This document shows positions 1-64,000 of a stretch of 64,000 nucleotides of DNA, piece by piece (position 1 is the first letter of the stretch; each line of letters starts with the position of its first letter). The stretch covers positions 2,496,001 to 2,560,000 of the forward strand of contig CAXXLQ010000004.1 in assembly GCA_963668695.2 (NCBI GenBank), given 5' to 3'. The position numbers were made by a program, and so were the translations under genes. Source of the DNA: Vicinamibacteria bacterium (GTDB taxonomy: Bacteria; Acidobacteriota; Vicinamibacteria; Marinacidobacterales; Marinacidobacteraceae). The notes beneath the pieces were generated by a model that ran no database searches, was not told the origin of the DNA, and saw only the letters and a list, made by a program, of their open reading frames with translations.

Positions 1-73
1 TAGTGGTCAAGTTTGACCGGGGGTAATTCAACCCATTGAATCGGCGCGGGAGCGGGCAGTGAGGGCCGGTCAG

Positions 74-375
74 TTACTCGGGGGAACTGGGCGGTCCCCG
101 AGACCATTTGACCTTGAGGGCCTCCGCGAACTCTGAGAGCACGATCGCCAAGTAAGGGCCAAGAACCACTACCGCGAGGGCGGCGACGAACGGCCACGAG
201 AAGTTGTTCTCGGGCGAGTCGTCGGTAGCGGGTTCGTTAGTGGCAGGTTCGTCAGTAGTGGGGGCGGAGACGATTTGGGAGGGAGTTTGTCCTGCGTCGC
301 AACGTCCCTGGAGACGGTCCATGTGACGCCTACGGCGGTAAAGAGCAGGACAAGAATGCCGACCCACTTCTTCAA
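74..375 (-). pseudogene. Small membrane protein, apparently frameshifted (IS passenger)
   Basis: ORF 169-375 gives a signal/TM N-terminus (MKKWVGILVLLFTAVGVTW). Overlapping ORF 74-367 gives an acidic linker (TTDEPATNEPATDD) and a C-terminal TM helix. Together they read as one gene. Confidence 0.4.
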
Positions 376-477
376 TCGAGGATTCTCTCTCGTTCTACGG
401 CGGGGGAGGGCTCGGATTGAGTCGGCTTTCTACGAGGTCCATCAGCCGATCTATCAGGTCTGCCAGCATGGTCTTCG

Positions 478-738
478 TCACTGCCCCCCGTTTCCTGACG
501 GAGCGGAGCCGTCCTGAATGTCCACCTTCGATTCGAGGGCCGCTAGCCGCTCCCCAATCTCCGCATGTTCCTTCGACATTTCAGTCTGTAGGATCGCGAT
601 TCGATCTATCACGTCAACTCGGACATTCCCCATCTGGACGTAGACCCCGATAGTTGCCCCGACCAGGGCTATCAGCATCGAGGCAAGTAGCGTCACAACG
701 GGGTCCCTCGTCGCGGAGTGCTTTGCGTTCTCCATCAT
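478..738 (-). CDS. Small TM + coiled-coil hypothetical protein (IS passenger)
   Basis: Hydrophobic helix VVTLLASMLIALVGATIGVYV, then heptad-like IDRIAILQTEMSKEHAEIGERLAALESKV. Confidence 0.6.
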   Translation of the reverse strand: MMENAKHSATRDPVVTLLASMLIALVGATIGVYVQMGNVRVDVIDRIAILQTEMSKEHAEIGERLAALESKVDIQDGSAPSGNGGQ

Positions 739-822
739 GCGCCAAAAGGTAACTCCTGCTCGGAGCCCTCTGCGCTAGGCGCAATCACATGTTAGCAACC
801 CTCGCGCTAGTGCCAACCCTGG

Positions 823-1523
823 ATGCTTGATCGGGCATCCGTCGCCGCCGCCCATCAGGATGCGGCCCTGCGGGACCTCCCCTGCCGCCGGATTGAGGCG
901 GATGAGATTCACTCGTTCTGCTACGCCCGGCGGAAGAACGTCCCGCCCGAGCGGGCCGGGCAGTTCGGCTACGGGGACGTCTGGACTTGGGTCGCGATAG
1001 ACCCGGAGACGAAGCTGGTAGTGAGTTGGCTTCTCGGGGACCGGGAAGCGGGAGCGGCCCGCGCCTTCATGAGGGACCTCGCCTCCCGGCTCAGCGGGCG
1101 AATTAACTGACGACCGACGGCCTACGCAAGTACCCCGATGCCGTAGAGGTCGCCTTCGGGGGCGATGTTGACTACGCCGCCCTGGTCAAGGATTTCGCCA
1201 CCGACAAGGAAGCCCGGTCCATCGTCCATGTAGGGAACCCGGACCCGGAGCGGATCACAACGAGCTACATCGAGCGGCAGAACCTAACGATGGGGATGGG
1301 GATGCGCCGCTACCCCCGGCGGACGAACGCCTTCTCCAAGAAGATCGAGAACCACGGTCATATGCTGGCGATTCATTACCTCTACCACAACTTCGCCCGG
1401 CCTCACCTGAGCCTCGATGGGATCACGCCGGCGCAGGCCGCCCTGCTGTCTCTTCGGCGCTGGCAACCGGCCGACATGGTCGACCTTTTGGAGTCCTCGA
1501 AAGTCCAAATTCTTGAAACTTGA
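823..1523 (+). pseudogene. IS1-family DDE transposase, 5'-truncated and frameshifted
   Basis: Motifs IEADEIHSF, GDVWTWVAIDPETKLVVSWLLGDR, then after a shift near 1103 LTTDG...YIERQNLTM...TNAFSKKIENH...YHNFARPH. The expected RIQLTTDG is broken by a 1-nt loss. Confidence 0.85.
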
Positions 1524-1650
1524 CCACTACCCGAAGAAACGAAAGATTGACTTCCATACCGGGAACGTGGTACGAAAGCAGGGTCGCGTGTTCGTGCGTA
1601 GGAAGGACGGCACGTAAACCGAAAAAGAGACGGATCCTTGGAGGGACAAT

Positions 1651-1974
1651 ATGTTAAACAGAGTACTCGTGGGCCTAGGCACGTTAGTCGGGCTCTTGAT
1701 GGGCTTCACCACAATGGTCCCGGACACAGTCGGGCCTCTGCTGTTGGTCATTATCGGCATCGTGTATTCCGTCATGAACACCGATGCCGAGGATGCGACG
1801 GGATCCCTGGTGCTCGCCATCGCCGTCGGCGGAATGGCGATGTCGGATGTGCTGCATCACATCCCGGCAGTCGGTATGCAGCTCAACACGGCGATGGGCG
1901 CCCTGAGCATGGCCCTGTGGGCCGGCGTGGCGACCGTGGCTGCGACCCGGATCTTCAACCGGATCAAGGGCTGA
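1651..1974 (+). CDS. Hypothetical integral membrane protein (about 4 TM)
   Basis: GGAGG RBS upstream; 107 aa, mostly hydrophobic. Confidence 0.75.
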   Translation: MLNRVLVGLGTLVGLLMGFTTMVPDTVGPLLLVIIGIVYSVMNTDAEDATGSLVLAIAVGGMAMSDVLHHIPAVGMQLNTAMGALSMALWAGVATVAATRIFNRIKG

Positions 1975-2310
1975 GGAAGAGCGCGGCCGGCCGACACCGA
2001 CTGGCCGTTTCTCGTTCTTGATGCTGGCGGGATCGTGCTTGCACGGTCCCGTCGGCTAAACCGCCCGGCGCCAGTACGTCAGGTGGGGGCCAGCCCCCGC
2101 TTGGGAACTGCAGCCGGGTGTCGCTTGCGCTCTTGGGGCGGCAGGCGAAGCGATAGCCGCATTCCGGCGAAGCGATAGCCGCATTCCGGTAAGTCGCGAG
2201 CCGCGGCGGATGCTTCGGCTCTCCGGGTGGCGCTGCTCTTTGCGCCCGGGCGACAAGCTTGGGCGACAGGCCTGACCCGGACTGCGGGGCGGAACCGCCA
2301 TAATTCCGCC

Positions 2311-2652
2311 ATGAGCGAATTGGCCAGCCGAACCTGCGTTCCCTGCCGAGGCGGGGTGCCCCCGATGGATTCCGCCGGGGTGGAAAACTATCTGGGCCAG
2401 GTGGAGGGTTGGGGCCACGCCGAACACCGCAGAATCGCCCGCACCTTCGTGTTCCCGGACTTCGCCGGCGCGCTCGACTTCGCGAATCGGGTCGGCGGGA
2501 TCGCCGAGGCCGAAGGGCATCACCCCGATCTGCTGGTTGCCTGGGGCCGGGTGGAGGTCACCATCTGGACCCACAAGGTGAACGGCCTCACCGAGAGCGA
2601 CTTCATCCTGGCCGCCAAGATCGATCGTCTCTCCGGCGGAGCGGGACGCTGA
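2311..2652 (+). CDS. phhB: Pterin-4-alpha-carbinolamine dehydratase
   Basis: CVPCRGG N-terminus, AEAEGHHPDL, WTHKVNGLTESDFILAAKID. Start moved to ATG 2311. Confidence 0.92.
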   Translation: MSELASRTCVPCRGGVPPMDSAGVENYLGQVEGWGHAEHRRIARTFVFPDFAGALDFANRVGGIAEAEGHHPDLLVAWGRVEVTIWTHKVNGLTESDFILAAKIDRLSGGAGR

Positions 2653-2717
2653 CGGCCGCCGCCGGGCCGAACTCGGGCCCTGGGCGGGAGTTTCTCGCCG
2701 GACAGCTTCCGGGTTGG

Positions 2718-4861
<2,144 letters not shown>

Positions 4862-4953
4862 GGGGGATTTCCCGATCCGAACCGGCTGCCGGAACCGGCT
4901 GCTGGAACCGGGCGGGCGAACGGGTGAAACCGGGACTGCTCTTGCCGACTTGA

Positions 4954-6168
4954 TCAGAGATCGAGGCCGCGAGCGATCGTCGCGAGTTGCATGTTCTCGG
5001 TGCCCTCGTAGATCGTCCCCGCCTTGGCGTCCCGCCAGAGCTTCTCCGCGAGGCAGTCCGTGGTGTACCCGGTGCCCCCGTGGATCTCGATAGCGAGCGA
5101 GGTTACCGATTCCGCCATCCGCTGGGCAGTCAGTTTGGCCATCGCGGCCGCGTAGCGGGTCTCGTTCCCCTGGTCCGCGAGCCTCGCCGCGTTCCAGGTG
5201 AGCAGCCGCGCCGTCTCCACCTGCGTGGCGGCCTCCGCCAGGGCGAAAGCCACCGCCTGGTTCTTGCCGATCGGGCGGCCGAACGCCTCGCGCTGCTTGG
5301 CGTAGGCGACGGCCAGTTCCAGGGCGGCCTGTCCGATCCCCACGAGCTGGGCGGCGATCCCGATGCGCCCCTCGTTCAGGAGCGACATGGCGAGACGCCG
5401 TCCTTCCCCGACCTCGCCGAGGACGTTGTCGCTGGAGACGAAGCAGTCCTTGAGGAAGAGCGGCGTCGTACTGGACGCCTTGAGACCGACCTTCGCCTCG
5501 GGCGGACCGACGTTCAGGCCGTCGCTCTCCCGATCCACCAGAAAGGCGGTGATCCCTCCGCCGGATTGCCCATCGGGTCCGCCGGCGACCCGGGCGAAAA
5601 TCAGAAAGAGTCCGGCTTCGCGGCCGCCCGAGACCCACGACTTCGATCCGCTCAGCGAAAACCCCCCCTCGACTTGCTCCGCGGTGGTCCGGAGCGCGAA
5701 GGCGTCGCTTCCGGCGTGGGACTCCGAAAGCGAGAAGGCGCCGAGGCAGTCGCTCGCCAATTTGGGCAAGAACCGGAGCCGCTGGCTCCGGCGGCCGAAC
5801 CGGTTGATCGCGGCGGCGATCAGGGTGTTGTGGACGTCCACCAGGAGGGCGACCGCGGCGTCGGCGCGGGCGAGCGCCTCCACGGTGAGAACCACGTCGA
5901 AGAGGCCCTGTCCGCTGCCCCCGAGCTGCTCGGGAATCACGACTCCGAAGAACCCGTAGCGGGCCAGCGTCTTCACCAGTTCCGGTGGGATCCGTCCTTC
6001 TTCTTCCATGCGGCGGGTCAGGGGAGCGACTGCTTCCCTGGCCACCTGATGGACAGCCCCGAAATGGAGCCGTTCGTTCTCCGAGAGAACGCTCAGCGGA
6101 TTCGTATCGGGGCTCGCCGGTATGGGTTCGGTTTGGGCGAGCGGAGACTGGAATACCTGGACGGACAT
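4954..6168 (-). CDS. Acyl-CoA dehydrogenase (short/branched-chain type)
   Basis: FSLSESHAGSDA, GSKSWVS, LNEGRIGIAAQ, IHGGTGY, RDAKAGTIYEGT. Confidence 0.93.
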   Translation of the reverse strand: MSVQVFQSPLAQTEPIPASPDTNPLSVLSENERLHFGAVHQVAREAVAPLTRRMEEEGRIPPELVKTLARYGFFGVVIPEQLGGSGQGLFDVVLTVEALARADAAVALLVDVHNTLIAAAINRFGRRSQRLRFLPKLASDCLGAFSLSESHAGSDAFALRTTAEQVEGGFSLSGSKSWVSGGREAGLFLIFARVAGGPDGQSGGGITAFLVDRESDGLNVGPPEAKVGLKASSTTPLFLKDCFVSSDNVLGEVGEGRRLAMSLLNEGRIGIAAQLVGIGQAALELAVAYAKQREAFGRPIGKNQAVAFALAEAATQVETARLLTWNAARLADQGNETRYAAAMAKLTAQRMAESVTSLAIEIHGGTGYTTDCLAEKLWRDAKAGTIYEGTENMQLATIARGLDL

Positions 6169-6214
6169 GCAACCCGCAGACTAGTGAGATGTGGCGTTGC
6201 CCGCTACGCCCGGG

Positions 6215-8461
6215 TCAGTAGTCCGCGAGATCCCGGATGGCGGCGAGCAGGTCTTCCGGCTGCGGCAGAGTCGCGGTCTCGACATCCGGGTTGTAGGCCA
6301 CCCAGGTGTCCCGGGCCGCTACCCGCCGCACCGGGGCATCGAGATCCTCGAACAGCTCCTCCGCGATGCGGGCGGCGATTTCTGCGCCGTAGCCGAAGCT
6401 GCGGGTGTCTTCGTAAGCCACGACGACGCGGCTCGTTCGCTGGACACTCTCGCGAATCGCTTCCCAGTCGTAGGGCGCGAGGGAACGGAGGTCCAGAATC
6501 TCCACCGAGATCCCGTCGGCGGCCGCCTTTTTGGCGGCGAGTTCGGCCCGGTGGACGAGCGCGCCGAAGGTGACGAGGGTGAGGTCTTCGCCCGGACGAA
6601 CGGTGCGCGCCTTGCCGAAGGGAATCATGAAGTCGGGCCCCGGATCGACGCTCTTGTTGTAGGTCTGCCGGTAGAGGTGCTTGTGTTCGAGGAAGATGAC
6701 CGGATCGTCGCAGCGGATCGCGGTGCGGAGGAGTCCCGCGGCATCGAGCGCCGTCGAGGGCATCACCACTCGCAGTCCCGGAAGATGGGTGAAGAGCACC
6801 TCGGCCGATTGGCTGTGGTACAGCGCGCCGCCAGTCAGGTAGCCGCCGGTTGGAACCCGAAGTACCAGCGGGGCGCTGTACTGACCGTTCGCGCGCCAGC
6901 GCAGGCTGGCGAGTTCGCTCCGGATCTGCATGTAGCCGGGCCAGATGTAGTCGAGGAACTGGATTTCGGCGACCGGTCGCAGGCCGCGCACGGCCATCCC
7001 GATCCCCATTCCGACGATCGTGGCTTCGGCGAGGGGGGTGTTGAAGACCCGCTCCGACCCGAACTCGCGCTGGAGCCCGTAGCTCACCTTGAAGACGCCG
7101 CCCTTGCCCTTGACCTCACGGAGAATGTGCTCGCGGCTCGCGTCCGCCACGTCCTGACCGAAGACCATGACCCGCGGGTCGCGAGCCATTTCGGAGCGGA
7201 GCGTCCCGTTGATCAGGTCCACCATCGTCCCGGGCTTGGCGTCCGCCGCGAAATCCGGTTGGGTTTCGAAATCCGGGGAGCAGGGGTCCACGTCGGGGCT
7301 GTAGAGGTGATCGCAGGCGGTGTCCGGATGGGGCCAGGGCAGGGCGAGGGCATCGGTGGCCGAGGCGGCTACCTCCGCCTGGGTGCGCTTTTGCAAACCG
7401 TCGAGCTCTTCCCGGGTGGCGGCTCCGGAAGCGGTGAGCCGATCCCGGAGGCGGGCGAGCGGGTCGCGTCCCGATTCCGCGTGCAGCTCGGCGGCGGTCT
7501 TGTAGTCGCGATCTTCGTCGGAAAGTGAGTGGGGCATCATCCGGATGACCCGGGCCTGCACGAGCGCCGGCCCTTCTCCGGATCGGATGTAGTCGATCGC
7601 CTCCTGCAGGGTGCGGTAGGACTCTTCGTAGTCGCAGCCGTCGCACTCGAGCACCTTGAGATCGGGGAACGCGCGTGCGAGCGGGGCGATGGAGCCACCG
7701 GCGGTCTGATGCTCTACGGGGACCGAGATGGCGTACCCGTTGTCCTGGATCAGGAAGAGGACCGGCAACCGCCGTAGCGACGCGCTGTTCAGCGCCTCCC
7801 AGAATTCGCCTTCGCTCGTCGCGCCGTCTCCACCGCTCACCAGCACGATTCCGTCGCCGTTCGGGGCGCCCGGAAGTCCGGGGATACGGTGGCGGCTCAA
7901 GTACCTTTCGGCGTGGGCCACCCCGACCGCATGCAGGAACTGCGTCCCCACGCAGCTCGAATGGACGGCCAGGCCGAGCGAGCGCTTCGAGAAGTGCGAG
8001 GGCATCTGCCTCCCGCCCGAAGAAGGATCCGAAGCGGCGCCCCAGGAAGCGGCCAATTGCTCGAGGGGGGTCAGTCCCAGGCCGGTGGCCAGGGCGCGAT
8101 CCCGGTAGTAGGCGAAGACCCAATCGGTCTTCGGCCGGAGCAGAGCGGCGGCGGCGGCGGTGACCGCTTCGTGGCCGGCCGAACTGACCTGGAAGAAAGC
8201 CTTGTTCTGCCGCTTCAGGGCGATCTCCCGAAGATCCACCTCCCGGGAGGTGAGCATGACCCGATAGGCGGCTTTGAGCTGCTCGGGACCAAGCGCGGGA
8301 GTGTCTTCGAGTTCGCCCTCCAAAACCGAATCGTGGCCGTTCCCTCCTTCGCCGATGCGCTGTGTCACTTGTTCAAGCGACCGGGAATCGTCGGAGGGGG
8401 AAGTCTCGCCCACGGAGCGAGTGTCCCTGCCGTTCGAGCGGGAACTCTGGGCGTCGGACAA
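6215..8461 (-). CDS. 2-oxoacid (probably branched-chain) dehydrogenase E1, fused alpha+beta subunits
   Basis: [24 protein letters not shown]...N (TPP motif), [31 protein letters not shown]. Exact start uncertain. Confidence 0.92.
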
Positions 8462-8508
8462 ATCAGGGTGACAAATCAGAGTGACAAATCAGAGTGACAA
8501 ATCAGAGT
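8457..8508. repeat. 13-bp tandem repeat x4 (GACAAATCAGAGT)
   Basis: Four consecutive copies, the first with one mismatch, overlapping the E1 TTG start. Confidence 0.9.
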
Positions 8509-8693
8509 TTCAAGGGGCTCCGGCATTCAGGCCGAAGCGCCAGGCGGGCCCTCCCGAATGCCAGCTTGGAGGGGCAGGAATGGTAGCAAAGCCCCGGACG
8601 GTCTGGCGGCGGTGTCCGGCGGATTCGCCGAACGCCGAGTCGCTTGCCGGGGTTCATATCCGCCGCCAGGTTTCTCCGGCAGGGTCCGCCGGG

Positions 8694-9044
8694 TTAGCGC
8701 GCCAGGGCTTCGCCCGGCTTTTTCTGGTACTGGCGGTACTCGTAGGTCCGGTCGCGCTCGTCGGCGAGCCGCATTCCCTCGTCGTGGGGGAACATGTGGA
8801 TCGCGTCGTAGTCGGGCGGACAGAACTTCGCGCAAAGCTGGCAGCCGATGCAGGTTTCCATGTTCACTTCGCAGACCTGTCCCACCGAGCGGGGTTCGGG
8901 GTCCGGCACGAGGATGATGCAGTCCTTTACCGGGCATACGGCGATGCACATCTCGCATCCCCGGCCGAAGCATTTGCCGGCGTCCACATGGGCGAGGATC
9001 TTCGGCTGACGCTTTCTGGGCCCGGAGATCAGAACGTCCTGCAT
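8694..9044 (-). CDS. 4Fe-4S dicluster ferredoxin-like protein
   Basis: CFGRGCEMCIAVCP and CIGCQLCAKFCP motifs. Confidence 0.85.
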   Translation of the reverse strand: MQDVLISGPRKRQPKILAHVDAGKCFGRGCEMCIAVCPVKDCIILVPDPEPRSVGQVCEVNMETCIGCQLCAKFCPPDYDAIHMFPHDEGMRLADERDRTYEYRQYQKKPGEALAR

Positions 9045-9099
9045 GAACCGAAAGCGTATCATTCGGGCAGTGCCGACCGTCGAAGATTCCGTCGCGCAG

Positions 9100-10413
9100 A
9101 TGGGTAGCGAAGAGCTGTCGCCTTCTAGCGCCAAGCTGCCGCCGCCGGGCATCCACTACCGTCGCGGTCTCGGGCTGCGCAAGCAGATCATCGAGCCGCT
9201 GACCGAGGACTACCGCGGCCATCTGGTCCGCTTCGCGCGCGACCACGACTACCGGATTCGGGCCGGGGAGATCCGGTTCCTGATCGCCCACGAGTTCGGC
9301 TTCTGCTACGGCGTGGACCGGGCGATCGAGTATGCCTACGAGGCGCGTCTCCGTTTCCCCGACCGGCAGATCTTCCTGACCGGGGAGATCATCCACAACC
9401 CCTACGTGAATCGCCGGCTCTCCGAATTCGGGATCCTGTTCCTGCAGGATGGGTCTCCGCCCGAGGCGAAGTTCGAAGATGTCGGCCCCGAGGCCGTGGT
9501 GCTGCTGCCTGCCTTCGGGGTGGCCACCAGCGAACTGGACGTGCTGCGTCGAAAGGGCGCCATTCTCGTGGACACCACCTGCGGCTCGGTCATGAACGTC
9601 TGGAAGAACGTGGGCCGTTACCAGCGCGATGGATTCACCTCGGTGGTCCACGGCAAGTACGCCCACGAGGAGACGAAGGCCACGATTTCCCGCGCCGGAA
9701 AGTACCTGGTCGTCCGCGACATGGCCGAGGCGCTGGAGGTCTGCCGCTACATCGAGGCCGGCCGGAAGCCGGCCGGCGAGACGGATGCCGGAGCCACGGG
9801 AACGAATGGAGGCGCGATGCTCCCCGACCGGGGAGCGTTCCTCGATCGCTTTGCTCCCGCCTGCTCGCCGGGGTTCGACCCGGATCTGGACCTGGGCCGA
9901 ATCGGCCTCGCGAATCAGACCACGGTGCTCGCGAGCGAGTCGCTCGAGATCGCCGCCGTGCTTCGCGACTCCATGGCGCGCCGCTACGGGGAGGCCGATG
10001 TCGCCGGCCGGTTCCGTTCCTTTGACACGATCTGCAGCGCCACCCAGGAGCGTCAGGACGCCGTCCTCGAACTGCTCCAGGAAGACCTCGCTCTCGTGCT
10101 GGTGGTCGGCGGTTTCAACTCCTCGAACACCGCCAATCTGGCTGCGATCTGCGAACGGAAGTTCCCGAGCTACCACATCTCGGGGCCCGAGTGCCTGCTG
10201 TCCGGCGACGAGATTCGTTGCCGGCCCGCGCCGGGCTCGGGGCAGGGGACGGAGCCGATAGTACGGCGGGGCTGGTTGCCGGAGGGAGCCCTCCGGATCG
10301 GAGTTACTTCGGGAGCCTCGACCCCGGACGTGATGGTCCACCGGACAATGCTCCGGGTGCTGGGTTTCCGCGGGATGACCGAAGCCGACTGCCGCCCTGA
10401 CGAATTGTTTTAG
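9100..10413 (+). CDS. ispH: 4-hydroxy-3-methylbut-2-enyl diphosphate reductase
   Basis: FGFCYGVDRA, EIIHNP, VDTTC, HEET, ANQTT, DTICSATQERQ, GGFNSSNT, GVTSGASTP. Confidence 0.95.
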   Translation: MGSEELSPSSAKLPPPGIHYRRGLGLRKQIIEPLTEDYRGHLVRFARDHDYRIRAGEIRFLIAHEFGFCYGVDRAIEYAYEARLRFPDRQIFLTGEIIHNPYVNRRLSEFGILFLQDGSPPEAKFEDVGPEAVVLLPAFGVATSELDVLRRKGAILVDTTCGSVMNVWKNVGRYQRDGFTSVVHGKYAHEETKATISRAGKYLVVRDMAEALEVCRYIEAGRKPAGETDAGATGTNGGAMLPDRGAFLDRFAPACSPGFDPDLDLGRIGLANQTTVLASESLEIAAVLRDSMARRYGEADVAGRFRSFDTICSATQERQDAVLELLQEDLALVLVVGGFNSSNTANLAAICERKFPSYHISGPECLLSGDEIRCRPAPGSGQGTEPIVRRGWLPEGALRIGVTSGASTPDVMVHRTMLRVLGFRGMTEADCRPDELF

Positions 10414-10611
10414 TAGCCTGTGGATAGAGTGGCGTGAGCGCCGAGAGCGGTGAGGCGCCCGGCTGACAAGGCGCGCGAGGGAGGAATACCGGGTGTATTC
10501 GGACCGAGGCGCAACGATGAGCGACGCGAAGCGGCGCGGTTCAGCCGGGATGGATCGCCGCTCGAGCCCCCACCGGGAGAACTGGGCCGCGCCACTCTGT
10601 CCACCGGCTGC
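10413..10611 (+). mobile_element. MITE-like repeat, copy 1
   Basis: Terminal IRs (GTAGCCTGTGGATAGAGTGGCG...CGCCACTCTGTCCACCGGCTGC), TA on both sides, shared core CAAGGCGCGCGAGGGAGGAATACC. Confidence 0.85.
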
Positions 10612-10666
10612 TAGCGCGGCTTCGGCGAGCGAACGCCGCACCGGATCGTCGTCCGCCTGATACCGA

Positions 10667-12757
10667 ATGCCTTCCGGCTCTTCGCGTTACGCCGGACCGG
10701 CCGAGCGCGCGGCTCCCTACGCTCGTCCCGGCCTGCCGCCGGGGAAGTCCGATCGACCCTTCCGGGTGGTGAGCCCTTTCGAGCCGCGCGGAGACCAGCA
10801 AGAAGCCATTGAGCAGCTCGCCGCGGGATTGGAACGGGGCGATCCGAACCAGGTGCTGCTCGGGGTAACGGGCTCGGGCAAGACCTATTCCGTCGCTCGG
10901 GCCATCGAGGCGGTAAACCGCCCGGCGCTGGTCATCGCGCACAACAAAACGCTCGCCGCCCAGCTCTATCAGGAGTTCCGGAGCTTTTTCCCGAACAACG
11001 CCGTCGAGTACTTCGTGAGCTACTACGACTACTACCAGCCCGAGGCCTACGTCCCGGCGAGCGATACGTACATCGAGAAGGAGGCCACGATCAACGACGA
11101 GATCGATCGCCTCCGGCTGTCGGCCACCCGTTCACTCTTCGAGCGCCGGGACGTGCTCATCGTCGCGAGCGTCTCCTGCATCTACGGCCTCGGCTCTCCC
11201 GAGGCCTACTACGGGATGCTCGTCGTGTTCGAGGAGGGAGCCGAGTTCCCGTCCCGGCAGGCGCTTTTGCGCAAGCTCGTCGAGATGCAGTACGAGCGAA
11301 ACGACGCCTCCCTCGAGCGGGGCCGTTTTCGGGTGCGCGGAGACACCGTGGAGATCGTCCCCGGCTACGAAGACCTCGGCCTGCGGGTGCGGCTTTTCGG
11401 CGACGAGGTGGAGCGCCTGGCCCGCTTTGACCCCCTGACCGGTCGCGAGCTCGCGCGCGAGCGCCGGGTCACGCTCTTCCCGCGGAGGCACTACGTGGCC
11501 CGGGAGGAGGACCTCGCCCGGGCGCTGGTCACGATCCGGGAAGAACTCGACGAGCACCATCCGAAGCTTCTCCAGGAGGGGAAGCTGCTCGAAGCGCAGC
11601 GTCTGATGCAGCGCACGCTCTTCGATCTGGACATGCTCGCCGAGTCGGGCCATTGCCACGGCATCGAGAACTACTCGCGTCACTTCACGGGGCGCGCTCC
11701 CGGCGAGCCGCCTCCGACCCTCATGGACTACCTGCCGTCGGACACCATCGTCGTCGCGGACGAAAGCCACCAGACGTATCCGCAGATCCGCGGCATGTTC
11801 GCCGGTGACCAGGCCAGGAAACGCACCCTCGTGGAGCACGGTTTTCGGCTCCCCTCGGCGCTCGACAACCGGCCGCTTTCGTTTGAGGAGTGGGAGGAGC
11901 GGGTCGGACAGGCGATCTCGGTTTCGGCGACCCCGGGGCCGTATGAACTCGAGGCCGTGGGCGGGGTCGTGGTCGAGCAGGTCATCCGCCCCACCGGTTT
12001 GCTCGATCCCGAGGTCGAGGTGCGGCCCGCGGGAGATCAGGTGGACGACCTGCTCGGAGAGATCCGGGAGACGGTGGCCCGCGGTGAGCGCGTGCTCGTC
12101 ACCACCCTGACCAAGCGAATGGCGGAGGACCTGGCCGAGTATTACCACGAGCTCGGGGTGAACTGCCGCTACCTGCACTCGGACATCGACACCCTCGAAA
12201 GGGTGCAGCTCCTCCGCTCCCTCCGCCTCGGCGAGTTCGACGTGCTGATCGGGATCAACCTCTTGCGTGAGGGGCTCGATTTGCCCGAGGTCTCCCTGGT
12301 GGCCATCCTCGATGCCGACCGGGAGGGGTTTCTCCGCTCGGAGGGAGCGCTGATCCAGACCATGGGCCGGGCGGCCCGGCACGCCAGCGGTCGGGCGATC
12401 CTCTACGCCGACCATGAGACCGGCTCCATGAAACGGGCGCTCGGCGAGACCCGGCGCCGCCGCGTGCTCCAGCAGGAGTTCAACGAGGAGCACGGCATCG
12501 TGCCCCGCACGGTGGTCAAGGATGTGGCCGCGGCGTTCGCTCCCGCATCGGCAGGGAAGGCGGCCGTGGAGGAGGCTGACTGGGACCGGGCGATGGGGCT
12601 CTTCGAGGTGCCGCCCGAGGATCCGGAGGCGCTCGAGCGCGAGATCGCCCGGCTCCGCAAGGAAATGAAAAAGGCGGCGCGGGATCTGGAGTTCGAGCGG
12701 GCCGCCCGGCTCCGCGATCACCTGCGCGGAATCCAGCACACCGCGCTGTTGCGCTAG
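10667..12757 (+). CDS. uvrB: Excinuclease ABC subunit B
   Basis: [45 protein letters not shown]-terminal UVR domain. Confidence 0.98.
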
Positions 12758-12879
12758 GGGGCACCACGTGTCGTTTATCCGCGACAAAGTTCGTGTCGTT
12801 TGACAGCGTTTCGCCGTCCCCGGATAGGCTCGGTTAATCGGCGAACATAGCGGTGGGAGTGCCGTGGGAGAATGACGGG

Positions 12880-14241
12880 ATGAGCAGCAGTCCGACCGAA
12901 TCCGTGTTGCAGGAGGAAACTCCGCCGGCCTGTCGTCCGCGGCTGAGCACCGAAGCCATCCGCGAGGCCCACCGCCGCTACGTTATGCCGGCGGTGCAGA
13001 CCTTCTACGACGAGCCCATGCCGATCGTCCGGGGCAAGGGGAAGCACGTCTGGGACTCGGACGGCAACCGCTATCTCGATTTCTTCGGCGGGATCCTCAC
13101 CGTCGGCCTCGGCCACTGCCATCCCGAGGTGAACCGGGCGATCCACGAGCAGGTGGACACCCTCCAGCACGTCACCACCATGTTCCCGAACCAGCCGATG
13201 GTGGAACTCGCCGAGCGCCTGGCCCGCCTGTCTCCCGGGGACTGCCGGAAGAGCTTCTTCACCAACTCCGGCACCGAGGCCAACGAGATGGCCCTGCTGC
13301 TCGCCGAAATGCATACCGGGCGGTCCGAAATAATCGCCCTCCGCCACGGCTACAGCGGCCGCAGCCGGTTGACCATGGGCGCCACCGGACAGGCGCCCTG
13401 GCGCCTCGGGGCCAGCACCGCCGCGGGTGTCCGCCATGTCGCGAACGCCTACTGCTACCGCTGTCCCTTCGGTCTCGAATACCCCTCCTGCGACCTCCGC
13501 TGCGCCCGCGACATCGAGGACGTGATCCAGACCACCACCTCGGGCCGGATCGCCGGGTTTATCGCCGAGCCAATTCAGGGAGTGGGCGGGTTCATCACCC
13601 CGCCGCCCGGATACTTCGAGATTGCCGTGGAGATCGTACGGCGCTACGGCGGGGTCTTCATCTGCGATGAGGTGCAGACGGGGTGGGGCCGCACGGGCGG
13701 AACCCTGAACGGAATCGAACACTGGGACGTGGAGCCGGACATCGTCACCTACGCCAAGGGGCTCGGGAACGGGGTGCCGGTGGGAGCCACGGTCGCCACC
13801 GACGAAGTCGCGGATGCAATACAAGGCAACACGCTCTCGACCTTTGGCGGCAATCCGGTGAGCATGGCCGCCGCCGGAGCGGTTCTGGAGGTGGTCGAAC
13901 GCGAAAACCTCGCAGAGAATGCGGAACGCGTGGGCGCCCATCTCCGGGCAGGACTCGAAGACCTCGCCGAGGCCCATCCGGCGATTGGCGACGTGCGCGG
14001 GAAGGGGCTCATGCAGGCGATCGAGTTCGTCGAGGATCGGGACACGAAGGCGCCTGACGCCCGTTTCACCGCCTGCCTGCTCGAAAAGGCGCGCGACGAG
14101 GGGCTTCTGATTGGAAAGGCCGGGCTCTACGGCAACTGCGTCCGCATCTCGCCGCCGCTCAACATCGGGGTCTCCGATGTGAACGACGCGCTGGTACTCC
14201 TCGAACGGGCGCTGACCGCCACCGAGGCCGCGCTCCGTTGA
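12880..14241 (+). CDS. Class III PLP aminotransferase (AGXT2/GABA-AT-like)
   Basis: YLDFFGGI, NSGTEANE, AEPIQGVGG, DEVQTGWGRTG, AKGLGNG, TFGGNP. Confidence 0.92.
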   Translation: MSSSPTESVLQEETPPACRPRLSTEAIREAHRRYVMPAVQTFYDEPMPIVRGKGKHVWDSDGNRYLDFFGGILTVGLGHCHPEVNRAIHEQVDTLQHVTTMFPNQPMVELAERLARLSPGDCRKSFFTNSGTEANEMALLLAEMHTGRSEIIALRHGYSGRSRLTMGATGQAPWRLGASTAAGVRHVANAYCYRCPFGLEYPSCDLRCARDIEDVIQTTTSGRIAGFIAEPIQGVGGFITPPPGYFEIAVEIVRRYGGVFICDEVQTGWGRTGGTLNGIEHWDVEPDIVTYAKGLGNGVPVGATVATDEVADAIQGNTLSTFGGNPVSMAAAGAVLEVVERENLAENAERVGAHLRAGLEDLAEAHPAIGDVRGKGLMQAIEFVEDRDTKAPDARFTACLLEKARDEGLLIGKAGLYGNCVRISPPLNIGVSDVNDALVLLERALTATEAALR

Positions 14242-14261
14242 CTTCCGGGTCCGCCGCGGCG

Positions 14262-14422
14262 CCGCCGGCAGCAGGAGGCCCGCCGCCGGCAGCAGGAGCC
14301 GCCGGCAGCAGGAGGCCCGCCCGGCAGCAGGAGGCCCGCCGGCCAGGAGGCCAGGAGGCCCGCCGCCGGCAGCAGGAGGCCCGCCGCCGGCAGCAGGAGG
14401 CCAGCCGGCGGTAGGAGGCCAG
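14262..14422. repeat. Imperfect ~21-bp tandem repeat (CCGCCGCCGGCAGCAGGAGGC)
   Basis: About 8 degenerate units between the aminotransferase stop and the CoA-transferase core. Confidence 0.85.
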
Positions 14423-15562
14423 CCGCTCGCGGGAATCCGCATTCTGGACCTGTCCAGAATCCTGGCCGGCCCCTACGCCACGATGATGCTCGCCGACCTC
14501 GGCGCCGAGGTGATCAAGATCGAGCCGCCCGCCGGGGATGACACCCGGACCTGGGGCCCGCCCTTTGCTGGCGGGGAGGCCGCCTACTTCGTGGCCGTCA
14601 ACCGGGGAAAAAAGAGCGTCACGCTCAACCTCAAGACCGAAGAAGGCTCCGAGGCCCTCTGGCGGCTGGTCGCGAGCAGCGACGTGCTGGTCGAGAACTT
14701 TCGGCCGGGGACGATGGCCCGGCTCGGGTTTTCTCCCGAGCGGGTTCAGAACCGTCACCCTCGGCTGGTCTGGTGCTCGGTCTCCGCCTACGGCCAGTAC
14801 GGGCCGCTCTCGTCCAAGCCGGGTTACGACGCGATCATGCAGGGCGAGGCCGGCTGGATGGGCCTTACCGGTCCGCCCGAGGGGCCGCCCACCAAGGTCG
14901 GGGCCTCCCTGGCCGACATCTGCGCCGGGATGATGGCGAGTTCCGGCATCCTGGCTGCCCTGTTCGCGCGGGAGCGGGACGGGCGGGGCCGCCGGGTGGA
15001 TGTGGCGCTCTTCGATTCGGTGGTGGCCACCCTCTGCTACCAGGCGCAGGGGTATCTGCTCACCGGTGAGGAGCCGGTCCGAAGCGGCAACAACCATCCC
15101 TCGCTGACGCCCTACGAAAGCTTCGAAGCGTCGGACGGGCACGTGATCGTGGGCGTCGGCAACGACGCGATCTGGAAGCGCTTCTGTGCGGTGGCGTGTC
15201 CCCACCTGGACCGTTCCGGGTTCGAAAAGAACCCCGACCGGGTGCGCCGGCGCCCCGAACTCCGCGCCCTGCTCGAGCCGGTCTTCCGTGCCCGGGGGGT
15301 CGCCGAGTGGGAGCGGATGCTGGACGCAGCCGGCGTTCCGGTGGGCCGGGTCCGAAGCGTGGCGGAGATCGTGGCGAGCCCGCAGCTTCAGGCGCGTGGG
15401 ATGGTGGTGGAACGCGAGCACCCCGCGGTCGGCACCCTCCGGATGGTCGGGAACCCGGTCCAGTTCGACGGGCAGAACCACACCGCCGCCCTCCCGCCGC
15501 CACTCCAGGGCCAGCACACCGAGGAGGTCCTCCGCGCCGTCCGGCCTCCACCGGACTACTGA
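14423..15562 (+). CDS. Family III CoA-transferase (CaiB/BaiF); true start unresolved
   Basis: PLAGIRILDLSRILAGPYATMMLADLGAEVIKIE begins upstream of the ATG at 14483; also NRGKKS, ENFRPG, PGYD, GQHTEEVL. Confidence 0.9.
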   Translation, partial: PLAGIRILDLSRILAGPYATMMLADLGAEVIKIEPPAGDDTRTWGPPFAGGEAAYFVAVNRGKKSVTLNLKTEEGSEALWRLVASSDVLVENFRPGTMARLGFSPERVQNRHPRLVWCSVSAYGQYGPLSSKPGYDAIMQGEAGWMGLTGPPEGPPTKVGASLADICAGMMASSGILAALFARERDGRGRRVDVALFDSVVATLCYQAQGYLLTGEEPVRSGNNHPSLTPYESFEASDGHVIVGVGNDAIWKRFCAVACPHLDRSGFEKNPDRVRRRPELRALLEPVFRARGVAEWERMLDAAGVPVGRVRSVAEIVASPQLQARGMVVEREHPAVGTLRMVGNPVQFDGQNHTAALPPPLQGQHTEEVLRAVRPPPDY

Positions 15563-15644
15563 ACCGCCGCCTCCGAGCCGCACCCGGCACGGTAGCGGCC
15601 GTCATACTCAAGTGTCGTACAGGTGTAATTCACCGGTACGGATC

Positions 15645-16652
15645 ATGAATTCCTGCCGCGGAGTGCCCGGACGTCGATTCCTCCCGGGGAGCCTTCTGGT
15701 GTTCCTCATGACCTTCGGGCTGGGGATGTCGGAGGGATACCGGTTCCTGTTCGCCGATTTCGAGGGGACGCCGGCGCCCACCTACTGGGATCCCGCAAAG
15801 TGGGGTTCGGAGGAAACCCTTTCGTTTGTGCTCGTTGAGGCTCCGGAGTGGCTGGAGATGTTTTCCGGCATGGCTGAGGTCGAGAACTTCATCGAAGACG
15901 ACCTGATGGATGAGTGGTCGAACCTCACGACAGCAGATATTCGGTGGGAAATCGGAAGCGTCTCGACGAGCGTCGTGGACGACGCCTACAACATCCGGGT
16001 GAGTGACCGAACGACGTTCGCTACCTCCCTGATAACCAGAAAGAGGTCCGGCATCGTCGATTGCCAGATCTCCCTGGCGCCGCGCCTCCTGCGGACGCAT
16101 CGCCTGATCCTGGGGGACTCTCTCATTCACGAATTGGGCCACTGCCTCGGGCTCGGTCACGCGGCGAACTACTGGCCCGACGCCCACTTCATCGGTAGGA
16201 ATCTGGAACCGCCCGCGGCCTGGGCAGACGATCCCGTCATGTCCTACGGACGGACCCTGGGGGAGGTCACTTCCGATGATTCCATCGGCGCCTCCCTGCT
16301 GCGGCCGGCGTCCGGCTGGAAGGCGCGAACCGGAAGCATCTCGGGCACCGTGCTGAACGAGGATGGCGACGGCGCCGCGGTCGTGCACGTGCTGGCCACC
16401 CGCCTCGACGGCAGCGGCAACCTGGGAGCGAGCGCCGGCCGCTTCACGAACACCTCGGGCGAGTTCGTCCTCGAAGGACTGCCGGTCGGGCGCTATCTCC
16501 TGCTGGTCCGGCCCATCGTGGACGCGGACCCGCACGGCGACCTGATCCGCCTCGCCGAAACCGGAATCCGCGATGCGCTTCGGGCGTCGCTCGTTTCCGT
16601 GACCGCCGGCGCGGATGCCGGGCCGGTGACGATCCGGGTGCGGGACCGCTAG
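15645..16652 (+). CDS. Secreted metzincin (matrixin-like) metalloprotease with C-terminal carboxypeptidase-regulatory-like domain
   Basis: Signal-like N-terminus, HELGHCLGLGH zinc motif, Met-turn PVMSY, then GSISGTV...GEFVLEGLPVGRY. Confidence 0.85.
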   Translation: MNSCRGVPGRRFLPGSLLVFLMTFGLGMSEGYRFLFADFEGTPAPTYWDPAKWGSEETLSFVLVEAPEWLEMFSGMAEVENFIEDDLMDEWSNLTTADIRWEIGSVSTSVVDDAYNIRVSDRTTFATSLITRKRSGIVDCQISLAPRLLRTHRLILGDSLIHELGHCLGLGHAANYWPDAHFIGRNLEPPAAWADDPVMSYGRTLGEVTSDDSIGASLLRPASGWKARTGSISGTVLNEDGDGAAVVHVLATRLDGSGNLGASAGRFTNTSGEFVLEGLPVGRYLLLVRPIVDADPHGDLIRLAETGIRDALRASLVSVTAGADAGPVTIRVRDR

Positions 16653-16656
16653 GGTC

Positions 16657-19503
16657 ATGATCGAAGCACGGTGTCGGTGGCTTTCACGGATCTCCGGCGC
16701 GCTTTTCATCCTCGGCCTCGGCGGCGCTCCGGGGTGCGACACCCCCACGACGCCGGCTCCTGAGAGTCCGGCGATCCCCGGCTCCCCGCCGTCGGTTCCA
16801 CCGTCCGGGCCGGCTCCACCTGCCGCGCAGCCCCCGCCCGCCCAGCCCGCGCCGCCCCCGGGGCCGGAACAGCCCCCTCCACCGCCCGAGCGTCCCGTCC
16901 CGCCGTCCTCTGGTGGCGGTGGTGGCGGTGGCGGCGGTGGTGGTGGTGGTGGTGGTGGTGGTGGTGGTGGTGGTGGTGGTGGTGGTGGTGGTGGTGGTGG
17001 TGGTGGCGGTCTGACGACCATGAGCGGACCGCGGCCGACCGGAATCATCGCCGCCAATCCCGACGCGATTTTCCGGGGGGAATGCTCCAACCTGAACTGG
17101 TTCACCGAGGACGCCACCAGCCAGTCCATCAACCAGGGAATCGGGTCGGTCCCGGCTCGCGGACACCGCCTGATCTGCCCCACGAGGACCACGACCTACA
17201 CGCTGAGTGCGTCCGGCCCCGGGGGATCCCTGTCCCTCGCTCCCTCGGTGACGATCACGGTGACGGCACCCCCGCCGACCGGTGACCTGGGGGTAATCAC
17301 CACACCCATCCAGCGCGGGGAATGTACGGATCTCACCTGGTCCACCACCGGAACGGCCAGCCGGAGGATCCAGCCTGACGTCGGGAGCGTCGGGCCGCAG
17401 GGCCGGGAGGCAGTCTGTCCCGGGGTCACGACCACCTACACGCTGACCGCCTCGGGCCCGGGGGGATCCCTGGATCCCGAGCCCGCCGTCACCGTCGTCG
17501 TCATCCAACCCACCCCGACGGGGCAGCTCTCCGCGACCCGCCCGGCGCTGATCTCAGGGGAGTGCACGGAGCTGCTCTGGGTTACCACGGGGACGACCAG
17601 CCAGACCATTGCGCCGGGCATCGGGAGCGTGCCGGTCTCCGGATCCCGCAACGGGGTCTGTCCGACGGCTACCACGACGTACACCCTGACCGCGACCGGT
17701 CCGGGAGGCACGGTGACGCCCGCGCCGGAGGTGACCGTTACCGTGGTTCCGGCGCCGCCGACCGCGAGTCTCAACGCGAATCCGCCGAGCGTCACCTCGG
17801 GAAACTGTTCGACCCTGAACTGGAGCACGACGGACGCTACCGATGTGTCCCTGAACCAGGGGATCGGCAGCGTGTCCACCAGCGGATCCCGGCAAGTCTG
17901 TCCGACAACTTCCACGGCGTACACCCTGACCGTCTCCGGGCCGGGCGGATCGCTCAGCCCGAGCCCCGAGGTCACGGTTACGGTGGCGGCTTCGTCGTCC
18001 GCCCCGACGGGAACGATTGGAGTTGACCCGGTGTTTCTGGACCGCGGCGAATGCTCAGCGCTCAGTTGGAGCACGACGGACGCGACGAGCCAGTCCATCG
18101 ATCAGGGGATCGGCAGCGTCGCCGCCAGCGGTTCGCAGCGGATCTGCCCGACCGAGACGACGACCTACACCCTGACCGCCTCCGGTTCCGGAGGTTCCCT
18201 GAGCCCCGAACCCACGGCCACCGTGACCGTGGAACAGCCCAAACCGGACGGTGACCTGTTCGCCGATCCCGAGCGGATCAGCCGGGGGCAGTGTTCCACC
18301 TTGAGCTGGATTACCCGGGACACGCCCATCCGGTCCATCGATCAGGGGATCGGCAGCGTCGCGGCCAGCGGATCCCGTTCGGTCTGCCCGACGGAGACGA
18401 CAACCTACCGACTCACTGGTTCGGGCCCCGGGGGGAATCTGAACACGATGGTGACGGTCCAGGTCGTCCAGCCGGTGCCGACGGGAACTCTGACCGCCAG
18501 CCCGGAAGAGATCGAGACGGGGAAATGCTCCACGCTGACCTGGCGCACCGCCGAAACCACCACCCGTTCCATCGATCAGGGAGTCGGGGACGTGGCGGCC
18601 TCGGGTTCCGAACAAGTCTGTCCGACCGAGACGACGACCTACACCCTGACCGCCTCCGGACCGGGAGGATCCCTGACGCCGTCGCCCTTCGCCACCATCA
18701 TGGTCAAAGAGCCGCCCGCGTCCGAGGTCCGCTGCGAGATGGTGAGCGTGTCCACGGAGACCCCCATCCGGGCTGGCGAGGGCTATGGCATCTGCCGCGA
18801 CGACTTCTTCGTGGACATCACCATCGAAACGAAGGACGCCGACACCACGGTCCTGGACCTCGGGGAGCCCTACCGCATCTTCGACTGGCAGGTTGAGACG
18901 ATCACCGACGGCCTCCGGCACTCGGTGCGCCTTCACTGGAACCCCCGGGACGAAGAGGGTCTGCTGCCCTCTTCCGGCAGAGCAAGGCCCCTAATCGTCC
19001 AGGCGTGTCCCGAGGGGGACGTGGGAACGTTCGTCGCTTGTGACGACCTCGGATGCACCACGTATAACGACGAAAGCGACATCCCCGACGTGCGGACGCC
19101 GCTCAGCCTGCGGCCTTCCACCAACATCGTGCTCGAGAGTCCCTGGATGGAATCCGAGGTCCAGGACGTCGAGGAGGGGACGCAGCTCGACATTCCGATT
19201 TCCTACGAGATCGACGGAAGCTTCACCGGGAGCATTTTCGTGGAGGCGTCCCTCACCATCGTAGGCAGCTCCGCGAACGCCAGCCGGCGGTTGGTTTCCT
19301 TCAGGAGACTGGTGACCGCGGATGTGACCCCGAACGCCTCCGGAAACCTCGATTTCTGGGTGGTGCCGAATCTGACTTCGGAAGACGAGGGGACGCATAC
19401 GGTGAAGCTCAACTTCCAGGTCGGGTTGTCCACTTCCAGCGCTTCCGACTGCATCGTCCCGCCGAATTCGGTGCAATTCCGGGTCATCGAGGCCCAGCCA
19501 TAG
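16657..19503 (+). CDS. Large surface lipoprotein with Pro-rich stalk, poly-Gly tract and 7 Ig-like repeats
   Basis: Hydrophobic leader ending GAPGC; 33 Gly; seven GxCxxLxW...CPxxTTxYxLTxSGxGG repeats. Confidence 0.85.
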   Translation: MIEARCRWLSRISGALFILGLGGAPGCDTPTTPAPESPAIPGSPPSVPPSGPAPPAAQPPPAQPAPPPGPEQPPPPPERPVPPSSGGGGGGGGGGGGGGGGGGGGGGGGGGGGGGGGGLTTMSGPRPTGIIAANPDAIFRGECSNLNWFTEDATSQSINQGIGSVPARGHRLICPTRTTTYTLSASGPGGSLSLAPSVTITVTAPPPTGDLGVITTPIQRGECTDLTWSTTGTASRRIQPDVGSVGPQGREAVCPGVTTTYTLTASGPGGSLDPEPAVTVVVIQPTPTGQLSATRPALISGECTELLWVTTGTTSQTIAPGIGSVPVSGSRNGVCPTATTTYTLTATGPGGTVTPAPEVTVTVVPAPPTASLNANPPSVTSGNCSTLNWSTTDATDVSLNQGIGSVSTSGSRQVCPTTSTAYTLTVSGPGGSLSPSPEVTVTVAASSSAPTGTIGVDPVFLDRGECSALSWSTTDATSQSIDQGIGSVAASGSQRICPTETTTYTLTASGSGGSLSPEPTATVTVEQPKPDGDLFADPERISRGQCSTLSWITRDTPIRSIDQGIGSVAASGSRSVCPTETTTYRLTGSGPGGNLNTMVTVQVVQPVPTGTLTASPEEIETGKCSTLTWRTAETTTRSIDQGVGDVAASGSEQVCPTETTTYTLTASGPGGSLTPSPFATIMVKEPPASEVRCEMVSVSTETPIRAGEGYGICRDDFFVDITIETKDADTTVLDLGEPYRIFDWQVETITDGLRHSVRLHWNPRDEEGLLPSSGRARPLIVQACPEGDVGTFVACDDLGCTTYNDESDIPDVRTPLSLRPSTNIVLESPWMESEVQDVEEGTQLDIPISYEIDGSFTGSIFVEASLTIVGSSANASRRLVSFRRLVTADVTPNASGNLDFWVVPNLTSEDEGTHTVKLNFQVGLSTSSASDCIVPPNSVQFRVIEAQP
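16912..17010 (+). repeat. (GGT/GGC)33 microsatellite encoding poly-Gly
   Basis: Direct reading of the sequence. Confidence 0.95.
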
Positions 19504-19531
19504 CGGGAAACGCGCGGCCGCCGCGCTGTTA

Positions 19532-19754
19532 GCAGCCTGTGGTGAAACCCGGAAGGCATCCATTCGCGGCGCGCAGCGCCGCGGGGGTGGGGTGTGGGGA
19601 GGGGTTTCCCCTCCCCACGAAAGACGATGGTGCGAATCGCGCAGCGATTCGCACCATCAACCCGTGGGGAAAGCGCCCCGCACGCACACAAACCGACGGA
19701 TTCGCCGCGCGCGACCTCCTGGGGCTCGTGCGGGGTGCTTTCACCACGGGCTGT
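19532..19754. mobile_element. MITE-like element with the family ends but a different hairpin-rich interior
   Basis: GCAGCCTGTGGTGAAA...TTTCACCACGGGCTGT ends; internal palindromes GTGGGGAGGGG-ttt-CCCCTCCCCAC and GATGGTGCGAATCGC-gca-GCGATTCGCACCATC. Confidence 0.75.
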
Positions 19755-19756
19755 CA

Positions 19757-19937
19757 GCAGTCTGTGGACAACGTCGCGGGAGGGCCGAGAGCGGCGAGGC
19801 GCCCGGCTGACAAGGCGCGCGAGGGAGGAATACCGCGTGTATTTCGACCGAAGCGCAACGATGAGCGACGCGAAGCGGCGCGGTCCAGGCGGGATGCATC
19901 GCCGGTCGAACACCCCGCGACGTTGTTCACGGGCTGC
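19757..19937 (+). mobile_element. MITE-like repeat, copy 2
   Basis: GCAGTCTGTGGACAACGTCGCGGG...CCCGCGACGTTGTTCACGGGCTGC plus the shared core. Confidence 0.85.
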
Positions 19938-19982
19938 TAGCATTTGATCGGTTGGGGTGAGGTAGGGAGGCGGAGAGGCGCG

Positions 19983-20933
19983 ATGGAAACCGCACAAAAC
20001 ACCGGGGGCAGCGCTCCGGTGCGCCGCTCGGCAGGCTGGCTGGCTGGCCTCGCCTCGGGCGGTTCGGCATCCAGCCCGGCGGAGCCGATCTGGAAGCAGC
20101 GATCGGCGCTCGCCTCGGCCGCCTTCCACCTGGCGCTGGCAGCCCTCGTATTCCTGCCGAGGTTCGGTTTCTTCGACGCGTCGGACGAGCGGATGATGGG
20201 CAGCCCCCTCTTCCAGTTCCGGATCGCCGGGGGCGAAGGCGCCGGCGGTGGCGGTGGCGGCGGCGGCAGCCGCGGGGAGCGGATCAGCGCCTACATTCCG
20301 GTCCGGGTGGAATCGCCAACCCCCCAGCCCGAACTCGAAACCCCGCGCGAGGCCCCCATCGCTCCGCGGAAGCCGCGGCCCCTCCGCTTCGAGGACCTGG
20401 GGAACGTCGCCGATCAGCCGGATCTGACGAACCTGGTTCTGGGAGATGTCTTTTCTCCGCAGGCGGTCGATTTCCCCGGGCTCTCGCTCGACGACTTCGG
20501 CGACTCCGGAGGGCGTGATACCGCGCCGAGCGCGGGTACCGGTGGGGGTGTCGGCGGCGGCGAGGGGATCGGGACCGGCGAGGGGCAGGGATGGGGAGTC
20601 GGCCCCGGGTACGGGGGCGGCTCGGGTGGCGGCGCCTACAGCTCCGGGGGCTATGACGTGGAGCCGCGCCTCCTCTACGAACCCCCCGAGCCGCCCTATC
20701 CCGAGTCGGCGCGGCGGCGGAAAATCACCGGCGAAGTGATGCTTCGTGTTCTCGTCAAGCTCGATGGGACCACGGAGGTGCTCGGGATCATCAAGTCCGG
20801 GTGCCGGGTCTGCGTCGAAACGGCGCGGCAGCACGCGCTCCTCTATCGCTGGAAGCCGGCCCTCAAGGACGGAAAGCCGGTGGAGGCGATCGGGGTCATC
20901 AGCGTCACCTTCGGCCTGTTCCCGACCGGTTAG
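19983..20933 (+). CDS. TonB-family energy transducer
   Basis: N-terminal TM with SAAFH, Gly-rich linker, PPYPESARRRKITGEVMLRVLV...WKPALKDGKPV C-terminal domain. Confidence 0.85.
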   Translation: METAQNTGGSAPVRRSAGWLAGLASGGSASSPAEPIWKQRSALASAAFHLALAALVFLPRFGFFDASDERMMGSPLFQFRIAGGEGAGGGGGGGGSRGERISAYIPVRVESPTPQPELETPREAPIAPRKPRPLRFEDLGNVADQPDLTNLVLGDVFSPQAVDFPGLSLDDFGDSGGRDTAPSAGTGGGVGGGEGIGTGEGQGWGVGPGYGGGSGGGAYSSGGYDVEPRLLYEPPEPPYPESARRRKITGEVMLRVLVKLDGTTEVLGIIKSGCRVCVETARQHALLYRWKPALKDGKPVEAIGVISVTFGLFPTG

Positions 20934-20949
20934 CTCCGGCCCAGACGGC

Positions 20950-21489
20950 GTGACTCCCCCTGACGGCACGGCGGCGGCCCCGCCCGAGATCCTCTCGGCG
21001 GAGGTCATCGCCGCGCGGGTGAAATCACTCGCCGAGGAGATCGCCGCCGCTCACGCCGACCGGAAGCTGCATCTTCTGGTGGTACTCCGCGGAGCCTTCG
21101 TGTTCGCGGCCGATCTGGTGCGCGAACTCCATGCGCGGGGCATCGAGGTGACCGTAGATTTCTGCCGGGTGGCGTCCTACGGCGACGGCACCGAGCCGGG
21201 GAGTCCCGCCGTAGAGCTCTACCACCCCGAGACCCTCACCGACCGCGACGTGCTGATCGTGGAGGACATCGTGGACACCGGGATCGCGCTGGAAGCCCTC
21301 ATGCGGGCGGTGGAGTCGGCGGGGCCCCGTTCCGTGGGGTGCGCGGCGCTGCTTTCCAAACCGTCCCGCCGCCGCGTCGCTGTCCAGGCGGACTTCATCG
21401 GCTTCGTCGTTCCCGACCAGTTCCTGGTGGGCTACGGCCTCGACTACGCCGGCCGCTACCGCCACCTCCCCTACGTGGGCGTGCTGTAG
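20950..21489 (+). CDS. hpt: Hypoxanthine phosphoribosyltransferase
   Basis: VLRGAFVFAADL, VLIVEDIVDTG, FLVGYGLDYAGRYRHLPY. Confidence 0.93.
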   Translation: MTPPDGTAAAPPEILSAEVIAARVKSLAEEIAAAHADRKLHLLVVLRGAFVFAADLVRELHARGIEVTVDFCRVASYGDGTEPGSPAVELYHPETLTDRDVLIVEDIVDTGIALEALMRAVESAGPRSVGCAALLSKPSRRRVAVQADFIGFVVPDQFLVGYGLDYAGRYRHLPYVGVL

Positions 21490-21517
21490 GGGACGGGACG
21501 CAGTCCGAGGCTTCCCG

Positions 21518-22378
21518 TCAGCCTCCTCGAAATTCCTCCTCCGCGGCCGCCGCCCCGAGCAGCCGCCCGAGCGTCGGCGCCGCCCGCGCCGCGGCCTCGT
21601 TCACATGCGCCGCAGCGAGCGGCCCCTCGCCCATTCCCGCCGCGAGGTTCGAGGCAAAGGCGAGCCCCGCGAGCCGGATTCCGAGATGGCGCGCCGCGAT
21701 CGCTTCGAGCACCACCGACATGCCCACCACGTCCGCGCCGATCGTCCGCAGCATCCGGATCTCGGCCGGGGTTTCGAACTGGGGGCCCCGCACCCCGGCG
21801 TAGACCCCGGAGAGCAGGCGGATCCCGATCCGCGAGGCGGCGCGCTCGAGCGCCGCTCCGAGTCGTTCGTCCCAGGCCCGGGTCATGTCCGGAAAGCGCG
21901 GCTCGGGCCCGGGTTCCGGGCCCTCGAGGGGGCTCGCACCGGTCAGGTTGAGGTGGTCGTCAATCCGCAGGAAATCCCCGACCCGGAGCTCCGGATGGAT
22001 GGCGCCTACCGCTGCGGTAAGGACCAGCCGCCGGACGCCGAGCGTCCCCAGGAGCCGCACCGCGAAGACGGCCTCTTCCGGAGTTCGCCCCTCGTAGAGA
22101 TGGTGTCTGCCGAGTAGCACCGCTACTGGCAGCGGGGTCCCGGAATCGGCAGGCAGATCGCCGACCAGGAGCCGGCTCCGGTGGCCCGGGGCCGAACACG
22201 CGGCGAGCCCCGGGACGCTCTCGTAGGGGAGGGAGCGGGCGTCCGGGACTCCAGCCGCGACGCCGGCCAGTCCGGAGCCGAGGACGATCCCGAGCTCCGG
22301 GAACGGCCGGTCCTTCCCGTACCACGCCCGGATAGAGGCGGCCGCCTCCGAAAGGCGCACTTCGACGGCGGGGTTCAC
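21518..22378 (-). CDS. punA: Purine-nucleoside phosphorylase (trimeric type)
   Basis: GIVLGSGL, GRHHLYEG, DHLNL, GPQFETPAE, GADVVGMS. Confidence 0.9.
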   Translation of the reverse strand: MNPAVEVRLSEAAASIRAWYGKDRPFPELGIVLGSGLAGVAAGVPDARSLPYESVPGLAACSAPGHRSRLLVGDLPADSGTPLPVAVLLGRHHLYEGRTPEEAVFAVRLLGTLGVRRLVLTAAVGAIHPELRVGDFLRIDDHLNLTGASPLEGPEPGPEPRFPDMTRAWDERLGAALERAASRIGIRLLSGVYAGVRGPQFETPAEIRMLRTIGADVVGMSVVLEAIAARHLGIRLAGLAFASNLAAGMGEGPLAAAHVNEAAARAAPTLGRLLGAAAAEEEFRGG

Positions 22379-23580
22379 GGCGCCCCCACGAGCATTCCGG
22401 CGATGGCGGCGGTCACGAGCGTCGCCGCCGTGCCGCCGACGAGGGCCCGGAGGCCCAGCCGGGCCAGATCCTTCTTGCGGCCGGGCGCGATCGCTCCGAT
22501 TCCGCCGATCTGGATGCCGACGGAACCGAGGTTCGCGAACCCACAGAGGGCGAACGTCGCGATGATCTCGCTCTTCGCGGAGAGCGCCCCCGTGTTCTTC
22601 AGCGCCGTCAGGTCAAGGTAGGCGACGAATTCGTTGAGGATCAGCTTCTTCCCGAGCAGCGAGGCAACGGTCCCGACTTCCGCCAGCGGGACACCGATCA
22701 GGAAGGCGATCGGCGCGAAAACCCAACCCAGGATCTCCGAGAGCGACAGACCCACCGCACCGAGCGGCAGATTGATGAGCGCCACGATGCTCAGGAAGGC
22801 GATCAGCATCGCGACCACGTTCAACACCAGTTTCATGCCGGCGGAGGCGCCGCTCGCGGCCGCATCGATCAGGTTTACCTCACCGCGCTCGACTCGGCAT
22901 TTCACCCGTCCCGCCGTCGCCGGCTTTTCGGTCTCCGGGACGATGATCTTGGCCATCATGAGCGCCGCCGGGGCGTTCACCAGGCTGGCCGCCAACAGAA
23001 AGCGGGCGTCCACGCCGAGCGCGATATAGGCCGCGAGCATCCCGCCCGACACGGTGGCCATTCCCGAGACCATGACCGCGTGGAGTTCCGAGCGGGTCAT
23101 ACGCTCCAGGTACGGGGCCACCAGCAGCGGCGCCTCGGTCTGGCCCATGAAGACGTTCCCGGCGGCGGCCAGCGTTTCCGCGCCGCTGGTGCCGAGCGTG
23201 CGCACCATCACCTTGGCCATTCCCACCACGGCAAGCTGCAGGATGCCGAGGTAGTAGAGGACGGAGAACACCGACGCCACGTAGACGATGGCGGGGAGCG
23301 CCGAGATCGCCAGGATGACCCCGAAACGCTCCCGATCGGCCAGCGGGCCGAACAGCAGTTCGATGCCGGCGTTCGCCTGCTGGAGCGCAAGTTCCACCCC
23401 GTCCGCGACCGTCGAAAGCACCGCGGCCCCCGCGGAGGTCTTGAGGACCAGCAGCGCGAACGCCAGCTGCATCGCGAGCGACCAGGCGACAATCCGCCAC
23501 GGGAAGCGGCGGCGATCGGTGGAGATCGCCCAGGCGATGCCGATCAGAACCGCGATCCCGAGAACCGGGAGTCCCGCCAT
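22375..23580 (-). CDS. nupC: NupC/CNT concentrative nucleoside transporter
   Basis: FMGQTEAPL, MATVSG, KLILNEFVAY, FALCGFAN. Confidence 0.93.
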   Translation of the reverse strand: MAGLPVLGIAVLIGIAWAISTDRRRFPWRIVAWSLAMQLAFALLVLKTSAGAAVLSTVADGVELALQQANAGIELLFGPLADRERFGVILAISALPAIVYVASVFSVLYYLGILQLAVVGMAKVMVRTLGTSGAETLAAAGNVFMGQTEAPLLVAPYLERMTRSELHAVMVSGMATVSGGMLAAYIALGVDARFLLAASLVNAPAALMMAKIIVPETEKPATAGRVKCRVERGEVNLIDAAASGASAGMKLVLNVVAMLIAFLSIVALINLPLGAVGLSLSEILGWVFAPIAFLIGVPLAEVGTVASLLGKKLILNEFVAYLDLTALKNTGALSAKSEIIATFALCGFANLGSVGIQIGGIGAIAPGRKKDLARLGLRALVGGTAATLVTAAIAGMLVGAP

Positions 23581-23604
23581 CTGGAGAGTTGCGGTGGGTC
23601 CCGA

Positions 23605-23775
23605 TCAGGCGCCCGCCAGGTACATGACCCAGCCGATTCCTACGGCGAATCCGACGAAGCTGAGGAAGGCCCAGAGGGTGAAGCGCAGCCGCGCTCCCCA
23701 TCCTTCGCGCATGAGGCAGGCGAAGGCGGGGGAGACGAGCGCGGCGAACACGATGAGCGCGGCGAAGTGGCTCAT
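23605..23775 (-). CDS. Small 2-TM membrane protein
   Basis: MSHFAALIVFAALVSPAFACL...; ATG overlaps the upstream stop. Confidence 0.75.
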   Translation of the reverse strand: MSHFAALIVFAALVSPAFACLMREGWGARLRFTLWAFLSFVGFAVGIGWVMYLAGA

Positions 23776-24233
23776 CGCGTGGCGTCCACGGGCGCTCCGT
23801 CCTCCGCCGACTCCTTGGCCCCCGTCGCAATGTCCCACGCATCCAGGACCACCAGCATGTTGAGGAGTCCCGCCACGATCAGGAAGGCGTACCCGTATTC
23901 GTAGGCGGGAGCTTCCGGAATCCCGGCCCCGAGCCCCAGCATGCGGGCCGCCACGTAGAACCCGCCGGCCCCCATCTCGGCGAGCCCGGCGAGGAGGGTC
24001 AGCGGCGCCGTCGCCTCGAAGGGAAAGAGTTCTCCCTCCATCTGGATCCCGAAGACGAACAGCAGCCCGATGCTGACGAGGAACACGGCGCCCGTCCCGC
24101 GCCGGCCGAGGGCCATGTGTCCCGCTCCCGGCAAAAGCAGGCCCAAACCGCAGAAAAGCAGCGGGTTCGACGCCTCGCGGGTACCCGTTCGGGGTTGCTG
24201 CCGGGCGCTCGCGCGCACCCCTGCCTCGACCAT
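23772..24233 (-). CDS. Membrane protein (DUF6677-like)
   Basis: LLPGAGH, YEYGYAFLIVAGLLNMLVVLDAWD. Confidence 0.75.
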   Translation of the reverse strand: MVEAGVRASARQQPRTGTREASNPLLFCGLGLLLPGAGHMALGRRGTGAVFLVSIGLLFVFGIQMEGELFPFEATAPLTLLAGLAEMGAGGFYVAARMLGLGAGIPEAPAYEYGYAFLIVAGLLNMLVVLDAWDIATGAKESAEDGAPVDATR

Positions 24234-24270
24234 TCGGGAATCGTAACCGGGCGGTGGGAGAGCAGAGGAG

Positions 24271-24664
24271 CCCGACTTCCAGGTTGGCATGTTGGCGCGG
24301 ATGCCAGGGAACGCCGGCCAGTTGCCGTGAAACTGCCGTCGCGCCGGGATGCCGACAGTTTGGATGGTGCGGGCCGCAAGGGAACGCTGGGCGGTTGCTG
24401 TGAAAATGCAGTCGCGCCGGGACCCCGACAACCCGGATGGCGCGCAGGCAAGGGAACGCCGGCCAGTCCTCCCGGTGGGGGCCTTCAGACCGGCACCGCG
24501 CGGGAGCGCGAAACCAGCACCGATGAGGTTGCGCCATGGCAAGTTGAGGGCCGGGTCTTTTTCATGACGGGCGAGGGTGTGCAGGTCCACCCGATCATGC
24601 GGGTTTCTCCCGGTGGGGCCCTTCAGACCGGCATCGCGCGGGAGCGCGAAACCAGCACCGATGA
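24271..24664. repeat. Cluster of REP-like hairpins and a ~45-bp duplication
   Basis: GGGAACGCCGGCCAGT occurs twice; CTTCAGACCGGCAYCGCGCGGGAGCGCGAAACCAGCACCGATGA at ~24483 and ~24621. Confidence 0.7.
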
Positions 24665-24671
24665 CGCTGCG

Positions 24672-24932
24672 CTATGCCAACTCGAGTTCCGCACCCTCGC
24701 CTGTCGCGTGCACGATGCGATCCAGATCCCGATCCTCGCGGGTTTCTTCAAGCCCCACCGAGATCGGCACTCTCCCGCGTAGGTCCCGGAGTTTCTTTTG
24801 GGCATCAAGCGCTGTGATCTGCCGCAGACCCTGGCCGACCGTCGCTGTGATTCCCTCTCCGGTGATTGCGCACGCCTGCTGCAGCAGGGCCGTCGGGATG
24901 CGCACTGTGATTCTTTGGGTCGGTTTGTTCAT
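24672..24932 (-). CDS. VapB-like antitoxin, orphan
   Basis: RITVRIPTALLQQACAITGEGITATVGQGL...LRDLRGRV resembles RHH VapB; no PIN gene downstream. Confidence 0.6.
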   Translation of the reverse strand: MNKPTQRITVRIPTALLQQACAITGEGITATVGQGLRQITALDAQKKLRDLRGRVPISVGLEETREDRDLDRIVHATGEGAELELA

Positions 24933-25116
24933 GGCTTCTGGCTCGGCAAGAGTGGGGCAGGATGCCATACCGTGTTGTGGCGCATGACGCGGAACCGCCG
25001 CGCGCGCGACCGCCCGCCACCTCGGTCAAGGTGTGGCGGCAAAGCTCGCCCAGTTCTTTCCTGCCGGTCCGCCGATTGCTCGCGACGGTAGCGTATATAC
25101 TCTTGTATGCCGAACG

Positions 25117-25437
25117 GTGCAGTTCTCATGGGATCCCGCCAAGAGTGACGCAACTCTGCACCAGCGTGGCTTTGACTTCGAGTTCGCGTGCCAGATCTTC
25201 GGAGGCGACATTGTGGAAACCGCGGATAGTCGCCGGGACTACAGAGAAAAACGCATGGTCGCGATAGGACTTGCTGACGGAATCCAATTGACCGTCGTGT
25301 ACACGGACCGCATCCTCGAAACAGGAGTCACCCGTCGCATCATCTCTGCCAGAAGGAGCAACACGAATGAGCGCCAGCTTTATCGAAGACAGGCCGAACC
25401 CGGCAAAGACCCCAACTCGCGGTCGCGCCGACCTTGA
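25117..25437 (+). CDS. brnT: BrnT-family toxin
   Basis: FSWDPAK, RGFDF, DYREKR, VVYTDR, RRIISARR. Confidence 0.9.
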   Translation: MQFSWDPAKSDATLHQRGFDFEFACQIFGGDIVETADSRRDYREKRMVAIGLADGIQLTVVYTDRILETGVTRRIISARRSNTNERQLYRRQAEPGKDPNSRSRRP

Positions 25438-25669
25438 TCGCCTCCGCCGGATGTCGGATGAGGAAATCGAGCGGACCTCTCCCCCGGAGCTGCAGGACCT
25501 CCCGGCGGACTTCTGGAAGGAGGCGGTCGTGGTACCTCCACCCAAGCGAGCAATCTCGTTGCGTGTGGATCACGATGTGCTTGAGTGGTTTCGTGCACGG
25601 GGGCCGCGCTATCAGACGCACATGAACGCTGTCCTGCGGGCCTATGTGTCCCGGATGGAGGAACGCTGA
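25367..25669 (+). CDS. brnA: BrnA-family antitoxin
   Basis: ISLRVDHDVLEWFRARGPRYQTHMNAVLRAY. Confidence 0.92.
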   Translation: MSASFIEDRPNPAKTPTRGRADLDRLRRMSDEEIERTSPPELQDLPADFWKEAVVVPPPKRAISLRVDHDVLEWFRARGPRYQTHMNAVLRAYVSRMEER

Positions 25670-25796
25670 AGCTTTCCGGACAGCACGGTCTCGCCAGCGA
25701 CGCGAGACAGGCTTCGGCCGAGTTTTCCCCATTGGCGAACCGGGCGGGAAGAAAACGGTGCGGTTTTCGTCTGTACACAGGTGGAGGGTTGCGCCA

Positions 25797-26260
25797 TGAA
25801 CCGACCGAATCACAACCCGAACGCCCGGGCCGCAGCCACCGCCGTTGCCGGGCCCGCCGGCACTCCCTACACTGAGGCAAGTGATGGAAAGGTGCGTGAG
25901 ATGACCGGGGCGGAGCGAGAGCGGTCCCCGGAAACCCTCACCCGGGCCGAGAAGATCCTGGTCACCATCCTGGCGGCGGTGCTCGGAAGCGCCGCGGCCG
26001 GCTTTTTCGCCATGAACGCGACCATGAACGCGAACTTCACGGTGGTGAACGGGCATCTTCTCGACCTCCAGAAACAGATCGGGGATCTGCGGACGGAAGT
26101 GCACGAAGAGATGGGAGGTCTCCGGACGGATGTGCGGGAGGAGATCGGGAACCTGGACACCCGTATCGCTCGGCTTGAAACGCTCTTCGAGACGCACCTC
26201 GTCGGTGTGGCGCGATCGGGTTCTCCAGATGGGAAGCCCGAACCGCCGCCCGAGTCCTGA
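25797..26260 (+). CDS. TM + coiled-coil hypothetical protein
   Basis: ILVTILAAVLGSAAAGFFAM, then 11-mer periodic IGDLRTEVHEE/MGGLRTDVREE/IGNLDTRIARLE. Start uncertain. Confidence 0.65.
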
Positions 26261-26288
26261 TCGTCAGGTCGAGGGCAAGTCCAGCCCC

Positions 26289-26579
26289 ATGAAGCTGACG
26301 ATCGAAGTGGAGCCCGATGTCCTCAAGCGGGCTAGCCTGCGTGCGGTCGAGGAAAGCACCTCGGTGAGCGCCGTGCTGCGCGAGCACCTGGCGGCGTACG
26401 CCGACGGGCATCGATTTCTCAGACGGGCGGCGGACGAGACGCCCCGCGGTCGCCGCGAGGCCATGGCGAGCCTGATCCGCCTCTCGCAGATTCCGCGTCC
26501 GGTGGTGACTCCGCTCCGCACGACCCCTGACCCGCGTGGCGACCGAAACTGGATGCGCGACGACCTGTATGACCGGTGA
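26289..26579 (+). CDS. RHH-type antitoxin
   Basis: MKLTIEVEPDVLKRASLRAVEESTSVSAVLREHL and C-terminal WMRDDLYDR. Confidence 0.75.
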   Translation: MKLTIEVEPDVLKRASLRAVEESTSVSAVLREHLAAYADGHRFLRRAADETPRGRREAMASLIRLSQIPRPVVTPLRTTPDPRGDRNWMRDDLYDR

Positions 26580-26680
26580 CCGGGGTGTGTGGACACCACG
26601 GTCGTTACGGACTGTGCCGTGAGTGGTTCCGGGGACCGGCAAACCCCGCTCGCGGGCCGATCCTGTGAACCCGTTGCGAA
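26569..26680 (+). pseudogene. Possible decayed 5' end of a PIN toxin
   Basis: ATG overlaps the antitoxin 3' end: MTGDR, then shifted VDTTVV, resembling the VDTNV start of VapC. No recognisable remainder. Confidence 0.35.
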
Positions 26681-26844
26681 TGCTGGAACGCACCGTGGGT
26701 GCGGGGAGTTGGCGCTTGGGGATCTCGGATCCCGGCCAGCTCCGTCCCGGAGCCAACCACGGCCGGCCGGGTCTTCCTGGCCGGGCCACTCAGTATCCGG
26801 GGGACACCCCCGGATGCCGCGCCAGCGCTTCTTATGGAACCGAG

Positions 26845-27596
26845 CTACAGGTATTTCAGCAGCACGAATTGCGCGCGCCGTCTGGTGTCATCGGTCAGGT
26901 CAAGTGTCAGCAGGCCGACGATAATCTTGAGGCTCTCGATGGAGAGTGGTTGGTCGCGGGTAATGAGCGCTTCGGCCAGCCGACTACCGTCTCGATACAG
27001 CGTGACCGTCACGCCAGCGGGATCGAAGCTCCATCCTGCGACAGACATGGTCAGGTTGTCGAAAACGCTCTGGACCGCGCTCGTCCCGTGAACATGGATT
27101 GACTGGCCGATAGCGTTGACTTCCTCGCTCTACGCGATGGAATGTGGCTTGTTGAGCCCTGAAAAATTGCGTTCCGCAGATCGCCCTGCAAATTGTTGAC
27201 GAGGACGTATCCCTGCAGATGAGGACCGCTCTGCACGAGGATGCGGCTCGGGTCTGCTGGATCGAGACTCGCGGAGAGCTGACGGTCCGCGACAGGAACG
27301 CTCTCCATAGTGACTTCCCTCTCAACCGTGTCGCCACGGATCAACTGAGCCGAGACGACAGGAATCTGTGCCCCGCCATCGTGCACCGCCGCCCAGCTGG
27401 GCGACGGAGGTGGAAGGAGCTTTACATCGTATGGATTCGAGGCGTTCCGCACTTCCAGGATCATCAGCAGGATCCCGCCGGCTCCGGCAGCAACGAGAAA
27501 TGTCAAGGCCAGCCGTGGCGACTTTTCCCAAAATCGCCATGCAAGCAGTGCCAGAAAACCGGCGAAACCAAACTGAGCGATGTCAGCAATTTCCAT
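26845..27596 (-). pseudogene. Hypothetical membrane-anchored protein, probably frameshifted near 27125
   Basis: ORF 27051-27596 has two N-terminal TM helices. The frame of ORF 26845-27048 stays open upstream (EEVNAIGQSIHVHGTSAVQSVFDNLTM). Visibly less GC-rich than flanks. Confidence 0.45.
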
Positions 27597-27908
27597 CGTC
27601 GAAACCACCGTCCTTAGGATTGGAGAGGGGTGCGCCCACCTGAAAGCGGAGGGCATCAGGCGGAAGCATAGGAACTCTCGCGGAGGCGAGGCCGGTGCGG
27701 AGATCCCGACGGGAGGGAACTTCGGCGTTCGCGTTGTGCTGCACACTCCGCCCGGCATTTTGAGCAGCTAGAGCAGCTTCTTCCGAATGGTCTGCGGTAC
27801 GGGAGTTCGCAGCCCCCTCGGCCCGCGATGCGGGTCTGGAGACCGGCGGTCCCCGAGCTGCCGGACGGTGACGCCGATCGGCGGTCGCGCGATACCCTTT
27901 CGCGCGCT

Positions 27909-29171
27909 ATGAGCTCCCCCAGAAATGCCGCCGCTCCGGCGTCGGGTATCTGGTTTCTGGGAGGGGCCCGGACCCCCATGACCCCCTTTCTCGGGGATCT
28001 GGCGGGGCTCAGTGCGGTGGAGCTCGGAGCGGAGGCGGCCCGGGGGGCGCTAGCCCGCTCCGGCGTGGCGCCCGAGCAGGTGGACCACGTGGTCGTCGGC
28101 AACGCCCAGCAGACCACGAGCGACGCGATCTACGGAGCGCGCCACGTCGGTCTCCGGGCGGGAGTTCCGGATGCGGTGCCGGCGCTGACGGTGAACCGGC
28201 TCTGCGGCTCCGGGATCCAGGCGGTGATCTCGGCGGCGCACCAGATGCTCGCCGGCGAAGCGGAGATCGTGCTCGCCGGCGGGATGGAATCCATGAGCCA
28301 GGCGCCCTTTGTGGTGCGGGGAGCGCGTTTGGGCCTCCGGCTCGGCCACGGGAAGCTCGAAGACACCCTGGTGGCGGCGCTTACCGACGGCCAATGCGGG
28401 CTTTCCATGTCCGACACCGCCGAAAACGTGGCGGAGCGCACCGGGGTCACCCGGGAGGACTCGGACGCGTACGCGTTCCGGAGCCAGCAGACGGCGGACC
28501 GGGCCTACCGCGCCGGTTCGCACGCCGAGGAGATCGTCCCGGTCACCGTGAAGAGCAGGAAGGGCGAGAACGTCGTTTCGGAAGACGGCCACCGGCGGCC
28601 CGGGACCACGCTGGAAGATCTCGCCCGGCTCCGACCCGCGTTTCGCAGGGACGGCCTCGTCACCGCCGGGAATGCGAGCGGCATCGTGGACGGCGCCGCG
28701 GCTCTGGTGGTGGCTGGGGAGGACACCGAGGCGGTCCGTTTCGGATCTCCGCTCGGGCGGATCGTTTCCTGGGCGACCGCGGGCGTGCCGCCCGAGATCA
28801 TGGGGCTTGGGCCGGTTCCGGCCAGCCGGGCGGCGCTCGAGGCAGCGGGCCTCCGGCTGGAAGACATGGACCGGATCGAGGTGAACGAGGCTTTCGCCCC
28901 GCAGTACCTCGCGGTGGAACGGGAACTCGGACTGGATCGCGAGCGGGTGAACGTGAACGGCGGGGCGATCGCGCTGGGGCATCCCCTCGGTGCGACCGGG
29001 ACCCGCCTGCTGCTCACCCTGCTTCTCGAACTGCGTCGCTCCGGGGGCCGCTACGGCCTCGCCACCGCCTGCATCGGAGGCGGCCAGGGCATCGCCATGA
29101 TCGTCGAGGCGGCGGGGAACGGCGCCGGCAACGGCGCTGGCAACGGCACCGGCAACGGAAGGGCGGCGTGA
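27909..29171 (+). CDS. Acetyl-CoA acyltransferase (thiolase)
   Basis: NRLCGSG, AGNASG, NEAF, GHPLGATG, CIGGGQG. Confidence 0.95.
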   Translation: MSSPRNAAAPASGIWFLGGARTPMTPFLGDLAGLSAVELGAEAARGALARSGVAPEQVDHVVVGNAQQTTSDAIYGARHVGLRAGVPDAVPALTVNRLCGSGIQAVISAAHQMLAGEAEIVLAGGMESMSQAPFVVRGARLGLRLGHGKLEDTLVAALTDGQCGLSMSDTAENVAERTGVTREDSDAYAFRSQQTADRAYRAGSHAEEIVPVTVKSRKGENVVSEDGHRRPGTTLEDLARLRPAFRRDGLVTAGNASGIVDGAAALVVAGEDTEAVRFGSPLGRIVSWATAGVPPEIMGLGPVPASRAALEAAGLRLEDMDRIEVNEAFAPQYLAVERELGLDRERVNVNGGAIALGHPLGATGTRLLLTLLLELRRSGGRYGLATACIGGGQGIAMIVEAAGNGAGNGAGNGTGNGRAA

Positions 29172-29959
29172 CCGCTCATCCCAACCTCGCGGTCGAGCGC
29201 CGGGAGACCGCCAAGGGGCGGTGCTTCGCGCTCATCACGGTGAACCGGCCCAAGGCCCTCAACGCCCTGAACCGGGAGACGCTCGAGGCCCTCGCGGACG
29301 CCTTCGAGCACGCGGGGAATGACGCCGACGCACTCGGGATCGTGCTCACCGGCGCGGGCGACCGGGCCTTCGTCGCCGGGGCGGACATCTCCGAGCTCCG
29401 GGATCTGACAACGGAGTCGGCGTTCCAGGTCGCCCGGCGGGGCCAGGAAGTCATGCGCACCATCGAGGGGACGCGGAAGCCGGTCATCGCCGCGATCGGC
29501 GGTTTCGCGCTCGGCGGCGGGCTGGAACTCGCGCTCGCCTGTCACCTGCGGGTTGCCGGGCCGAAGGCGAAGCTCGGGCTCCCCGAAGTGAAGCTCGGCG
29601 TCATCCCGGGATACGGCGGCACCCAGCGGCTCCCGCGCCTCATCGGACGGGGCCGGGCCCTCCGGATGATCCTCACCGGCGATCCGGTGGGGAGCGAGGA
29701 GGCGCTGGCGGCGGGCCTGGTGGATGCGGTCCACGAGGACGCCGTGGAAGGAGCGGCGGCGCTTCTCGACCGGGTGCTGGCGAACGGACCGCTGGCGGTG
29801 CGCAACGCGCTCCTCGCGGTGGACGCGGGGCTTTCGGGTCTCGAGGACGGCCTGCTGGCCGAGGCGTCGCTTTTTTCGTCGCTCGCCGGCACCGACGACA
29901 TGCGGGAGGGGCTGGGCGCGTTCCTGGAGAAGCGCCCGCCGCATTTCCGTGGCGCCTGA
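29168..29959 (+). CDS. Enoyl-CoA hydratase (crotonase)
   Basis: NRPKALNAL, AFVAGADI, ALGGGLELA, PEVKLGVIPGYGGTQRL. Confidence 0.93.
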   Translation: MTAHPNLAVERRETAKGRCFALITVNRPKALNALNRETLEALADAFEHAGNDADALGIVLTGAGDRAFVAGADISELRDLTTESAFQVARRGQEVMRTIEGTRKPVIAAIGGFALGGGLELALACHLRVAGPKAKLGLPEVKLGVIPGYGGTQRLPRLIGRGRALRMILTGDPVGSEEALAAGLVDAVHEDAVEGAAALLDRVLANGPLAVRNALLAVDAGLSGLEDGLLAEASLFSSLAGTDDMREGLGAFLEKRPPHFRGA

Positions 29960-30479
29960 GTCCGGGCCCGGCGGGGAGGGCGCGCCCGACCGCGGCGGCC
30001 CGCTCGCCGGGTTCCACGTCGGCATCGTGGTTTCGGAGCGGGACGAACCCTCGCTTCGCCTGGCCGCGGCCGCCGGGCGCTGGCTCCGGGCCGAGGGGGC
30101 CGATGTCTCCCGCTACCCGGCGCCCGCCGCCTTCGAGGTAGCCCAGTTGGCCGGCTGGCTGGCCGAATCCGGCCGGGTGGACGGGATCGTGGCCTGCGCC
30201 TCGATCGTGCGCGGGGAGACTTCCCACGACCGCCATCTCGCCGAAGCGGTGACCGGCGGGCTCCTCGAAATCGGGATCCGGACCCGGATTCCCGTGGGCA
30301 ACGCGGTCCTTACGGTGGACACGAGCGCGCAGGCCGACGCGCGTTCCGGGGGAGCCAAGGGAAACCGGGGCGAAGACGCGGCACGCGCGGTCGCCGGGCT
30401 GCTGCGCGCCCGGAAGCGTCTTGGAGAGCGCCCCGGCCTCGACCTCGGGCCGGTCTCCGGCTTCCGCGGGGAAGGCTAG
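29949..30479 (+). CDS. ribH: 6,7-dimethyl-8-ribityllumazine synthase (divergent)
   Basis: PAAFEV, VRGETSH, IPVGNAVLT, QADARSGG..GNRGEDAA; lies before nusB. Confidence 0.8.
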   Translation: MAPESGPGGEGAPDRGGPLAGFHVGIVVSERDEPSLRLAAAAGRWLRAEGADVSRYPAPAAFEVAQLAGWLAESGRVDGIVACASIVRGETSHDRHLAEAVTGGLLEIGIRTRIPVGNAVLTVDTSAQADARSGGAKGNRGEDAARAVAGLLRARKRLGERPGLDLGPVSGFRGEG

Positions 30480-30695
30480 CAACCGGTGGACGAAGTCACG
30501 CGGCCCAGTTCTCCCGGTGGGGGCTCGAGCGCCGATTCATCCCGGCTGAACCGCGCGGCTGCGCCTCGCTCGTCGTTGCGCTTCGGTCGAAATACACCCG
30601 GTATTCCTCCCTCGCGCGCCTTGTCAGCCGGGCGCCTCGCCCCCACCGGGAGACTGGTCGCTCTCGGCGCTCGCGCCACTTCGCCCACCGGCTGC
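30479..30695 (-). mobile_element. MITE-like repeat, copy 3, between ribH and nusB
   Basis: GCAACCGGTGG...CCACCGGCTGC ends; reverse-oriented shared core. Confidence 0.85.
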
Positions 30696-30698
30696 TGA

Positions 30699-31238
30699 AT
30701 GGATCCCCGGACCGCGCGCCAGCGCCGGCGCGGGCGCGAGCTCGCCGTGCAGATGCTGTCTTCCTGGGACGCCAACCCGGAGCCGCACCCGGCCACCGTG
30801 GTCGGAGTGAGTGATCTCACCCGGGCGAGCGCAACGCATCTGGAATTCGCGGAAGCGCTGGCGAACGCTGCCTGGGAGCGCCTCGAGCAAATCGACCGCT
30901 GCCTCGACGAGACCACGAAGCCCTTTTGGAAGGAGAACATGGGGCGGGTCGAGCGCAGCGTTCTGCGGGTGGCGGTCGCCGAGCTGCTCAGTGAGAAGAC
31001 GCCTCCCCGCGTCGTATTGAGCGAAGCGATCGAGGTGGCCCGCCGCTACGCCGGAGAGGACTCCACCTCCTTTATCCACGCGGTCCTGGACGGTGTCGTC
31101 AAGCGGCTCGGGCTGATCGCGACTGATGAGGGTGCCGCGCCGGGCGGCGAAGGCTCCCGGAAGGCGAAGACTCTCCGGAGAGACCACGGAAGGCGAAGAC
31201 ACGGAAGGCGGAGACTCCACGGAAGGCAGGGTTCGTGA
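30699..31238 (+). CDS. nusB: Transcription antitermination factor NusB
   Basis: RRRGRELAVQML, VERSVLR, PPRVVLSEAIEVARRY, FIHAVLD. Confidence 0.9.
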   Translation: MDPRTARQRRRGRELAVQMLSSWDANPEPHPATVVGVSDLTRASATHLEFAEALANAAWERLEQIDRCLDETTKPFWKENMGRVERSVLRVAVAELLSEKTPPRVVLSEAIEVARRYAGEDSTSFIHAVLDGVVKRLGLIATDEGAAPGGEGSRKAKTLRRDHGRRRHGRRRLHGRQGS

Positions 31239-32764
31239 GCCAGATCCCCGAAGGTCGCGAGCAGGCCATGAACCGGGACGAGCGGGAGCGGCGGCGGAAA
31301 CTGGCCGAGATCGAAAACCTCGGAGTGCCCGCCTGGCCGAACCGCTTCGCCGCCTCCCACACCCTGGATCAGGCCTCGGAGACCTACGCGGATCTGGACG
31401 CGGCCGGACTCGAAGCCGTTTCCGAGGCGGATCGGACGGTGCGGGTCGCCGGCCGGATTGTCGCGATCCGGTCGTTCGGAAAGGCGGCTTTCCTGCGCCT
31501 TTCCGAAGGACCCGGAACGCTCCAGGTACATATTCGGCGCGACGTGCTTCCCGAGCGCGACTTCGCGGTCTCGAAGGCGTTGGACCTCGGGGATTGGGTG
31601 GGAGTCGCCGGCCCCATGTTCCGGACCCGAACCGGGGAACTGACCGTTCGCGCCGACTCCCTCGCCTTCCTGGCGAAGGCCCTCCTGCCGCTCCCCGAGA
31701 AGTGGCACGGCCTTGCCGACCGGGACACCCGCTACCGGCAGCGCTACCTGGACCTGCTCGGGAATCCGCGGACCCGCGAGGTGTTCCGCCGCCGGGCCGC
31801 AATGGTTTCGTCGATGCGCCGTTTCATGGACGGCGAGGGTTTTCTGGAAGTCGAGACGCCGATGCTCCAGCCGCTCGCCACCGGGGCGGCGGCACGGCCG
31901 TTCCAGACCCGGCATCGAGCGCTCGGGATCGACCTCTACCTCCGGGTGGCGCCCGAGCTCTACCTGAAGCGGCTGGTGGTCGGGGGGTTCCCGCGGGTTT
32001 ACGAGATCAACCGCAACTTCCGGAACGAGGGCCTCTCCACCCGGCACAACCCCGAGTTCACCATGCTGGAGTTCTACCGGGCGTTCAGCGATTGCGGCGA
32101 CATGATGGATCTCACGGAGCGCCTGGTGATCGCCGCGGCCGGCGCCGTGCTGTCCGGCGAGCCGGCGGTCTTCGGGGACGAGGAGATCCGCTTCGAAAAG
32201 CCCTTCGCCCGGGTTTCGCTCTTCGGGGTTACGCAGGCGGCGCTCCGCGAGCAGGGAGTCGCTCTCGAGGACGGAGACCTCCGGTCCGTTCCGGCCCTCG
32301 CCGACGCCCACCGGCGTCTTGACCTCCCGCTGCCGCCCGAAGAAAACGCCGGGAAGCTGCTCGTGAGCCTCTTCGAGGCGCTGGCCGAGCGCCGCCTGGT
32401 GCAGCCCACCTTCGTGACCGGATACCCCGTCGAGGTGTCGCCGCTCTCCAAGGCGAATCCGGAAGAGCCCGGGATCACGGAGCGCTTCGAACTCTTCGCC
32501 GGAGGTCTCGAGATCGCGAACGGGTTTTCCGAACTGAACGACCCCGACGAGCAGGCGGCGCGTTTCGGCGAGCAGATGGCGAAGCGCCAGGACGGCGACG
32601 AACACGCCATGGACTGGGACTACATCGAGGCCCTCCGGCACGGCCTCCCGCCGACCGGGGGAGTTGGAGTGGGGGTGGACCGGGTGGCGATGCTGCTCAC
32701 GAACTCGGCGGCGATCCGGGACGTGATCCTGTTCCCGCACCTCCGCCCACGGGAAGGAAAGTGA
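31235..32764 (+). CDS. lysS: Lysine--tRNA ligase (class II)
   Basis: PLPEKWHGL, RYRQRYLDL, RVAPELYLKRL, FRNEG, HNPEFTMLE, GLPPTGG. Confidence 0.98.
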   Translation: MSQIPEGREQAMNRDERERRRKLAEIENLGVPAWPNRFAASHTLDQASETYADLDAAGLEAVSEADRTVRVAGRIVAIRSFGKAAFLRLSEGPGTLQVHIRRDVLPERDFAVSKALDLGDWVGVAGPMFRTRTGELTVRADSLAFLAKALLPLPEKWHGLADRDTRYRQRYLDLLGNPRTREVFRRRAAMVSSMRRFMDGEGFLEVETPMLQPLATGAAARPFQTRHRALGIDLYLRVAPELYLKRLVVGGFPRVYEINRNFRNEGLSTRHNPEFTMLEFYRAFSDCGDMMDLTERLVIAAAGAVLSGEPAVFGDEEIRFEKPFARVSLFGVTQAALREQGVALEDGDLRSVPALADAHRRLDLPLPPEENAGKLLVSLFEALAERRLVQPTFVTGYPVEVSPLSKANPEEPGITERFELFAGGLEIANGFSELNDPDEQAARFGEQMAKRQDGDEHAMDWDYIEALRHGLPPTGGVGVGVDRVAMLLTNSAAIRDVILFPHLRPREGK

Positions 32765-34035
32765 CCGGCGGCGAAGGCGAGCGATCCCCCCGGCGGGGTT
32801 TCCTCGCCTCCCTGCCGTTCGAACTCCAGATCGCCGGCCGCTACCTGATGCTCCGGAAACGGGGCATGTTCATTTCGGTGATCTCGGGGATCTCGGCGCT
32901 CGGGGTGGTGCTGGGGGTCGCGATCCTGCTGGTGGCGCTCGCGATCATGACCGGCTTCCAGGGAGAGCTGCGGGCGCGAATCCTCGGGGCCCTCTCTCAT
33001 CTGACCGTTTACAGCCTCTCGGCAGACGGCTTTACCGACTACCGCGAGGTGGTGGAGACGGTGCAGGGGGTTCCCGGGGTCGAGGCGGCCGCGCCGGTGC
33101 TCTACGGCAAGGCGATCGCGCTCGGCCGCCGGGATGCGCTCGTGACCCTGAAGGGGGTGGACCCGGCGCGCGAGCCGGGAGTGAGCGAGTTCGCCTCCCG
33201 GATGACTGCCGGGAGTTTTTCCGATCTCGAAGGCATGGCTCCGGGAGAGCCGCCGCCGGTGGTCCTGGGGGAGGAGTTGGCCATCGCGCTCGGCGTCGGC
33301 GTGGGGGAGACGATCCGCCTCATGGTCCCCGGGGGGCGCCTGACTCCGCTCGGCACCGTTCCGACGACCCGGCGGTTCCGGGTGGCGGGTTCCTTCCGTC
33401 TGGGCCTTTACGACTACGACAATTCCTGGGCGCTCATCCCGCTCCCCGAGGCGCAGCGGCTCACCGGCCGGCCGGACGAAGCGAGCCAGGTGGAGGCGAG
33501 GGCCACCGACATGTTCGCGGTGCGGGAATTGGAAACCGCCGTTCGGGGGACGCTCGGTCCGGGGTATTCGACGCTCAACTGGATTGACCTGAACACCACC
33601 CTCTTTTCCGCCTTCTGGCTCGAGAAGCTGGCGACGGCGCTCTTCGTCAGCTTCATCGTGGGAGTGGCCGCGCTCAACATCGTGGCCGGCCAGATCGTCA
33701 CGGTGATCGAAAAGACCCGGGACATCGCCATCCTGCGGTCCATGGGGGCCACCCGGCGGAGCATCATGGCGCTCTTCATGGCGCAGGGCGCCGCGATCGG
33801 GACCCTGGGGACCGGAGTCGGGGCGGCGCTCGGGATCGCCGCCTGCCGGATCCTCGACGGCCGCATCCGGATTCCCGAGGACGTCTACCAGATCACCGCC
33901 GTGCCGTTCACCCTGCTCCCGGGTGACGTGGGGCTCGTGTGCATCTTCGCCCCCCTCGTCTGTTTTCTCGCCACCATTTACCCCGCCCGCCGGGCGGCGT
34001 CGCTGGTGGTCACCGACGCGCTCCGCTTCCAGTGA
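32761..34035 (+). CDS. Lipoprotein-releasing ABC permease LolC/E
   Basis: FELQIAGRYL, IMTGFQGEL, EKTRDIAILRSMGAT, YPARRAA. Confidence 0.92.
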   Translation: MTGGEGERSPRRGFLASLPFELQIAGRYLMLRKRGMFISVISGISALGVVLGVAILLVALAIMTGFQGELRARILGALSHLTVYSLSADGFTDYREVVETVQGVPGVEAAAPVLYGKAIALGRRDALVTLKGVDPAREPGVSEFASRMTAGSFSDLEGMAPGEPPPVVLGEELAIALGVGVGETIRLMVPGGRLTPLGTVPTTRRFRVAGSFRLGLYDYDNSWALIPLPEAQRLTGRPDEASQVEARATDMFAVRELETAVRGTLGPGYSTLNWIDLNTTLFSAFWLEKLATALFVSFIVGVAALNIVAGQIVTVIEKTRDIAILRSMGATRRSIMALFMAQGAAIGTLGTGVGAALGIAACRILDGRIRIPEDVYQITAVPFTLLPGDVGLVCIFAPLVCFLATIYPARRAASLVVTDALRFQ

Positions 34036-34715
34036 CGTTGCAACTCGAAGCCCGCGGCCTCGACAAGTCCTTCGGCTCGGGGGCCGGCCGCATTCCGGTA
34101 CTCCGCCAGCTCGATCTGGAGGTGCGGCGCGGCGAGATGGTGGCGATTACCGGCCGCAGCGGAGTGGGGAAGACGACGCTGCTGCATGTTCTGGGAGCGC
34201 TCGACCGGCCCGACGCCGGCTCGCTCCGGCTGGCCGGCGAGGAAGTGGCGCAGTTATCCGAACGCGAAGCCGCGGCGTTCCGCAACCGGAACGTGGGGTT
34301 CGTGTTCCAGCACCACCGGCTGCTCCCCGAGCTGACCGCGGTTGAAAACGCTTCGCTCCCCCTGCGCATCCGCCGGGTGCCCCGCGCCGCCGCCGAATCG
34401 CGGGCGGCGGAATTGCTGGGCGAGCTGGGTCTCGATGAGCGGCTCGGCCATCGCCCCGAGGAATTGAGCGGCGGCGAGCAACAGCGGGTGGCGGTCGCCC
34501 GGGCGCTCGCGGGCGACCCGGCGCTGCTGATCGCCGACGAGCCCACGGGGAACCTCGACGACGCGGCCAGCAGCCAGCTCCTGGACCTCCTCGCCGCGCT
34601 GCATGCCGCCCGCGGGCTCACCGCCGTCATCGCGAGCCACAGCCCCCAGGTCGCCGCGAGCTGCGACCGGGTGTTCCGGATGGAATCCGGCGTCCTGCAC
34701 GACGGCAGGGCGTAG
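34032..34715 (+). CDS. lolD: Lipoprotein-releasing ABC ATPase
   Basis: GRSGVGKT, GFVFQHHRLL, LSGGEQQR, ADEPTGNLD. Confidence 0.92.
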   Translation: MTLQLEARGLDKSFGSGAGRIPVLRQLDLEVRRGEMVAITGRSGVGKTTLLHVLGALDRPDAGSLRLAGEEVAQLSEREAAAFRNRNVGFVFQHHRLLPELTAVENASLPLRIRRVPRAAAESRAAELLGELGLDERLGHRPEELSGGEQQRVAVARALAGDPALLIADEPTGNLDDAASSQLLDLLAALHAARGLTAVIASHSPQVAASCDRVFRMESGVLHDGRA

Positions 34716-34720
34716 GGGAG

Positions 34721-34743
34721 GCACCGCCGGCCTCCAGGCCGGC
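34721..34743. repeat. REP-like hairpin
   Basis: GCCGGCCT-cc-AGGCCGGC; related copies at ~27830, 36202, 43831, 59952 and 59997. Confidence 0.65.
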
Positions 34744-34850
34744 ATCGCCCGCTGGCAGCCGGGCGAAACCGCGTTTGGCGGACGGGCTACGAAGGGCGCG
34801 CCGGGAGTCCGCCAAGCACCTGGCCCGGAGCTGGATTCCCGGAACTCTTA

Positions 34851-35068
34851 ACAGCCTGTGGTGAAACCCGCGCGGCGTTCGAGCGGCGATCCATCCCGCC
34901 TGAACCGCCCCCCCACCGGGAGAACTGGCGCTTTGCGGCGCTCTGCGTTGCGTTTCGGTCGAAATACACTCGGTATTCCTCCCTCACGCGCCTTGTCAGC
35001 CGGGCGCCTCGCCCCCACCGGGAGAACTGGCCGCTCTCGGCGCTCACCCGGGTTCCACCACAGGCTGT
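34851..35068 (-). mobile_element. MITE-like repeat, copy 4
   Basis: ACAGCCTGTGGTG...CACCACAGGCTGT, TA on both sides. Confidence 0.9.
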
Positions 35069-35111
35069 TAACGGGGACATTTGGTTGAGGCGGGATCAGT
35101 AGCCCCGTATC

Positions 35112-36048
35112 GTGGGTGCCACGATGCGGACGCGCGAGGAGGCGGCTGGTGATCCCGGCATTCTTCTTGGTCGCGTTGCAACTCGGTGGGTCGCCTACGG
35201 CTGTTGGGTTGTTGCTTCATGGGCCGCGGTCACAGGTGTCGGCTGCGGCGGCAGCGGCGGATCACCGACGGTCCCCGGTCCGGTCGTGTCCCCGGCTCCC
35301 GAGCCTCCGCCACCGGATCCGCCCGAGGCTCCGTCTCCCGGCGTCGTGGTGACCCCGGAGCAACTCGTTCTTGCCGAAGGAGAAACCACCACGCTGAGCG
35401 TACGGTTGGCGACGCCACCGACCGCTCCGGTCACCGTTGCCGCAAGTATCCAGGCCGACGCGGGACTCTTCGCCGAATTCGGCAAGGGCACTCCTCTAGA
35501 GATTGTCCAAGGCGGTCGTTTGGTGTTCGACGCGGATACTTGGGACTCGCAACAGACGGTAAAGGTGGTCGCGCAGCACGATTTCGACAGCGTCGATGAG
35601 CAGGCAGCCATCTACCTGGACACAACGAGTAACGACGCCGCTTATGAAAATCTGCCGCGGCTCAGTCTTCCAGCGCACATCACCGACGATGAGTCGGAGA
35701 ACCTTGGCATCTGGGTGTTCGGCCATAAGTTGTATGGCCCCCCCGAGGGGGAAACGAGGTTTTACGGTGTTTCATTGAGCGGTGAGCCGACCGGCGATGT
35801 GGTCGTAACGGTGGCGAGTAGTGATCCGGGAATCCTTGAGGTCACCGAGGGCGGTGAGCTGCTGTTCACGCCAGGTGACTTCGAGATGCTGCAGTGGTTT
35901 TCCCACTTTCAGGGTCAAGGCAGAACGAGACGCTGTCGCGCAACAACCTATCGTTGAGGAATTTGCCGTGCACTTCCTGTCGGGTCGCGGTGGCGGTGAG
36001 TGCGTCGTGGAGCCCAACCGAATCCGGGTGAGGGTCAGCGATCGCTGA
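35112..36048 (+). pseudogene. Lipoprotein with two Ig/Calx-beta-like repeats, frameshifted near 35905
   Basis: VTGVGC lipobox, Pro-rich stalk, EGETTTLSVRLATPPTAPVTV and EGETRFYGVSLSGEPTGDVVV. The second repeat continues in another frame (FRVKAERD...). Confidence 0.65.
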
Positions 36049-36303
36049 AAGGGACGCCGTCCGCCTCGGCCGTCGGCGCTGATTTCAGCGTCTGCTGGGC
36101 GGCGATTCCGGACCCCACCCGGGAGAAATGAGGCGGCCTTCGTCGAACGGCGGCGCCTCGCGGGGGGCGGCCGGTCCGCGTTTCGACCGCCTGCGGCGGG
36201 CGGTGCCGACCTGGAGGTCGGCGATCCCTTTGCCGGTGCGCCGGGAGGGGGATTTCCCCTCCTGCTAAATTGCGGCGTGGCGCGGTTGCCGCGCAGAGGA
36301 TCA

Positions 36304-38784
36304 GTGTTCGAGCGATACACGGAGCGCGCCAAGCGGGCCATCTACTTCGCCCGGCATGAGGCGTCGCAGTTGGGCGGGGACGCGATCGAGCCGGAACATC
36401 TCCTTCTGGGGCTGCTGCGGGAGCTTCCCGCCGCCGTCGCCGGGCGCCTCCACATCTCGCTCGAGCGGGTGCGGAGCGACGTCCAGAGCCATGTGCTGCT
36501 GCGGGACACCGTCTCTACCTCCGTCGGGATTCCGCTCTCCGCCGAATCCAAACGGGTTCTGGAGCACGCCCGCGAAGAAGCGGACCGGATGAACCACGAG
36601 AGCGTCGGGGCCGAGCATCTGCTGCTCGGCGTGCTCCGGGAGCCCGGGTCCGCCGCGGCCGCGATCCTGGCCCGCCAGGGAGTGCGGGCGCCCGCGGTCC
36701 GGGAAGCGGTTGCCCTCGATCACGGGCGACGGAAATCCGGAGCCCGGGCTCGCGAGACGCCGCTCCTCGCCGAGTTCTCCCGGGATCTCACCCAGGCGGC
36801 CGCGGACGGGGCGCTCGATCCCCTCATCGGCCGCGCGGCCGAACTGGACCGGGTGATCCAGATCCTCTGCCGCCGCACCAAGAACAATCCCGTCCTCATC
36901 GGCGAGCCGGGCATCGGGAAGACCGCGATCGTGGAAGGCCTCGCCGGCAGGATCGCCGCCGGCGAGTGCCCGATCTTCCTCGCCGACCGGCGGATCGTGT
37001 CCCTCGATATCTCGCTGGTGGTCGCCGGCACCAAATATCGGGGCCAGTTCGAGGAGCGGCTGAAGGCGATCATCAAGGAGCTCGAGGAGTCGCCCCAGTT
37101 CATCGTCTTCGTGGACGAGCTCCACACCCTGGTGGGCGCGGGATCCGCCGAGGGTTCACTCGACGCCGCCAACATCCTGAAGCCGGCGCTTTCCCGGGAC
37201 GGCATCCAGTGCATCGGCGCCACCACGCCGACGGAATTCCGGCGTCATATCGAGCGCGACCGGAGCCTGGAACGGCGCTTCCAGGGAGTGGTGGTCAAGC
37301 CGCCGAGCGACGAGGAGACCCTGGAGATCCTTCGGGGCGTGCAGGAGCGCTACGAGCGCTACCACCACGTCCGCTACACCGCGGAGGCCATCGACGCCGC
37401 GGTCCGGCAGGCCCAGCGCTACATCACCGATCGCTTCCTGCCCGACAAGTCGGTGGACCTGCTCGACGAAGCGGGATCGCGCGTCAAGCTGCGCGACAAC
37501 CGGTATTCGCAGGAGTTTGCGGAGATCCGGAAGCGCATCCAGGCGATCCGCAGGCGGAAGGACCAGGCGCTCGACAACGACGACCTCGAGCGCGCCTCCC
37601 TCGCCCAGGACCAGGAAAACGCCGAGCGCGAGAGCCTGGCGCTCGTGGAAGGCCGCTGGAAGGCGCGGGACGGCGAGGCGCCGCTCGTGACCCGGCGCGA
37701 TGTGGATGAGGTGGTGGCCCACTGGACCGGGATTCCGCTCGGTTCGATCGAAGAGGAAGAGGGCCGGAAGCTGCTCCGGATCGAAAACGTGCTTCACGAG
37801 CGCATCGTGGGTCAGAGAGAGGCGGTCGCCACCGTGGCGCGGGCCATCCGCCGGGCGCGCGCCGGGCTCAAGAGTCCCGAGCGGCCGGGCGGCGTGTTCC
37901 TCTTCCTGGGTCCGTCCGGAGTGGGCAAGACGGAGGTAGCGCGGTCGCTGGCCGAGTTCCTGCTGGGAACGGAACAGTCCCTGCTGCGTTTTGACATGAG
38001 CGAGTACATGGAACGGCATTCCGTTTCCCGTTTCATCGGTTCGCCGCCGGGCTACGTGGGACACGAGGAAGGGGGGCACCTCACCGAGCGGGTCCGCCGC
38101 AATCCCTATTCGGTGCTGCTCCTCGACGAGTTCGAAAAAGCCCACCCCGATGTCTGGAACCTCCTGCTCCAGGTGTTTGAGGACGGCCGGCTCACCGACG
38201 GCCTCGGGAACACCGTGGACTTCCGGAACTCGATCATCATCATGACTTCCAACCTGGGCGCCCGGCACATCCAGAAGCAGGCATCCCTGGGGTTCGCCTC
38301 CGCCGATGCGGGGCACCGGAAGCGCGCCATGCGCGAACTCATCCAGGGGGAGGTCAGGAAGACCTTCAGTCCCGAATTCATCAATCGCCTGGATGCGGTG
38401 GTCATCTTCGACATGTTGACCGAGGACGACCTCACCGAGATCCTGCGCCGCCTCATCGCCCGCATGAACCGCGAGCTATGCGACCGGGGACTCACGGTCG
38501 AACTCACGCCTGAAGCCGAGGCGTTCCTCGTCCGCGAAACGCTCCGGGAACGTTCCTACGGGGCGCGGCCCCTGCGGCGAGCCCTCCAGAAACATGTCGA
38601 GGATCCGCTCTCGGAGGCGGTCCTGACCGGAGCGGTGGGTCCCGGCGATCCGGTGGAAATCTTTCTGCGGGACGGGGAACTGCGGGACGGGGAACTGCCG
38701 GGCGGGGAACTCGTGGTCCGCCGGAGTGGCCAGGCGCTTCTTGGAGAAGCAGAGGAACCCGTTGAGGAGGCGGTGGCCGGATGA
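36304..38784 (+). CDS. clpC: ATP-dependent Clp protease ATP-binding subunit
   Basis: MFERYTERA, GEPGIGKT, DRFLPDK, GPSGVGKT, DMSEYME, GARPLRR. Confidence 0.95.
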   Translation: MFERYTERAKRAIYFARHEASQLGGDAIEPEHLLLGLLRELPAAVAGRLHISLERVRSDVQSHVLLRDTVSTSVGIPLSAESKRVLEHAREEADRMNHESVGAEHLLLGVLREPGSAAAAILARQGVRAPAVREAVALDHGRRKSGARARETPLLAEFSRDLTQAAADGALDPLIGRAAELDRVIQILCRRTKNNPVLIGEPGIGKTAIVEGLAGRIAAGECPIFLADRRIVSLDISLVVAGTKYRGQFEERLKAIIKELEESPQFIVFVDELHTLVGAGSAEGSLDAANILKPALSRDGIQCIGATTPTEFRRHIERDRSLERRFQGVVVKPPSDEETLEILRGVQERYERYHHVRYTAEAIDAAVRQAQRYITDRFLPDKSVDLLDEAGSRVKLRDNRYSQEFAEIRKRIQAIRRRKDQALDNDDLERASLAQDQENAERESLALVEGRWKARDGEAPLVTRRDVDEVVAHWTGIPLGSIEEEEGRKLLRIENVLHERIVGQREAVATVARAIRRARAGLKSPERPGGVFLFLGPSGVGKTEVARSLAEFLLGTEQSLLRFDMSEYMERHSVSRFIGSPPGYVGHEEGGHLTERVRRNPYSVLLLDEFEKAHPDVWNLLLQVFEDGRLTDGLGNTVDFRNSIIIMTSNLGARHIQKQASLGFASADAGHRKRAMRELIQGEVRKTFSPEFINRLDAVVIFDMLTEDDLTEILRRLIARMNRELCDRGLTVELTPEAEAFLVRETLRERSYGARPLRRALQKHVEDPLSEAVLTGAVGPGDPVEIFLRDGELRDGELPGGELVVRRSGQALLGEAEEPVEEAVAG

Positions 38785-41252
38785 CGAGAACCCGGATGAT
38801 GAGAATCTGGAAAATGGCGGGCGCCTGGGCGGCCGCTTCGGTACTGCTCGGCGGGCTCGCCGGGGCGGGAACGCCGGCCCCGATTCCCACCGCGCCCATC
38901 GCGGTGCAGCAATCGGAGACGGTCGAAGCCGTGCTCATCGAAGGCAACGACCTGATCGCGGCCGACGCCTGGCTCGCCCACCTGACGGTGAAGCTCGGCG
39001 ATCCGGTGGACCGGGAAGCCCTGCGCGCGGAGTTCCAGACGCTTTGGAACACCGGCTTTGCCGACGACATGCGCCTCGAACTCCGGGACGGCCCCGGGGG
39101 CGGCAAGCTGGTGGTGTTCGTGGTGCACGAGCGCCCGCGGGTTGCCACCCTGGAGTTCGTCGGATCCGAAGAGCTCGACAGCGACGACATCCTCGAAAAG
39201 CTCGAGGAGGAGGATTCCCAAATCGCGGTCGGGGCCCCTTACGACCCCGACAAGGTGGTGCGCGCCCGGGAGGCCATCGAGGAGATGCTGGTGGACAAGG
39301 GCCGCACCGAAGGGGCGGTGACGAGCACCATCACCGAAACCGACGCCGGGGTCCAGATCGTCTTCAACATCAACGACGAGCAGCAGATCCGGATCCGCCG
39401 GATCCAATTCGAGGGCATCGAGGCGCTCGACGAATGGCCGCTGCGCTGGTCGATGAAAAAAACGCGGGAAAGTCACCCGCTCGGTGCACTGCTCGGAGGT
39501 TCGACCTACACCGAGGAGCAGTACGCCGAGGACATTGAGGCGGTGCGGCAGGAGTACCTGAAGCGCGGCTACCTCGACGTTTCCTTCGGTCCCCCCGAGT
39601 TCGAATACGAGGACGGCTTCTCCCGCCAGTTCCTGTTCTGGAAGCGTGCCAAGCGCTGGATGGACGTCACCATCCCCGTGGTCGAAGGCGAGCAGTACCG
39701 GGTCGGCGAAGTCACCGTCGAGGGGGCCGATGTGTTTCCCGCCGAGTTCGTCCGCGCGTTCTTCCCGATCCTGGCCGGCGAGGTGTATGACGAGTCCAAG
39801 GTGAACAAGGGACTCGATTCGCTCCGCGAGGTGTACGGCGCCCGCGGTTACGTGCAGTTCACCGGCTTCCCCACCTGGCATCGCCGCCCCGAAGAGCGGA
39901 TCGTGGACGTGGTCATCAACCTGGCCGAGGAGGACCAGTTCCTGGTCAACCGGATCGAGTTCCGGGGGAATTCGACGACGAAGGACCGGGTGATCCGCCG
40001 CGAGATGTGGCTCAACGAGCAGGACATCATGAACATGGAGCTGCTGAAGGCCTCCATCCAGCGCATCAACCAGCTCGGCTACTTCCGGCCCATCGAGCAG
40101 CCGGAAATCGAGCCCAGCCCCGAGGACGAGACCAAGCTCGACATCACGCTCGACGTGGTCGAGGAAAACCGCAACCAGCTCACTTTTGGCGCCGGGGTGT
40201 CCGGGCTCGAGGGCCTGTTCGTGAACGCATCCTTCGGAACCACGAACTTCCTGGGCCGGGGCGAGACCGCGAACTTCTCGATCCAAACCGGAAGCCGCAC
40301 CCAGAACTACCAGATCGCCATCACCGATCCGTACTTCATGGACAAGCCCATCACGCTCGGCTTCGACGTGTTCAGCCGGGTCCTGAAGCTGCGGGAGTTC
40401 ACCCGCGGGGACCTCGGGGGGCGGATCGTCTTCGGCGTGCCCCTCGGGCGCTGGTCGCGGGCGTTTTTGAACTACGGCTACTCCGTGATCACCGTCAGCG
40501 AGCCGGACCCCGACATCGTCCTCAACCTCTACGACCTCTACTACAACAGCACCTATCTCGATCCGCGGTTCTACGGGCTGTCCGGGAACTTCCGCGAGAG
40601 CAAGATCAGCCCGACGTTAGTCCACAACACCGTGGACCACCCCATCTTTCCGAGCCGGGGAAAGAAGGCGACCGCTTCCTTCGACATCGCCGGCGGGGCC
40701 CTCGGCGGCAACGTCCACTACTTGAAGCCGACCCTGGAACTCGTGCACCACATGCGGGTGATCGGCAACACCTCGCTCGGCTTGCGCGCCATGGGGAGCT
40801 ACCTCCACGGCTACGGGGGCATCCCGCCCCCGGAGGGCCAGGAGATCGACATCTTCAACGTCGAGCAGACCGGAGTGCCGTACTACAACCGCTTCTTCCT
40901 GGGAGGCGAGTACCAGATCCGCGGCTACTACATCCGCTCCGTGGGGCCGAGGAACGCGCGGGGCCAGCTCCTCGGCGGAGACAAGATGTTGCTCTTCAAC
41001 GCCGAGTACGCGATCCCGCTGGCCGGCCCGCTGCGAGCCATTCTGTTCTTCGATGCGGGGAACGCGTTCGCCGAGGAACAGAACTGGAGCCTCTCGATGC
41101 TCCAGGATTTCCGGACCTCCACGGGCATCGAGATGCGCGTGTTCATCCCCATGCTGAACGTGCCCTTCCGGCTCATCTTCGCCTACAATCCCCATCGGGA
41201 TTATTACCATCGGCCCACGGCCTTCGTGTTCGGGATCGGAACGACCTTCTAG
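38781..41252 (+). CDS. bamA: Outer membrane protein assembly factor
   Basis: POTRA repeats (GNSTTKDRVIRRE), NFLGRG, IRGY loop, C-terminal Phe. Confidence 0.95.
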   Translation: MTRTRMMRIWKMAGAWAAASVLLGGLAGAGTPAPIPTAPIAVQQSETVEAVLIEGNDLIAADAWLAHLTVKLGDPVDREALRAEFQTLWNTGFADDMRLELRDGPGGGKLVVFVVHERPRVATLEFVGSEELDSDDILEKLEEEDSQIAVGAPYDPDKVVRAREAIEEMLVDKGRTEGAVTSTITETDAGVQIVFNINDEQQIRIRRIQFEGIEALDEWPLRWSMKKTRESHPLGALLGGSTYTEEQYAEDIEAVRQEYLKRGYLDVSFGPPEFEYEDGFSRQFLFWKRAKRWMDVTIPVVEGEQYRVGEVTVEGADVFPAEFVRAFFPILAGEVYDESKVNKGLDSLREVYGARGYVQFTGFPTWHRRPEERIVDVVINLAEEDQFLVNRIEFRGNSTTKDRVIRREMWLNEQDIMNMELLKASIQRINQLGYFRPIEQPEIEPSPEDETKLDITLDVVEENRNQLTFGAGVSGLEGLFVNASFGTTNFLGRGETANFSIQTGSRTQNYQIAITDPYFMDKPITLGFDVFSRVLKLREFTRGDLGGRIVFGVPLGRWSRAFLNYGYSVITVSEPDPDIVLNLYDLYYNSTYLDPRFYGLSGNFRESKISPTLVHNTVDHPIFPSRGKKATASFDIAGGALGGNVHYLKPTLELVHHMRVIGNTSLGLRAMGSYLHGYGGIPPPEGQEIDIFNVEQTGVPYYNRFFLGGEYQIRGYYIRSVGPRNARGQLLGGDKMLLFNAEYAIPLAGPLRAILFFDAGNAFAEEQNWSLSMLQDFRTSTGIEMRVFIPMLNVPFRLIFAYNPHRDYYHRPTAFVFGIGTTF

Positions 41253-41315
41253 CGGTCGCGGGAGACAGCCCGCGTTCCGGCACCGAGCAGAGTTTTCAGG
41301 GAGTTGACCAACGTC

Positions 41316-41876
41316 ATGAATCGTTTTGCCCGTTGCCTCCGGGGCGGCTTTTCGGGGGTGGCGCTCACGGGGTTGTTGCTGGCCGCGCCTTCCGCTTTCG
41401 CGCTGCAAGACGCCGAGCCCACTCGGGTGGCGGTGATCGACATCGACCGTATCGCCCAGGAGTCCGCCAGAGGACAGGCGATGTTCACCGAACTGCAGTC
41501 CCTGCAGGAAGAGATCCTTCGCGGCCGGCAGTCGCGGGAACAGGAAATCCGCGATCTGACGAACCGGGCGCAGTCGCAACTGCTCTCCGCGGAGGCCCGC
41601 GCCGATCTGACCCGCGACATCGAGCGGCGGAACACGGACCTGCAGCGCTGGCTCGAGGACCAGCAGCGCGCGTTCAACGACAAGCAGACCACCGGATTCG
41701 CCTCCCTCGAACAGGCTCTCGGACCGGTGGTGGAAGAGGTGGCCCGCGAGCAGAACATCCAGTTGATTCTCCGGGTGACTCCCGGCCTCACCTTCATCAT
41801 GGATCCCGCGCTCGATATTTCGAGTGAGGTGATCACGCGCTTCAACGCGCTGAGCGACGGCGGGGAAGAGCCGTAG
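41316..41876 (+). CDS. skp: OmpH/Skp periplasmic chaperone
   Basis: Signal peptide, VAVIDIDRI, coiled coil, LDISSEVI; follows bamA. Confidence 0.88.
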   Translation: MNRFARCLRGGFSGVALTGLLLAAPSAFALQDAEPTRVAVIDIDRIAQESARGQAMFTELQSLQEEILRGRQSREQEIRDLTNRAQSQLLSAEARADLTRDIERRNTDLQRWLEDQQRAFNDKQTTGFASLEQALGPVVEEVAREQNIQLILRVTPGLTFIMDPALDISSEVITRFNALSDGGEEP

Positions 41877-41918
41877 AGCCGTAGGGCGACGCCCACGCCC
41901 GCTGCCGGCGGGGCCGGG

Positions 41919-42485
41919 ATGACACGCTTCGAAGGGCCCCGGCCTCTCCTTGATGAAATCGGGGATGAGATCGGGGAAGATGCGGGTGAGGCGCCTTCCC
42001 GCCTCACCGCGCGCCGGCACGTCCCCGAAGACGAGCCGTTTTTCGCCGGGCACTTTCCGGCGATGCCGGTGGTCCCGGGGGTCTTCATGTTGGAAGCGCT
42101 CGCCGAATGCGCCCGCCGGTCGCTTCCGCCCGGCGCGACGCTTGCATCTGCACCCCTCGTGCGATTCCGCCGCCGCGTTTCTCCCGGGGAAACCCTCGAA
42201 CTCAGCGTAACCCCGACCGGCGGCGAGGGTGACCGGCGCCGGTTCGATGCCGTGGCTTCGGTGGAGGGTCGGGCCGCCGTCCAGGCGACCCTGGAGTTTC
42301 GGGCGGGGACCGGGACTTCGGCCGGGACTTCGGCCGGGACTTCGGCCGGGACTTCGGCCGGGACTTCGGCCGGGACTTCGGCCGGGACTTCGGCCGGGAC
42401 TTCGGCCGGGACTTCGGCCGGGACTTCGGCCGGGACTTCGGCCGGGACTTCGGCCGGGACTTCGGCCGGGACTGCGGAACGATGA
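41919..42485 (+). CDS. fabZ: FabZ-like hot-dog dehydratase (degenerate N-terminus) with (AGTS)n tail
   Basis: [36 protein letters not shown]; lacks the usual LPHRYPF. Confidence 0.7.
42311..42473. repeat. 12-bp tandem repeat GCCGGGACTTCG (12 full copies plus partials)
   Basis: Perfect copies at 42321-42464. Confidence 0.95.
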
Positions 42486-43789
42486 GCTCCGACTTTCAGG
42501 GGCTCGGACTTCTCGATCCGGAAGAACGCCGCGAAGCTTCGCCGCCCCCGGCAGGGAAGGGCGCCCGGCGTCCGTCCGGTGCGCCGCCCTTCCGCCGCCG
42601 CTCGCGCCAGGGGCCGCCGGGGACCGGCGGGCGCGGGTCGGGCTCGCGCCGTTCCGATGCCCGCCCGCTGCTCACCGGCCTGAGCCTTGGCGGGACGCTC
42701 GACGATCTGAGTGGCGTCTCCGTTCGCCGGCGCGCCGCCGTCACCGGGACCTCGGCCGGGTTCCACCTGTTGTTGTTGCTGCTGTTTTTGGGTGGACTCG
42801 TTCCCACCGCCCCTTCGGAGCCGGCCGCCGCGCCGACCGAGGATCCGCTCCTTTACGCCTTCGAGGCGCCGCCGCTCGAGGAGACGCAGCCGCTCGATGC
42901 CGTCATCGAGCCTCCGCCCCCCGCTCTTCTTCCCGAGGAGACGGCTCCGGAGGCTGCCGAAGCGCAGCCGCCGCCGCCAGCCGCCGGCATCGTGATCCCG
43001 GAGGCGCAGATCGCCGCCCCCAACACCGGTTTCCAGAACGATCTGCCCTTTTCCGAGGGCGAGGACGAGGAGTTCTACGTCGATCACGAGATGGGAGAAG
43101 AACTGGCCGCCGAGGATGACCGCAGCGAGGCGACGGACGGCGCGGAGCCGGAATTCGTATCCGAGATTCCGGCTATCGAGGATTCGGCCGAGGCGCTGGC
43201 CGAGCCGGCGCTCCAATCTCCCGGGTTCGGGCTGTCGGAGGGGCCGCTCCAGTTCGACGCCGAGGCATTCCGTCGTCTGATCAACGACCCGGCTGCCGAG
43301 GTGCGGCGGCTCGGTAACGAACTGGCGATGCGGGAGGCGCGCGCCCGGGCCGAGGAGGAACGCCGCAAGCAGGGGGCGCCCACCGACATCTGGCGGTTTC
43401 TCGAGGGCAAGCGCTTCCGGAACCCGGAAGGCGGGCTGGTCTCGAACCGCAACAACACCCTCTACTACGACGACCGGGGCGCCAACCTGGTGCCGTGGAT
43501 CGGCCGCCTCATCGCCGAGGTCCGCCGGAACTGGTACATCCCCTACGCCGCCTCCTACGATCGCGGCCACGTGGCGATTGCGATCAGCGTGCAGCGGAGC
43601 GGGCAGCTCGCCTGGTTGCAGGTAGTGGTCCCGTCGGGGGTGCCCGGCTTCGATAACGCCGCGGTCGGGGCGCTCCGCGGCGCCGAGTTGTTGCCGCTTC
43701 CGGATGACTACCCCGGGGCCGACTTCGAGATCATGCTGGTCTTTTGGTACAACGAACAGCCCTTCGATCTCTTCTCGACGCAGGATTGA
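42482..43789 (+). CDS. TonB/TolA C-terminal domain protein
   Basis: TM with SAGFH, Pro/Glu-rich stalk, VRRNWYIP...[15 protein letters not shown]...PLPDDYP. Confidence 0.82.
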
Positions 43790-43963
43790 GGCGGTGGGAT
43801 TGCCCCTCGTCCGGATGGCGCCGCCGGGAAGGGAACGCCGGCCAGTTTTCCCGGTGGGGCGTTCACGCCCCCACCGGGAGAACTGGCCAGCACCGCCCCG
43901 CGCGGCGAGGCGAGGTCGCGCAATGCTCCTCCGCAATGAGGACGCGCCGCCGGGGGCAACCAC

Positions 43964-46153
43964 ATGAGTAACACTGGCTCCCCCCGGCGCGGCGCCCGGG
44001 CGGCCTTGCTCACCGCCCTGTGCTTCGCGATCTCCCCTTCCGGCACTGCCGCCCAGCCCATCCCGGCCCCGCAGATCCGGATCGGTCTCGCCGACGGGGT
44101 CTCCGCGGCCCGGATCTCCGCGCCCGCTCCCTTCGTGCTGCGCGCCGGGGAACTCGTGATCGAGACCGCCGACGCGCTCATTTCGGCCGAGACGGGGGCA
44201 GGGGAAGCCGTCCTGGCACTGGGTTCCTTTGCCGGCGAGGCCGGGGCCCGGGAGGCGGCCGAAGCCTTTCGCGAGGAACGAAGCGACGGTCCCGAGGTGC
44301 GGGTGGAGCGCGACCCGGACACCGGGCGCTATCTCGCGGTCCTCCCGGCGGGCCCGGCTGCCGAAGCGGAGGTGGCCGGCCTCCGGGACGCCGGGTTCCC
44401 GGGCGCCGGCATCTTCCGCATTCCGGCCCCGGTCGGGGAGGCGCTCGTGGTCCGGCCGTTCGGCGGTGCACCGATCCGATTCTCCGCCGGCGTTTCGTTG
44501 ACCGCCGAGCCGCCCGGGGACGCGTTCCTCGAGTGGGAGGGGCGGCCCTACCGCGGTTCGTTCACGGTGTTCCGCAGCGGGGGGGGCGTGACCGTCGTCA
44601 ATGAGACGACGCTCGAGGAATACCTGTTCGGCGTCGTGCCGCGCGAGTTGCCGCCCGATCTCTTCCCGGAGATCGAGGCCCTGAAGGCGCAGGCCCTCGC
44701 GGCCCGCACCTATGCCCTCACGCCGAGGGACGCCTACATCCGGCGCGGCTACGACCTCTGCGGCAGTCCCGCCTGTCAGGTCTATGGGGGCGTGGCAGCG
44801 GAACGTCCGCTCTCCACGGCCGCGGTCCGGGAAACCGCGGGCGAGGCGCTCTTCCACGACGGCCGCCTGATTGACGCCCTCTACACGGCGGCTTGCGGGG
44901 GATACACCGAAAACGCCGAGAACGTGTTCTCCAACCCGACTCCGTATCTGGTGGCCCGGGCCTGCATCCGGGAGGCCGGCGGGGTCGGGCTGCGGGGGGC
45001 ATCCGCGGACGCCCCGCTCGACGCCGCGCTCGTCCGGATCGCCGGGGCGCTGCCGGCGGGCTGGAACGGGGCGGGCCTTTCCGCGCCCGCATCCCGCGGG
45101 GAGGCCGCGCGCATCCTGACGGGGGTCGTCCGCTGGCTGGGACTCCCGGCGTGCGACCCGGGGGGGAGAGCCGGGGGCGAACTGACTCTGAGCGAGTTCG
45201 GCCGGTTGGCGGAGGCCACCCGCTGCCGGGAGCCGGAGGGCTCGCTCCTGGGTCCGGGCCCGGACGGCGGTGAGTTGTCTCGGGAGGGAGGCCCGGCGAT
45301 CGGGCGCCTGCTCGCCGAGGGGCTTTTCGATCCCAGCGAGCGGGGACTCGATCCGGGACGGCCGGTGAGCCGCCGGGAAGTGGTCGGAGTCGGGGCCTCC
45401 CTGATGCGGCGCGATGGTCAGCTCCTGCGGCGCGGACAGATCCGGGAAGTCTCCGCGCGAGACGGCGGGGTTCACATCACCCTCGAAGCGGACAACGACG
45501 AGCCCGCAACCGGCGAGAAGGTCCTGGAGGCGCTCGAACCTGCCGGGGAGGCGCTCCTCTTCCGCGAAGTCCGGCCCACCCGCATCCCCGGCCGTGAAGA
45601 GCCGCCGGCGCTCGCGCTTCCCACCGGCGAAGTCCTTCTCCGGGTGGGGGACTTCATCCGCTACCACGCTGCGACCCGGCCGGCAGCGGGCGAAGAACCG
45701 CTCCGGTTCGAGCTGCTGGTTCTGGAAGACCTGGGCGACGCCCACGACCGCTTCTCGCGGCAGAGTTCGTGGCTGGTGCCGAAGAACAACGCCGATCTCT
45801 CGGACGTGGTGAACGAAGTGGAGCCCATCGGCCGGATCGTCGCCCTCGAACCGCTGGAGTTGGGGGTCTCCGGGCGGGTAGTCCGGCTTCGCATCACCGG
45901 CACTCAGGGGAGCTTCGAAGTGCGCGGCCTCCGCATCCGGCGTCTCCTGGGCCTCTCGGAGAATCTGTTCCGGGCCGAGGCCCGGCGCGACGAGAACGGC
46001 GACGTGACGGAATGGTGGTTCTTCGGCAGAGGCTGGGGGCACGGCCTCGGGCTCTGCCAGGCCGGGGCCTACGGGATGGCCGCTTCGGGCGCCGGCTACC
46101 GCGACATCCTGGCCCATTACTACCTGGGCACGGAGATTCGGTCCGTCCCGTGA
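43964..46153 (+). CDS. SpoIID/LytB domain peptidoglycan hydrolase (with SPOR-like segment)
   Basis: YRG, LEEYLFGVVPRE, EALKAQALAARTYA, CQVYGG, GWGHGLGLCQAGA, ILAHYY. Confidence 0.92.
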   Translation: MSNTGSPRRGARAALLTALCFAISPSGTAAQPIPAPQIRIGLADGVSAARISAPAPFVLRAGELVIETADALISAETGAGEAVLALGSFAGEAGAREAAEAFREERSDGPEVRVERDPDTGRYLAVLPAGPAAEAEVAGLRDAGFPGAGIFRIPAPVGEALVVRPFGGAPIRFSAGVSLTAEPPGDAFLEWEGRPYRGSFTVFRSGGGVTVVNETTLEEYLFGVVPRELPPDLFPEIEALKAQALAARTYALTPRDAYIRRGYDLCGSPACQVYGGVAAERPLSTAAVRETAGEALFHDGRLIDALYTAACGGYTENAENVFSNPTPYLVARACIREAGGVGLRGASADAPLDAALVRIAGALPAGWNGAGLSAPASRGEAARILTGVVRWLGLPACDPGGRAGGELTLSEFGRLAEATRCREPEGSLLGPGPDGGELSREGGPAIGRLLAEGLFDPSERGLDPGRPVSRREVVGVGASLMRRDGQLLRRGQIREVSARDGGVHITLEADNDEPATGEKVLEALEPAGEALLFREVRPTRIPGREEPPALALPTGEVLLRVGDFIRYHAATRPAAGEEPLRFELLVLEDLGDAHDRFSRQSSWLVPKNNADLSDVVNEVEPIGRIVALEPLELGVSGRVVRLRITGTQGSFEVRGLRIRRLLGLSENLFRAEARRDENGDVTEWWFFGRGWGHGLGLCQAGAYGMAASGAGYRDILAHYYLGTEIRSVP

Positions 46154-46263
46154 GCTGGCGATCGGCGTTCCGCTTCACACCGGGACAGCAGCGCGCCGGA
46201 GCGCTGCTGGTCCTCGTGCTGCTGGTGATCGCTCTGATCCGCCGCTCAGCAGCCTGTGGATAA
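46150..46263 (+). CDS. Small single-TM peptide ending inside the repeat
   Basis: GTGA overlap with spoIID stop; FRFTPGQQRAGALLVLVLLVIALIRR. Confidence 0.45.
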   Translation: MSWRSAFRFTPGQQRAGALLVLVLLVIALIRRSAACG

Positions 46264-46483
46264 AGTGGCGTGAGCGCCGAGAGCGGTGAGGCGCCCGGCT
46301 GACAAGGCGCGCGAGGGAGGAATACCCGGTGTATTTCGACCGAGGCGCCCGAAGCGCCCGAAGCGCAACGATGAGCGACGCGAAGCGCCGGTTCTCCCGG
46401 TGGGGGGGCGGTTCAGCCGGGATGCATCGCCGCTCGAGCCCCCACCGGGAGAACTGGGCCGCGAGACTTTGTTCACAGGCTGC
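46249..46483 (+). mobile_element. MITE-like repeat, copy 5
   Basis: GCAGCCTGTGGATAAAGT...ACTTTGTTCACAGGCTGC, flanked by TCA on both sides. Confidence 0.88.
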
Positions 46484-47452
46484 TCAGATAGCTCGTCACC
46501 GAACGCGCCGCTCGTCCTGGCGCTCGTGGGACCGACCGCCAGCGGGAAGTCGGAACTCGCGGTAGCGGTGGCCGAGGCGCTCCCGTTTCCCGTCGAGATC
46601 GTCTCCTGCGACGCCTTCCAGACCTACCGGGAACTGGATATCGGCTCCGGGAAACCCTCGCCGGAGCTGCGCGCGCGCCTGCCGCACCACCTCCTCGACG
46701 CGCTCGACCCCGATGATCCGTGCACCGCCGGACGCCACGCGGACCTGGCGGCGTCGACGATCCGGAACATCCGGGGCCGCGGGGCGGTCCCGCTGGTCGT
46801 GGGCGGGAGCGGCCTCTACTTCCGGGCGCTGCGCGACGGGATCTTCGAGGGGCCCGTGCCGGACCCCCGGCTGCGGGCGCGGCTCGATGCCCTCTACCGG
46901 CGGCCGGGAGGCCCCCGCTGGCTGGAGCGGTTTCTTTCGCGGCTCGACCCCGAGGCCCACCGGCGCATTCATCCCAACGACCGCGTCCGTCGGGTCCGGG
47001 CCCTCGAAGTAGCGATCGCCGCGGGAGAACCGATCTCCCGGCTGCAGGCGACCCGCCGCCCTCCGCTTCCGGACGCGGATTGGCGGATCGCCGGCCTCGA
47101 CCCGCCCCGCGGCGTCCTCGAAGAGCGGATCGTCCAGCGGGTTCAGGGAATGTTCGCCGACGGGCTGCTGGACGAGGTCCGCCGCCTTCGCGACCGGTAC
47201 CCGGGTGAGTGGCCGGGGCGGCTTGCGATCGGGTACCGCGAGGTGCTTGCCTTCCTTGCCGAGGGCGGGGGACCGGACGATTCCGAGGCGCGGCTCGCCC
47301 AGGTCCAGGACCGGGTGGTGGTCTCCACCCGGCGCTACGCGAAGCGGCAGCTCACGTGGTTCCGCGCCGAACGAGGCGTAACCTGGGTTCCCGTTGCGGC
47401 GGACGGCTCCGCCGCGCGCGACGCGGTCTTGCGCGTCTTCCTTCCCGGTTGA
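46469..47452 (+). CDS. miaA: tRNA dimethylallyltransferase
   Basis: GPTASGKS, SCDAFQTYRELDIGSGKP, GGSGLY, RRVRALE, TRRYAKRQLTW. The nearest in-frame start is a TTG inside the repeat. Confidence 0.93.
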   Translation: MFTGCSDSSSPNAPLVLALVGPTASGKSELAVAVAEALPFPVEIVSCDAFQTYRELDIGSGKPSPELRARLPHHLLDALDPDDPCTAGRHADLAASTIRNIRGRGAVPLVVGGSGLYFRALRDGIFEGPVPDPRLRARLDALYRRPGGPRWLERFLSRLDPEAHRRIHPNDRVRRVRALEVAIAAGEPISRLQATRRPPLPDADWRIAGLDPPRGVLEERIVQRVQGMFADGLLDEVRRLRDRYPGEWPGRLAIGYREVLAFLAEGGGPDDSEARLAQVQDRVVVSTRRYAKRQLTWFRAERGVTWVPVAADGSAARDAVLRVFLPG

Positions 47453-47510
47453 CTTCCTCGTTTTGGGCGCGCGGGATGGCACCGACACGCCCCCCGGAAG
47501 ACGTCACCCG

Positions 47511-47589
47511 GGAGCCGGTGGACAAAGTCAGGCGCCCCGGTTCTCCCGGTGGGGGCTTCGGCGTTCACGCCACCTTTTCCACGGGCTCC
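47511..47589. mobile_element. Short, internally deleted relative of the MITE family
   Basis: GGAGCCGGTGGACAAAG...CTTTTCCACGGGCTCC ends enclosing a 16-bp module. Confidence 0.6.
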
Positions 47590-47606
47590 TAGAATCCCCC
47601 CGTTCC

Positions 47607-48212
47607 TTGCGCGTCCTTCGAACCCTCCTCGCTGCGGTCCCTCTCCTGGGCGCGGCTTCTCCCGGCCGTCAGGCGCCGGCCCCGCCTCCCGACCCGGTGG
47701 AGAGCGGCGCGTGGCTCAAGATCTTCGGGATCATCTCGGGCGCCCCGGACCCCGTGGTGCTGTCGGAGGCCGAAGTCAACGCGCTGCTCGGTTCGGCGCA
47801 GCTTGCGGCGATCTTCGCGGAGCGGGCCGGTCTCACCGAGGTCCAGGCGCGGCTCCTTCCCGACGAGGTGCATCTCAGGGGGCGCATGGAGGTTTCGAGG
47901 CTCGCGGCGGCGCTCGGTCCGCTCGCCCCGCCACCCGGAAGTCCGCCCCAGCCCATCGAACTCGTACTGCGGTTGCGGGATGCCGGGGGTTCGGCGGAAG
48001 CCACCGTTCTTCGGGGAACCGTCTCCGGGATGGAGCTGCCGCCCCTGGTCATCGCCGGCGCCGTGTCGGAAGTGTTTTCCGGGGCCTTGACGGCCCAGTT
48101 TCCGGACGGGAGCCGACCCAGTCTGGACGGGACTCCCTTTCCGCTGCCGCAAAGAATTGACCGGTTCGAAGTGAGATCCGGAGAAATCCTGCTCCAACCC
48201 GCCACTCCCTGA
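47607..48212 (+). CDS. Hypothetical exported protein
   Basis: Signal-like leader, LSEAEVNALL, FPLPQRI; directly upstream of recG. Confidence 0.65.
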   Translation: MRVLRTLLAAVPLLGAASPGRQAPAPPPDPVESGAWLKIFGIISGAPDPVVLSEAEVNALLGSAQLAAIFAERAGLTEVQARLLPDEVHLRGRMEVSRLAAALGPLAPPPGSPPQPIELVLRLRDAGGSAEATVLRGTVSGMELPPLVIAGAVSEVFSGALTAQFPDGSRPSLDGTPFPLPQRIDRFEVRSGEILLQPATP

Positions 48213-48238
48213 TCACAGTTCCCCAAGAAAAGACGGCC

Positions 48239-50464
48239 TTGCCCGGAATCACCCCGGATACCGAGGTCCGTTTCCTTCCGGGGGTCGGGCCCCGGCGCGC
48301 CGCCGCGCTCGCCGAAATAGGAGTGTTGCGGGCTTCGGACTTCCTGCTGCGGCTGCCTTTCCGCTACGAGGATCGGAGCGAGCACCGCCAGACCGCCGAG
48401 CTCGTCGACGGCGAAGCCGCGGCAGCGGAAGTGGTCGTCGCTTCGCTCAGCGTCCGCCCTACGCGGCGGCGGAACCTGAAGATCGTCGAGTTGCGCGGCC
48501 ACGACGCGAGCGGCCCGGTCAAGGCGACCTGGTTCAACCAGGTGCACCTCAAGCAGATCCTGAGACCGGGGCAGCGGGTGCTCCTGTTCGGGAAAGTCCG
48601 CCGTCCGGTCGCCGGAGGGGTCCCTGAATTCGCAAATCCGAGGTACGAACTCGTCACCCCGGACCGTGACCCCGATCCCGCGGGCCCCGGGACGGCAGGC
48701 CCCGGGATTGGCGACCCGGCGCCTTGGGATTCCGGCGTTCCCGCGGCGTCTTCCGAGAGCGTTTCCCCGGATTCGTCTTCCCCGTCCGGCGCGCACGCCG
48801 GCCGCATCGTGCCGATCTACGAGCGGGTCGGGTCGCTCACCCCGCGACTCCTCCGCACCATCCTGCATCGGCTGCTGGACGGCGGCGACGCGGTAGGGCC
48901 CGGCTATCTCCCCGAGGAACTGGTGGCGCGGATGGGGCTGCCGCCCCGGCGGAAGGCGCTCGAAGAAGTGCATTTCCCCCCGGACGGCGCCTCGCTCGCG
49001 GAACTCGACCGGAAACGATCTCCCGGCCACCAGCGGCTCATCCTGGAAGAGTTCTTCGTCTTTGCCCTCGGGCTCCAGTTGCGCCGCCGCCAGGACCGGG
49101 TCGGGCGGGCCGGCGGACACACCTTCACCGTGGACGACACGCTCCGCGACCTGGTGCGGCAGGTGCTGCCGTTCCGCCTCACCGGCTCCCAGCGTGCCGC
49201 GCTCGCCACGATCGCGGAGGAGTTCCGCTCCCCGCTCGCCATGCGGCGGCTCCTCCAGGGCGACGTGGGTTCCGGCAAGACGATCGTGGCAGTCATCGCG
49301 GCCCTCATCGTCATCCATCACGGGGCGCAGGCGGCGCTCATGGCTCCCACCGAGGTCCTCGCCGAGCAACATTTCGCAACCATCCGCAGACTGCTCGAGC
49401 CGCATCGCATCCGCGTCGTGCTGCTCACCGCGGGGCTCGGCGCCGGGGAGCACCGCGACACCCTGCGGGCGGTGGCGAGCGGCTGGGCCCAGTTCGTCGT
49501 CGGCACCCATTCGCTCATCCAGGAAGGCGCCCGGTTCCGGGACCTCGGATTCGCGATCGTGGACGAGCAGCACCGCTTCGGGGTCGCCCAGCGGCGCACG
49601 CTGGTGGAACGGGGCGGGGGCGCCGACCTGCTGGTGATGACGGCGACCCCGATTCCCCGCACCCTCACCATGGCCCTGCATGGGGACCTCGATCTGTCCG
49701 AACTCCGCGAGTTGCCTCCGGGGCGGCAGCCGGTGACCACCCTGGTCCGGGATCCGGGAGGGCTTCCCGAGGTGTACGCGCGGGTCCGCGAGGAAGTGGG
49801 GAAGGGCCGGCAGGGTTTCTATGTCTGTCCGTTGATCGAGGAATCGGAGGAGCTGCCGGGCGCCGGGGTCGAGGCCCGTTTCCGGGAGCTCTCCGAGGGG
49901 CCGTTCCGGGGGCTGCGGGTGGATTTCGTGCACGGCCGGGTTCCGGCGTCACGCCGGGAGCAGGTGATGAACGCCTTCGCCGGCGGGGAACTCGACGTGC
50001 TGGTCGCGACGACGGTGATCGAGGTAGGGGTGGATGTTCAAAACGCCACGGTGATGGTGGTGGAACACGCCGAGCGCTTCGGCCTCGCGCAGTTGCACCA
50101 GCTCCGCGGGCGGGTCGGGAGAGGCACCGATCCCGCCACCGCGATCCTGGTGGTGGGAGGAAAGCCGACCGAACTGGCGCTCCGCCGCCTGAAGGTGCTC
50201 GAGGAAACCACCGACGGATTCCGGATCGCCGAGGAGGATCTCGCGATCCGGGGCCCCGGAGACTTCCTCGGTACCCGGCAATCGGGGATCCCGCCGTTCC
50301 GGGTGGCCGACATCATCCGGGATGCCGACTTCTTGCGCCTCGCCCGCAAGGAAGCGAGTGATTTCCTGGCTTCTCCCGGGCTCGAAACGGCCGAGGGACG
50401 GCGAATCCTCGAACACGTCCGGGAGACCTGGGGCGAGCGCTTCGGTCTGACGGCCGGCGGGTGA
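48239..50464 (+). CDS. recG: ATP-dependent DNA helicase RecG
   Basis: QGDVGSGKT, MAPTEVLAEQH, DEQHRFG, MTATPIPRT, QLRGRVGRG, DGFRIAEEDL. Confidence 0.98.
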   Translation: MPGITPDTEVRFLPGVGPRRAAALAEIGVLRASDFLLRLPFRYEDRSEHRQTAELVDGEAAAAEVVVASLSVRPTRRRNLKIVELRGHDASGPVKATWFNQVHLKQILRPGQRVLLFGKVRRPVAGGVPEFANPRYELVTPDRDPDPAGPGTAGPGIGDPAPWDSGVPAASSESVSPDSSSPSGAHAGRIVPIYERVGSLTPRLLRTILHRLLDGGDAVGPGYLPEELVARMGLPPRRKALEEVHFPPDGASLAELDRKRSPGHQRLILEEFFVFALGLQLRRRQDRVGRAGGHTFTVDDTLRDLVRQVLPFRLTGSQRAALATIAEEFRSPLAMRRLLQGDVGSGKTIVAVIAALIVIHHGAQAALMAPTEVLAEQHFATIRRLLEPHRIRVVLLTAGLGAGEHRDTLRAVASGWAQFVVGTHSLIQEGARFRDLGFAIVDEQHRFGVAQRRTLVERGGGADLLVMTATPIPRTLTMALHGDLDLSELRELPPGRQPVTTLVRDPGGLPEVYARVREEVGKGRQGFYVCPLIEESEELPGAGVEARFRELSEGPFRGLRVDFVHGRVPASRREQVMNAFAGGELDVLVATTVIEVGVDVQNATVMVVEHAERFGLAQLHQLRGRVGRGTDPATAILVVGGKPTELALRRLKVLEETTDGFRIAEEDLAIRGPGDFLGTRQSGIPPFRVADIIRDADFLRLARKEASDFLASPGLETAEGRRILEHVRETWGERFGLTAGG

Positions 50465-50649
50465 GGGGGGACGGGCGGGGCCGACGGCGCACTACGCCAA
50501 AGCCACGCCACCGCTGTGGTAGGCTGGCGGAAGGCGCGCGTGACACGGTGCGATTCCGTCAGCCGTAGCACGTCCCAACCGGGACGGAGCGCCATGTGGG
50601 GTTGCCGGCTTCGGTCGGAGGACGGGCCCCACCGCGTGCCACCCGGTAC

Positions 50650-51477
50650 TTACCGCGCGTCGCGGACCAAAACGCCGCGCTTCTGTTCGCTCCGCAGGTT
50701 ACGTGTGTGTGACTTGTGGAAGGTGACGAGATAGATCTCGTCCTCTTCGGTTCGTTTCACGACTGCCCTAACAGCCTGTGGTGAAACCCACGCGGCGTTC
50801 GAGCGGCGATCCATCCCGCCTGAACCGCGCCGCTTTGCGGCGCTCTGCGTTGCGTTTCGGTCGAAATACACCCGGTATTCCTCCCTCACGCGCCTTGGCA
50901 GCCGGGCGCCTCACCGCTCTCGGCGCTCACCCGGGTTCCACCACAGGCTGTTATACCAACGACCGTGGAACTTGCCGAAGAAAGAAAGACTCCGACGGCC
51001 AGGGTGCCGGATCGCCGTACCGTGTTCGACCAAGGTCGGTAGCCGGCCGTAGTCCGTCACACTGAGGTCCGGGTGCTTGACGAGTTGCTTGAACGCCGTG
51101 TCCGGGGAGAGGCGGACGACCCGCGACCACGCTTCTGTTGGCTCGGTGGCGGATCCCAGGGCTTCATGTGCCCCCTTGGGAAGAAGGGCGACAGGTAGTT
51201 CGGCGAGGCCCGGTTCCATCTCCGGCCTCATCTCGCTCGCCTCGGGATGTTTCTGCCGCACAGCCCTGATCTGGGCATCGAAGCATCGGAACACGGGTCC
51301 GCAGCAGACCGACCGGACGGCGGTGCGCGCCAACGCGTCGTCGGGCTCTCCGTCCAGTTTCGTGATGAATCGGTTCATCGCTGCGGGCGATGGATCGGTA
51401 ACCAGGGATGCCAGCGCGGACTCATATTCGTCCGCGGCGCCAGCCTCCGTCGCGGGTAAATCCTCGCCGGGTTTCAC
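50650..51477 (-). pseudogene. PBECR2-like (phage MuF C-terminal, Barnase/EndoU/RelE-fold) nuclease gene interrupted by a MITE
   Basis: VVRLSPDTAFKQLVKHPDLSVTDY...GRWY|RAVVKRTEEDEIYLVTFHK joins exactly when 50771-50953 is removed. Family call is by eye. Confidence 0.7.
50771..50951 (-). mobile_element. MITE-like repeat, copy 6 (181 bp, TA duplication)
   Basis: ACAGCCTGTGGTG...CACCACAGGCTGT with TA at 50769-70 and 50952-53. Confidence 0.92.
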
Positions 51478-51720
51478 GGCGGCGCCTGGTTGGACATGGG
51501 CGCGGGAGACCTCGCCGGGGCGAGGATCTGTCAGCCCGTCAGGGGTTACGGCTGTCGGCGGCAGGCATGGACGGCGAAGAGGGAGAGGCGCAGCGCAACC
51601 TCCCGTGCTCGCCGGGCCTCACTTGGCGACCGCTCCCGCTGGATTCCCCTGCGCCACGGAGAACATTGGCTCTGGTGGGGCGAGGCCACAAAGCCCCGGT
51701 GGAACGGAGGGCGACATGAA

Positions 51721-52914
51721 CTACCCCGCTCTGGCTTCCGGCACCATCGCCGTGGCCGGCTCGTCCACCTCCTCCCGGACGGCGTCGTCCCCAGCCCCTA
51801 CGGGGTGGACGCCATCGCCATCCGCGGTTGTCCGCAGCAGTGCGTCTCCGAACGGATCCGGCGCTTGCGGGACAACCTCCATGTCGTGCGTTGCGGTCGC
51901 GACCGCTTCGGGAAACCAACTGTCCCGCGTTCCCTGGTGAATCACGCTCGCCCTGGCGGCCTCCCGGGTGAGAAATACCGCGAACTCGTGCGGGCCGCCG
52001 CTGCGCCAACGCCGCACGGTTTCGGGGAGCGCCATTGGGTGTTCCATCGCTCGATCACCGATCACACAGCCTGGCCGGTAGGTGCGGAGGGCGTTTCCGA
52101 AGACGCTGTATTTCCGCCCGACGCGGTCGGTCAGCGCGTACGTCATGGGACCGGTCAGAACGGCCACGTGGGCAAGCCCGACCGTCCGGTGCGCGAGATC
52201 CCACGCATCCAGCGGGGCCGATTCCGGATTCGTTTCCTGGGGACCCAGTCCGATGCCGAAAACCGGGCGGGTCCGATGCCCGCTCCCGATGAGGTGGATC
52301 AGCCCCTCCACGCCTTCCTCGTTCTGGATGATCCACGGGGCCGGCAGCAGACGCCAGCCGTAGTCCGACAGTCCTGGGGAACGGGTCAGCCAGCGCACGA
52401 TCCCGGGTACCCACAGCGGGGCCGTCCGTTGGCGAAGGTGGCGCTGGGGCGCAAGGAGCGTGGCGCGGAGGTAGCTCGTCGATCCCGAACGGAAGAGGAT
52501 GACGACCGCCTTCCAGGCGGCCAGTCCGGCGTTGGCGCCTGCCTCGAGCGACACGCCGAAATAGCGACTCGCCCCCGCTTCCCGGTCGACGGCTCGTACG
52601 ATGGCGCCAGCCGATCGATGTTGCTCGACATGCAGTCTTTGTCCGTCCGGACGGGAAACCCCGTCGAATGCGGGGGGCAGGGGGCCCACATGCGCCTCCA
52701 GCCAGCGAAGAACCTGATCCCGGGATCGGTCGAACTCGCCGCCCTTCCCGTCCGCCGCGATTTCGGCGGATACCGCCACCGCGGGCCGGAGTTCCGAGCC
52801 GCTCGCGAAAGTGTCCGGCAGCCGCGCCCGGCGGACGCGGGGAGTCTCGATGGCATTCGGATCGAGCCCGGCTTGGTTCCGGGCGGGATCAGGAACGGGC
52901 AGAGAAACGGGCAT
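51721..52914 (-). CDS. Hypothetical protein (accessory cassette)
   Basis: 397-aa ORF with a globular core (RTRPVFGI, LAHRTVGLAHVAVL, LTDRVGRKYSVFGNALRTYRPG) and an acidic tail. Confidence 0.75.
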   Translation of the reverse strand: MPVSLPVPDPARNQAGLDPNAIETPRVRRARLPDTFASGSELRPAVAVSAEIAADGKGGEFDRSRDQVLRWLEAHVGPLPPAFDGVSRPDGQRLHVEQHRSAGAIVRAVDREAGASRYFGVSLEAGANAGLAAWKAVVILFRSGSTSYLRATLLAPQRHLRQRTAPLWVPGIVRWLTRSPGLSDYGWRLLPAPWIIQNEEGVEGLIHLIGSGHRTRPVFGIGLGPQETNPESAPLDAWDLAHRTVGLAHVAVLTGPMTYALTDRVGRKYSVFGNALRTYRPGCVIGDRAMEHPMALPETVRRWRSGGPHEFAVFLTREAARASVIHQGTRDSWFPEAVATATHDMEVVPQAPDPFGDALLRTTADGDGVHPVGAGDDAVREEVDEPATAMVPEARAG

Positions 52915-52985
52915 GATGGCTCCTGGGAGAACGGGATGGGGCTCTGGACGAACCGGGTTGTGGTGCGAAAGCGGGAGGTCCTGCG

Positions 52986-53633
52986 TTGAGCGTGCGGATC
53001 GCGGGCGGATCGCTCGCCGGCCGCGTGTTGACCGGGCCGCCGCGTCCCGGGGGGCGACGGGGCACCGCTCCGGACGGAGCCCGGCCGACGGCCGCAAGAC
53101 TCAGGAAGAGCCTCTTCACGGTGCTGTCCGACGAATTGGTCGGGGCTCGAGTGCTCGATATCTGCGCCGGGGTGGGAACGCTCGGCTTCGAGGCGATCTC
53201 CCGGGGCGCTCGTGAGTGCGTGTTCGTGGAACGTTCCCCGCGGATGGCCCGGCTGGTCGAACGAAATGCCGAGCGCCTTGCCGTGGACACCTTCAAGCTG
53301 GTGGTGGCGGATGCGCTTCGCGAACTGCGACGGCTCCGCCGCGCCGGGAGGGGATTCGACGTGGCCTTCCTGGATCCTCCGTGGGAAAGCTGGGAGGCAG
53401 GAACCGGCGTACAGCTGCTCGCCGAGGCCATCGGCCTCGCGCCGCTGGTGGTGGCGGAGCACCGTTGTTCGTGGGTGCCTCCGCTTAGGGTGGCCGCTGG
53501 CGCAGATGACGAGTCGAACCCGGCGATGCCTGCGCCCGCAGGACTGAAGACCCGCACCACGACCGCCGGAGATGGAGCGTTCTCGCTGTACCGGCGGGAG
53601 GGGGCGGCTGAAGAACGGCGCACAATTTCCTAG
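52986..53633 (+). CDS. rsmD: 16S rRNA m2G966 methyltransferase
   Basis: VRIAGG, ARPTAARLRKSLF, LDICAGVG, EAISRGA, FLDPPW. Confidence 0.9.
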   Translation: MSVRIAGGSLAGRVLTGPPRPGGRRGTAPDGARPTAARLRKSLFTVLSDELVGARVLDICAGVGTLGFEAISRGARECVFVERSPRMARLVERNAERLAVDTFKLVVADALRELRRLRRAGRGFDVAFLDPPWESWEAGTGVQLLAEAIGLAPLVVAEHRCSWVPPLRVAAGADDESNPAMPAPAGLKTRTTTAGDGAFSLYRREGAAEERRTIS

Positions 53634-53915
53634 ACGAAACTGCGCCGGGTTTTTTCCCATCCGGCGGCCGAATTCGGCCCGAATGTGGAAAAGTCGTGCT
53701 CGGTGCGCGGGAAAGAGCCGCGGGGATGGTCCGCCGAGCCCGTTTGGAGCGCCGCCGGGCCCGTTCAGAGCGTCACCGATGAGGGCCACGCTCCGGGAAG
53801 TCAGCCGGCCGCGGAGCCGCTATTCCCCGGAACCGCTATTCCCCGGAACCTGACCGTATGTTAGGTTTCGCGCGCGTCTCACGGACCGGCGCTGCCCTTG
53901 GAAAGAACCTCCCGC

Positions 53916-54413
53916 ATGGCCATCTGCCCGGGTTCTTTCGACCCTCTCACCCTGGGGCACGTGGACATCATCCGACGCGCCGCCCGGCAGTTCGACCGGG
54001 TCGTCGTCGCGGTGCTCCACAACACCGGGAAGGCGCCGCTCTTCACGGTTCCGGAGCGCCTTGAGTTCATTCGAGCGACCTTTGCGGACGATGCCGGGGT
54101 GGAAGCGGACGCCTTCTCGGGGCTGCTCGTGGCCTATGCCCGCCGTCGCGGCGCGGGCGCCATCGTGCGCGGGATCCGGGCCGTCTCCGATTTCGAGTAC
54201 GAGTTCCAGATGGCGCTCATGAACCGCCGGCTGGCGCCTGAAGTCGAGACGGTCTTCCTGACTCCGGCGGAGGAGTATTCCTACGTCAGTTCGAGGCTGA
54301 TCAAGGAGATCACGGCGCTCTCCGGCGATGTCAGCGGTCTCGTTCCGGACGCGGTGGCGCGCCGTCTTGCCGAGAAGTTCGCTTCCTCCTCCGAATCCGC
54401 CGAAACCGAGTGA
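53916..54413 (+). CDS. coaD: Phosphopantetheine adenylyltransferase
   Basis: PGSFDPLTLGH, RGIRAVSDFEYE, SSRLIKE. Confidence 0.97.
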   Translation: MAICPGSFDPLTLGHVDIIRRAARQFDRVVVAVLHNTGKAPLFTVPERLEFIRATFADDAGVEADAFSGLLVAYARRRGAGAIVRGIRAVSDFEYEFQMALMNRRLAPEVETVFLTPAEEYSYVSSRLIKEITALSGDVSGLVPDAVARRLAEKFASSSESAETE

Positions 54414-54432
54414 CCGGCCCAGAGAGATCCTC

Positions 54433-55620
54433 ATGACCGATTCAGGAATCCATCTCGCCCAGCGCGTCGCCGCGATCTCGCCTTCGCCCACGATGGCGGT
54501 GATGGCGGAGGCGATGCGCCTGCGCGCCGCCGGAGAGAACGTGGTGGACTTCTCGGCGGGACAGCCCGACTTCGACACGCCGTCGGTGGCGCGAGAGGCG
54601 GGGATCCACGCCATCGAGTCGGGCTACACCCGCTATACCGCGAACCCCGGCGCTCCCGATCTCCGGGCCGCGGTGGCCGACTGCTACCGCCGCGACTTCG
54701 ATCTGGACTTCGGAGCGGGGAACGTCCTGATCACCTCCGGAGGCAAGCACGCCCTCACCGGGCTCCTGCTCGCCACCTGTGAAGAAGGGGATGAAGTCGT
54801 CATCCCCACGCCCTACTGGCCGACCTTCCCCGAGCAGGTCAAGATCGTCGGCGCGGATCCGGTCTTCGCTCGGGCCGGGGAAGACACGTGGTTTCGGCCC
54901 ACCCGGGCCGTGATCGAGGCGGGTGTGACCGACCGCACCCGGGCCATCATCCTGAACATCCCGGGAAACCCCTCCGGGGTGGTGCTCTCGCCCCGTGAGC
55001 TGGAAGACGTGGCGCAACTGGCCCTCGAGGCCGACGCCTACCTCCTCTGGGACGACACCTACGCCCGGCTGACGTTCGAGCCCTCGCCGGAAGGGGCCTA
55101 CCGCCGGATGCAGGACATCCTGGGGCACCGGTTCCTGGTGGCCGGCGGGGCTTCCAAGACCTACGCGATGACGGGATGGCGGCTCGGCTGGGCGATCGGT
55201 CCGGAGCCGGTCATCAAGGGCGCGGCTTCACTGCAGAGCCAGATGACCTCGAACGCCAGCTCCATCTCCCAGAAGGCGGCGCTCGCCGCGGTGACGGCGG
55301 ACCCGGCCGGCTTCGCGTGGATGACCGAGGAGTTCGCACGCCGGATGGTGCGGATGCGGGACGGGTTGCTTGCGATCGAGGGGGTCCGCTGCGGTGCGCC
55401 CGACGGGGGCTTCTACCTCTTCCCGAACTTCGAGGCGGTGCTCAAGCCGGGTGAGGGGTCGGGGTCGCTTGCTGCGGCGCTCTTGGACGAGGAGCGGGTC
55501 GCCACCGTGCCGGGGGTGGCGTTTGGCCACGACACGCACCTGCGGCTCAGCTACGCCACTTCCGACGACGTGATCGACGAGGGCCTGGGGCGGATCCAGC
55601 GGTTTTTTGCTGCGCGCTGA
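54433..55620 (+). CDS. Class I/II PLP aminotransferase (aspartate aminotransferase-like)
   Basis: GQPDFDTP, PGNPSG, SKTYAMTGWRLG, GGFY, LRLSYA. Confidence 0.93.
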   Translation: MTDSGIHLAQRVAAISPSPTMAVMAEAMRLRAAGENVVDFSAGQPDFDTPSVAREAGIHAIESGYTRYTANPGAPDLRAAVADCYRRDFDLDFGAGNVLITSGGKHALTGLLLATCEEGDEVVIPTPYWPTFPEQVKIVGADPVFARAGEDTWFRPTRAVIEAGVTDRTRAIILNIPGNPSGVVLSPRELEDVAQLALEADAYLLWDDTYARLTFEPSPEGAYRRMQDILGHRFLVAGGASKTYAMTGWRLGWAIGPEPVIKGAASLQSQMTSNASSISQKAALAAVTADPAGFAWMTEEFARRMVRMRDGLLAIEGVRCGAPDGGFYLFPNFEAVLKPGEGSGSLAAALLDEERVATVPGVAFGHDTHLRLSYATSDDVIDEGLGRIQRFFAAR

Positions 55621-55683
55621 GGCTTGTCAGCCGGAAGCCGAGTCACGCTTTCGGAAGATCTGCGAGAGATAGCCTGAGACTCA

Positions 55684-56265
55684 GTGTTGTTGGGAGACTT
55701 CGATAGCGCTGTTCTGGCGGCGGCGATCGGTCTACTTGGCGTGGTAATCGGAACGATCGTGGGCCACCTTCTGAACTCAAAGACAGCGATTTCTGTTGCG
55801 CGCGAAACAGCAAAGATCAACCAACAAAACGAAATCGACCGTCGGGTGTGGGATTTGCGACGGGTGGGCTACTCGGTCGTACTCGCAACCTTGGGTGAGG
55901 TGTCCGACTAGGCGGATCGGCTGGATGACGGATTCCACGGCCCCTTGGCGAATTCCGAGGCCTTCTTCCAGAGCGACGCGTGCCGGACATACAACGAGCG
56001 AATGGGGGCCACCTGGGCCAAGTGCAGGGCGGAATTCGGTAAGAACCGGTTGATCTTCTCCAAGCGCTTCAACAGGGCTTTTGGGGAGTTGGAGCGTTCC
56101 TTGCCGCATGAATACGAAGCTCTCAACGAATCGCCAGACGACCTGGCAGCCATTCATGCGAAGTGCTTTCGGGACGCGCACGCTGATCTCTCACAAATAG
56201 CCCTGGAGGACTTTGGCCTGACCTCAGAGGAGGAGCCAGCTACCAAGAATTCTGTGCGCGCGTAG
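55684..56265 (+). pseudogene. Membrane-anchored hypothetical protein with in-frame TAG at 55909-55911
   Basis: ORFs 55684-55911 and 55945-56265 share a frame, separated by one amber codon. Confidence 0.6.
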
Positions 56266-56375
56266 ATCGCCGGGTGGGAGAGCAATCGGGCCGGCAATGG
56301 TTCTGGCCGCCCTCGCCCATATGCGTCGTAGAGATCTGCTCTCGGCGGGTTCGTTGCTACGGCGTTCCTATCCCC

Positions 56376-57518
56376 CTAGTTCGAGGGCGGCCACTTTTCC
56401 GGGTTGGTCCGATACGCCTGCCGGGGACTCCGCGGGCTGTCCGGGAACTGGAGTTCCAGTAGACCCGCATCCACCATCGGGCCGAGGTGGCGATGCACCA
56501 GGCTCCGCTGGTGCATCGAGAACCAGCGCGCGAGTTCCTTGGCGGTGGTCCAATCGCGGAGCCGGCAGATGTCCAGGATGAGCGGATGGAGCACCTCCCG
56601 CGACGGGCGCTCGCTGAGTGCCAGGACGGGGCGGTGCAGCACCCTGGGCAGGCCCTTGAGGCGGTCTTCAGGGTTGTCGTGCGGGGCTGGGTTTGGCGCT
56701 GGTTGGGGCGCCGGGTCCACGGACGGCGGTTGGCGGTCGGTTGGTGGGCGCGGGGAAGGCACTGGGTCGGGGGCTGGTGCGGGCTGGTGCGACGAGGGCT
56801 TGGGCGCTTGCTCCGCCGCGGCGTCGTCGGGGGCGGCCCGCGCGTGGGGAGGTTCCGACGGGGCTTCGCCTGGCTCGTCGCCGTGACCGGCAGCCGGGTC
56901 GTTTCGGCGCGGCGCTGGGACAGGCGGCGCTTCACCGGGGATGATTTCGGGGAGGCGCTTCGGCGGTGGCCGCGGGAGGAGTCGCCCATCCGGTGCGGGT
57001 GCATCGTCCGGGACGTCGTCTGGCTCGTCCGATTCGCGGAGTTTGAATTGGGTCGGCCGGTCGGCCTGGAACATTCCGGCCAGGCCGCCCAGGACGGAAA
57101 GGGCTGTCTCCCCGAGATTGGCCAGCGCCGTAATCCGGCCGCCAAAGCGCTGGGCGTCGGCGCCCGCTTTACGGATCTTCGCTTCCGTCTCCCCGCGCTT
57201 GCCGTCGGGATGGCGGAACGCCCTGGCGGCCGCCGAGGCTCTGACGCCGATCTTGCGGATGCCCTGGCCGGCCTTGGCCGCCACCTGCACGGCAGGCTTT
57301 GCTGCTTCGACGACGCGGCCGATCCATGCCGCTCCCGGCCTCGCGTTCTTTTTCGTGAAGTCCCAAGCGTTGGCGAGGCCCGAGAGTAGAAGGCGAACCC
57401 AGTCCAGAGCGCCTCGCAGCCGAGGACGTGGTTTCCGAAGCCAGGCGCGAATGGCTTCGAGTCCAGGCGGTGGCTCTTCCGGCCGCTGGAAGAGAAAGGG
57501 GCGGTTGGAATCCGGCAT
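56376..57518 (-). CDS. Protein with basic amphipathic N-terminus, Pro-rich linker and C-terminal winged-helix (Fic C-terminal-like) domain
   Basis: ILDICRLRDWTTAKELARWF...HLGPMVDAGLLELQFPDSPRSPRQAYRT; no Fic catalytic motif. Confidence 0.75.
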   Translation of the reverse strand: MPDSNRPFLFQRPEEPPPGLEAIRAWLRKPRPRLRGALDWVRLLLSGLANAWDFTKKNARPGAAWIGRVVEAAKPAVQVAAKAGQGIRKIGVRASAAARAFRHPDGKRGETEAKIRKAGADAQRFGGRITALANLGETALSVLGGLAGMFQADRPTQFKLRESDEPDDVPDDAPAPDGRLLPRPPPKRLPEIIPGEAPPVPAPRRNDPAAGHGDEPGEAPSEPPHARAAPDDAAAEQAPKPSSHQPAPAPDPVPSPRPPTDRQPPSVDPAPQPAPNPAPHDNPEDRLKGLPRVLHRPVLALSERPSREVLHPLILDICRLRDWTTAKELARWFSMHQRSLVHRHLGPMVDAGLLELQFPDSPRSPRQAYRTNPEKWPPSN

Positions 57519-57694
57519 TGCGAAGCTCGTCGACAGTGCGGGCGAACGTATTCGCCGGGAAGCCGGAATGGTTCGTGAAATCGGGCCGTACTGAAGCGAT
57601 TCGGAGGTGTAAGAACTGAGTTACTACGCCCGCAACTTCCGAACGTAATGGGGCGGCTGCCGATACCCGGTCATGATCGCGGGGCCGGATGGGA

Positions 57695-59872
57695 GCAACA
57701 TTTCGCATTACCCGGGTCTGGCCGGGGAACATGTCGCAGTAGCGGGATCGGCTGGAGGGGCACATGTCGCAACAATTCGGATCTGCCGGGAGAACATGTC
57801 GCACTAGTTGGACCGGCTGGATCGGAACATGTCGCAATAGCGGCATCTGCCGGGGAACATGTCGCAGTAGCCGGATCCGCCGGTGAAACATGTCGCACTA
57901 GTTGGATCGGCTGGATCGGAACATGTCGCAATAGCGGCATCTGCCGGGGAACATGTCGCAGTAGCGGGGCCGGCTGGAGCCGAACATGTCGCAGTAGCCG
58001 GATCTTCCGGGGGAACATGTCGCACTAGTTGGACCGGCTGGATCGGAACATGTCGCAATAGCGGCATCTGCCCGGGGAACATGTCGCACTAGTTGGATCG
58101 GCTGGATCGGAACATGTCGCAATAGCCGGATCCCGGGCTCACGCGGGCGGTCACCCCTCTCCCCGCCCGAGGGCTCGTTTCGGCTCGAGCACTATCAGTG
58201 CGTAAAAGTAGGTGTCTCCCAAGTGCGTAAAAGTTGGTGTCTCTTGACAGCTCTGGTTGGATCGGCTGGAGGCGAACATGTCGCAGTAGCCGGATCTTCC
58301 GGGGAACATGTCGCTCTAGTTGGATCGGAACATGTCGCACTAGCCGATGCTGCCCGTGGAACATGTCGCTGTAGCGGGATCGGCTGGGGTCGAACATGTC
58401 GCAGTAGCCGGATCTGGCGGGGAACATGTCGCAGTAGCGGGATCGGTTGGAGCCCTACATGTCGCACTAGCCGGTTCTGCCCGGAGAACATGTCGCACTA
58501 GCGGGATCGGCTGGATCGGAACATGTCGCTTTAGCGGGATCTGCCGGAGGAACATGTCGCAGTAGCGGGATCGGTTGGAGCCGAACATGTCGCACTAGCC
58601 GGATCTGCCCGGGGAACATGTCGCTCTAACGGGATCGGTTGGAGCCGAACATGTCGCAATAGCCGGATCTGCCGGGGGAACATGTCGCACTAGCGGGATC
58701 TGCCGGTGGAACATGTCGCAGTAGCGGGATCGGTTGGAGGAACATGTCGCACTAGCCGGATCTGCCGGGGAACATGTCGCACTAGCGGGATCTGCCGGTG
58801 GAACATGTCGCAGTAGCGGGATCGGTTGGAGCCGAACATGTCGCACTAGCCGGATCTGCCGGGGGAACATGTCGCTCTAGCGGGATCGGTTGGAGCCGAA
58901 CATGTCGCACTAGCCGGATCTGCCGGGGGAACATGTCGCAGTAGCGGGATCGGTTGGAGCCGAACATGTCGCACTAGCCGGATCTGCCGGGGAACATGTC
59001 GCAGTAGCGGGATCGGCTGGGGCCGAACATGTCGCACTAGCCGGATCTGCCGGGGGAACATGTCGCAGTAGCGGGATCGGCTGGGGCCGAACATGTCGCA
59101 CTAGCCGGATCTGCCGGGGGAACATGTCGCAGTAGCGGGATCGGTTGGAGCCGAACATGTCGCACTAGCCGGATCTGCCGGGGGAACATGTCGCAGTAGC
59201 GGGATCGGCTGGAGCCGAACATGTCGCACTAGCCGGATCTGCCGGGGGAACATGTCGCAGTAGCGGGATCGGCTGGAGGCGAACATGTCGCACTAGCCGG
59301 ATCTGCCGGGGGAACATGTCGCAGTAGCGGGATCGGCTGGAGCCGAACATGTCGCACTAGCCGGATCTGCCGGGGGAACATGTCGCAGTAGCGGGATCGG
59401 CTGGAGTCGAACATGTCGCACTAGCCGGATCTGCCGGGGGAACATGTCGCAGTAGCGGGATCGGCTGGGGTCGAACATGTCGCACTAGCCGGATCTGCCG
59501 GGGGAACATGTCGCACTAGCGGGATCGGCTGGGCCGAACATGTCGCAGTAGCCGGATCTGCCGGGGGAACATGTCGCAGTAGCGGGATCGGTTGGAGCCG
59601 AACATGTCGCACTAGCCGGATCTGCCGGGGGAACATGTCGCTCTAGCGGGATCGGTTGGAGCCGAACATGTCGCACTAGCCGGATCTGCCGGGGAACATG
59701 TCGCAGTAGCGGGATCGGCTGGAGCCGAACATGTCGCTCTAGCCGGATCTGCCGGGGAACATGTCGCAGTAGCGGGATCGGCAGGAGCCGAACATGTCGC
59801 AGTAGCGAGATCGGTTGGAGGCGAACATGTCGCAGTAGCGGGATCGGCCGGGGGAACATGTCGCAGTAGCGG
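57695..59872. repeat. Large tandem array, about 64 units of ~30-33 bp, core GAACATGTCGCANTAGCSGGATC
   Basis: Manual count of ACATGTCGC: 13 copies before and about 51 after an interruption at ~58135-58255. Linkers alternate TGCCGGGG / GGYTGGAGCC. Confidence 0.95.
58197..58249 (-). mobile_element. Isolated IS21-like terminal sequence
   Basis: The minus strand reads TGTCAA followed by two 22-bp direct repeats, GAGACACCWACTTTTACGCACT (58197-58218, 58222-58243). Confidence 0.55.
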
Positions 59873-59890
59873 GGCGGGCTCACCGGGAGC

Positions 59891-60020
59891 GGCGGTGCGT
59901 ATTTCGCCGCGCTGCGCGCGGCGGTGCGTATTTCGCCGCGCTGCGCGCGGCGGTGCCGGTCTGAAGACCGGCGGTCCCGTGCCTACGCGCCACCATGCCG
60001 ACCCGGAGGTCGGCGGTCCC
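59891..60020. repeat. 29-bp duplication followed by two REP-like hairpins
   Basis: GGCGGTGCGTATTTCGCCGCGCTGCGCGC x2; GCCGGTCTGAAGACCGGCGGTCCC; GCCGACCCGGAGGTCGGCGGTCCC. Confidence 0.8.
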
Positions 60021-60059
60021 TTCCCGGCCGGCCCTATCCGGTTCCGTTCCGGACCCGTC

Positions 60060-61085
60060 TCACGGCTGAAGTTGGCAGTGGCGCGCGCCTGCTGCCCCAC
60101 CGGCTGACCCGAACAGGCCTGGGCACTTCGCTGCGACGGTAGCGAAGATCCGGCGGGCGACCTGGGTGTGTTCCGCCTCCGCCGGATGCATTTCCGCTGA
60201 CCCGTCGTCCCCGGTCACCCTGTCCTCCGTCGGCACGACGATGACCCTTCGGCGATGGGCTAGTTCTTCCGATGTCGCGCGCACGATGACCCCGCCAAAC
60301 CTCTGGGACAGCAACTCCAGGACTGCGTCACGATGCTCTGCCGGGATCTCTTTTTCTCCCAGGACGGCGCGGATATGGGGGCCGAACGCTCCGGCGTTGC
60401 CGGGTGCGGGACTCACCACCACGGTATTCGGCGAAAGGGCGTCGCGGGCATTCAGAATGGCCTGGAAGGCCCGCTCGATTCTCTGGAGCGTACTTTTCAG
60501 CCGCTCCTGGTCGACATAGTCCTGAGGCTCCTTGCCACTGCCCGTCCTGAGCAGCAGCGGGTCCAGGGCATTCTCGCCAGCGAGATCGTTTCCACCACCG
60601 GACAGGAGAACGAAGGTGATATTGCCCCCGGACTTTCTCAGGACGTTTGCCAACTGGTGCTGCATCGCTCCGGAAGGCGTCGCTGCGGCTTCGCTTCCCG
60701 ACGCAACCAGATGCAGGACATTCGTCGGCGTCTCGTTGCGCAGCAGACGTACGAACTCCCGAGTGAGACTCGCGTCCGGAAGCGAGCGCCCGGCGCCTCC
60801 GATCGCAACGACGTTGACCCGATCGCCACACTGCCGGAGCATGGAGACGAACAGATCCGGCGATGCCGTAGCGGCGTCGTCGCAGCCGATGTCGACCGCG
60901 TCGGGTGGGGGCAGGGGCGGTGGTGGCGGTGGAGGCGGCGCCGGTGGGGGCACGGGTGGAGGCGGCGGCGGTTCCTGCGGTGGCGACGGCGGTGGTCGCG
61001 GCCCTCGCAGACATGCGGAAACCGCGAATCCGGACAGGGCCGCCGCCAGCGACAACAACATCAGGGTGGCGATGGCTCTCTTCAC
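60060..61085 (-). CDS. Lipoprotein with Pro-rich stalk and SGNH/GDSL-like domain
   Basis: AVSAC lipobox, LLSGGGND (block III), EMHP (block V); block I GDS is absent. Confidence 0.7.
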   Translation of the reverse strand: MKRAIATLMLLSLAAALSGFAVSACLRGPRPPPSPPQEPPPPPPVPPPAPPPPPPPPLPPPDAVDIGCDDAATASPDLFVSMLRQCGDRVNVVAIGGAGRSLPDASLTREFVRLLRNETPTNVLHLVASGSEAAATPSGAMQHQLANVLRKSGGNITFVLLSGGGNDLAGENALDPLLLRTGSGKEPQDYVDQERLKSTLQRIERAFQAILNARDALSPNTVVVSPAPGNAGAFGPHIRAVLGEKEIPAEHRDAVLELLSQRFGGVIVRATSEELAHRRRVIVVPTEDRVTGDDGSAEMHPAEAEHTQVARRIFATVAAKCPGLFGSAGGAAGARHCQLQP

Positions 61086-61550
61086 AGTTCCTCCGCGGCG
61101 GCCGGCAGCGAGCGACCTGGGACGGTATCGGGGTGTGTTTTTCGAAATCAATGCCCGGCATCCCCTCCGGACGGCCTCCCCAGTGCGGTCAACGCGTTGA
61201 AAAGGCGACCCAATTGTGCCGCATTCGACGCAAAGGTGGGGTTCTGTTTTCTCGGTGGCCTTCGGCCATCGGTGCCGGCCTCCGCCGGGAGGACCGGCGG
61301 GCGGTCCCAGGCCGTCCCCGCGGCCAGCCCGACCGGACACCGGGGTTCCCTTCCTCGTCCGCGCATCCGGTCCATTGCCATAGGGCGTCCGCCGCCATAA
61401 AATTCAATGCAGCCCGGCGGGATGTTTGGCCGCCTCGCCTGTGATGCGGCGGCGCTCCGGCCGGGTCTTTCCGTGCGGCAAACGGCGCGAGGGGGAACCC
61501 GTTGTGGTTCCGCGCACTCTCCCCGGCAACCCCTTTCCCGAAGGAAGTTC

Positions 61551-62951
61551 ATGACCACCGAACCCCACCCGACGCCGCCCGAGGGCGGCCGCATTTCCAT
61601 TCAGAACGGGCTCCTCCAGGTCCCCGACCACCCGATCATTCCCTTCATCGAGGGCGACGGCACCGGGCGGGACATCTGGCGGGCCAGTGTCCGCGTATTC
61701 GACGCCGCCGTCGAAGTCGCCTACGGCGGAGCGCGCCGCATCGAGTGGCTCGAGGTGCTGGCCGGCGAGAAGGCCTTCAAAGAGACCGGCGACTGGCTTC
61801 CCGAAGAGACGGTAGCGACCTTCCGGGACTACGTGGTCGGGATCAAAGGACCCCTCACCACGCCGGTGGGCGGCGGGATCCGCTCGCTCAACGTGGCGCT
61901 CCGCCAGCTCCTCGACCTCTACGTCTGCCTGCGGCCGGTGAAGTGGTACCAGGGCGTCCCGAGCCCGGTGTACCGCCCGGATCAGGTGGACATGGTCATC
62001 TTCCGGGAGAACAGCGAGGACATCTACGCCGGCGTCGAGTACCGCGAGGGAACCGCAGAGGTCAAGAAGCTCGTCGCTTTCCTCCGCGACGAGATGGGAG
62101 TCACGAAGATCCGCTTCCCCGAAACCTCGGGCATCGGCATCAAGCCGGTGAGCCGCGAGGGGACCGAGCGCCTGGTGCGCGCCGCGATCCGCTACGCCCT
62201 CGAGCAGGGACGGCGGAGCGTCACGCTCGTCCACAAGGGGAACATCATGAAGTTCACCGAGGGCGCTTTCCGGGATTGGGGCTACGCCCTCGCGGCGCGG
62301 GAGTTCCGCGCCGAGACGGTGAGCGAGCGGGAGAGCTGGATCCTGTCGAACCGGGAATCGGGCTCCGGGATCACCACCGTGGACAACGCCCGCGCCATCG
62401 AGCCGGGCTACGACCTGATGCCCGACGAGCGCCGGGCCGAGGTCCGGGACGAGGTGGAAGGCTGTCTGTCCGAGCTGTGGGATTCGCACGGAAACGGCCA
62501 GTGGAAGGAGCGCGTTCTGGTCCGGGACGCGATCGCCGACATCACGCTGCAGCAGGTCCTTACCCGGGCAAGCTCGTTCGATGTGATCGCCACCATGAAC
62601 CTGAACGGCGACTACCTCTCGGACGCCCTCGCCGCCCAGATCGGCGGCATCGGCATCGCCCCCGGAGGAAACATCAACTACGACACCGGACACGCCATCT
62701 TCGAGGCCACCCACGGGACGGCGCCCAAGTACGCCGACCAGGACAAGGTGAATCCCGGTTCGGTGATCCTGTCCGGGGTGATGATGTTCCGTCATCTGCA
62801 CTGGGAAGAGGCCGCCGACCTGATCGAGCGGTCCATCGAAGCCACGATCGCCCAGAAGCGGGTGACCTACGACTTCCACCGGCTGATGGACGGCGCGACC
62901 AAACTCAAGACCTCGGAGTTCGCGGATGCGATCATCGAGAACATGGCCTGA
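61551..62951 (+). CDS. icd: NADP-dependent isocitrate dehydrogenase
   Basis: [47 protein letters not shown]. Confidence 0.97.
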
Positions 62952-62997
62952 TCCGCGGGTTCCAGACCAACAGGAATTCCGCAAAAGGGGGTTGCAG

Positions 62998-63924
62998 ATG
63001 CGACCGAAAGTGACCGTGGTCGGCGCTGGCAACGTCGGCGCCACCACCGCCCAGCGGCTGGCCGACGCCGAGCTCTGCGACGTCGTCCTCATCGACATCA
63101 TCGACGGCATTCCCCAGGGGAAGGGCCTCGACATGCTGGAGGCCTGCCCGGTGACGGGCAGCGACGTCCAGGTGAGCGGCACCTGCGACTACGCGGACAC
63201 CGCGGGGTCCGACGTCGTGGTCATCACCGCCGGGCTACCCCGGAAGGCCGGGATGAGCCGGGACGACCTGCTCCGGAAGAACTACCAGATCGTGAGCAGC
63301 GTCACCCGCCACGCGATGGAGCATTCTCCGGATGCCATCCTGGTGGTGGTCTCGAACCCCCTCGACGCCATGGTGCAGACCGCGCTCCGGGCCAGCGGCC
63401 TGCCGAAGGCGCGGGTGGTCGGGATGGCGGGGGTTCTCGATTCGGCGCGCATGCGGGCGTTCATCGCTGCCGAAGTGAACGTCTCGGTCGAGAACGTCCA
63501 CGCCTTCGTGCTCGGCGGGCACGGGGATGACATGGTGCCGCTGCCGCGCTACTCCACGGTCGCCGGGATTCCGCTCCCGGACTTCATGTCCGAGGAAGCC
63601 ATCGCCCGGATCGTCGAGCGGACCCGGAAGGGCGGCGGCGAGATCGTGGCGTACCTGAAGACCGGATCGGCCTACTACGCCCCCTCGGCGGCCATCGTCG
63701 AGATGGTGGACGCCATCCTGAAGGACAAGAAGAAGATCCTTCCCTGCACGGCCTACCTCGAGGGCGAGTACGGCGTGGACGGCCTCTATCTGGGGGTGCC
63801 GGTCAAGCTCGGACGCTCGGGCGTCGAAGAGGTCATCGAGATCAAGCTCACCCCGGACGAGCAGGCCGCGCTCGACCGGTCCGCTGCCGCGGTCCGCGAG
63901 CTCACCGAAAAGATCGGCGTCTAG
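62998..63924 (+). CDS. mdh: Malate dehydrogenase (LDH-like type)
   Basis: [35 protein letters not shown]. Confidence 0.96.
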
Positions 63925-64000
63925 GAGTCCGTCCGAGGTATGAACGCGGCATTCGACGGGCGATTCATCCCGGCTGAATCGCTACGCTCATCGTTGCGCT
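63924..64000 (-). mobile_element. Partial MITE-family relative running off the window
   Basis: Begins at the mdh TAG; contains GATTCATCCCGGCTGAA and GCTCATCGTTGCGCT, shared with other copies. Confidence 0.6.

What the first reader, a model, noticed from the sequence alone, without database searches (positions are those of the whole stretch)
10569..47553. A 16-bp module (CCCACCGGGAGAACTG) behaving as a tiny insertion element inside other repeats
Seen: at least 11 copies (10569, 24464, ~24602, 30506, 30642, 34912, 35014, 43843, 43870, 46389, 46441, 47538), all within repeat elements. At 24464, 35014 and 43870 it is flanked by an exact 3-bp GCC/GGC direct repeat, and removing module plus one repeat restores the host (e.g. 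REP GGGAACGCCGGC-CTTCAGACCGGC). It occupies two unrelated hosts, the REP hairpin and the MITE. In the MITE there are three distinct sites, filled as 3 only (10413), none (19757, 50771), 1+3 (30479), 1+2 (34851) and 2+3 (46249). All four combinations occur for sites 1 and 3, which simple descent cannot produce. At 43843/43870 it sits symmetrically in both arms of one REP. It has no terminal IRs. Inference: a minimal mobile unit, a fixed scar of a larger element, or a templated insertion spread by gene conversion. I know of no named element like this.
Basis: partly seen in the sequence, partly recalled or inferred. Interest (0 to 1): 0.8.

Follow-up and report, generated by a model that had tools for sequence, protein, structure and literature searches.

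The report
Eighteen-base cassette nested in bacterial repeats
A fixed stretch of about 18-20 DNA letters sits, or is missing, at many set positions inside the small repetitive elements of this marine bacterium, comes and goes between close strains, and has even entered a gene in frame, which makes it one of the smallest insertion-like DNA units seen in bacteria.

Summary
All 12 window copies exist (10 within 2 mismatches, 2 degenerate). The genome holds about 1,440 copies in 3.48 Mb of non-duplicated sequence. The conserved block is 20 nt, GC+CCCCACCGGGAGAACTGG. It is a presence/absence allele (net +18 or +19 nt) at five sites of a 185-nt hairpin MITE, at two more sites in other genera, and in several REP hairpins. 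It is the only recurrent internal insertion of that MITE.

The "3-bp duplication" is not a target duplication. At most sites 2-3 host bases are replaced.

All four occupancy combinations occur for all 10 site pairs. Orthologous MITE copies differ in occupancy between sister species, and also between co-assembled strains about 99.5% identical. The whole MITE family is a short-tract mosaic, so ectopic gene conversion plus MITE amplification best explains the bulk and the mosaic.

Conversion cannot explain everything. The block also entered single-copy DNA, in frame in an AcrB-family gene, with the same 2-for-20 junction. No RAYT gene, larger parent element or replication-strand bias was found.

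From recall, the closest known kind is the cyanobacterial "small dispersed repeats". The seeding mechanism remains open.

The parts
10569..10584 (+). module copy, site 3 of the MITE at 10412-10614
24464..24479 (-). module copy (1 mismatch) in the left arm of a REP hairpin (GGGAACGCCGGC / CTTCAGACCGGC)
24602..24618 (-). truncated, degenerate module beside a second REP copy
   Evidence: (family D11)
30506..30521 (-). module copy, site 3 of the MITE at 30479-30695 (MITE on the - strand)
30642..30656 (+). module copy with a 1-nt deletion, site 1 of the same MITE; it pairs with 30506-30521 in the predicted hairpin
34912..34927 (+). module copy, site 2 of the MITE at 34849-35069
35014..35029 (+). 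module copy, site 1 of the MITE at 34849-35069
43843..43858 (-). module copy (1 mismatch), left arm of a REP hairpin around the loop TTCA
43870..43885 (+). module copy, right arm of the same REP; the two copies form the stem
46389..46404 (-). module copy (1 mismatch), site 2 of the MITE at 46248-46486
46441..46456 (+). module copy, site 3 of the MITE at 46248-46486
47538..47553 (-). module copy (1 mismatch) forming the whole interior of an ~80-nt mini-MITE (left end + module + right end; about 47505-47590)
   Evidence: same build at another locus
10412..10614 (+). host MITE copy (185-nt backbone + 1 module)
19756..19940 (+). host MITE copy, all sites empty
30479..30695 (-). host MITE copy, sites 1 and 3 filled
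34849..35069 (-). host MITE copy, sites 1 and 2 filled
46248..46486 (+). host MITE copy, sites 2 and 3 filled, plus an unrelated 18-nt tandem duplication
50769..50953 (-). host MITE copy, all sites empty; used as the 185-nt backbone; folds into a long hairpin (z = -6.0)

Best explanation
The unit is a 20-nt block, GC+CCCCACCGGGAGAACTGG, whose repeating core is 18 nt. It exists as a filled or empty allele at a limited set of fixed positions in the genome's two main kinds of small repeats: a 185-nt TA-flanked hairpin MITE and several REP-type hairpins.

Inferred: each position was seeded once, or rarely, by an illegitimate insertion. That insertion typically replaced 2 host bases by the 20-nt block (net +18). 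The most likely route is a short template switch onto one of the many existing copies.

Shown: most of the ~1,440 copies and the mosaic of occupancies then arise in two ways. First, MITE copies that carry the block multiply. Second, short-tract gene conversion between dispersed MITE and REP copies flips a site between its two canonical alleles in place.

Shown: when two copies lie in opposite arms they pair and lengthen the hairpin.

Not shown: any bias of conversion toward the filled allele, and any function of the block.
For: Discrete cassette.
- The flank-pair test gives a gap of 24 nt (filled) 1675 times, 6 nt (empty, -18) 1623 times, 5 nt (-19) 422 times and 42 nt (double) 155 times.
- In 680 MITE loci, of 624 inserted segments of 8 nt or more relative to the empty backbone, 301 hold a whole module.
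- The listed classes among the other 323 are pieces of the module split by the aligner. The only other recurrent class is a 53/71-nt tandem copy of the MITE's right end.

One founding event per site.
- The junction differs between sites (0-1, 2, 3 or 4 host bases replaced) but is constant within a site across tens to hundreds of copies.

In-situ switching.
- The orthologous MITE at window 10412 has site 3 filled in G000, sites 1+3 in G001 and sites 1+A+2+3 in G004. G001 and G004 share a 1-nt-deleted module at site 1, so G000 lost it.
- What G000 now carries is the commonest empty allele, not the product of a precise deletion.
- Between co-assembled strain-level duplicates (about 265 kb aligned at 96% identity or more), 8 of about 31 indel events of 4 nt or more are module events.
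- Two of these come with clusters of other differences (3 within 70 nt; 8 across one MITE). Each clean empty/filled switch recreates the canonical allele of its site.

Family-wide mosaic.
- All four combinations occur for 10 of 10 site pairs.
- Occupancy has r2 <= 0.22 (<= 0.15 beyond 5 nt) with backbone variants outside the junction; one variant 5 nt from site C reaches 0.57.
- Backbone variants themselves lose linkage within about 15 nt: mean r2 is 0.23 at 1-5 nt, 0.09 at 6-15 nt and about 0.05 beyond. The exception is compensatory arm-to-arm pairs.

Stem building.
- The copy with sites 1 and 3 filled folds with the two modules paired.
Against: - The same 2-for-20 junction (net +18) recurs at six independent places: MITE sites 3, C and 2, two further MITE sites seen only in other genera, and the AcrB-family gene. 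Random template switching should give more varied ends, so this uniformity points to a defined mechanism.
- The 16-mer is letter-perfect across at least five genera while its REP hosts differ. Neutral conversion alone does not obviously explain that.
- Module load per MITE marker varies more than ten-fold between complete genomes of one genus. That needs a drive that was not shown.
- Several strain-level switches are clean, with no co-converted difference. That is equally expected from a site-specific enzyme.
- No donor copy was identified for any event.
Confidence: 0.5

Rival explanations
1. The block is a truly mobile ultra-small element, in the manner of the cyanobacterial small dispersed repeats. 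An unidentified host- or element-encoded enzyme inserts it, and perhaps removes it, at loosely defined GC-rich targets, replacing 2 bases by the 20-nt block. Conversion is only a side effect.
For: - De novo entry into single-copy DNA. The block sits in frame in an AcrB-family gene (Pfam ACR_tran, E 1.1e-62). It is filled in G000 and G001 and exactly 18 nt shorter in G004, G008, G010 and G014.
- A second case lies at a gene end. It is filled in 4 and absent in 2 of the 6 genomes compared.
- The same 2-for-20 junction occurs at six independent sites.
- Tandem runs with an 18-nt period reach 4 units.
- It is the only recurrent insertion in the MITE.
- The sequence is exactly conserved across genera.
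- Switching is fast between strains about 99.5% identical.
Against: - No candidate enzyme was found. There is no Y1/RAYT match in a genome 91.7% complete. There is one IS110. The IS630 copies have unrelated ends.
- There is no replication-strand bias: 769 versus 726.
- Only two convincing entries into unique DNA were found, among 1,439 copies in the non-duplicated 3.48 Mb; no full screen was made.
- Junctions are not uniform: net +19 at MITE site 1 and in REPs, 3-for-21 at site A, 4-for-23 in one REP arm, and one 22-nt case.
- Some switches carry linked differences, as conversion predicts.
Confidence: 0.3
2. The block is kept because it does something, for example as a binding site for a protein or RNA, or as a stem-builder that stabilises the hairpins of repeats transcribed behind genes. 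Its spread then reflects selection or biased repair rather than mobility. This reading can coexist with either of the two above.
For: - The 16-mer is exactly conserved in 15 of 15 genomes of the genus and in four other genera of the family, while host repeats diverge.
- Copies often lie as inverted pairs: 305 adjacent -/+ pairs and 117 +/- pairs. These extend stems (window 43843/43870).
- The MITE arms show compensatory covariation, so structure matters in this family.
Against: - Many copies are unpaired, so they bulge the hairpin instead of extending it.
- Occupancy correlations are not specific to complementary sites.
- No Rfam family matches the window.
- Selection on about 1,400 separate copies is implausible without a copying process.
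Confidence: 0.12
3. The block is a footprint or end fragment left by a larger element (RAYT, IS110, IS630 or a reverse-transcriptase element) that excised.
For: One IS110 gene lies about 400 nt from two module-bearing REPs.
Against: - Copies with one repeated and one unique flank are ordinary MITE ends or REPs, not ends of a longer element.
- There is no RAYT gene.
- The IS630 ends read GTGTGGTGTCC and do not hold the block.
- The block has no inverted-repeat halves, as direct reading shows.
- Empty alleles are diverse at junction-adjacent bases while filled alleles are uniform. This suggests empty is the older state at site 1.
Confidence: 0.03
4. Assembly artefact or chance.
For: The assembly contains collapsed or duplicated strain stretches. 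Short-read contigs break at these repeats.
Against: - The same occupancy differences, including a shared 1-nt-deleted variant, are seen at orthologous loci in independently assembled genomes.
- 0 of 100 shuffles reach the observed count.
- The reversed-pattern control gives 0-1 hits per genome, against up to 1596 for the true pattern.
Confidence: 0.01

Closest known systems
Small dispersed repeats (SDR1-8) of Nostocaceae; Elhai et al. [quoted passage not shown] The paper is not held in the library. Its content is recalled. Only its title in reference lists and one summarising passage in PMC5861425 were seen.
   Same: - Non-coding units of about 20 nt, far below MITE size.
- Nested inside larger repeats.
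- Sometimes in tandem.
- Present or absent between close relatives.
- No known enzyme.
   Different: - Another phylum (Acidobacteriota-type relatives, by the record titles). [quoted passage not shown]
- 18-20 nt rather than 21-27 nt.
- A single sequence family, not palindromic.
- Documented here: in-frame entry into a gene and strain-level turnover.
- Sequence relatedness could not be tested, because no SDR sequence was at hand.
BIMEs of enterobacteria: REP/palindromic units combined with short extra motifs in a mosaic (Gilson et al. 1991, recalled; abstracts of PMC2817692 and PMC3333891 seen). Also the old proposal that REPs evolve by gene conversion (Higgins et al. 1988; title seen in a reference list).
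   Same: A short, conserved, non-palindromic motif sits next to REP hairpin arms in variable combinations. Gene conversion is invoked to homogenise the copies.
   Different: Here the motif is an indel allele inside the REP stem or loop, and also at seven sites of an unrelated MITE and in a gene. No RAYT gene is present. No protein partner is known.
ERIC/IRU and similar MITE-like elements with internal insertions at fixed sites (Wilson and Sharp 2006, recalled; not looked up).
   Same: A hairpin repeat family whose copies differ by insertions at a few fixed internal positions.
   Different: The ERIC insertions are about 70 nt and are not known to be shared with other hosts. Here one 18-20-nt block serves all sites and all hosts.
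Rickettsia palindromic elements (RPE; Ogata et al. 2000, recalled).
   Same: Repeat DNA inserted in frame into protein-coding genes and tolerated in a loop. Here it adds 6 codons in the cytoplasmic loop region of an AcrB-family pump.
   Different: RPEs are 100-150 nt and palindromic, and genes are their usual home. Here a gene insertion is the exception.
Quasi-palindrome template-switch mutation (Ripley 1982 and the Lovett laboratory, recalled).
   Same: It would copy an insertion from one hairpin arm into the other in inverted orientation and replace a few mismatched bases beside it. Left-arm copies are in '-' and right-arm copies in '+' orientation.
   Different: The paired sites are near but not exactly mirror positions. 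It cannot explain entry into REPs or into a gene.

Membership tests
Insertion sequence / MITE-type transposable element (the module itself) | terminal inverted repeats | tested here: not met
   Direct reading of the 16-20-nt block shows that its two halves are not reverse complements. Only the flanking GGCC is self-complementary.
Insertion sequence / MITE-type transposable element (the module itself) | target-site duplication of fixed length | tested here: not met
   Only MITE site 1 and one REP arm fit a 3-nt duplication. At sites A, 3, C and 2, 2-3 host bases are replaced instead.
REP / REPIN-RAYT system | a RAYT (Y1 transposase) gene in the genome | tested here: not met
   PF01797 gave 0 matches in G000 (91.7% complete), while it matched 6 of 14 control genomes.
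REP / REPIN-RAYT system | unit is an imperfect palindrome of 20-40 nt, often in inverted doublets | tested here: inconclusive
   The block is not a palindrome. Inverted pairs are common (305 -/+ and 117 +/- adjacent pairs), but they follow from the host's build.
Small dispersed repeats (SDR) as a kind | about 20-nt non-coding unit nested in larger repeats, present/absent between close relatives, sometimes tandem (features recalled from Elhai et al. 2008) | tested here: met
   for nesting and presence/absence. Tandem copies at 18-nt spacing occur 151 times, with up to 4 units.
Small dispersed repeats (SDR) as a kind | sequence relatedness to SDR1-8 | not testable with these tools
BIME-type mosaic motif | short conserved motif flanking REP units in variable combinations | tested here: met
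   167 of 1439 copies lie in REP arms of at least four hairpin types. It goes beyond the definition, because at least 1018 copies lie in MITE contexts.
Over-represented oriented oligomers (uptake sequences, Chi/KOPS-like) | spread through genes and intergenic DNA, and/or replication-strand bias | tested here: not met
   1291 of 1659 copies have repeats on both sides. Leading versus lagging strand is 769 versus 726.
tRNA-derived element or att core | match to a tRNA gene end | tested here: not met
   The best local score against 58 tRNA/tmRNA genes was 12; 4% of shuffled modules score as well.

The most novel reading that the evidence does not exclude
The block is an autonomous kind of ultra-small mobile DNA outside cyanobacteria. 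A dedicated but unidentified activity pastes a fixed 20-nt block in place of 2 bases (net +18, so reading frames survive). It acts anywhere from repeat hairpins to genes, and is active on the time-scale of strain divergence.
Probability: 0.3. Interest if true: 0.85.

Novelty: new variant of a known kind. Interest (0 to 1): 0.68.

Why it matters
How repeats far smaller than any transposon spread has been open since REP/BIME motifs and the cyanobacterial small dispersed repeats were described.

This genome family offers a very clean system for that question:
- a single, letter-perfect block;
- hundreds of filled and empty alleles at known positions;
- complete genomes of one genus whose load differs about 80-fold;
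- co-occurring strains in which sites have flipped;
- at least two dated entries into single-copy DNA, one in frame in a transporter gene.

That makes the question testable. It can be approached by population long reads, by phylogenetic profiling for a co-varying gene, and by biochemistry on one defined 20-mer.

There is also a practical side. These cassettes are among the commonest indels between strains here (8 of about 31 events), so they matter for strain typing and for assembling such genomes.

Tried and rejected
- Replication-strand listing in G018. The apparent run of '+' hits came from a truncated list, so no inference was drawn. The proper test in G000 showed no bias.
- Rfam on the window at gathering thresholds: 0 matches.
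- RAYT: none. The IS110 and IS630 copies do not carry the block at their ends.
- tRNA origin: not supported.
- Public runs. All 24 listed were held as contigs. Four were laid on window 30000-49999. The contigs stop at or collapse in the repeats, and none of the 12 listed indels is a module indel. This test of filled versus empty alleles in reads could therefore not be made.
- Megablast synteny with G001. The alignments broke at repeats and covered only 19 modules. An anchor-based realignment replaced it. It showed that most module-bearing elements lie in large indels, meaning whole-element turnover.
- Polarising the strain-level events with outgroups. At two of three loci tried the MITE itself is absent from G001, G004 and G008. 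At the third, G004 has all sites empty, G001 has a double copy at site C, and G000 has more sites filled, which suggests gains.
- A strict screen for copies with unique flanks returned 4 copies, all REP or mini-MITE contexts, and missed the AcrB case. No full census of gene insertions was made.
- A seemingly solitary copy at C4:2603392 lies in another repeat of about 167 nt.
- Restriction-site loss at filled sites was considered by eye and showed no consistent pattern.
- Exact mirror-image sites in the hairpin were considered. The sites are near-mirror only.
- Elhai et al. 2008 could not be read.
Full report
**What is there**

The 16-mer CCCACCGGGAGAACTG occurs 10 times in the window with up to 2 mismatches, against 0.16 expected.

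In the whole assembly it occurs 1325 times exactly and 1659 times with up to 2 mismatches, equally on both strands. The assembly contains strain-level duplicate stretches: contig C1 against C4:304-421 kb, C3 against C4:3505-3538 kb, and the head of C4 against its tail. The fair figure is therefore 1439 copies in 3.48 Mb of non-duplicated sequence, about one per 2.4 kb.

The conserved block is wider than 16 nt. Position -3 is G in 88% of copies, -2 is C in 86% and -1 is C in 99%, and a G follows the 16-mer in 97%. The block is therefore GC+CCCCACCGGGAGAACTGG, 20 nt, with an 18-nt core. That core is also the period of tandem runs: 151 adjacent pairs lie at 18-nt spacing, with up to four units.

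**It is a presence/absence cassette**

I took 12-mers lying 4 nt away on each side of every copy and asked at what spacing the same two 12-mers recur in the genome. The answer was 24 nt (filled) 1675 times, 6 nt (18 less) 1623 times, 5 nt (19 less) 422 times and 42 nt (two units) 155 times. Of 1658 copies, 1070 have such an exact-flank empty counterpart.

**The hosts**

The main host is a 185-nt element. Earlier notes of this scan on the same genome called it a TA-inserting hairpin MITE with changeable insides.
- It folds into a long hairpin, z = -6.0.
- In G000 it has five module sites: site 1 and site C in the left arm, site A near the apex, and sites 2 and 3 in the right half. Left-arm copies are in '-' orientation and sites A and 3 in '+' orientation.
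- At least 1018 of the 1439 copies are in MITE contexts, and 167 are in REP-type hairpins of at least four sequence types.
- Against the empty backbone, 680 MITE loci yielded 624 inserted segments of 8 nt or more. Of these, 301 hold a whole module. The listed classes among the rest are module pieces split by the aligner. The only other recurrent class is a 53-nt tandem copy of the right end, which is 71 nt when it carries a module.

So the module is the only recurrent internal insertion of this MITE.

**The junctions**

Elsewhere host bases are replaced:
- AACGCC becomes A+GCCCCC...CTGG+GCC at site 3.
- GGCGCC becomes G+(A/G)CCCCC...CTGG+GCC at site C.
- CGCCGC becomes C+CCCCCC...CTGG+CGC at site 2.
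- AATACC becomes A+GCCCCC...CTGGC+CC at site A.

In short, two bases (three at site A) are replaced by the 20-nt (21-nt) block, for a net gain of 18. Identical flanking triplets are frequent (781 of 1439 copies, against 2.0% around random 16-mers). That is only because they belong to the block.

**The mosaic is real**

In 302 near-full MITE copies from non-duplicated sequence, 76 are empty at all five sites. All four combinations occur for all 10 site pairs. Sites 1 and 3 give 127, 21, 49 and 28. Occupancies are positively correlated (odds ratio 2.2-6.3) in 8 of the 10 pairs, six of them clearly (p <= 0.002); the other two pairs show none (0.7, 1.0).

**Turnover in place**

*Sister species.* The MITE at window 10412 is orthologous in three species and absent at that locus in the others. 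G000 has site 3 filled, G001 (97% identical there) has sites 1+3, and G004 (91%) has sites 1+A+2+3. G001 and G004 share a 1-nt-deleted module at site 1, so G000 lost it. G000 now carries the commonest empty allele, which differs by one base from what a precise deletion would leave. Over 290 kb of synteny with G001 (about 94-95% identity), most module-bearing elements lie in large indels: 49 copies, against 11 shared. Whole MITE and REP copies therefore turn over fast.

*Co-assembled strains.* The strain-level duplicates in the assembly gave the finest view. In about 265 kb aligned at 96% identity or more, 8 of about 31 indel events of 4 nt or more are module events:
- three empty/single switches at site C;
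- two switches at site A;
- two single/double switches;
- one partial deletion.

Five of these have no, or only one, other difference within about 75-100 nt. Two come with clusters of differences (3 within 70 nt; 8 across one MITE). Each clean empty/filled switch recreates the canonical allele pair of its site.

**The whole family is a short-tract mosaic**

Occupancy at each site is almost unlinked to backbone variants outside the junction (r2 <= 0.22, and <= 0.15 beyond 5 nt). One variant 5 nt from site C reaches 0.57. The replaced junction bases track occupancy at r2 0.92-0.97.

This is not special to the module. Backbone variants lose linkage with each other just as fast: mean r2 is 0.23 at 1-5 nt, 0.09 at 6-15 nt and about 0.05 beyond. 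The exception is complementary positions of the two arms, which covary at r2 0.42-0.77.

Two things fit best with seeding once per site, followed by spread through MITE multiplication and short-tract gene conversion between copies:
- the pervasive mosaic;
- the site-specific but within-site constant junctions, together with the linked differences seen in some switches.

**But conversion is not the whole story**

*Entry into single-copy DNA.* The block has entered single-copy DNA, where no homologous filled donor can exist.
- In an AcrB-family transporter gene (Pfam ACR_tran, E 1.1e-62), G000 (both strain copies) and G001 carry the block. G004, G008, G010 and G014 are exactly 18 nt shorter. The empty form GAGCCCG-CG-CGGGAT reads GAGCCCG-GCCCCCACCGGGAGAACTGG-CGGGAT when filled. 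This is the same 2-for-20 junction, and it adds six codons in frame.
- A second entry lies at the end of another gene. It is present in G000, G001, G004 and G008 and absent in G010 and G014.

*Other genera.* In other genera of the family the same MITE superfamily carries the block at two further sites with the same junction rule. One copy in G018 holds six modules. Other REP types are hosts there. A genome with a single exact copy (G020) has it at MITE site A.

*Spread and load.* The 16-mer is found in 15 of 15 genomes of the genus and in four other genera of the family, that is in 22 of the 24 family genomes searched. In two other families of the order it gives at most a single hit, against 0-1 hits for the reversed-pattern control. 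Its load per MITE-core marker ranges from about 0.2 (G010, G007, G012) to 2.5-4.

**What it is not**

- There is no RAYT gene.
- The single IS110 and the IS630 copies do not end in the block.
- There is no Rfam match in the window.
- There is no convincing tRNA origin.
- There is no replication-strand bias: 769 against 726, with origin near 1.10 Mb and terminus near 3.08 Mb by GC skew.
- It is not an assembly artefact, because independent assemblies share locus-specific variants.
- Public short-read contigs break at the repeats and could not show allele mixtures.

**Mechanism, with odds**

*Shown:* a discrete 18-20-nt cassette; fixed sites; in-place gain and loss on the time-scale of strain divergence; family-wide mosaicism; rare entry into unique DNA; and stem extension when two copies face each other.

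*Inferred:* short-tract gene conversion plus MITE amplification account for copy number and mosaic. Seeding happens by a template switch onto an existing copy (confidence 0.5).

*The main rival (0.3):* a dedicated, unidentified activity pastes the block. This is favoured by the uniform 2-for-20 junction at six independent places and by the letter-perfect conservation across genera.

*Also possible:* a functional role, such as a binding site or stem builder, may coexist with either reading (0.12).

**Comparison with what is known**

- The nearest kind, from recall, is the small dispersed repeats of Nostocaceae (Elhai et al. 2008). I could not read that paper. [quoted passage not shown]
- BIME mosaics of REPs with short extra motifs, and the old idea of REP evolution by gene conversion, are the other close frame. 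For these I saw abstracts in the listing and a title.
- In-frame entry into a gene recalls the Rickettsia palindromic elements (recalled).
- My searches found no description of these repeats in sponge-associated Acidobacteria. One search returned one unrelated paper, seen as a listing only. That search covers only the held library.

I therefore file it as a new variant of a known kind rather than as categorically new.

Noticed in passing
window 57660-59800: A tandem array of more than 30 units with a 64-nt period (two ~32-nt half-units, GAACATGTCGCAGTAGCGGGATCGG...).
   Followed up: no
window 42310-42480: A perfect 12-nt tandem repeat, CCGGGACTTCGG, about 14 times.
   Followed up: no
window 16915-17010 and 17081-18727: A long GGT/GGC triplet run, followed by six ~240-nt repeats. 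This is probably a repetitive protein-coding region.
   Followed up: no
G000 contigs C1, C3, and the head and tail of C4: The assembly holds strain-level duplicates (97.6-99.7% identical): C1 against C4:304-421 kb, C3 against C4:3505-3538 kb, and C4:13-148 kb against C4:3783-3914 kb. All genome-wide counts are inflated by roughly 10% unless these stretches are masked. They also allow strain comparisons.
   Followed up: yes
MITE family, genome-wide (backbone positions 3/183, 14-21/166-167, 16/171-172, 111-115/127): Variants at complementary positions of the two MITE arms covary strongly (r2 0.42-0.77), while neighbouring variants are nearly unlinked. The hairpin or the matched ends are being maintained.
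   Followed up: partly
e.g. G000:C4:2573833-2574700 and many other loci: The right-terminal 53 nt of the MITE (71 nt with a module) forms tandem arrays. This explains the 71-nt spacing peak of direct module pairs.
   Followed up: partly
window about 47505-47590; G000:C4:668190-668270: Mini-MITEs of about 80 nt, made of left end + module + right end. They look like deletion derivatives between the complementary CGAG stretches of the two arms.
   Followed up: partly
G000:C4:667050-668195 (locus L158): An IS630-family element with ends GTGTGGTGTCC.../...GGACACCACAC is inserted at a TA between two MITE copies. Its ends differ from the MITE ends, so it is not the obvious parent of this MITE.
   Followed up: partly
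window 29348-29445: ARAGORN calls a 98-nt 'tRNA-Val(gac)' here, which is unusually long for a tRNA. It may be a pseudo-call or an intron-bearing gene.
   Followed up: no
G000:C4:2603279-2603445: Another repeat family of about 167 nt carries one module. It is absent at this locus in G008, G010 and G014 and present elsewhere in G001.
   Followed up: partly
G018:C1:61980-62480 and 417280-417560: In another genus the module sits in 44-nt tandem units built on a different REP hairpin (GCCGGACTCCAGTCCGGC). It also sits beside partial copies of itself.
   Followed up: no
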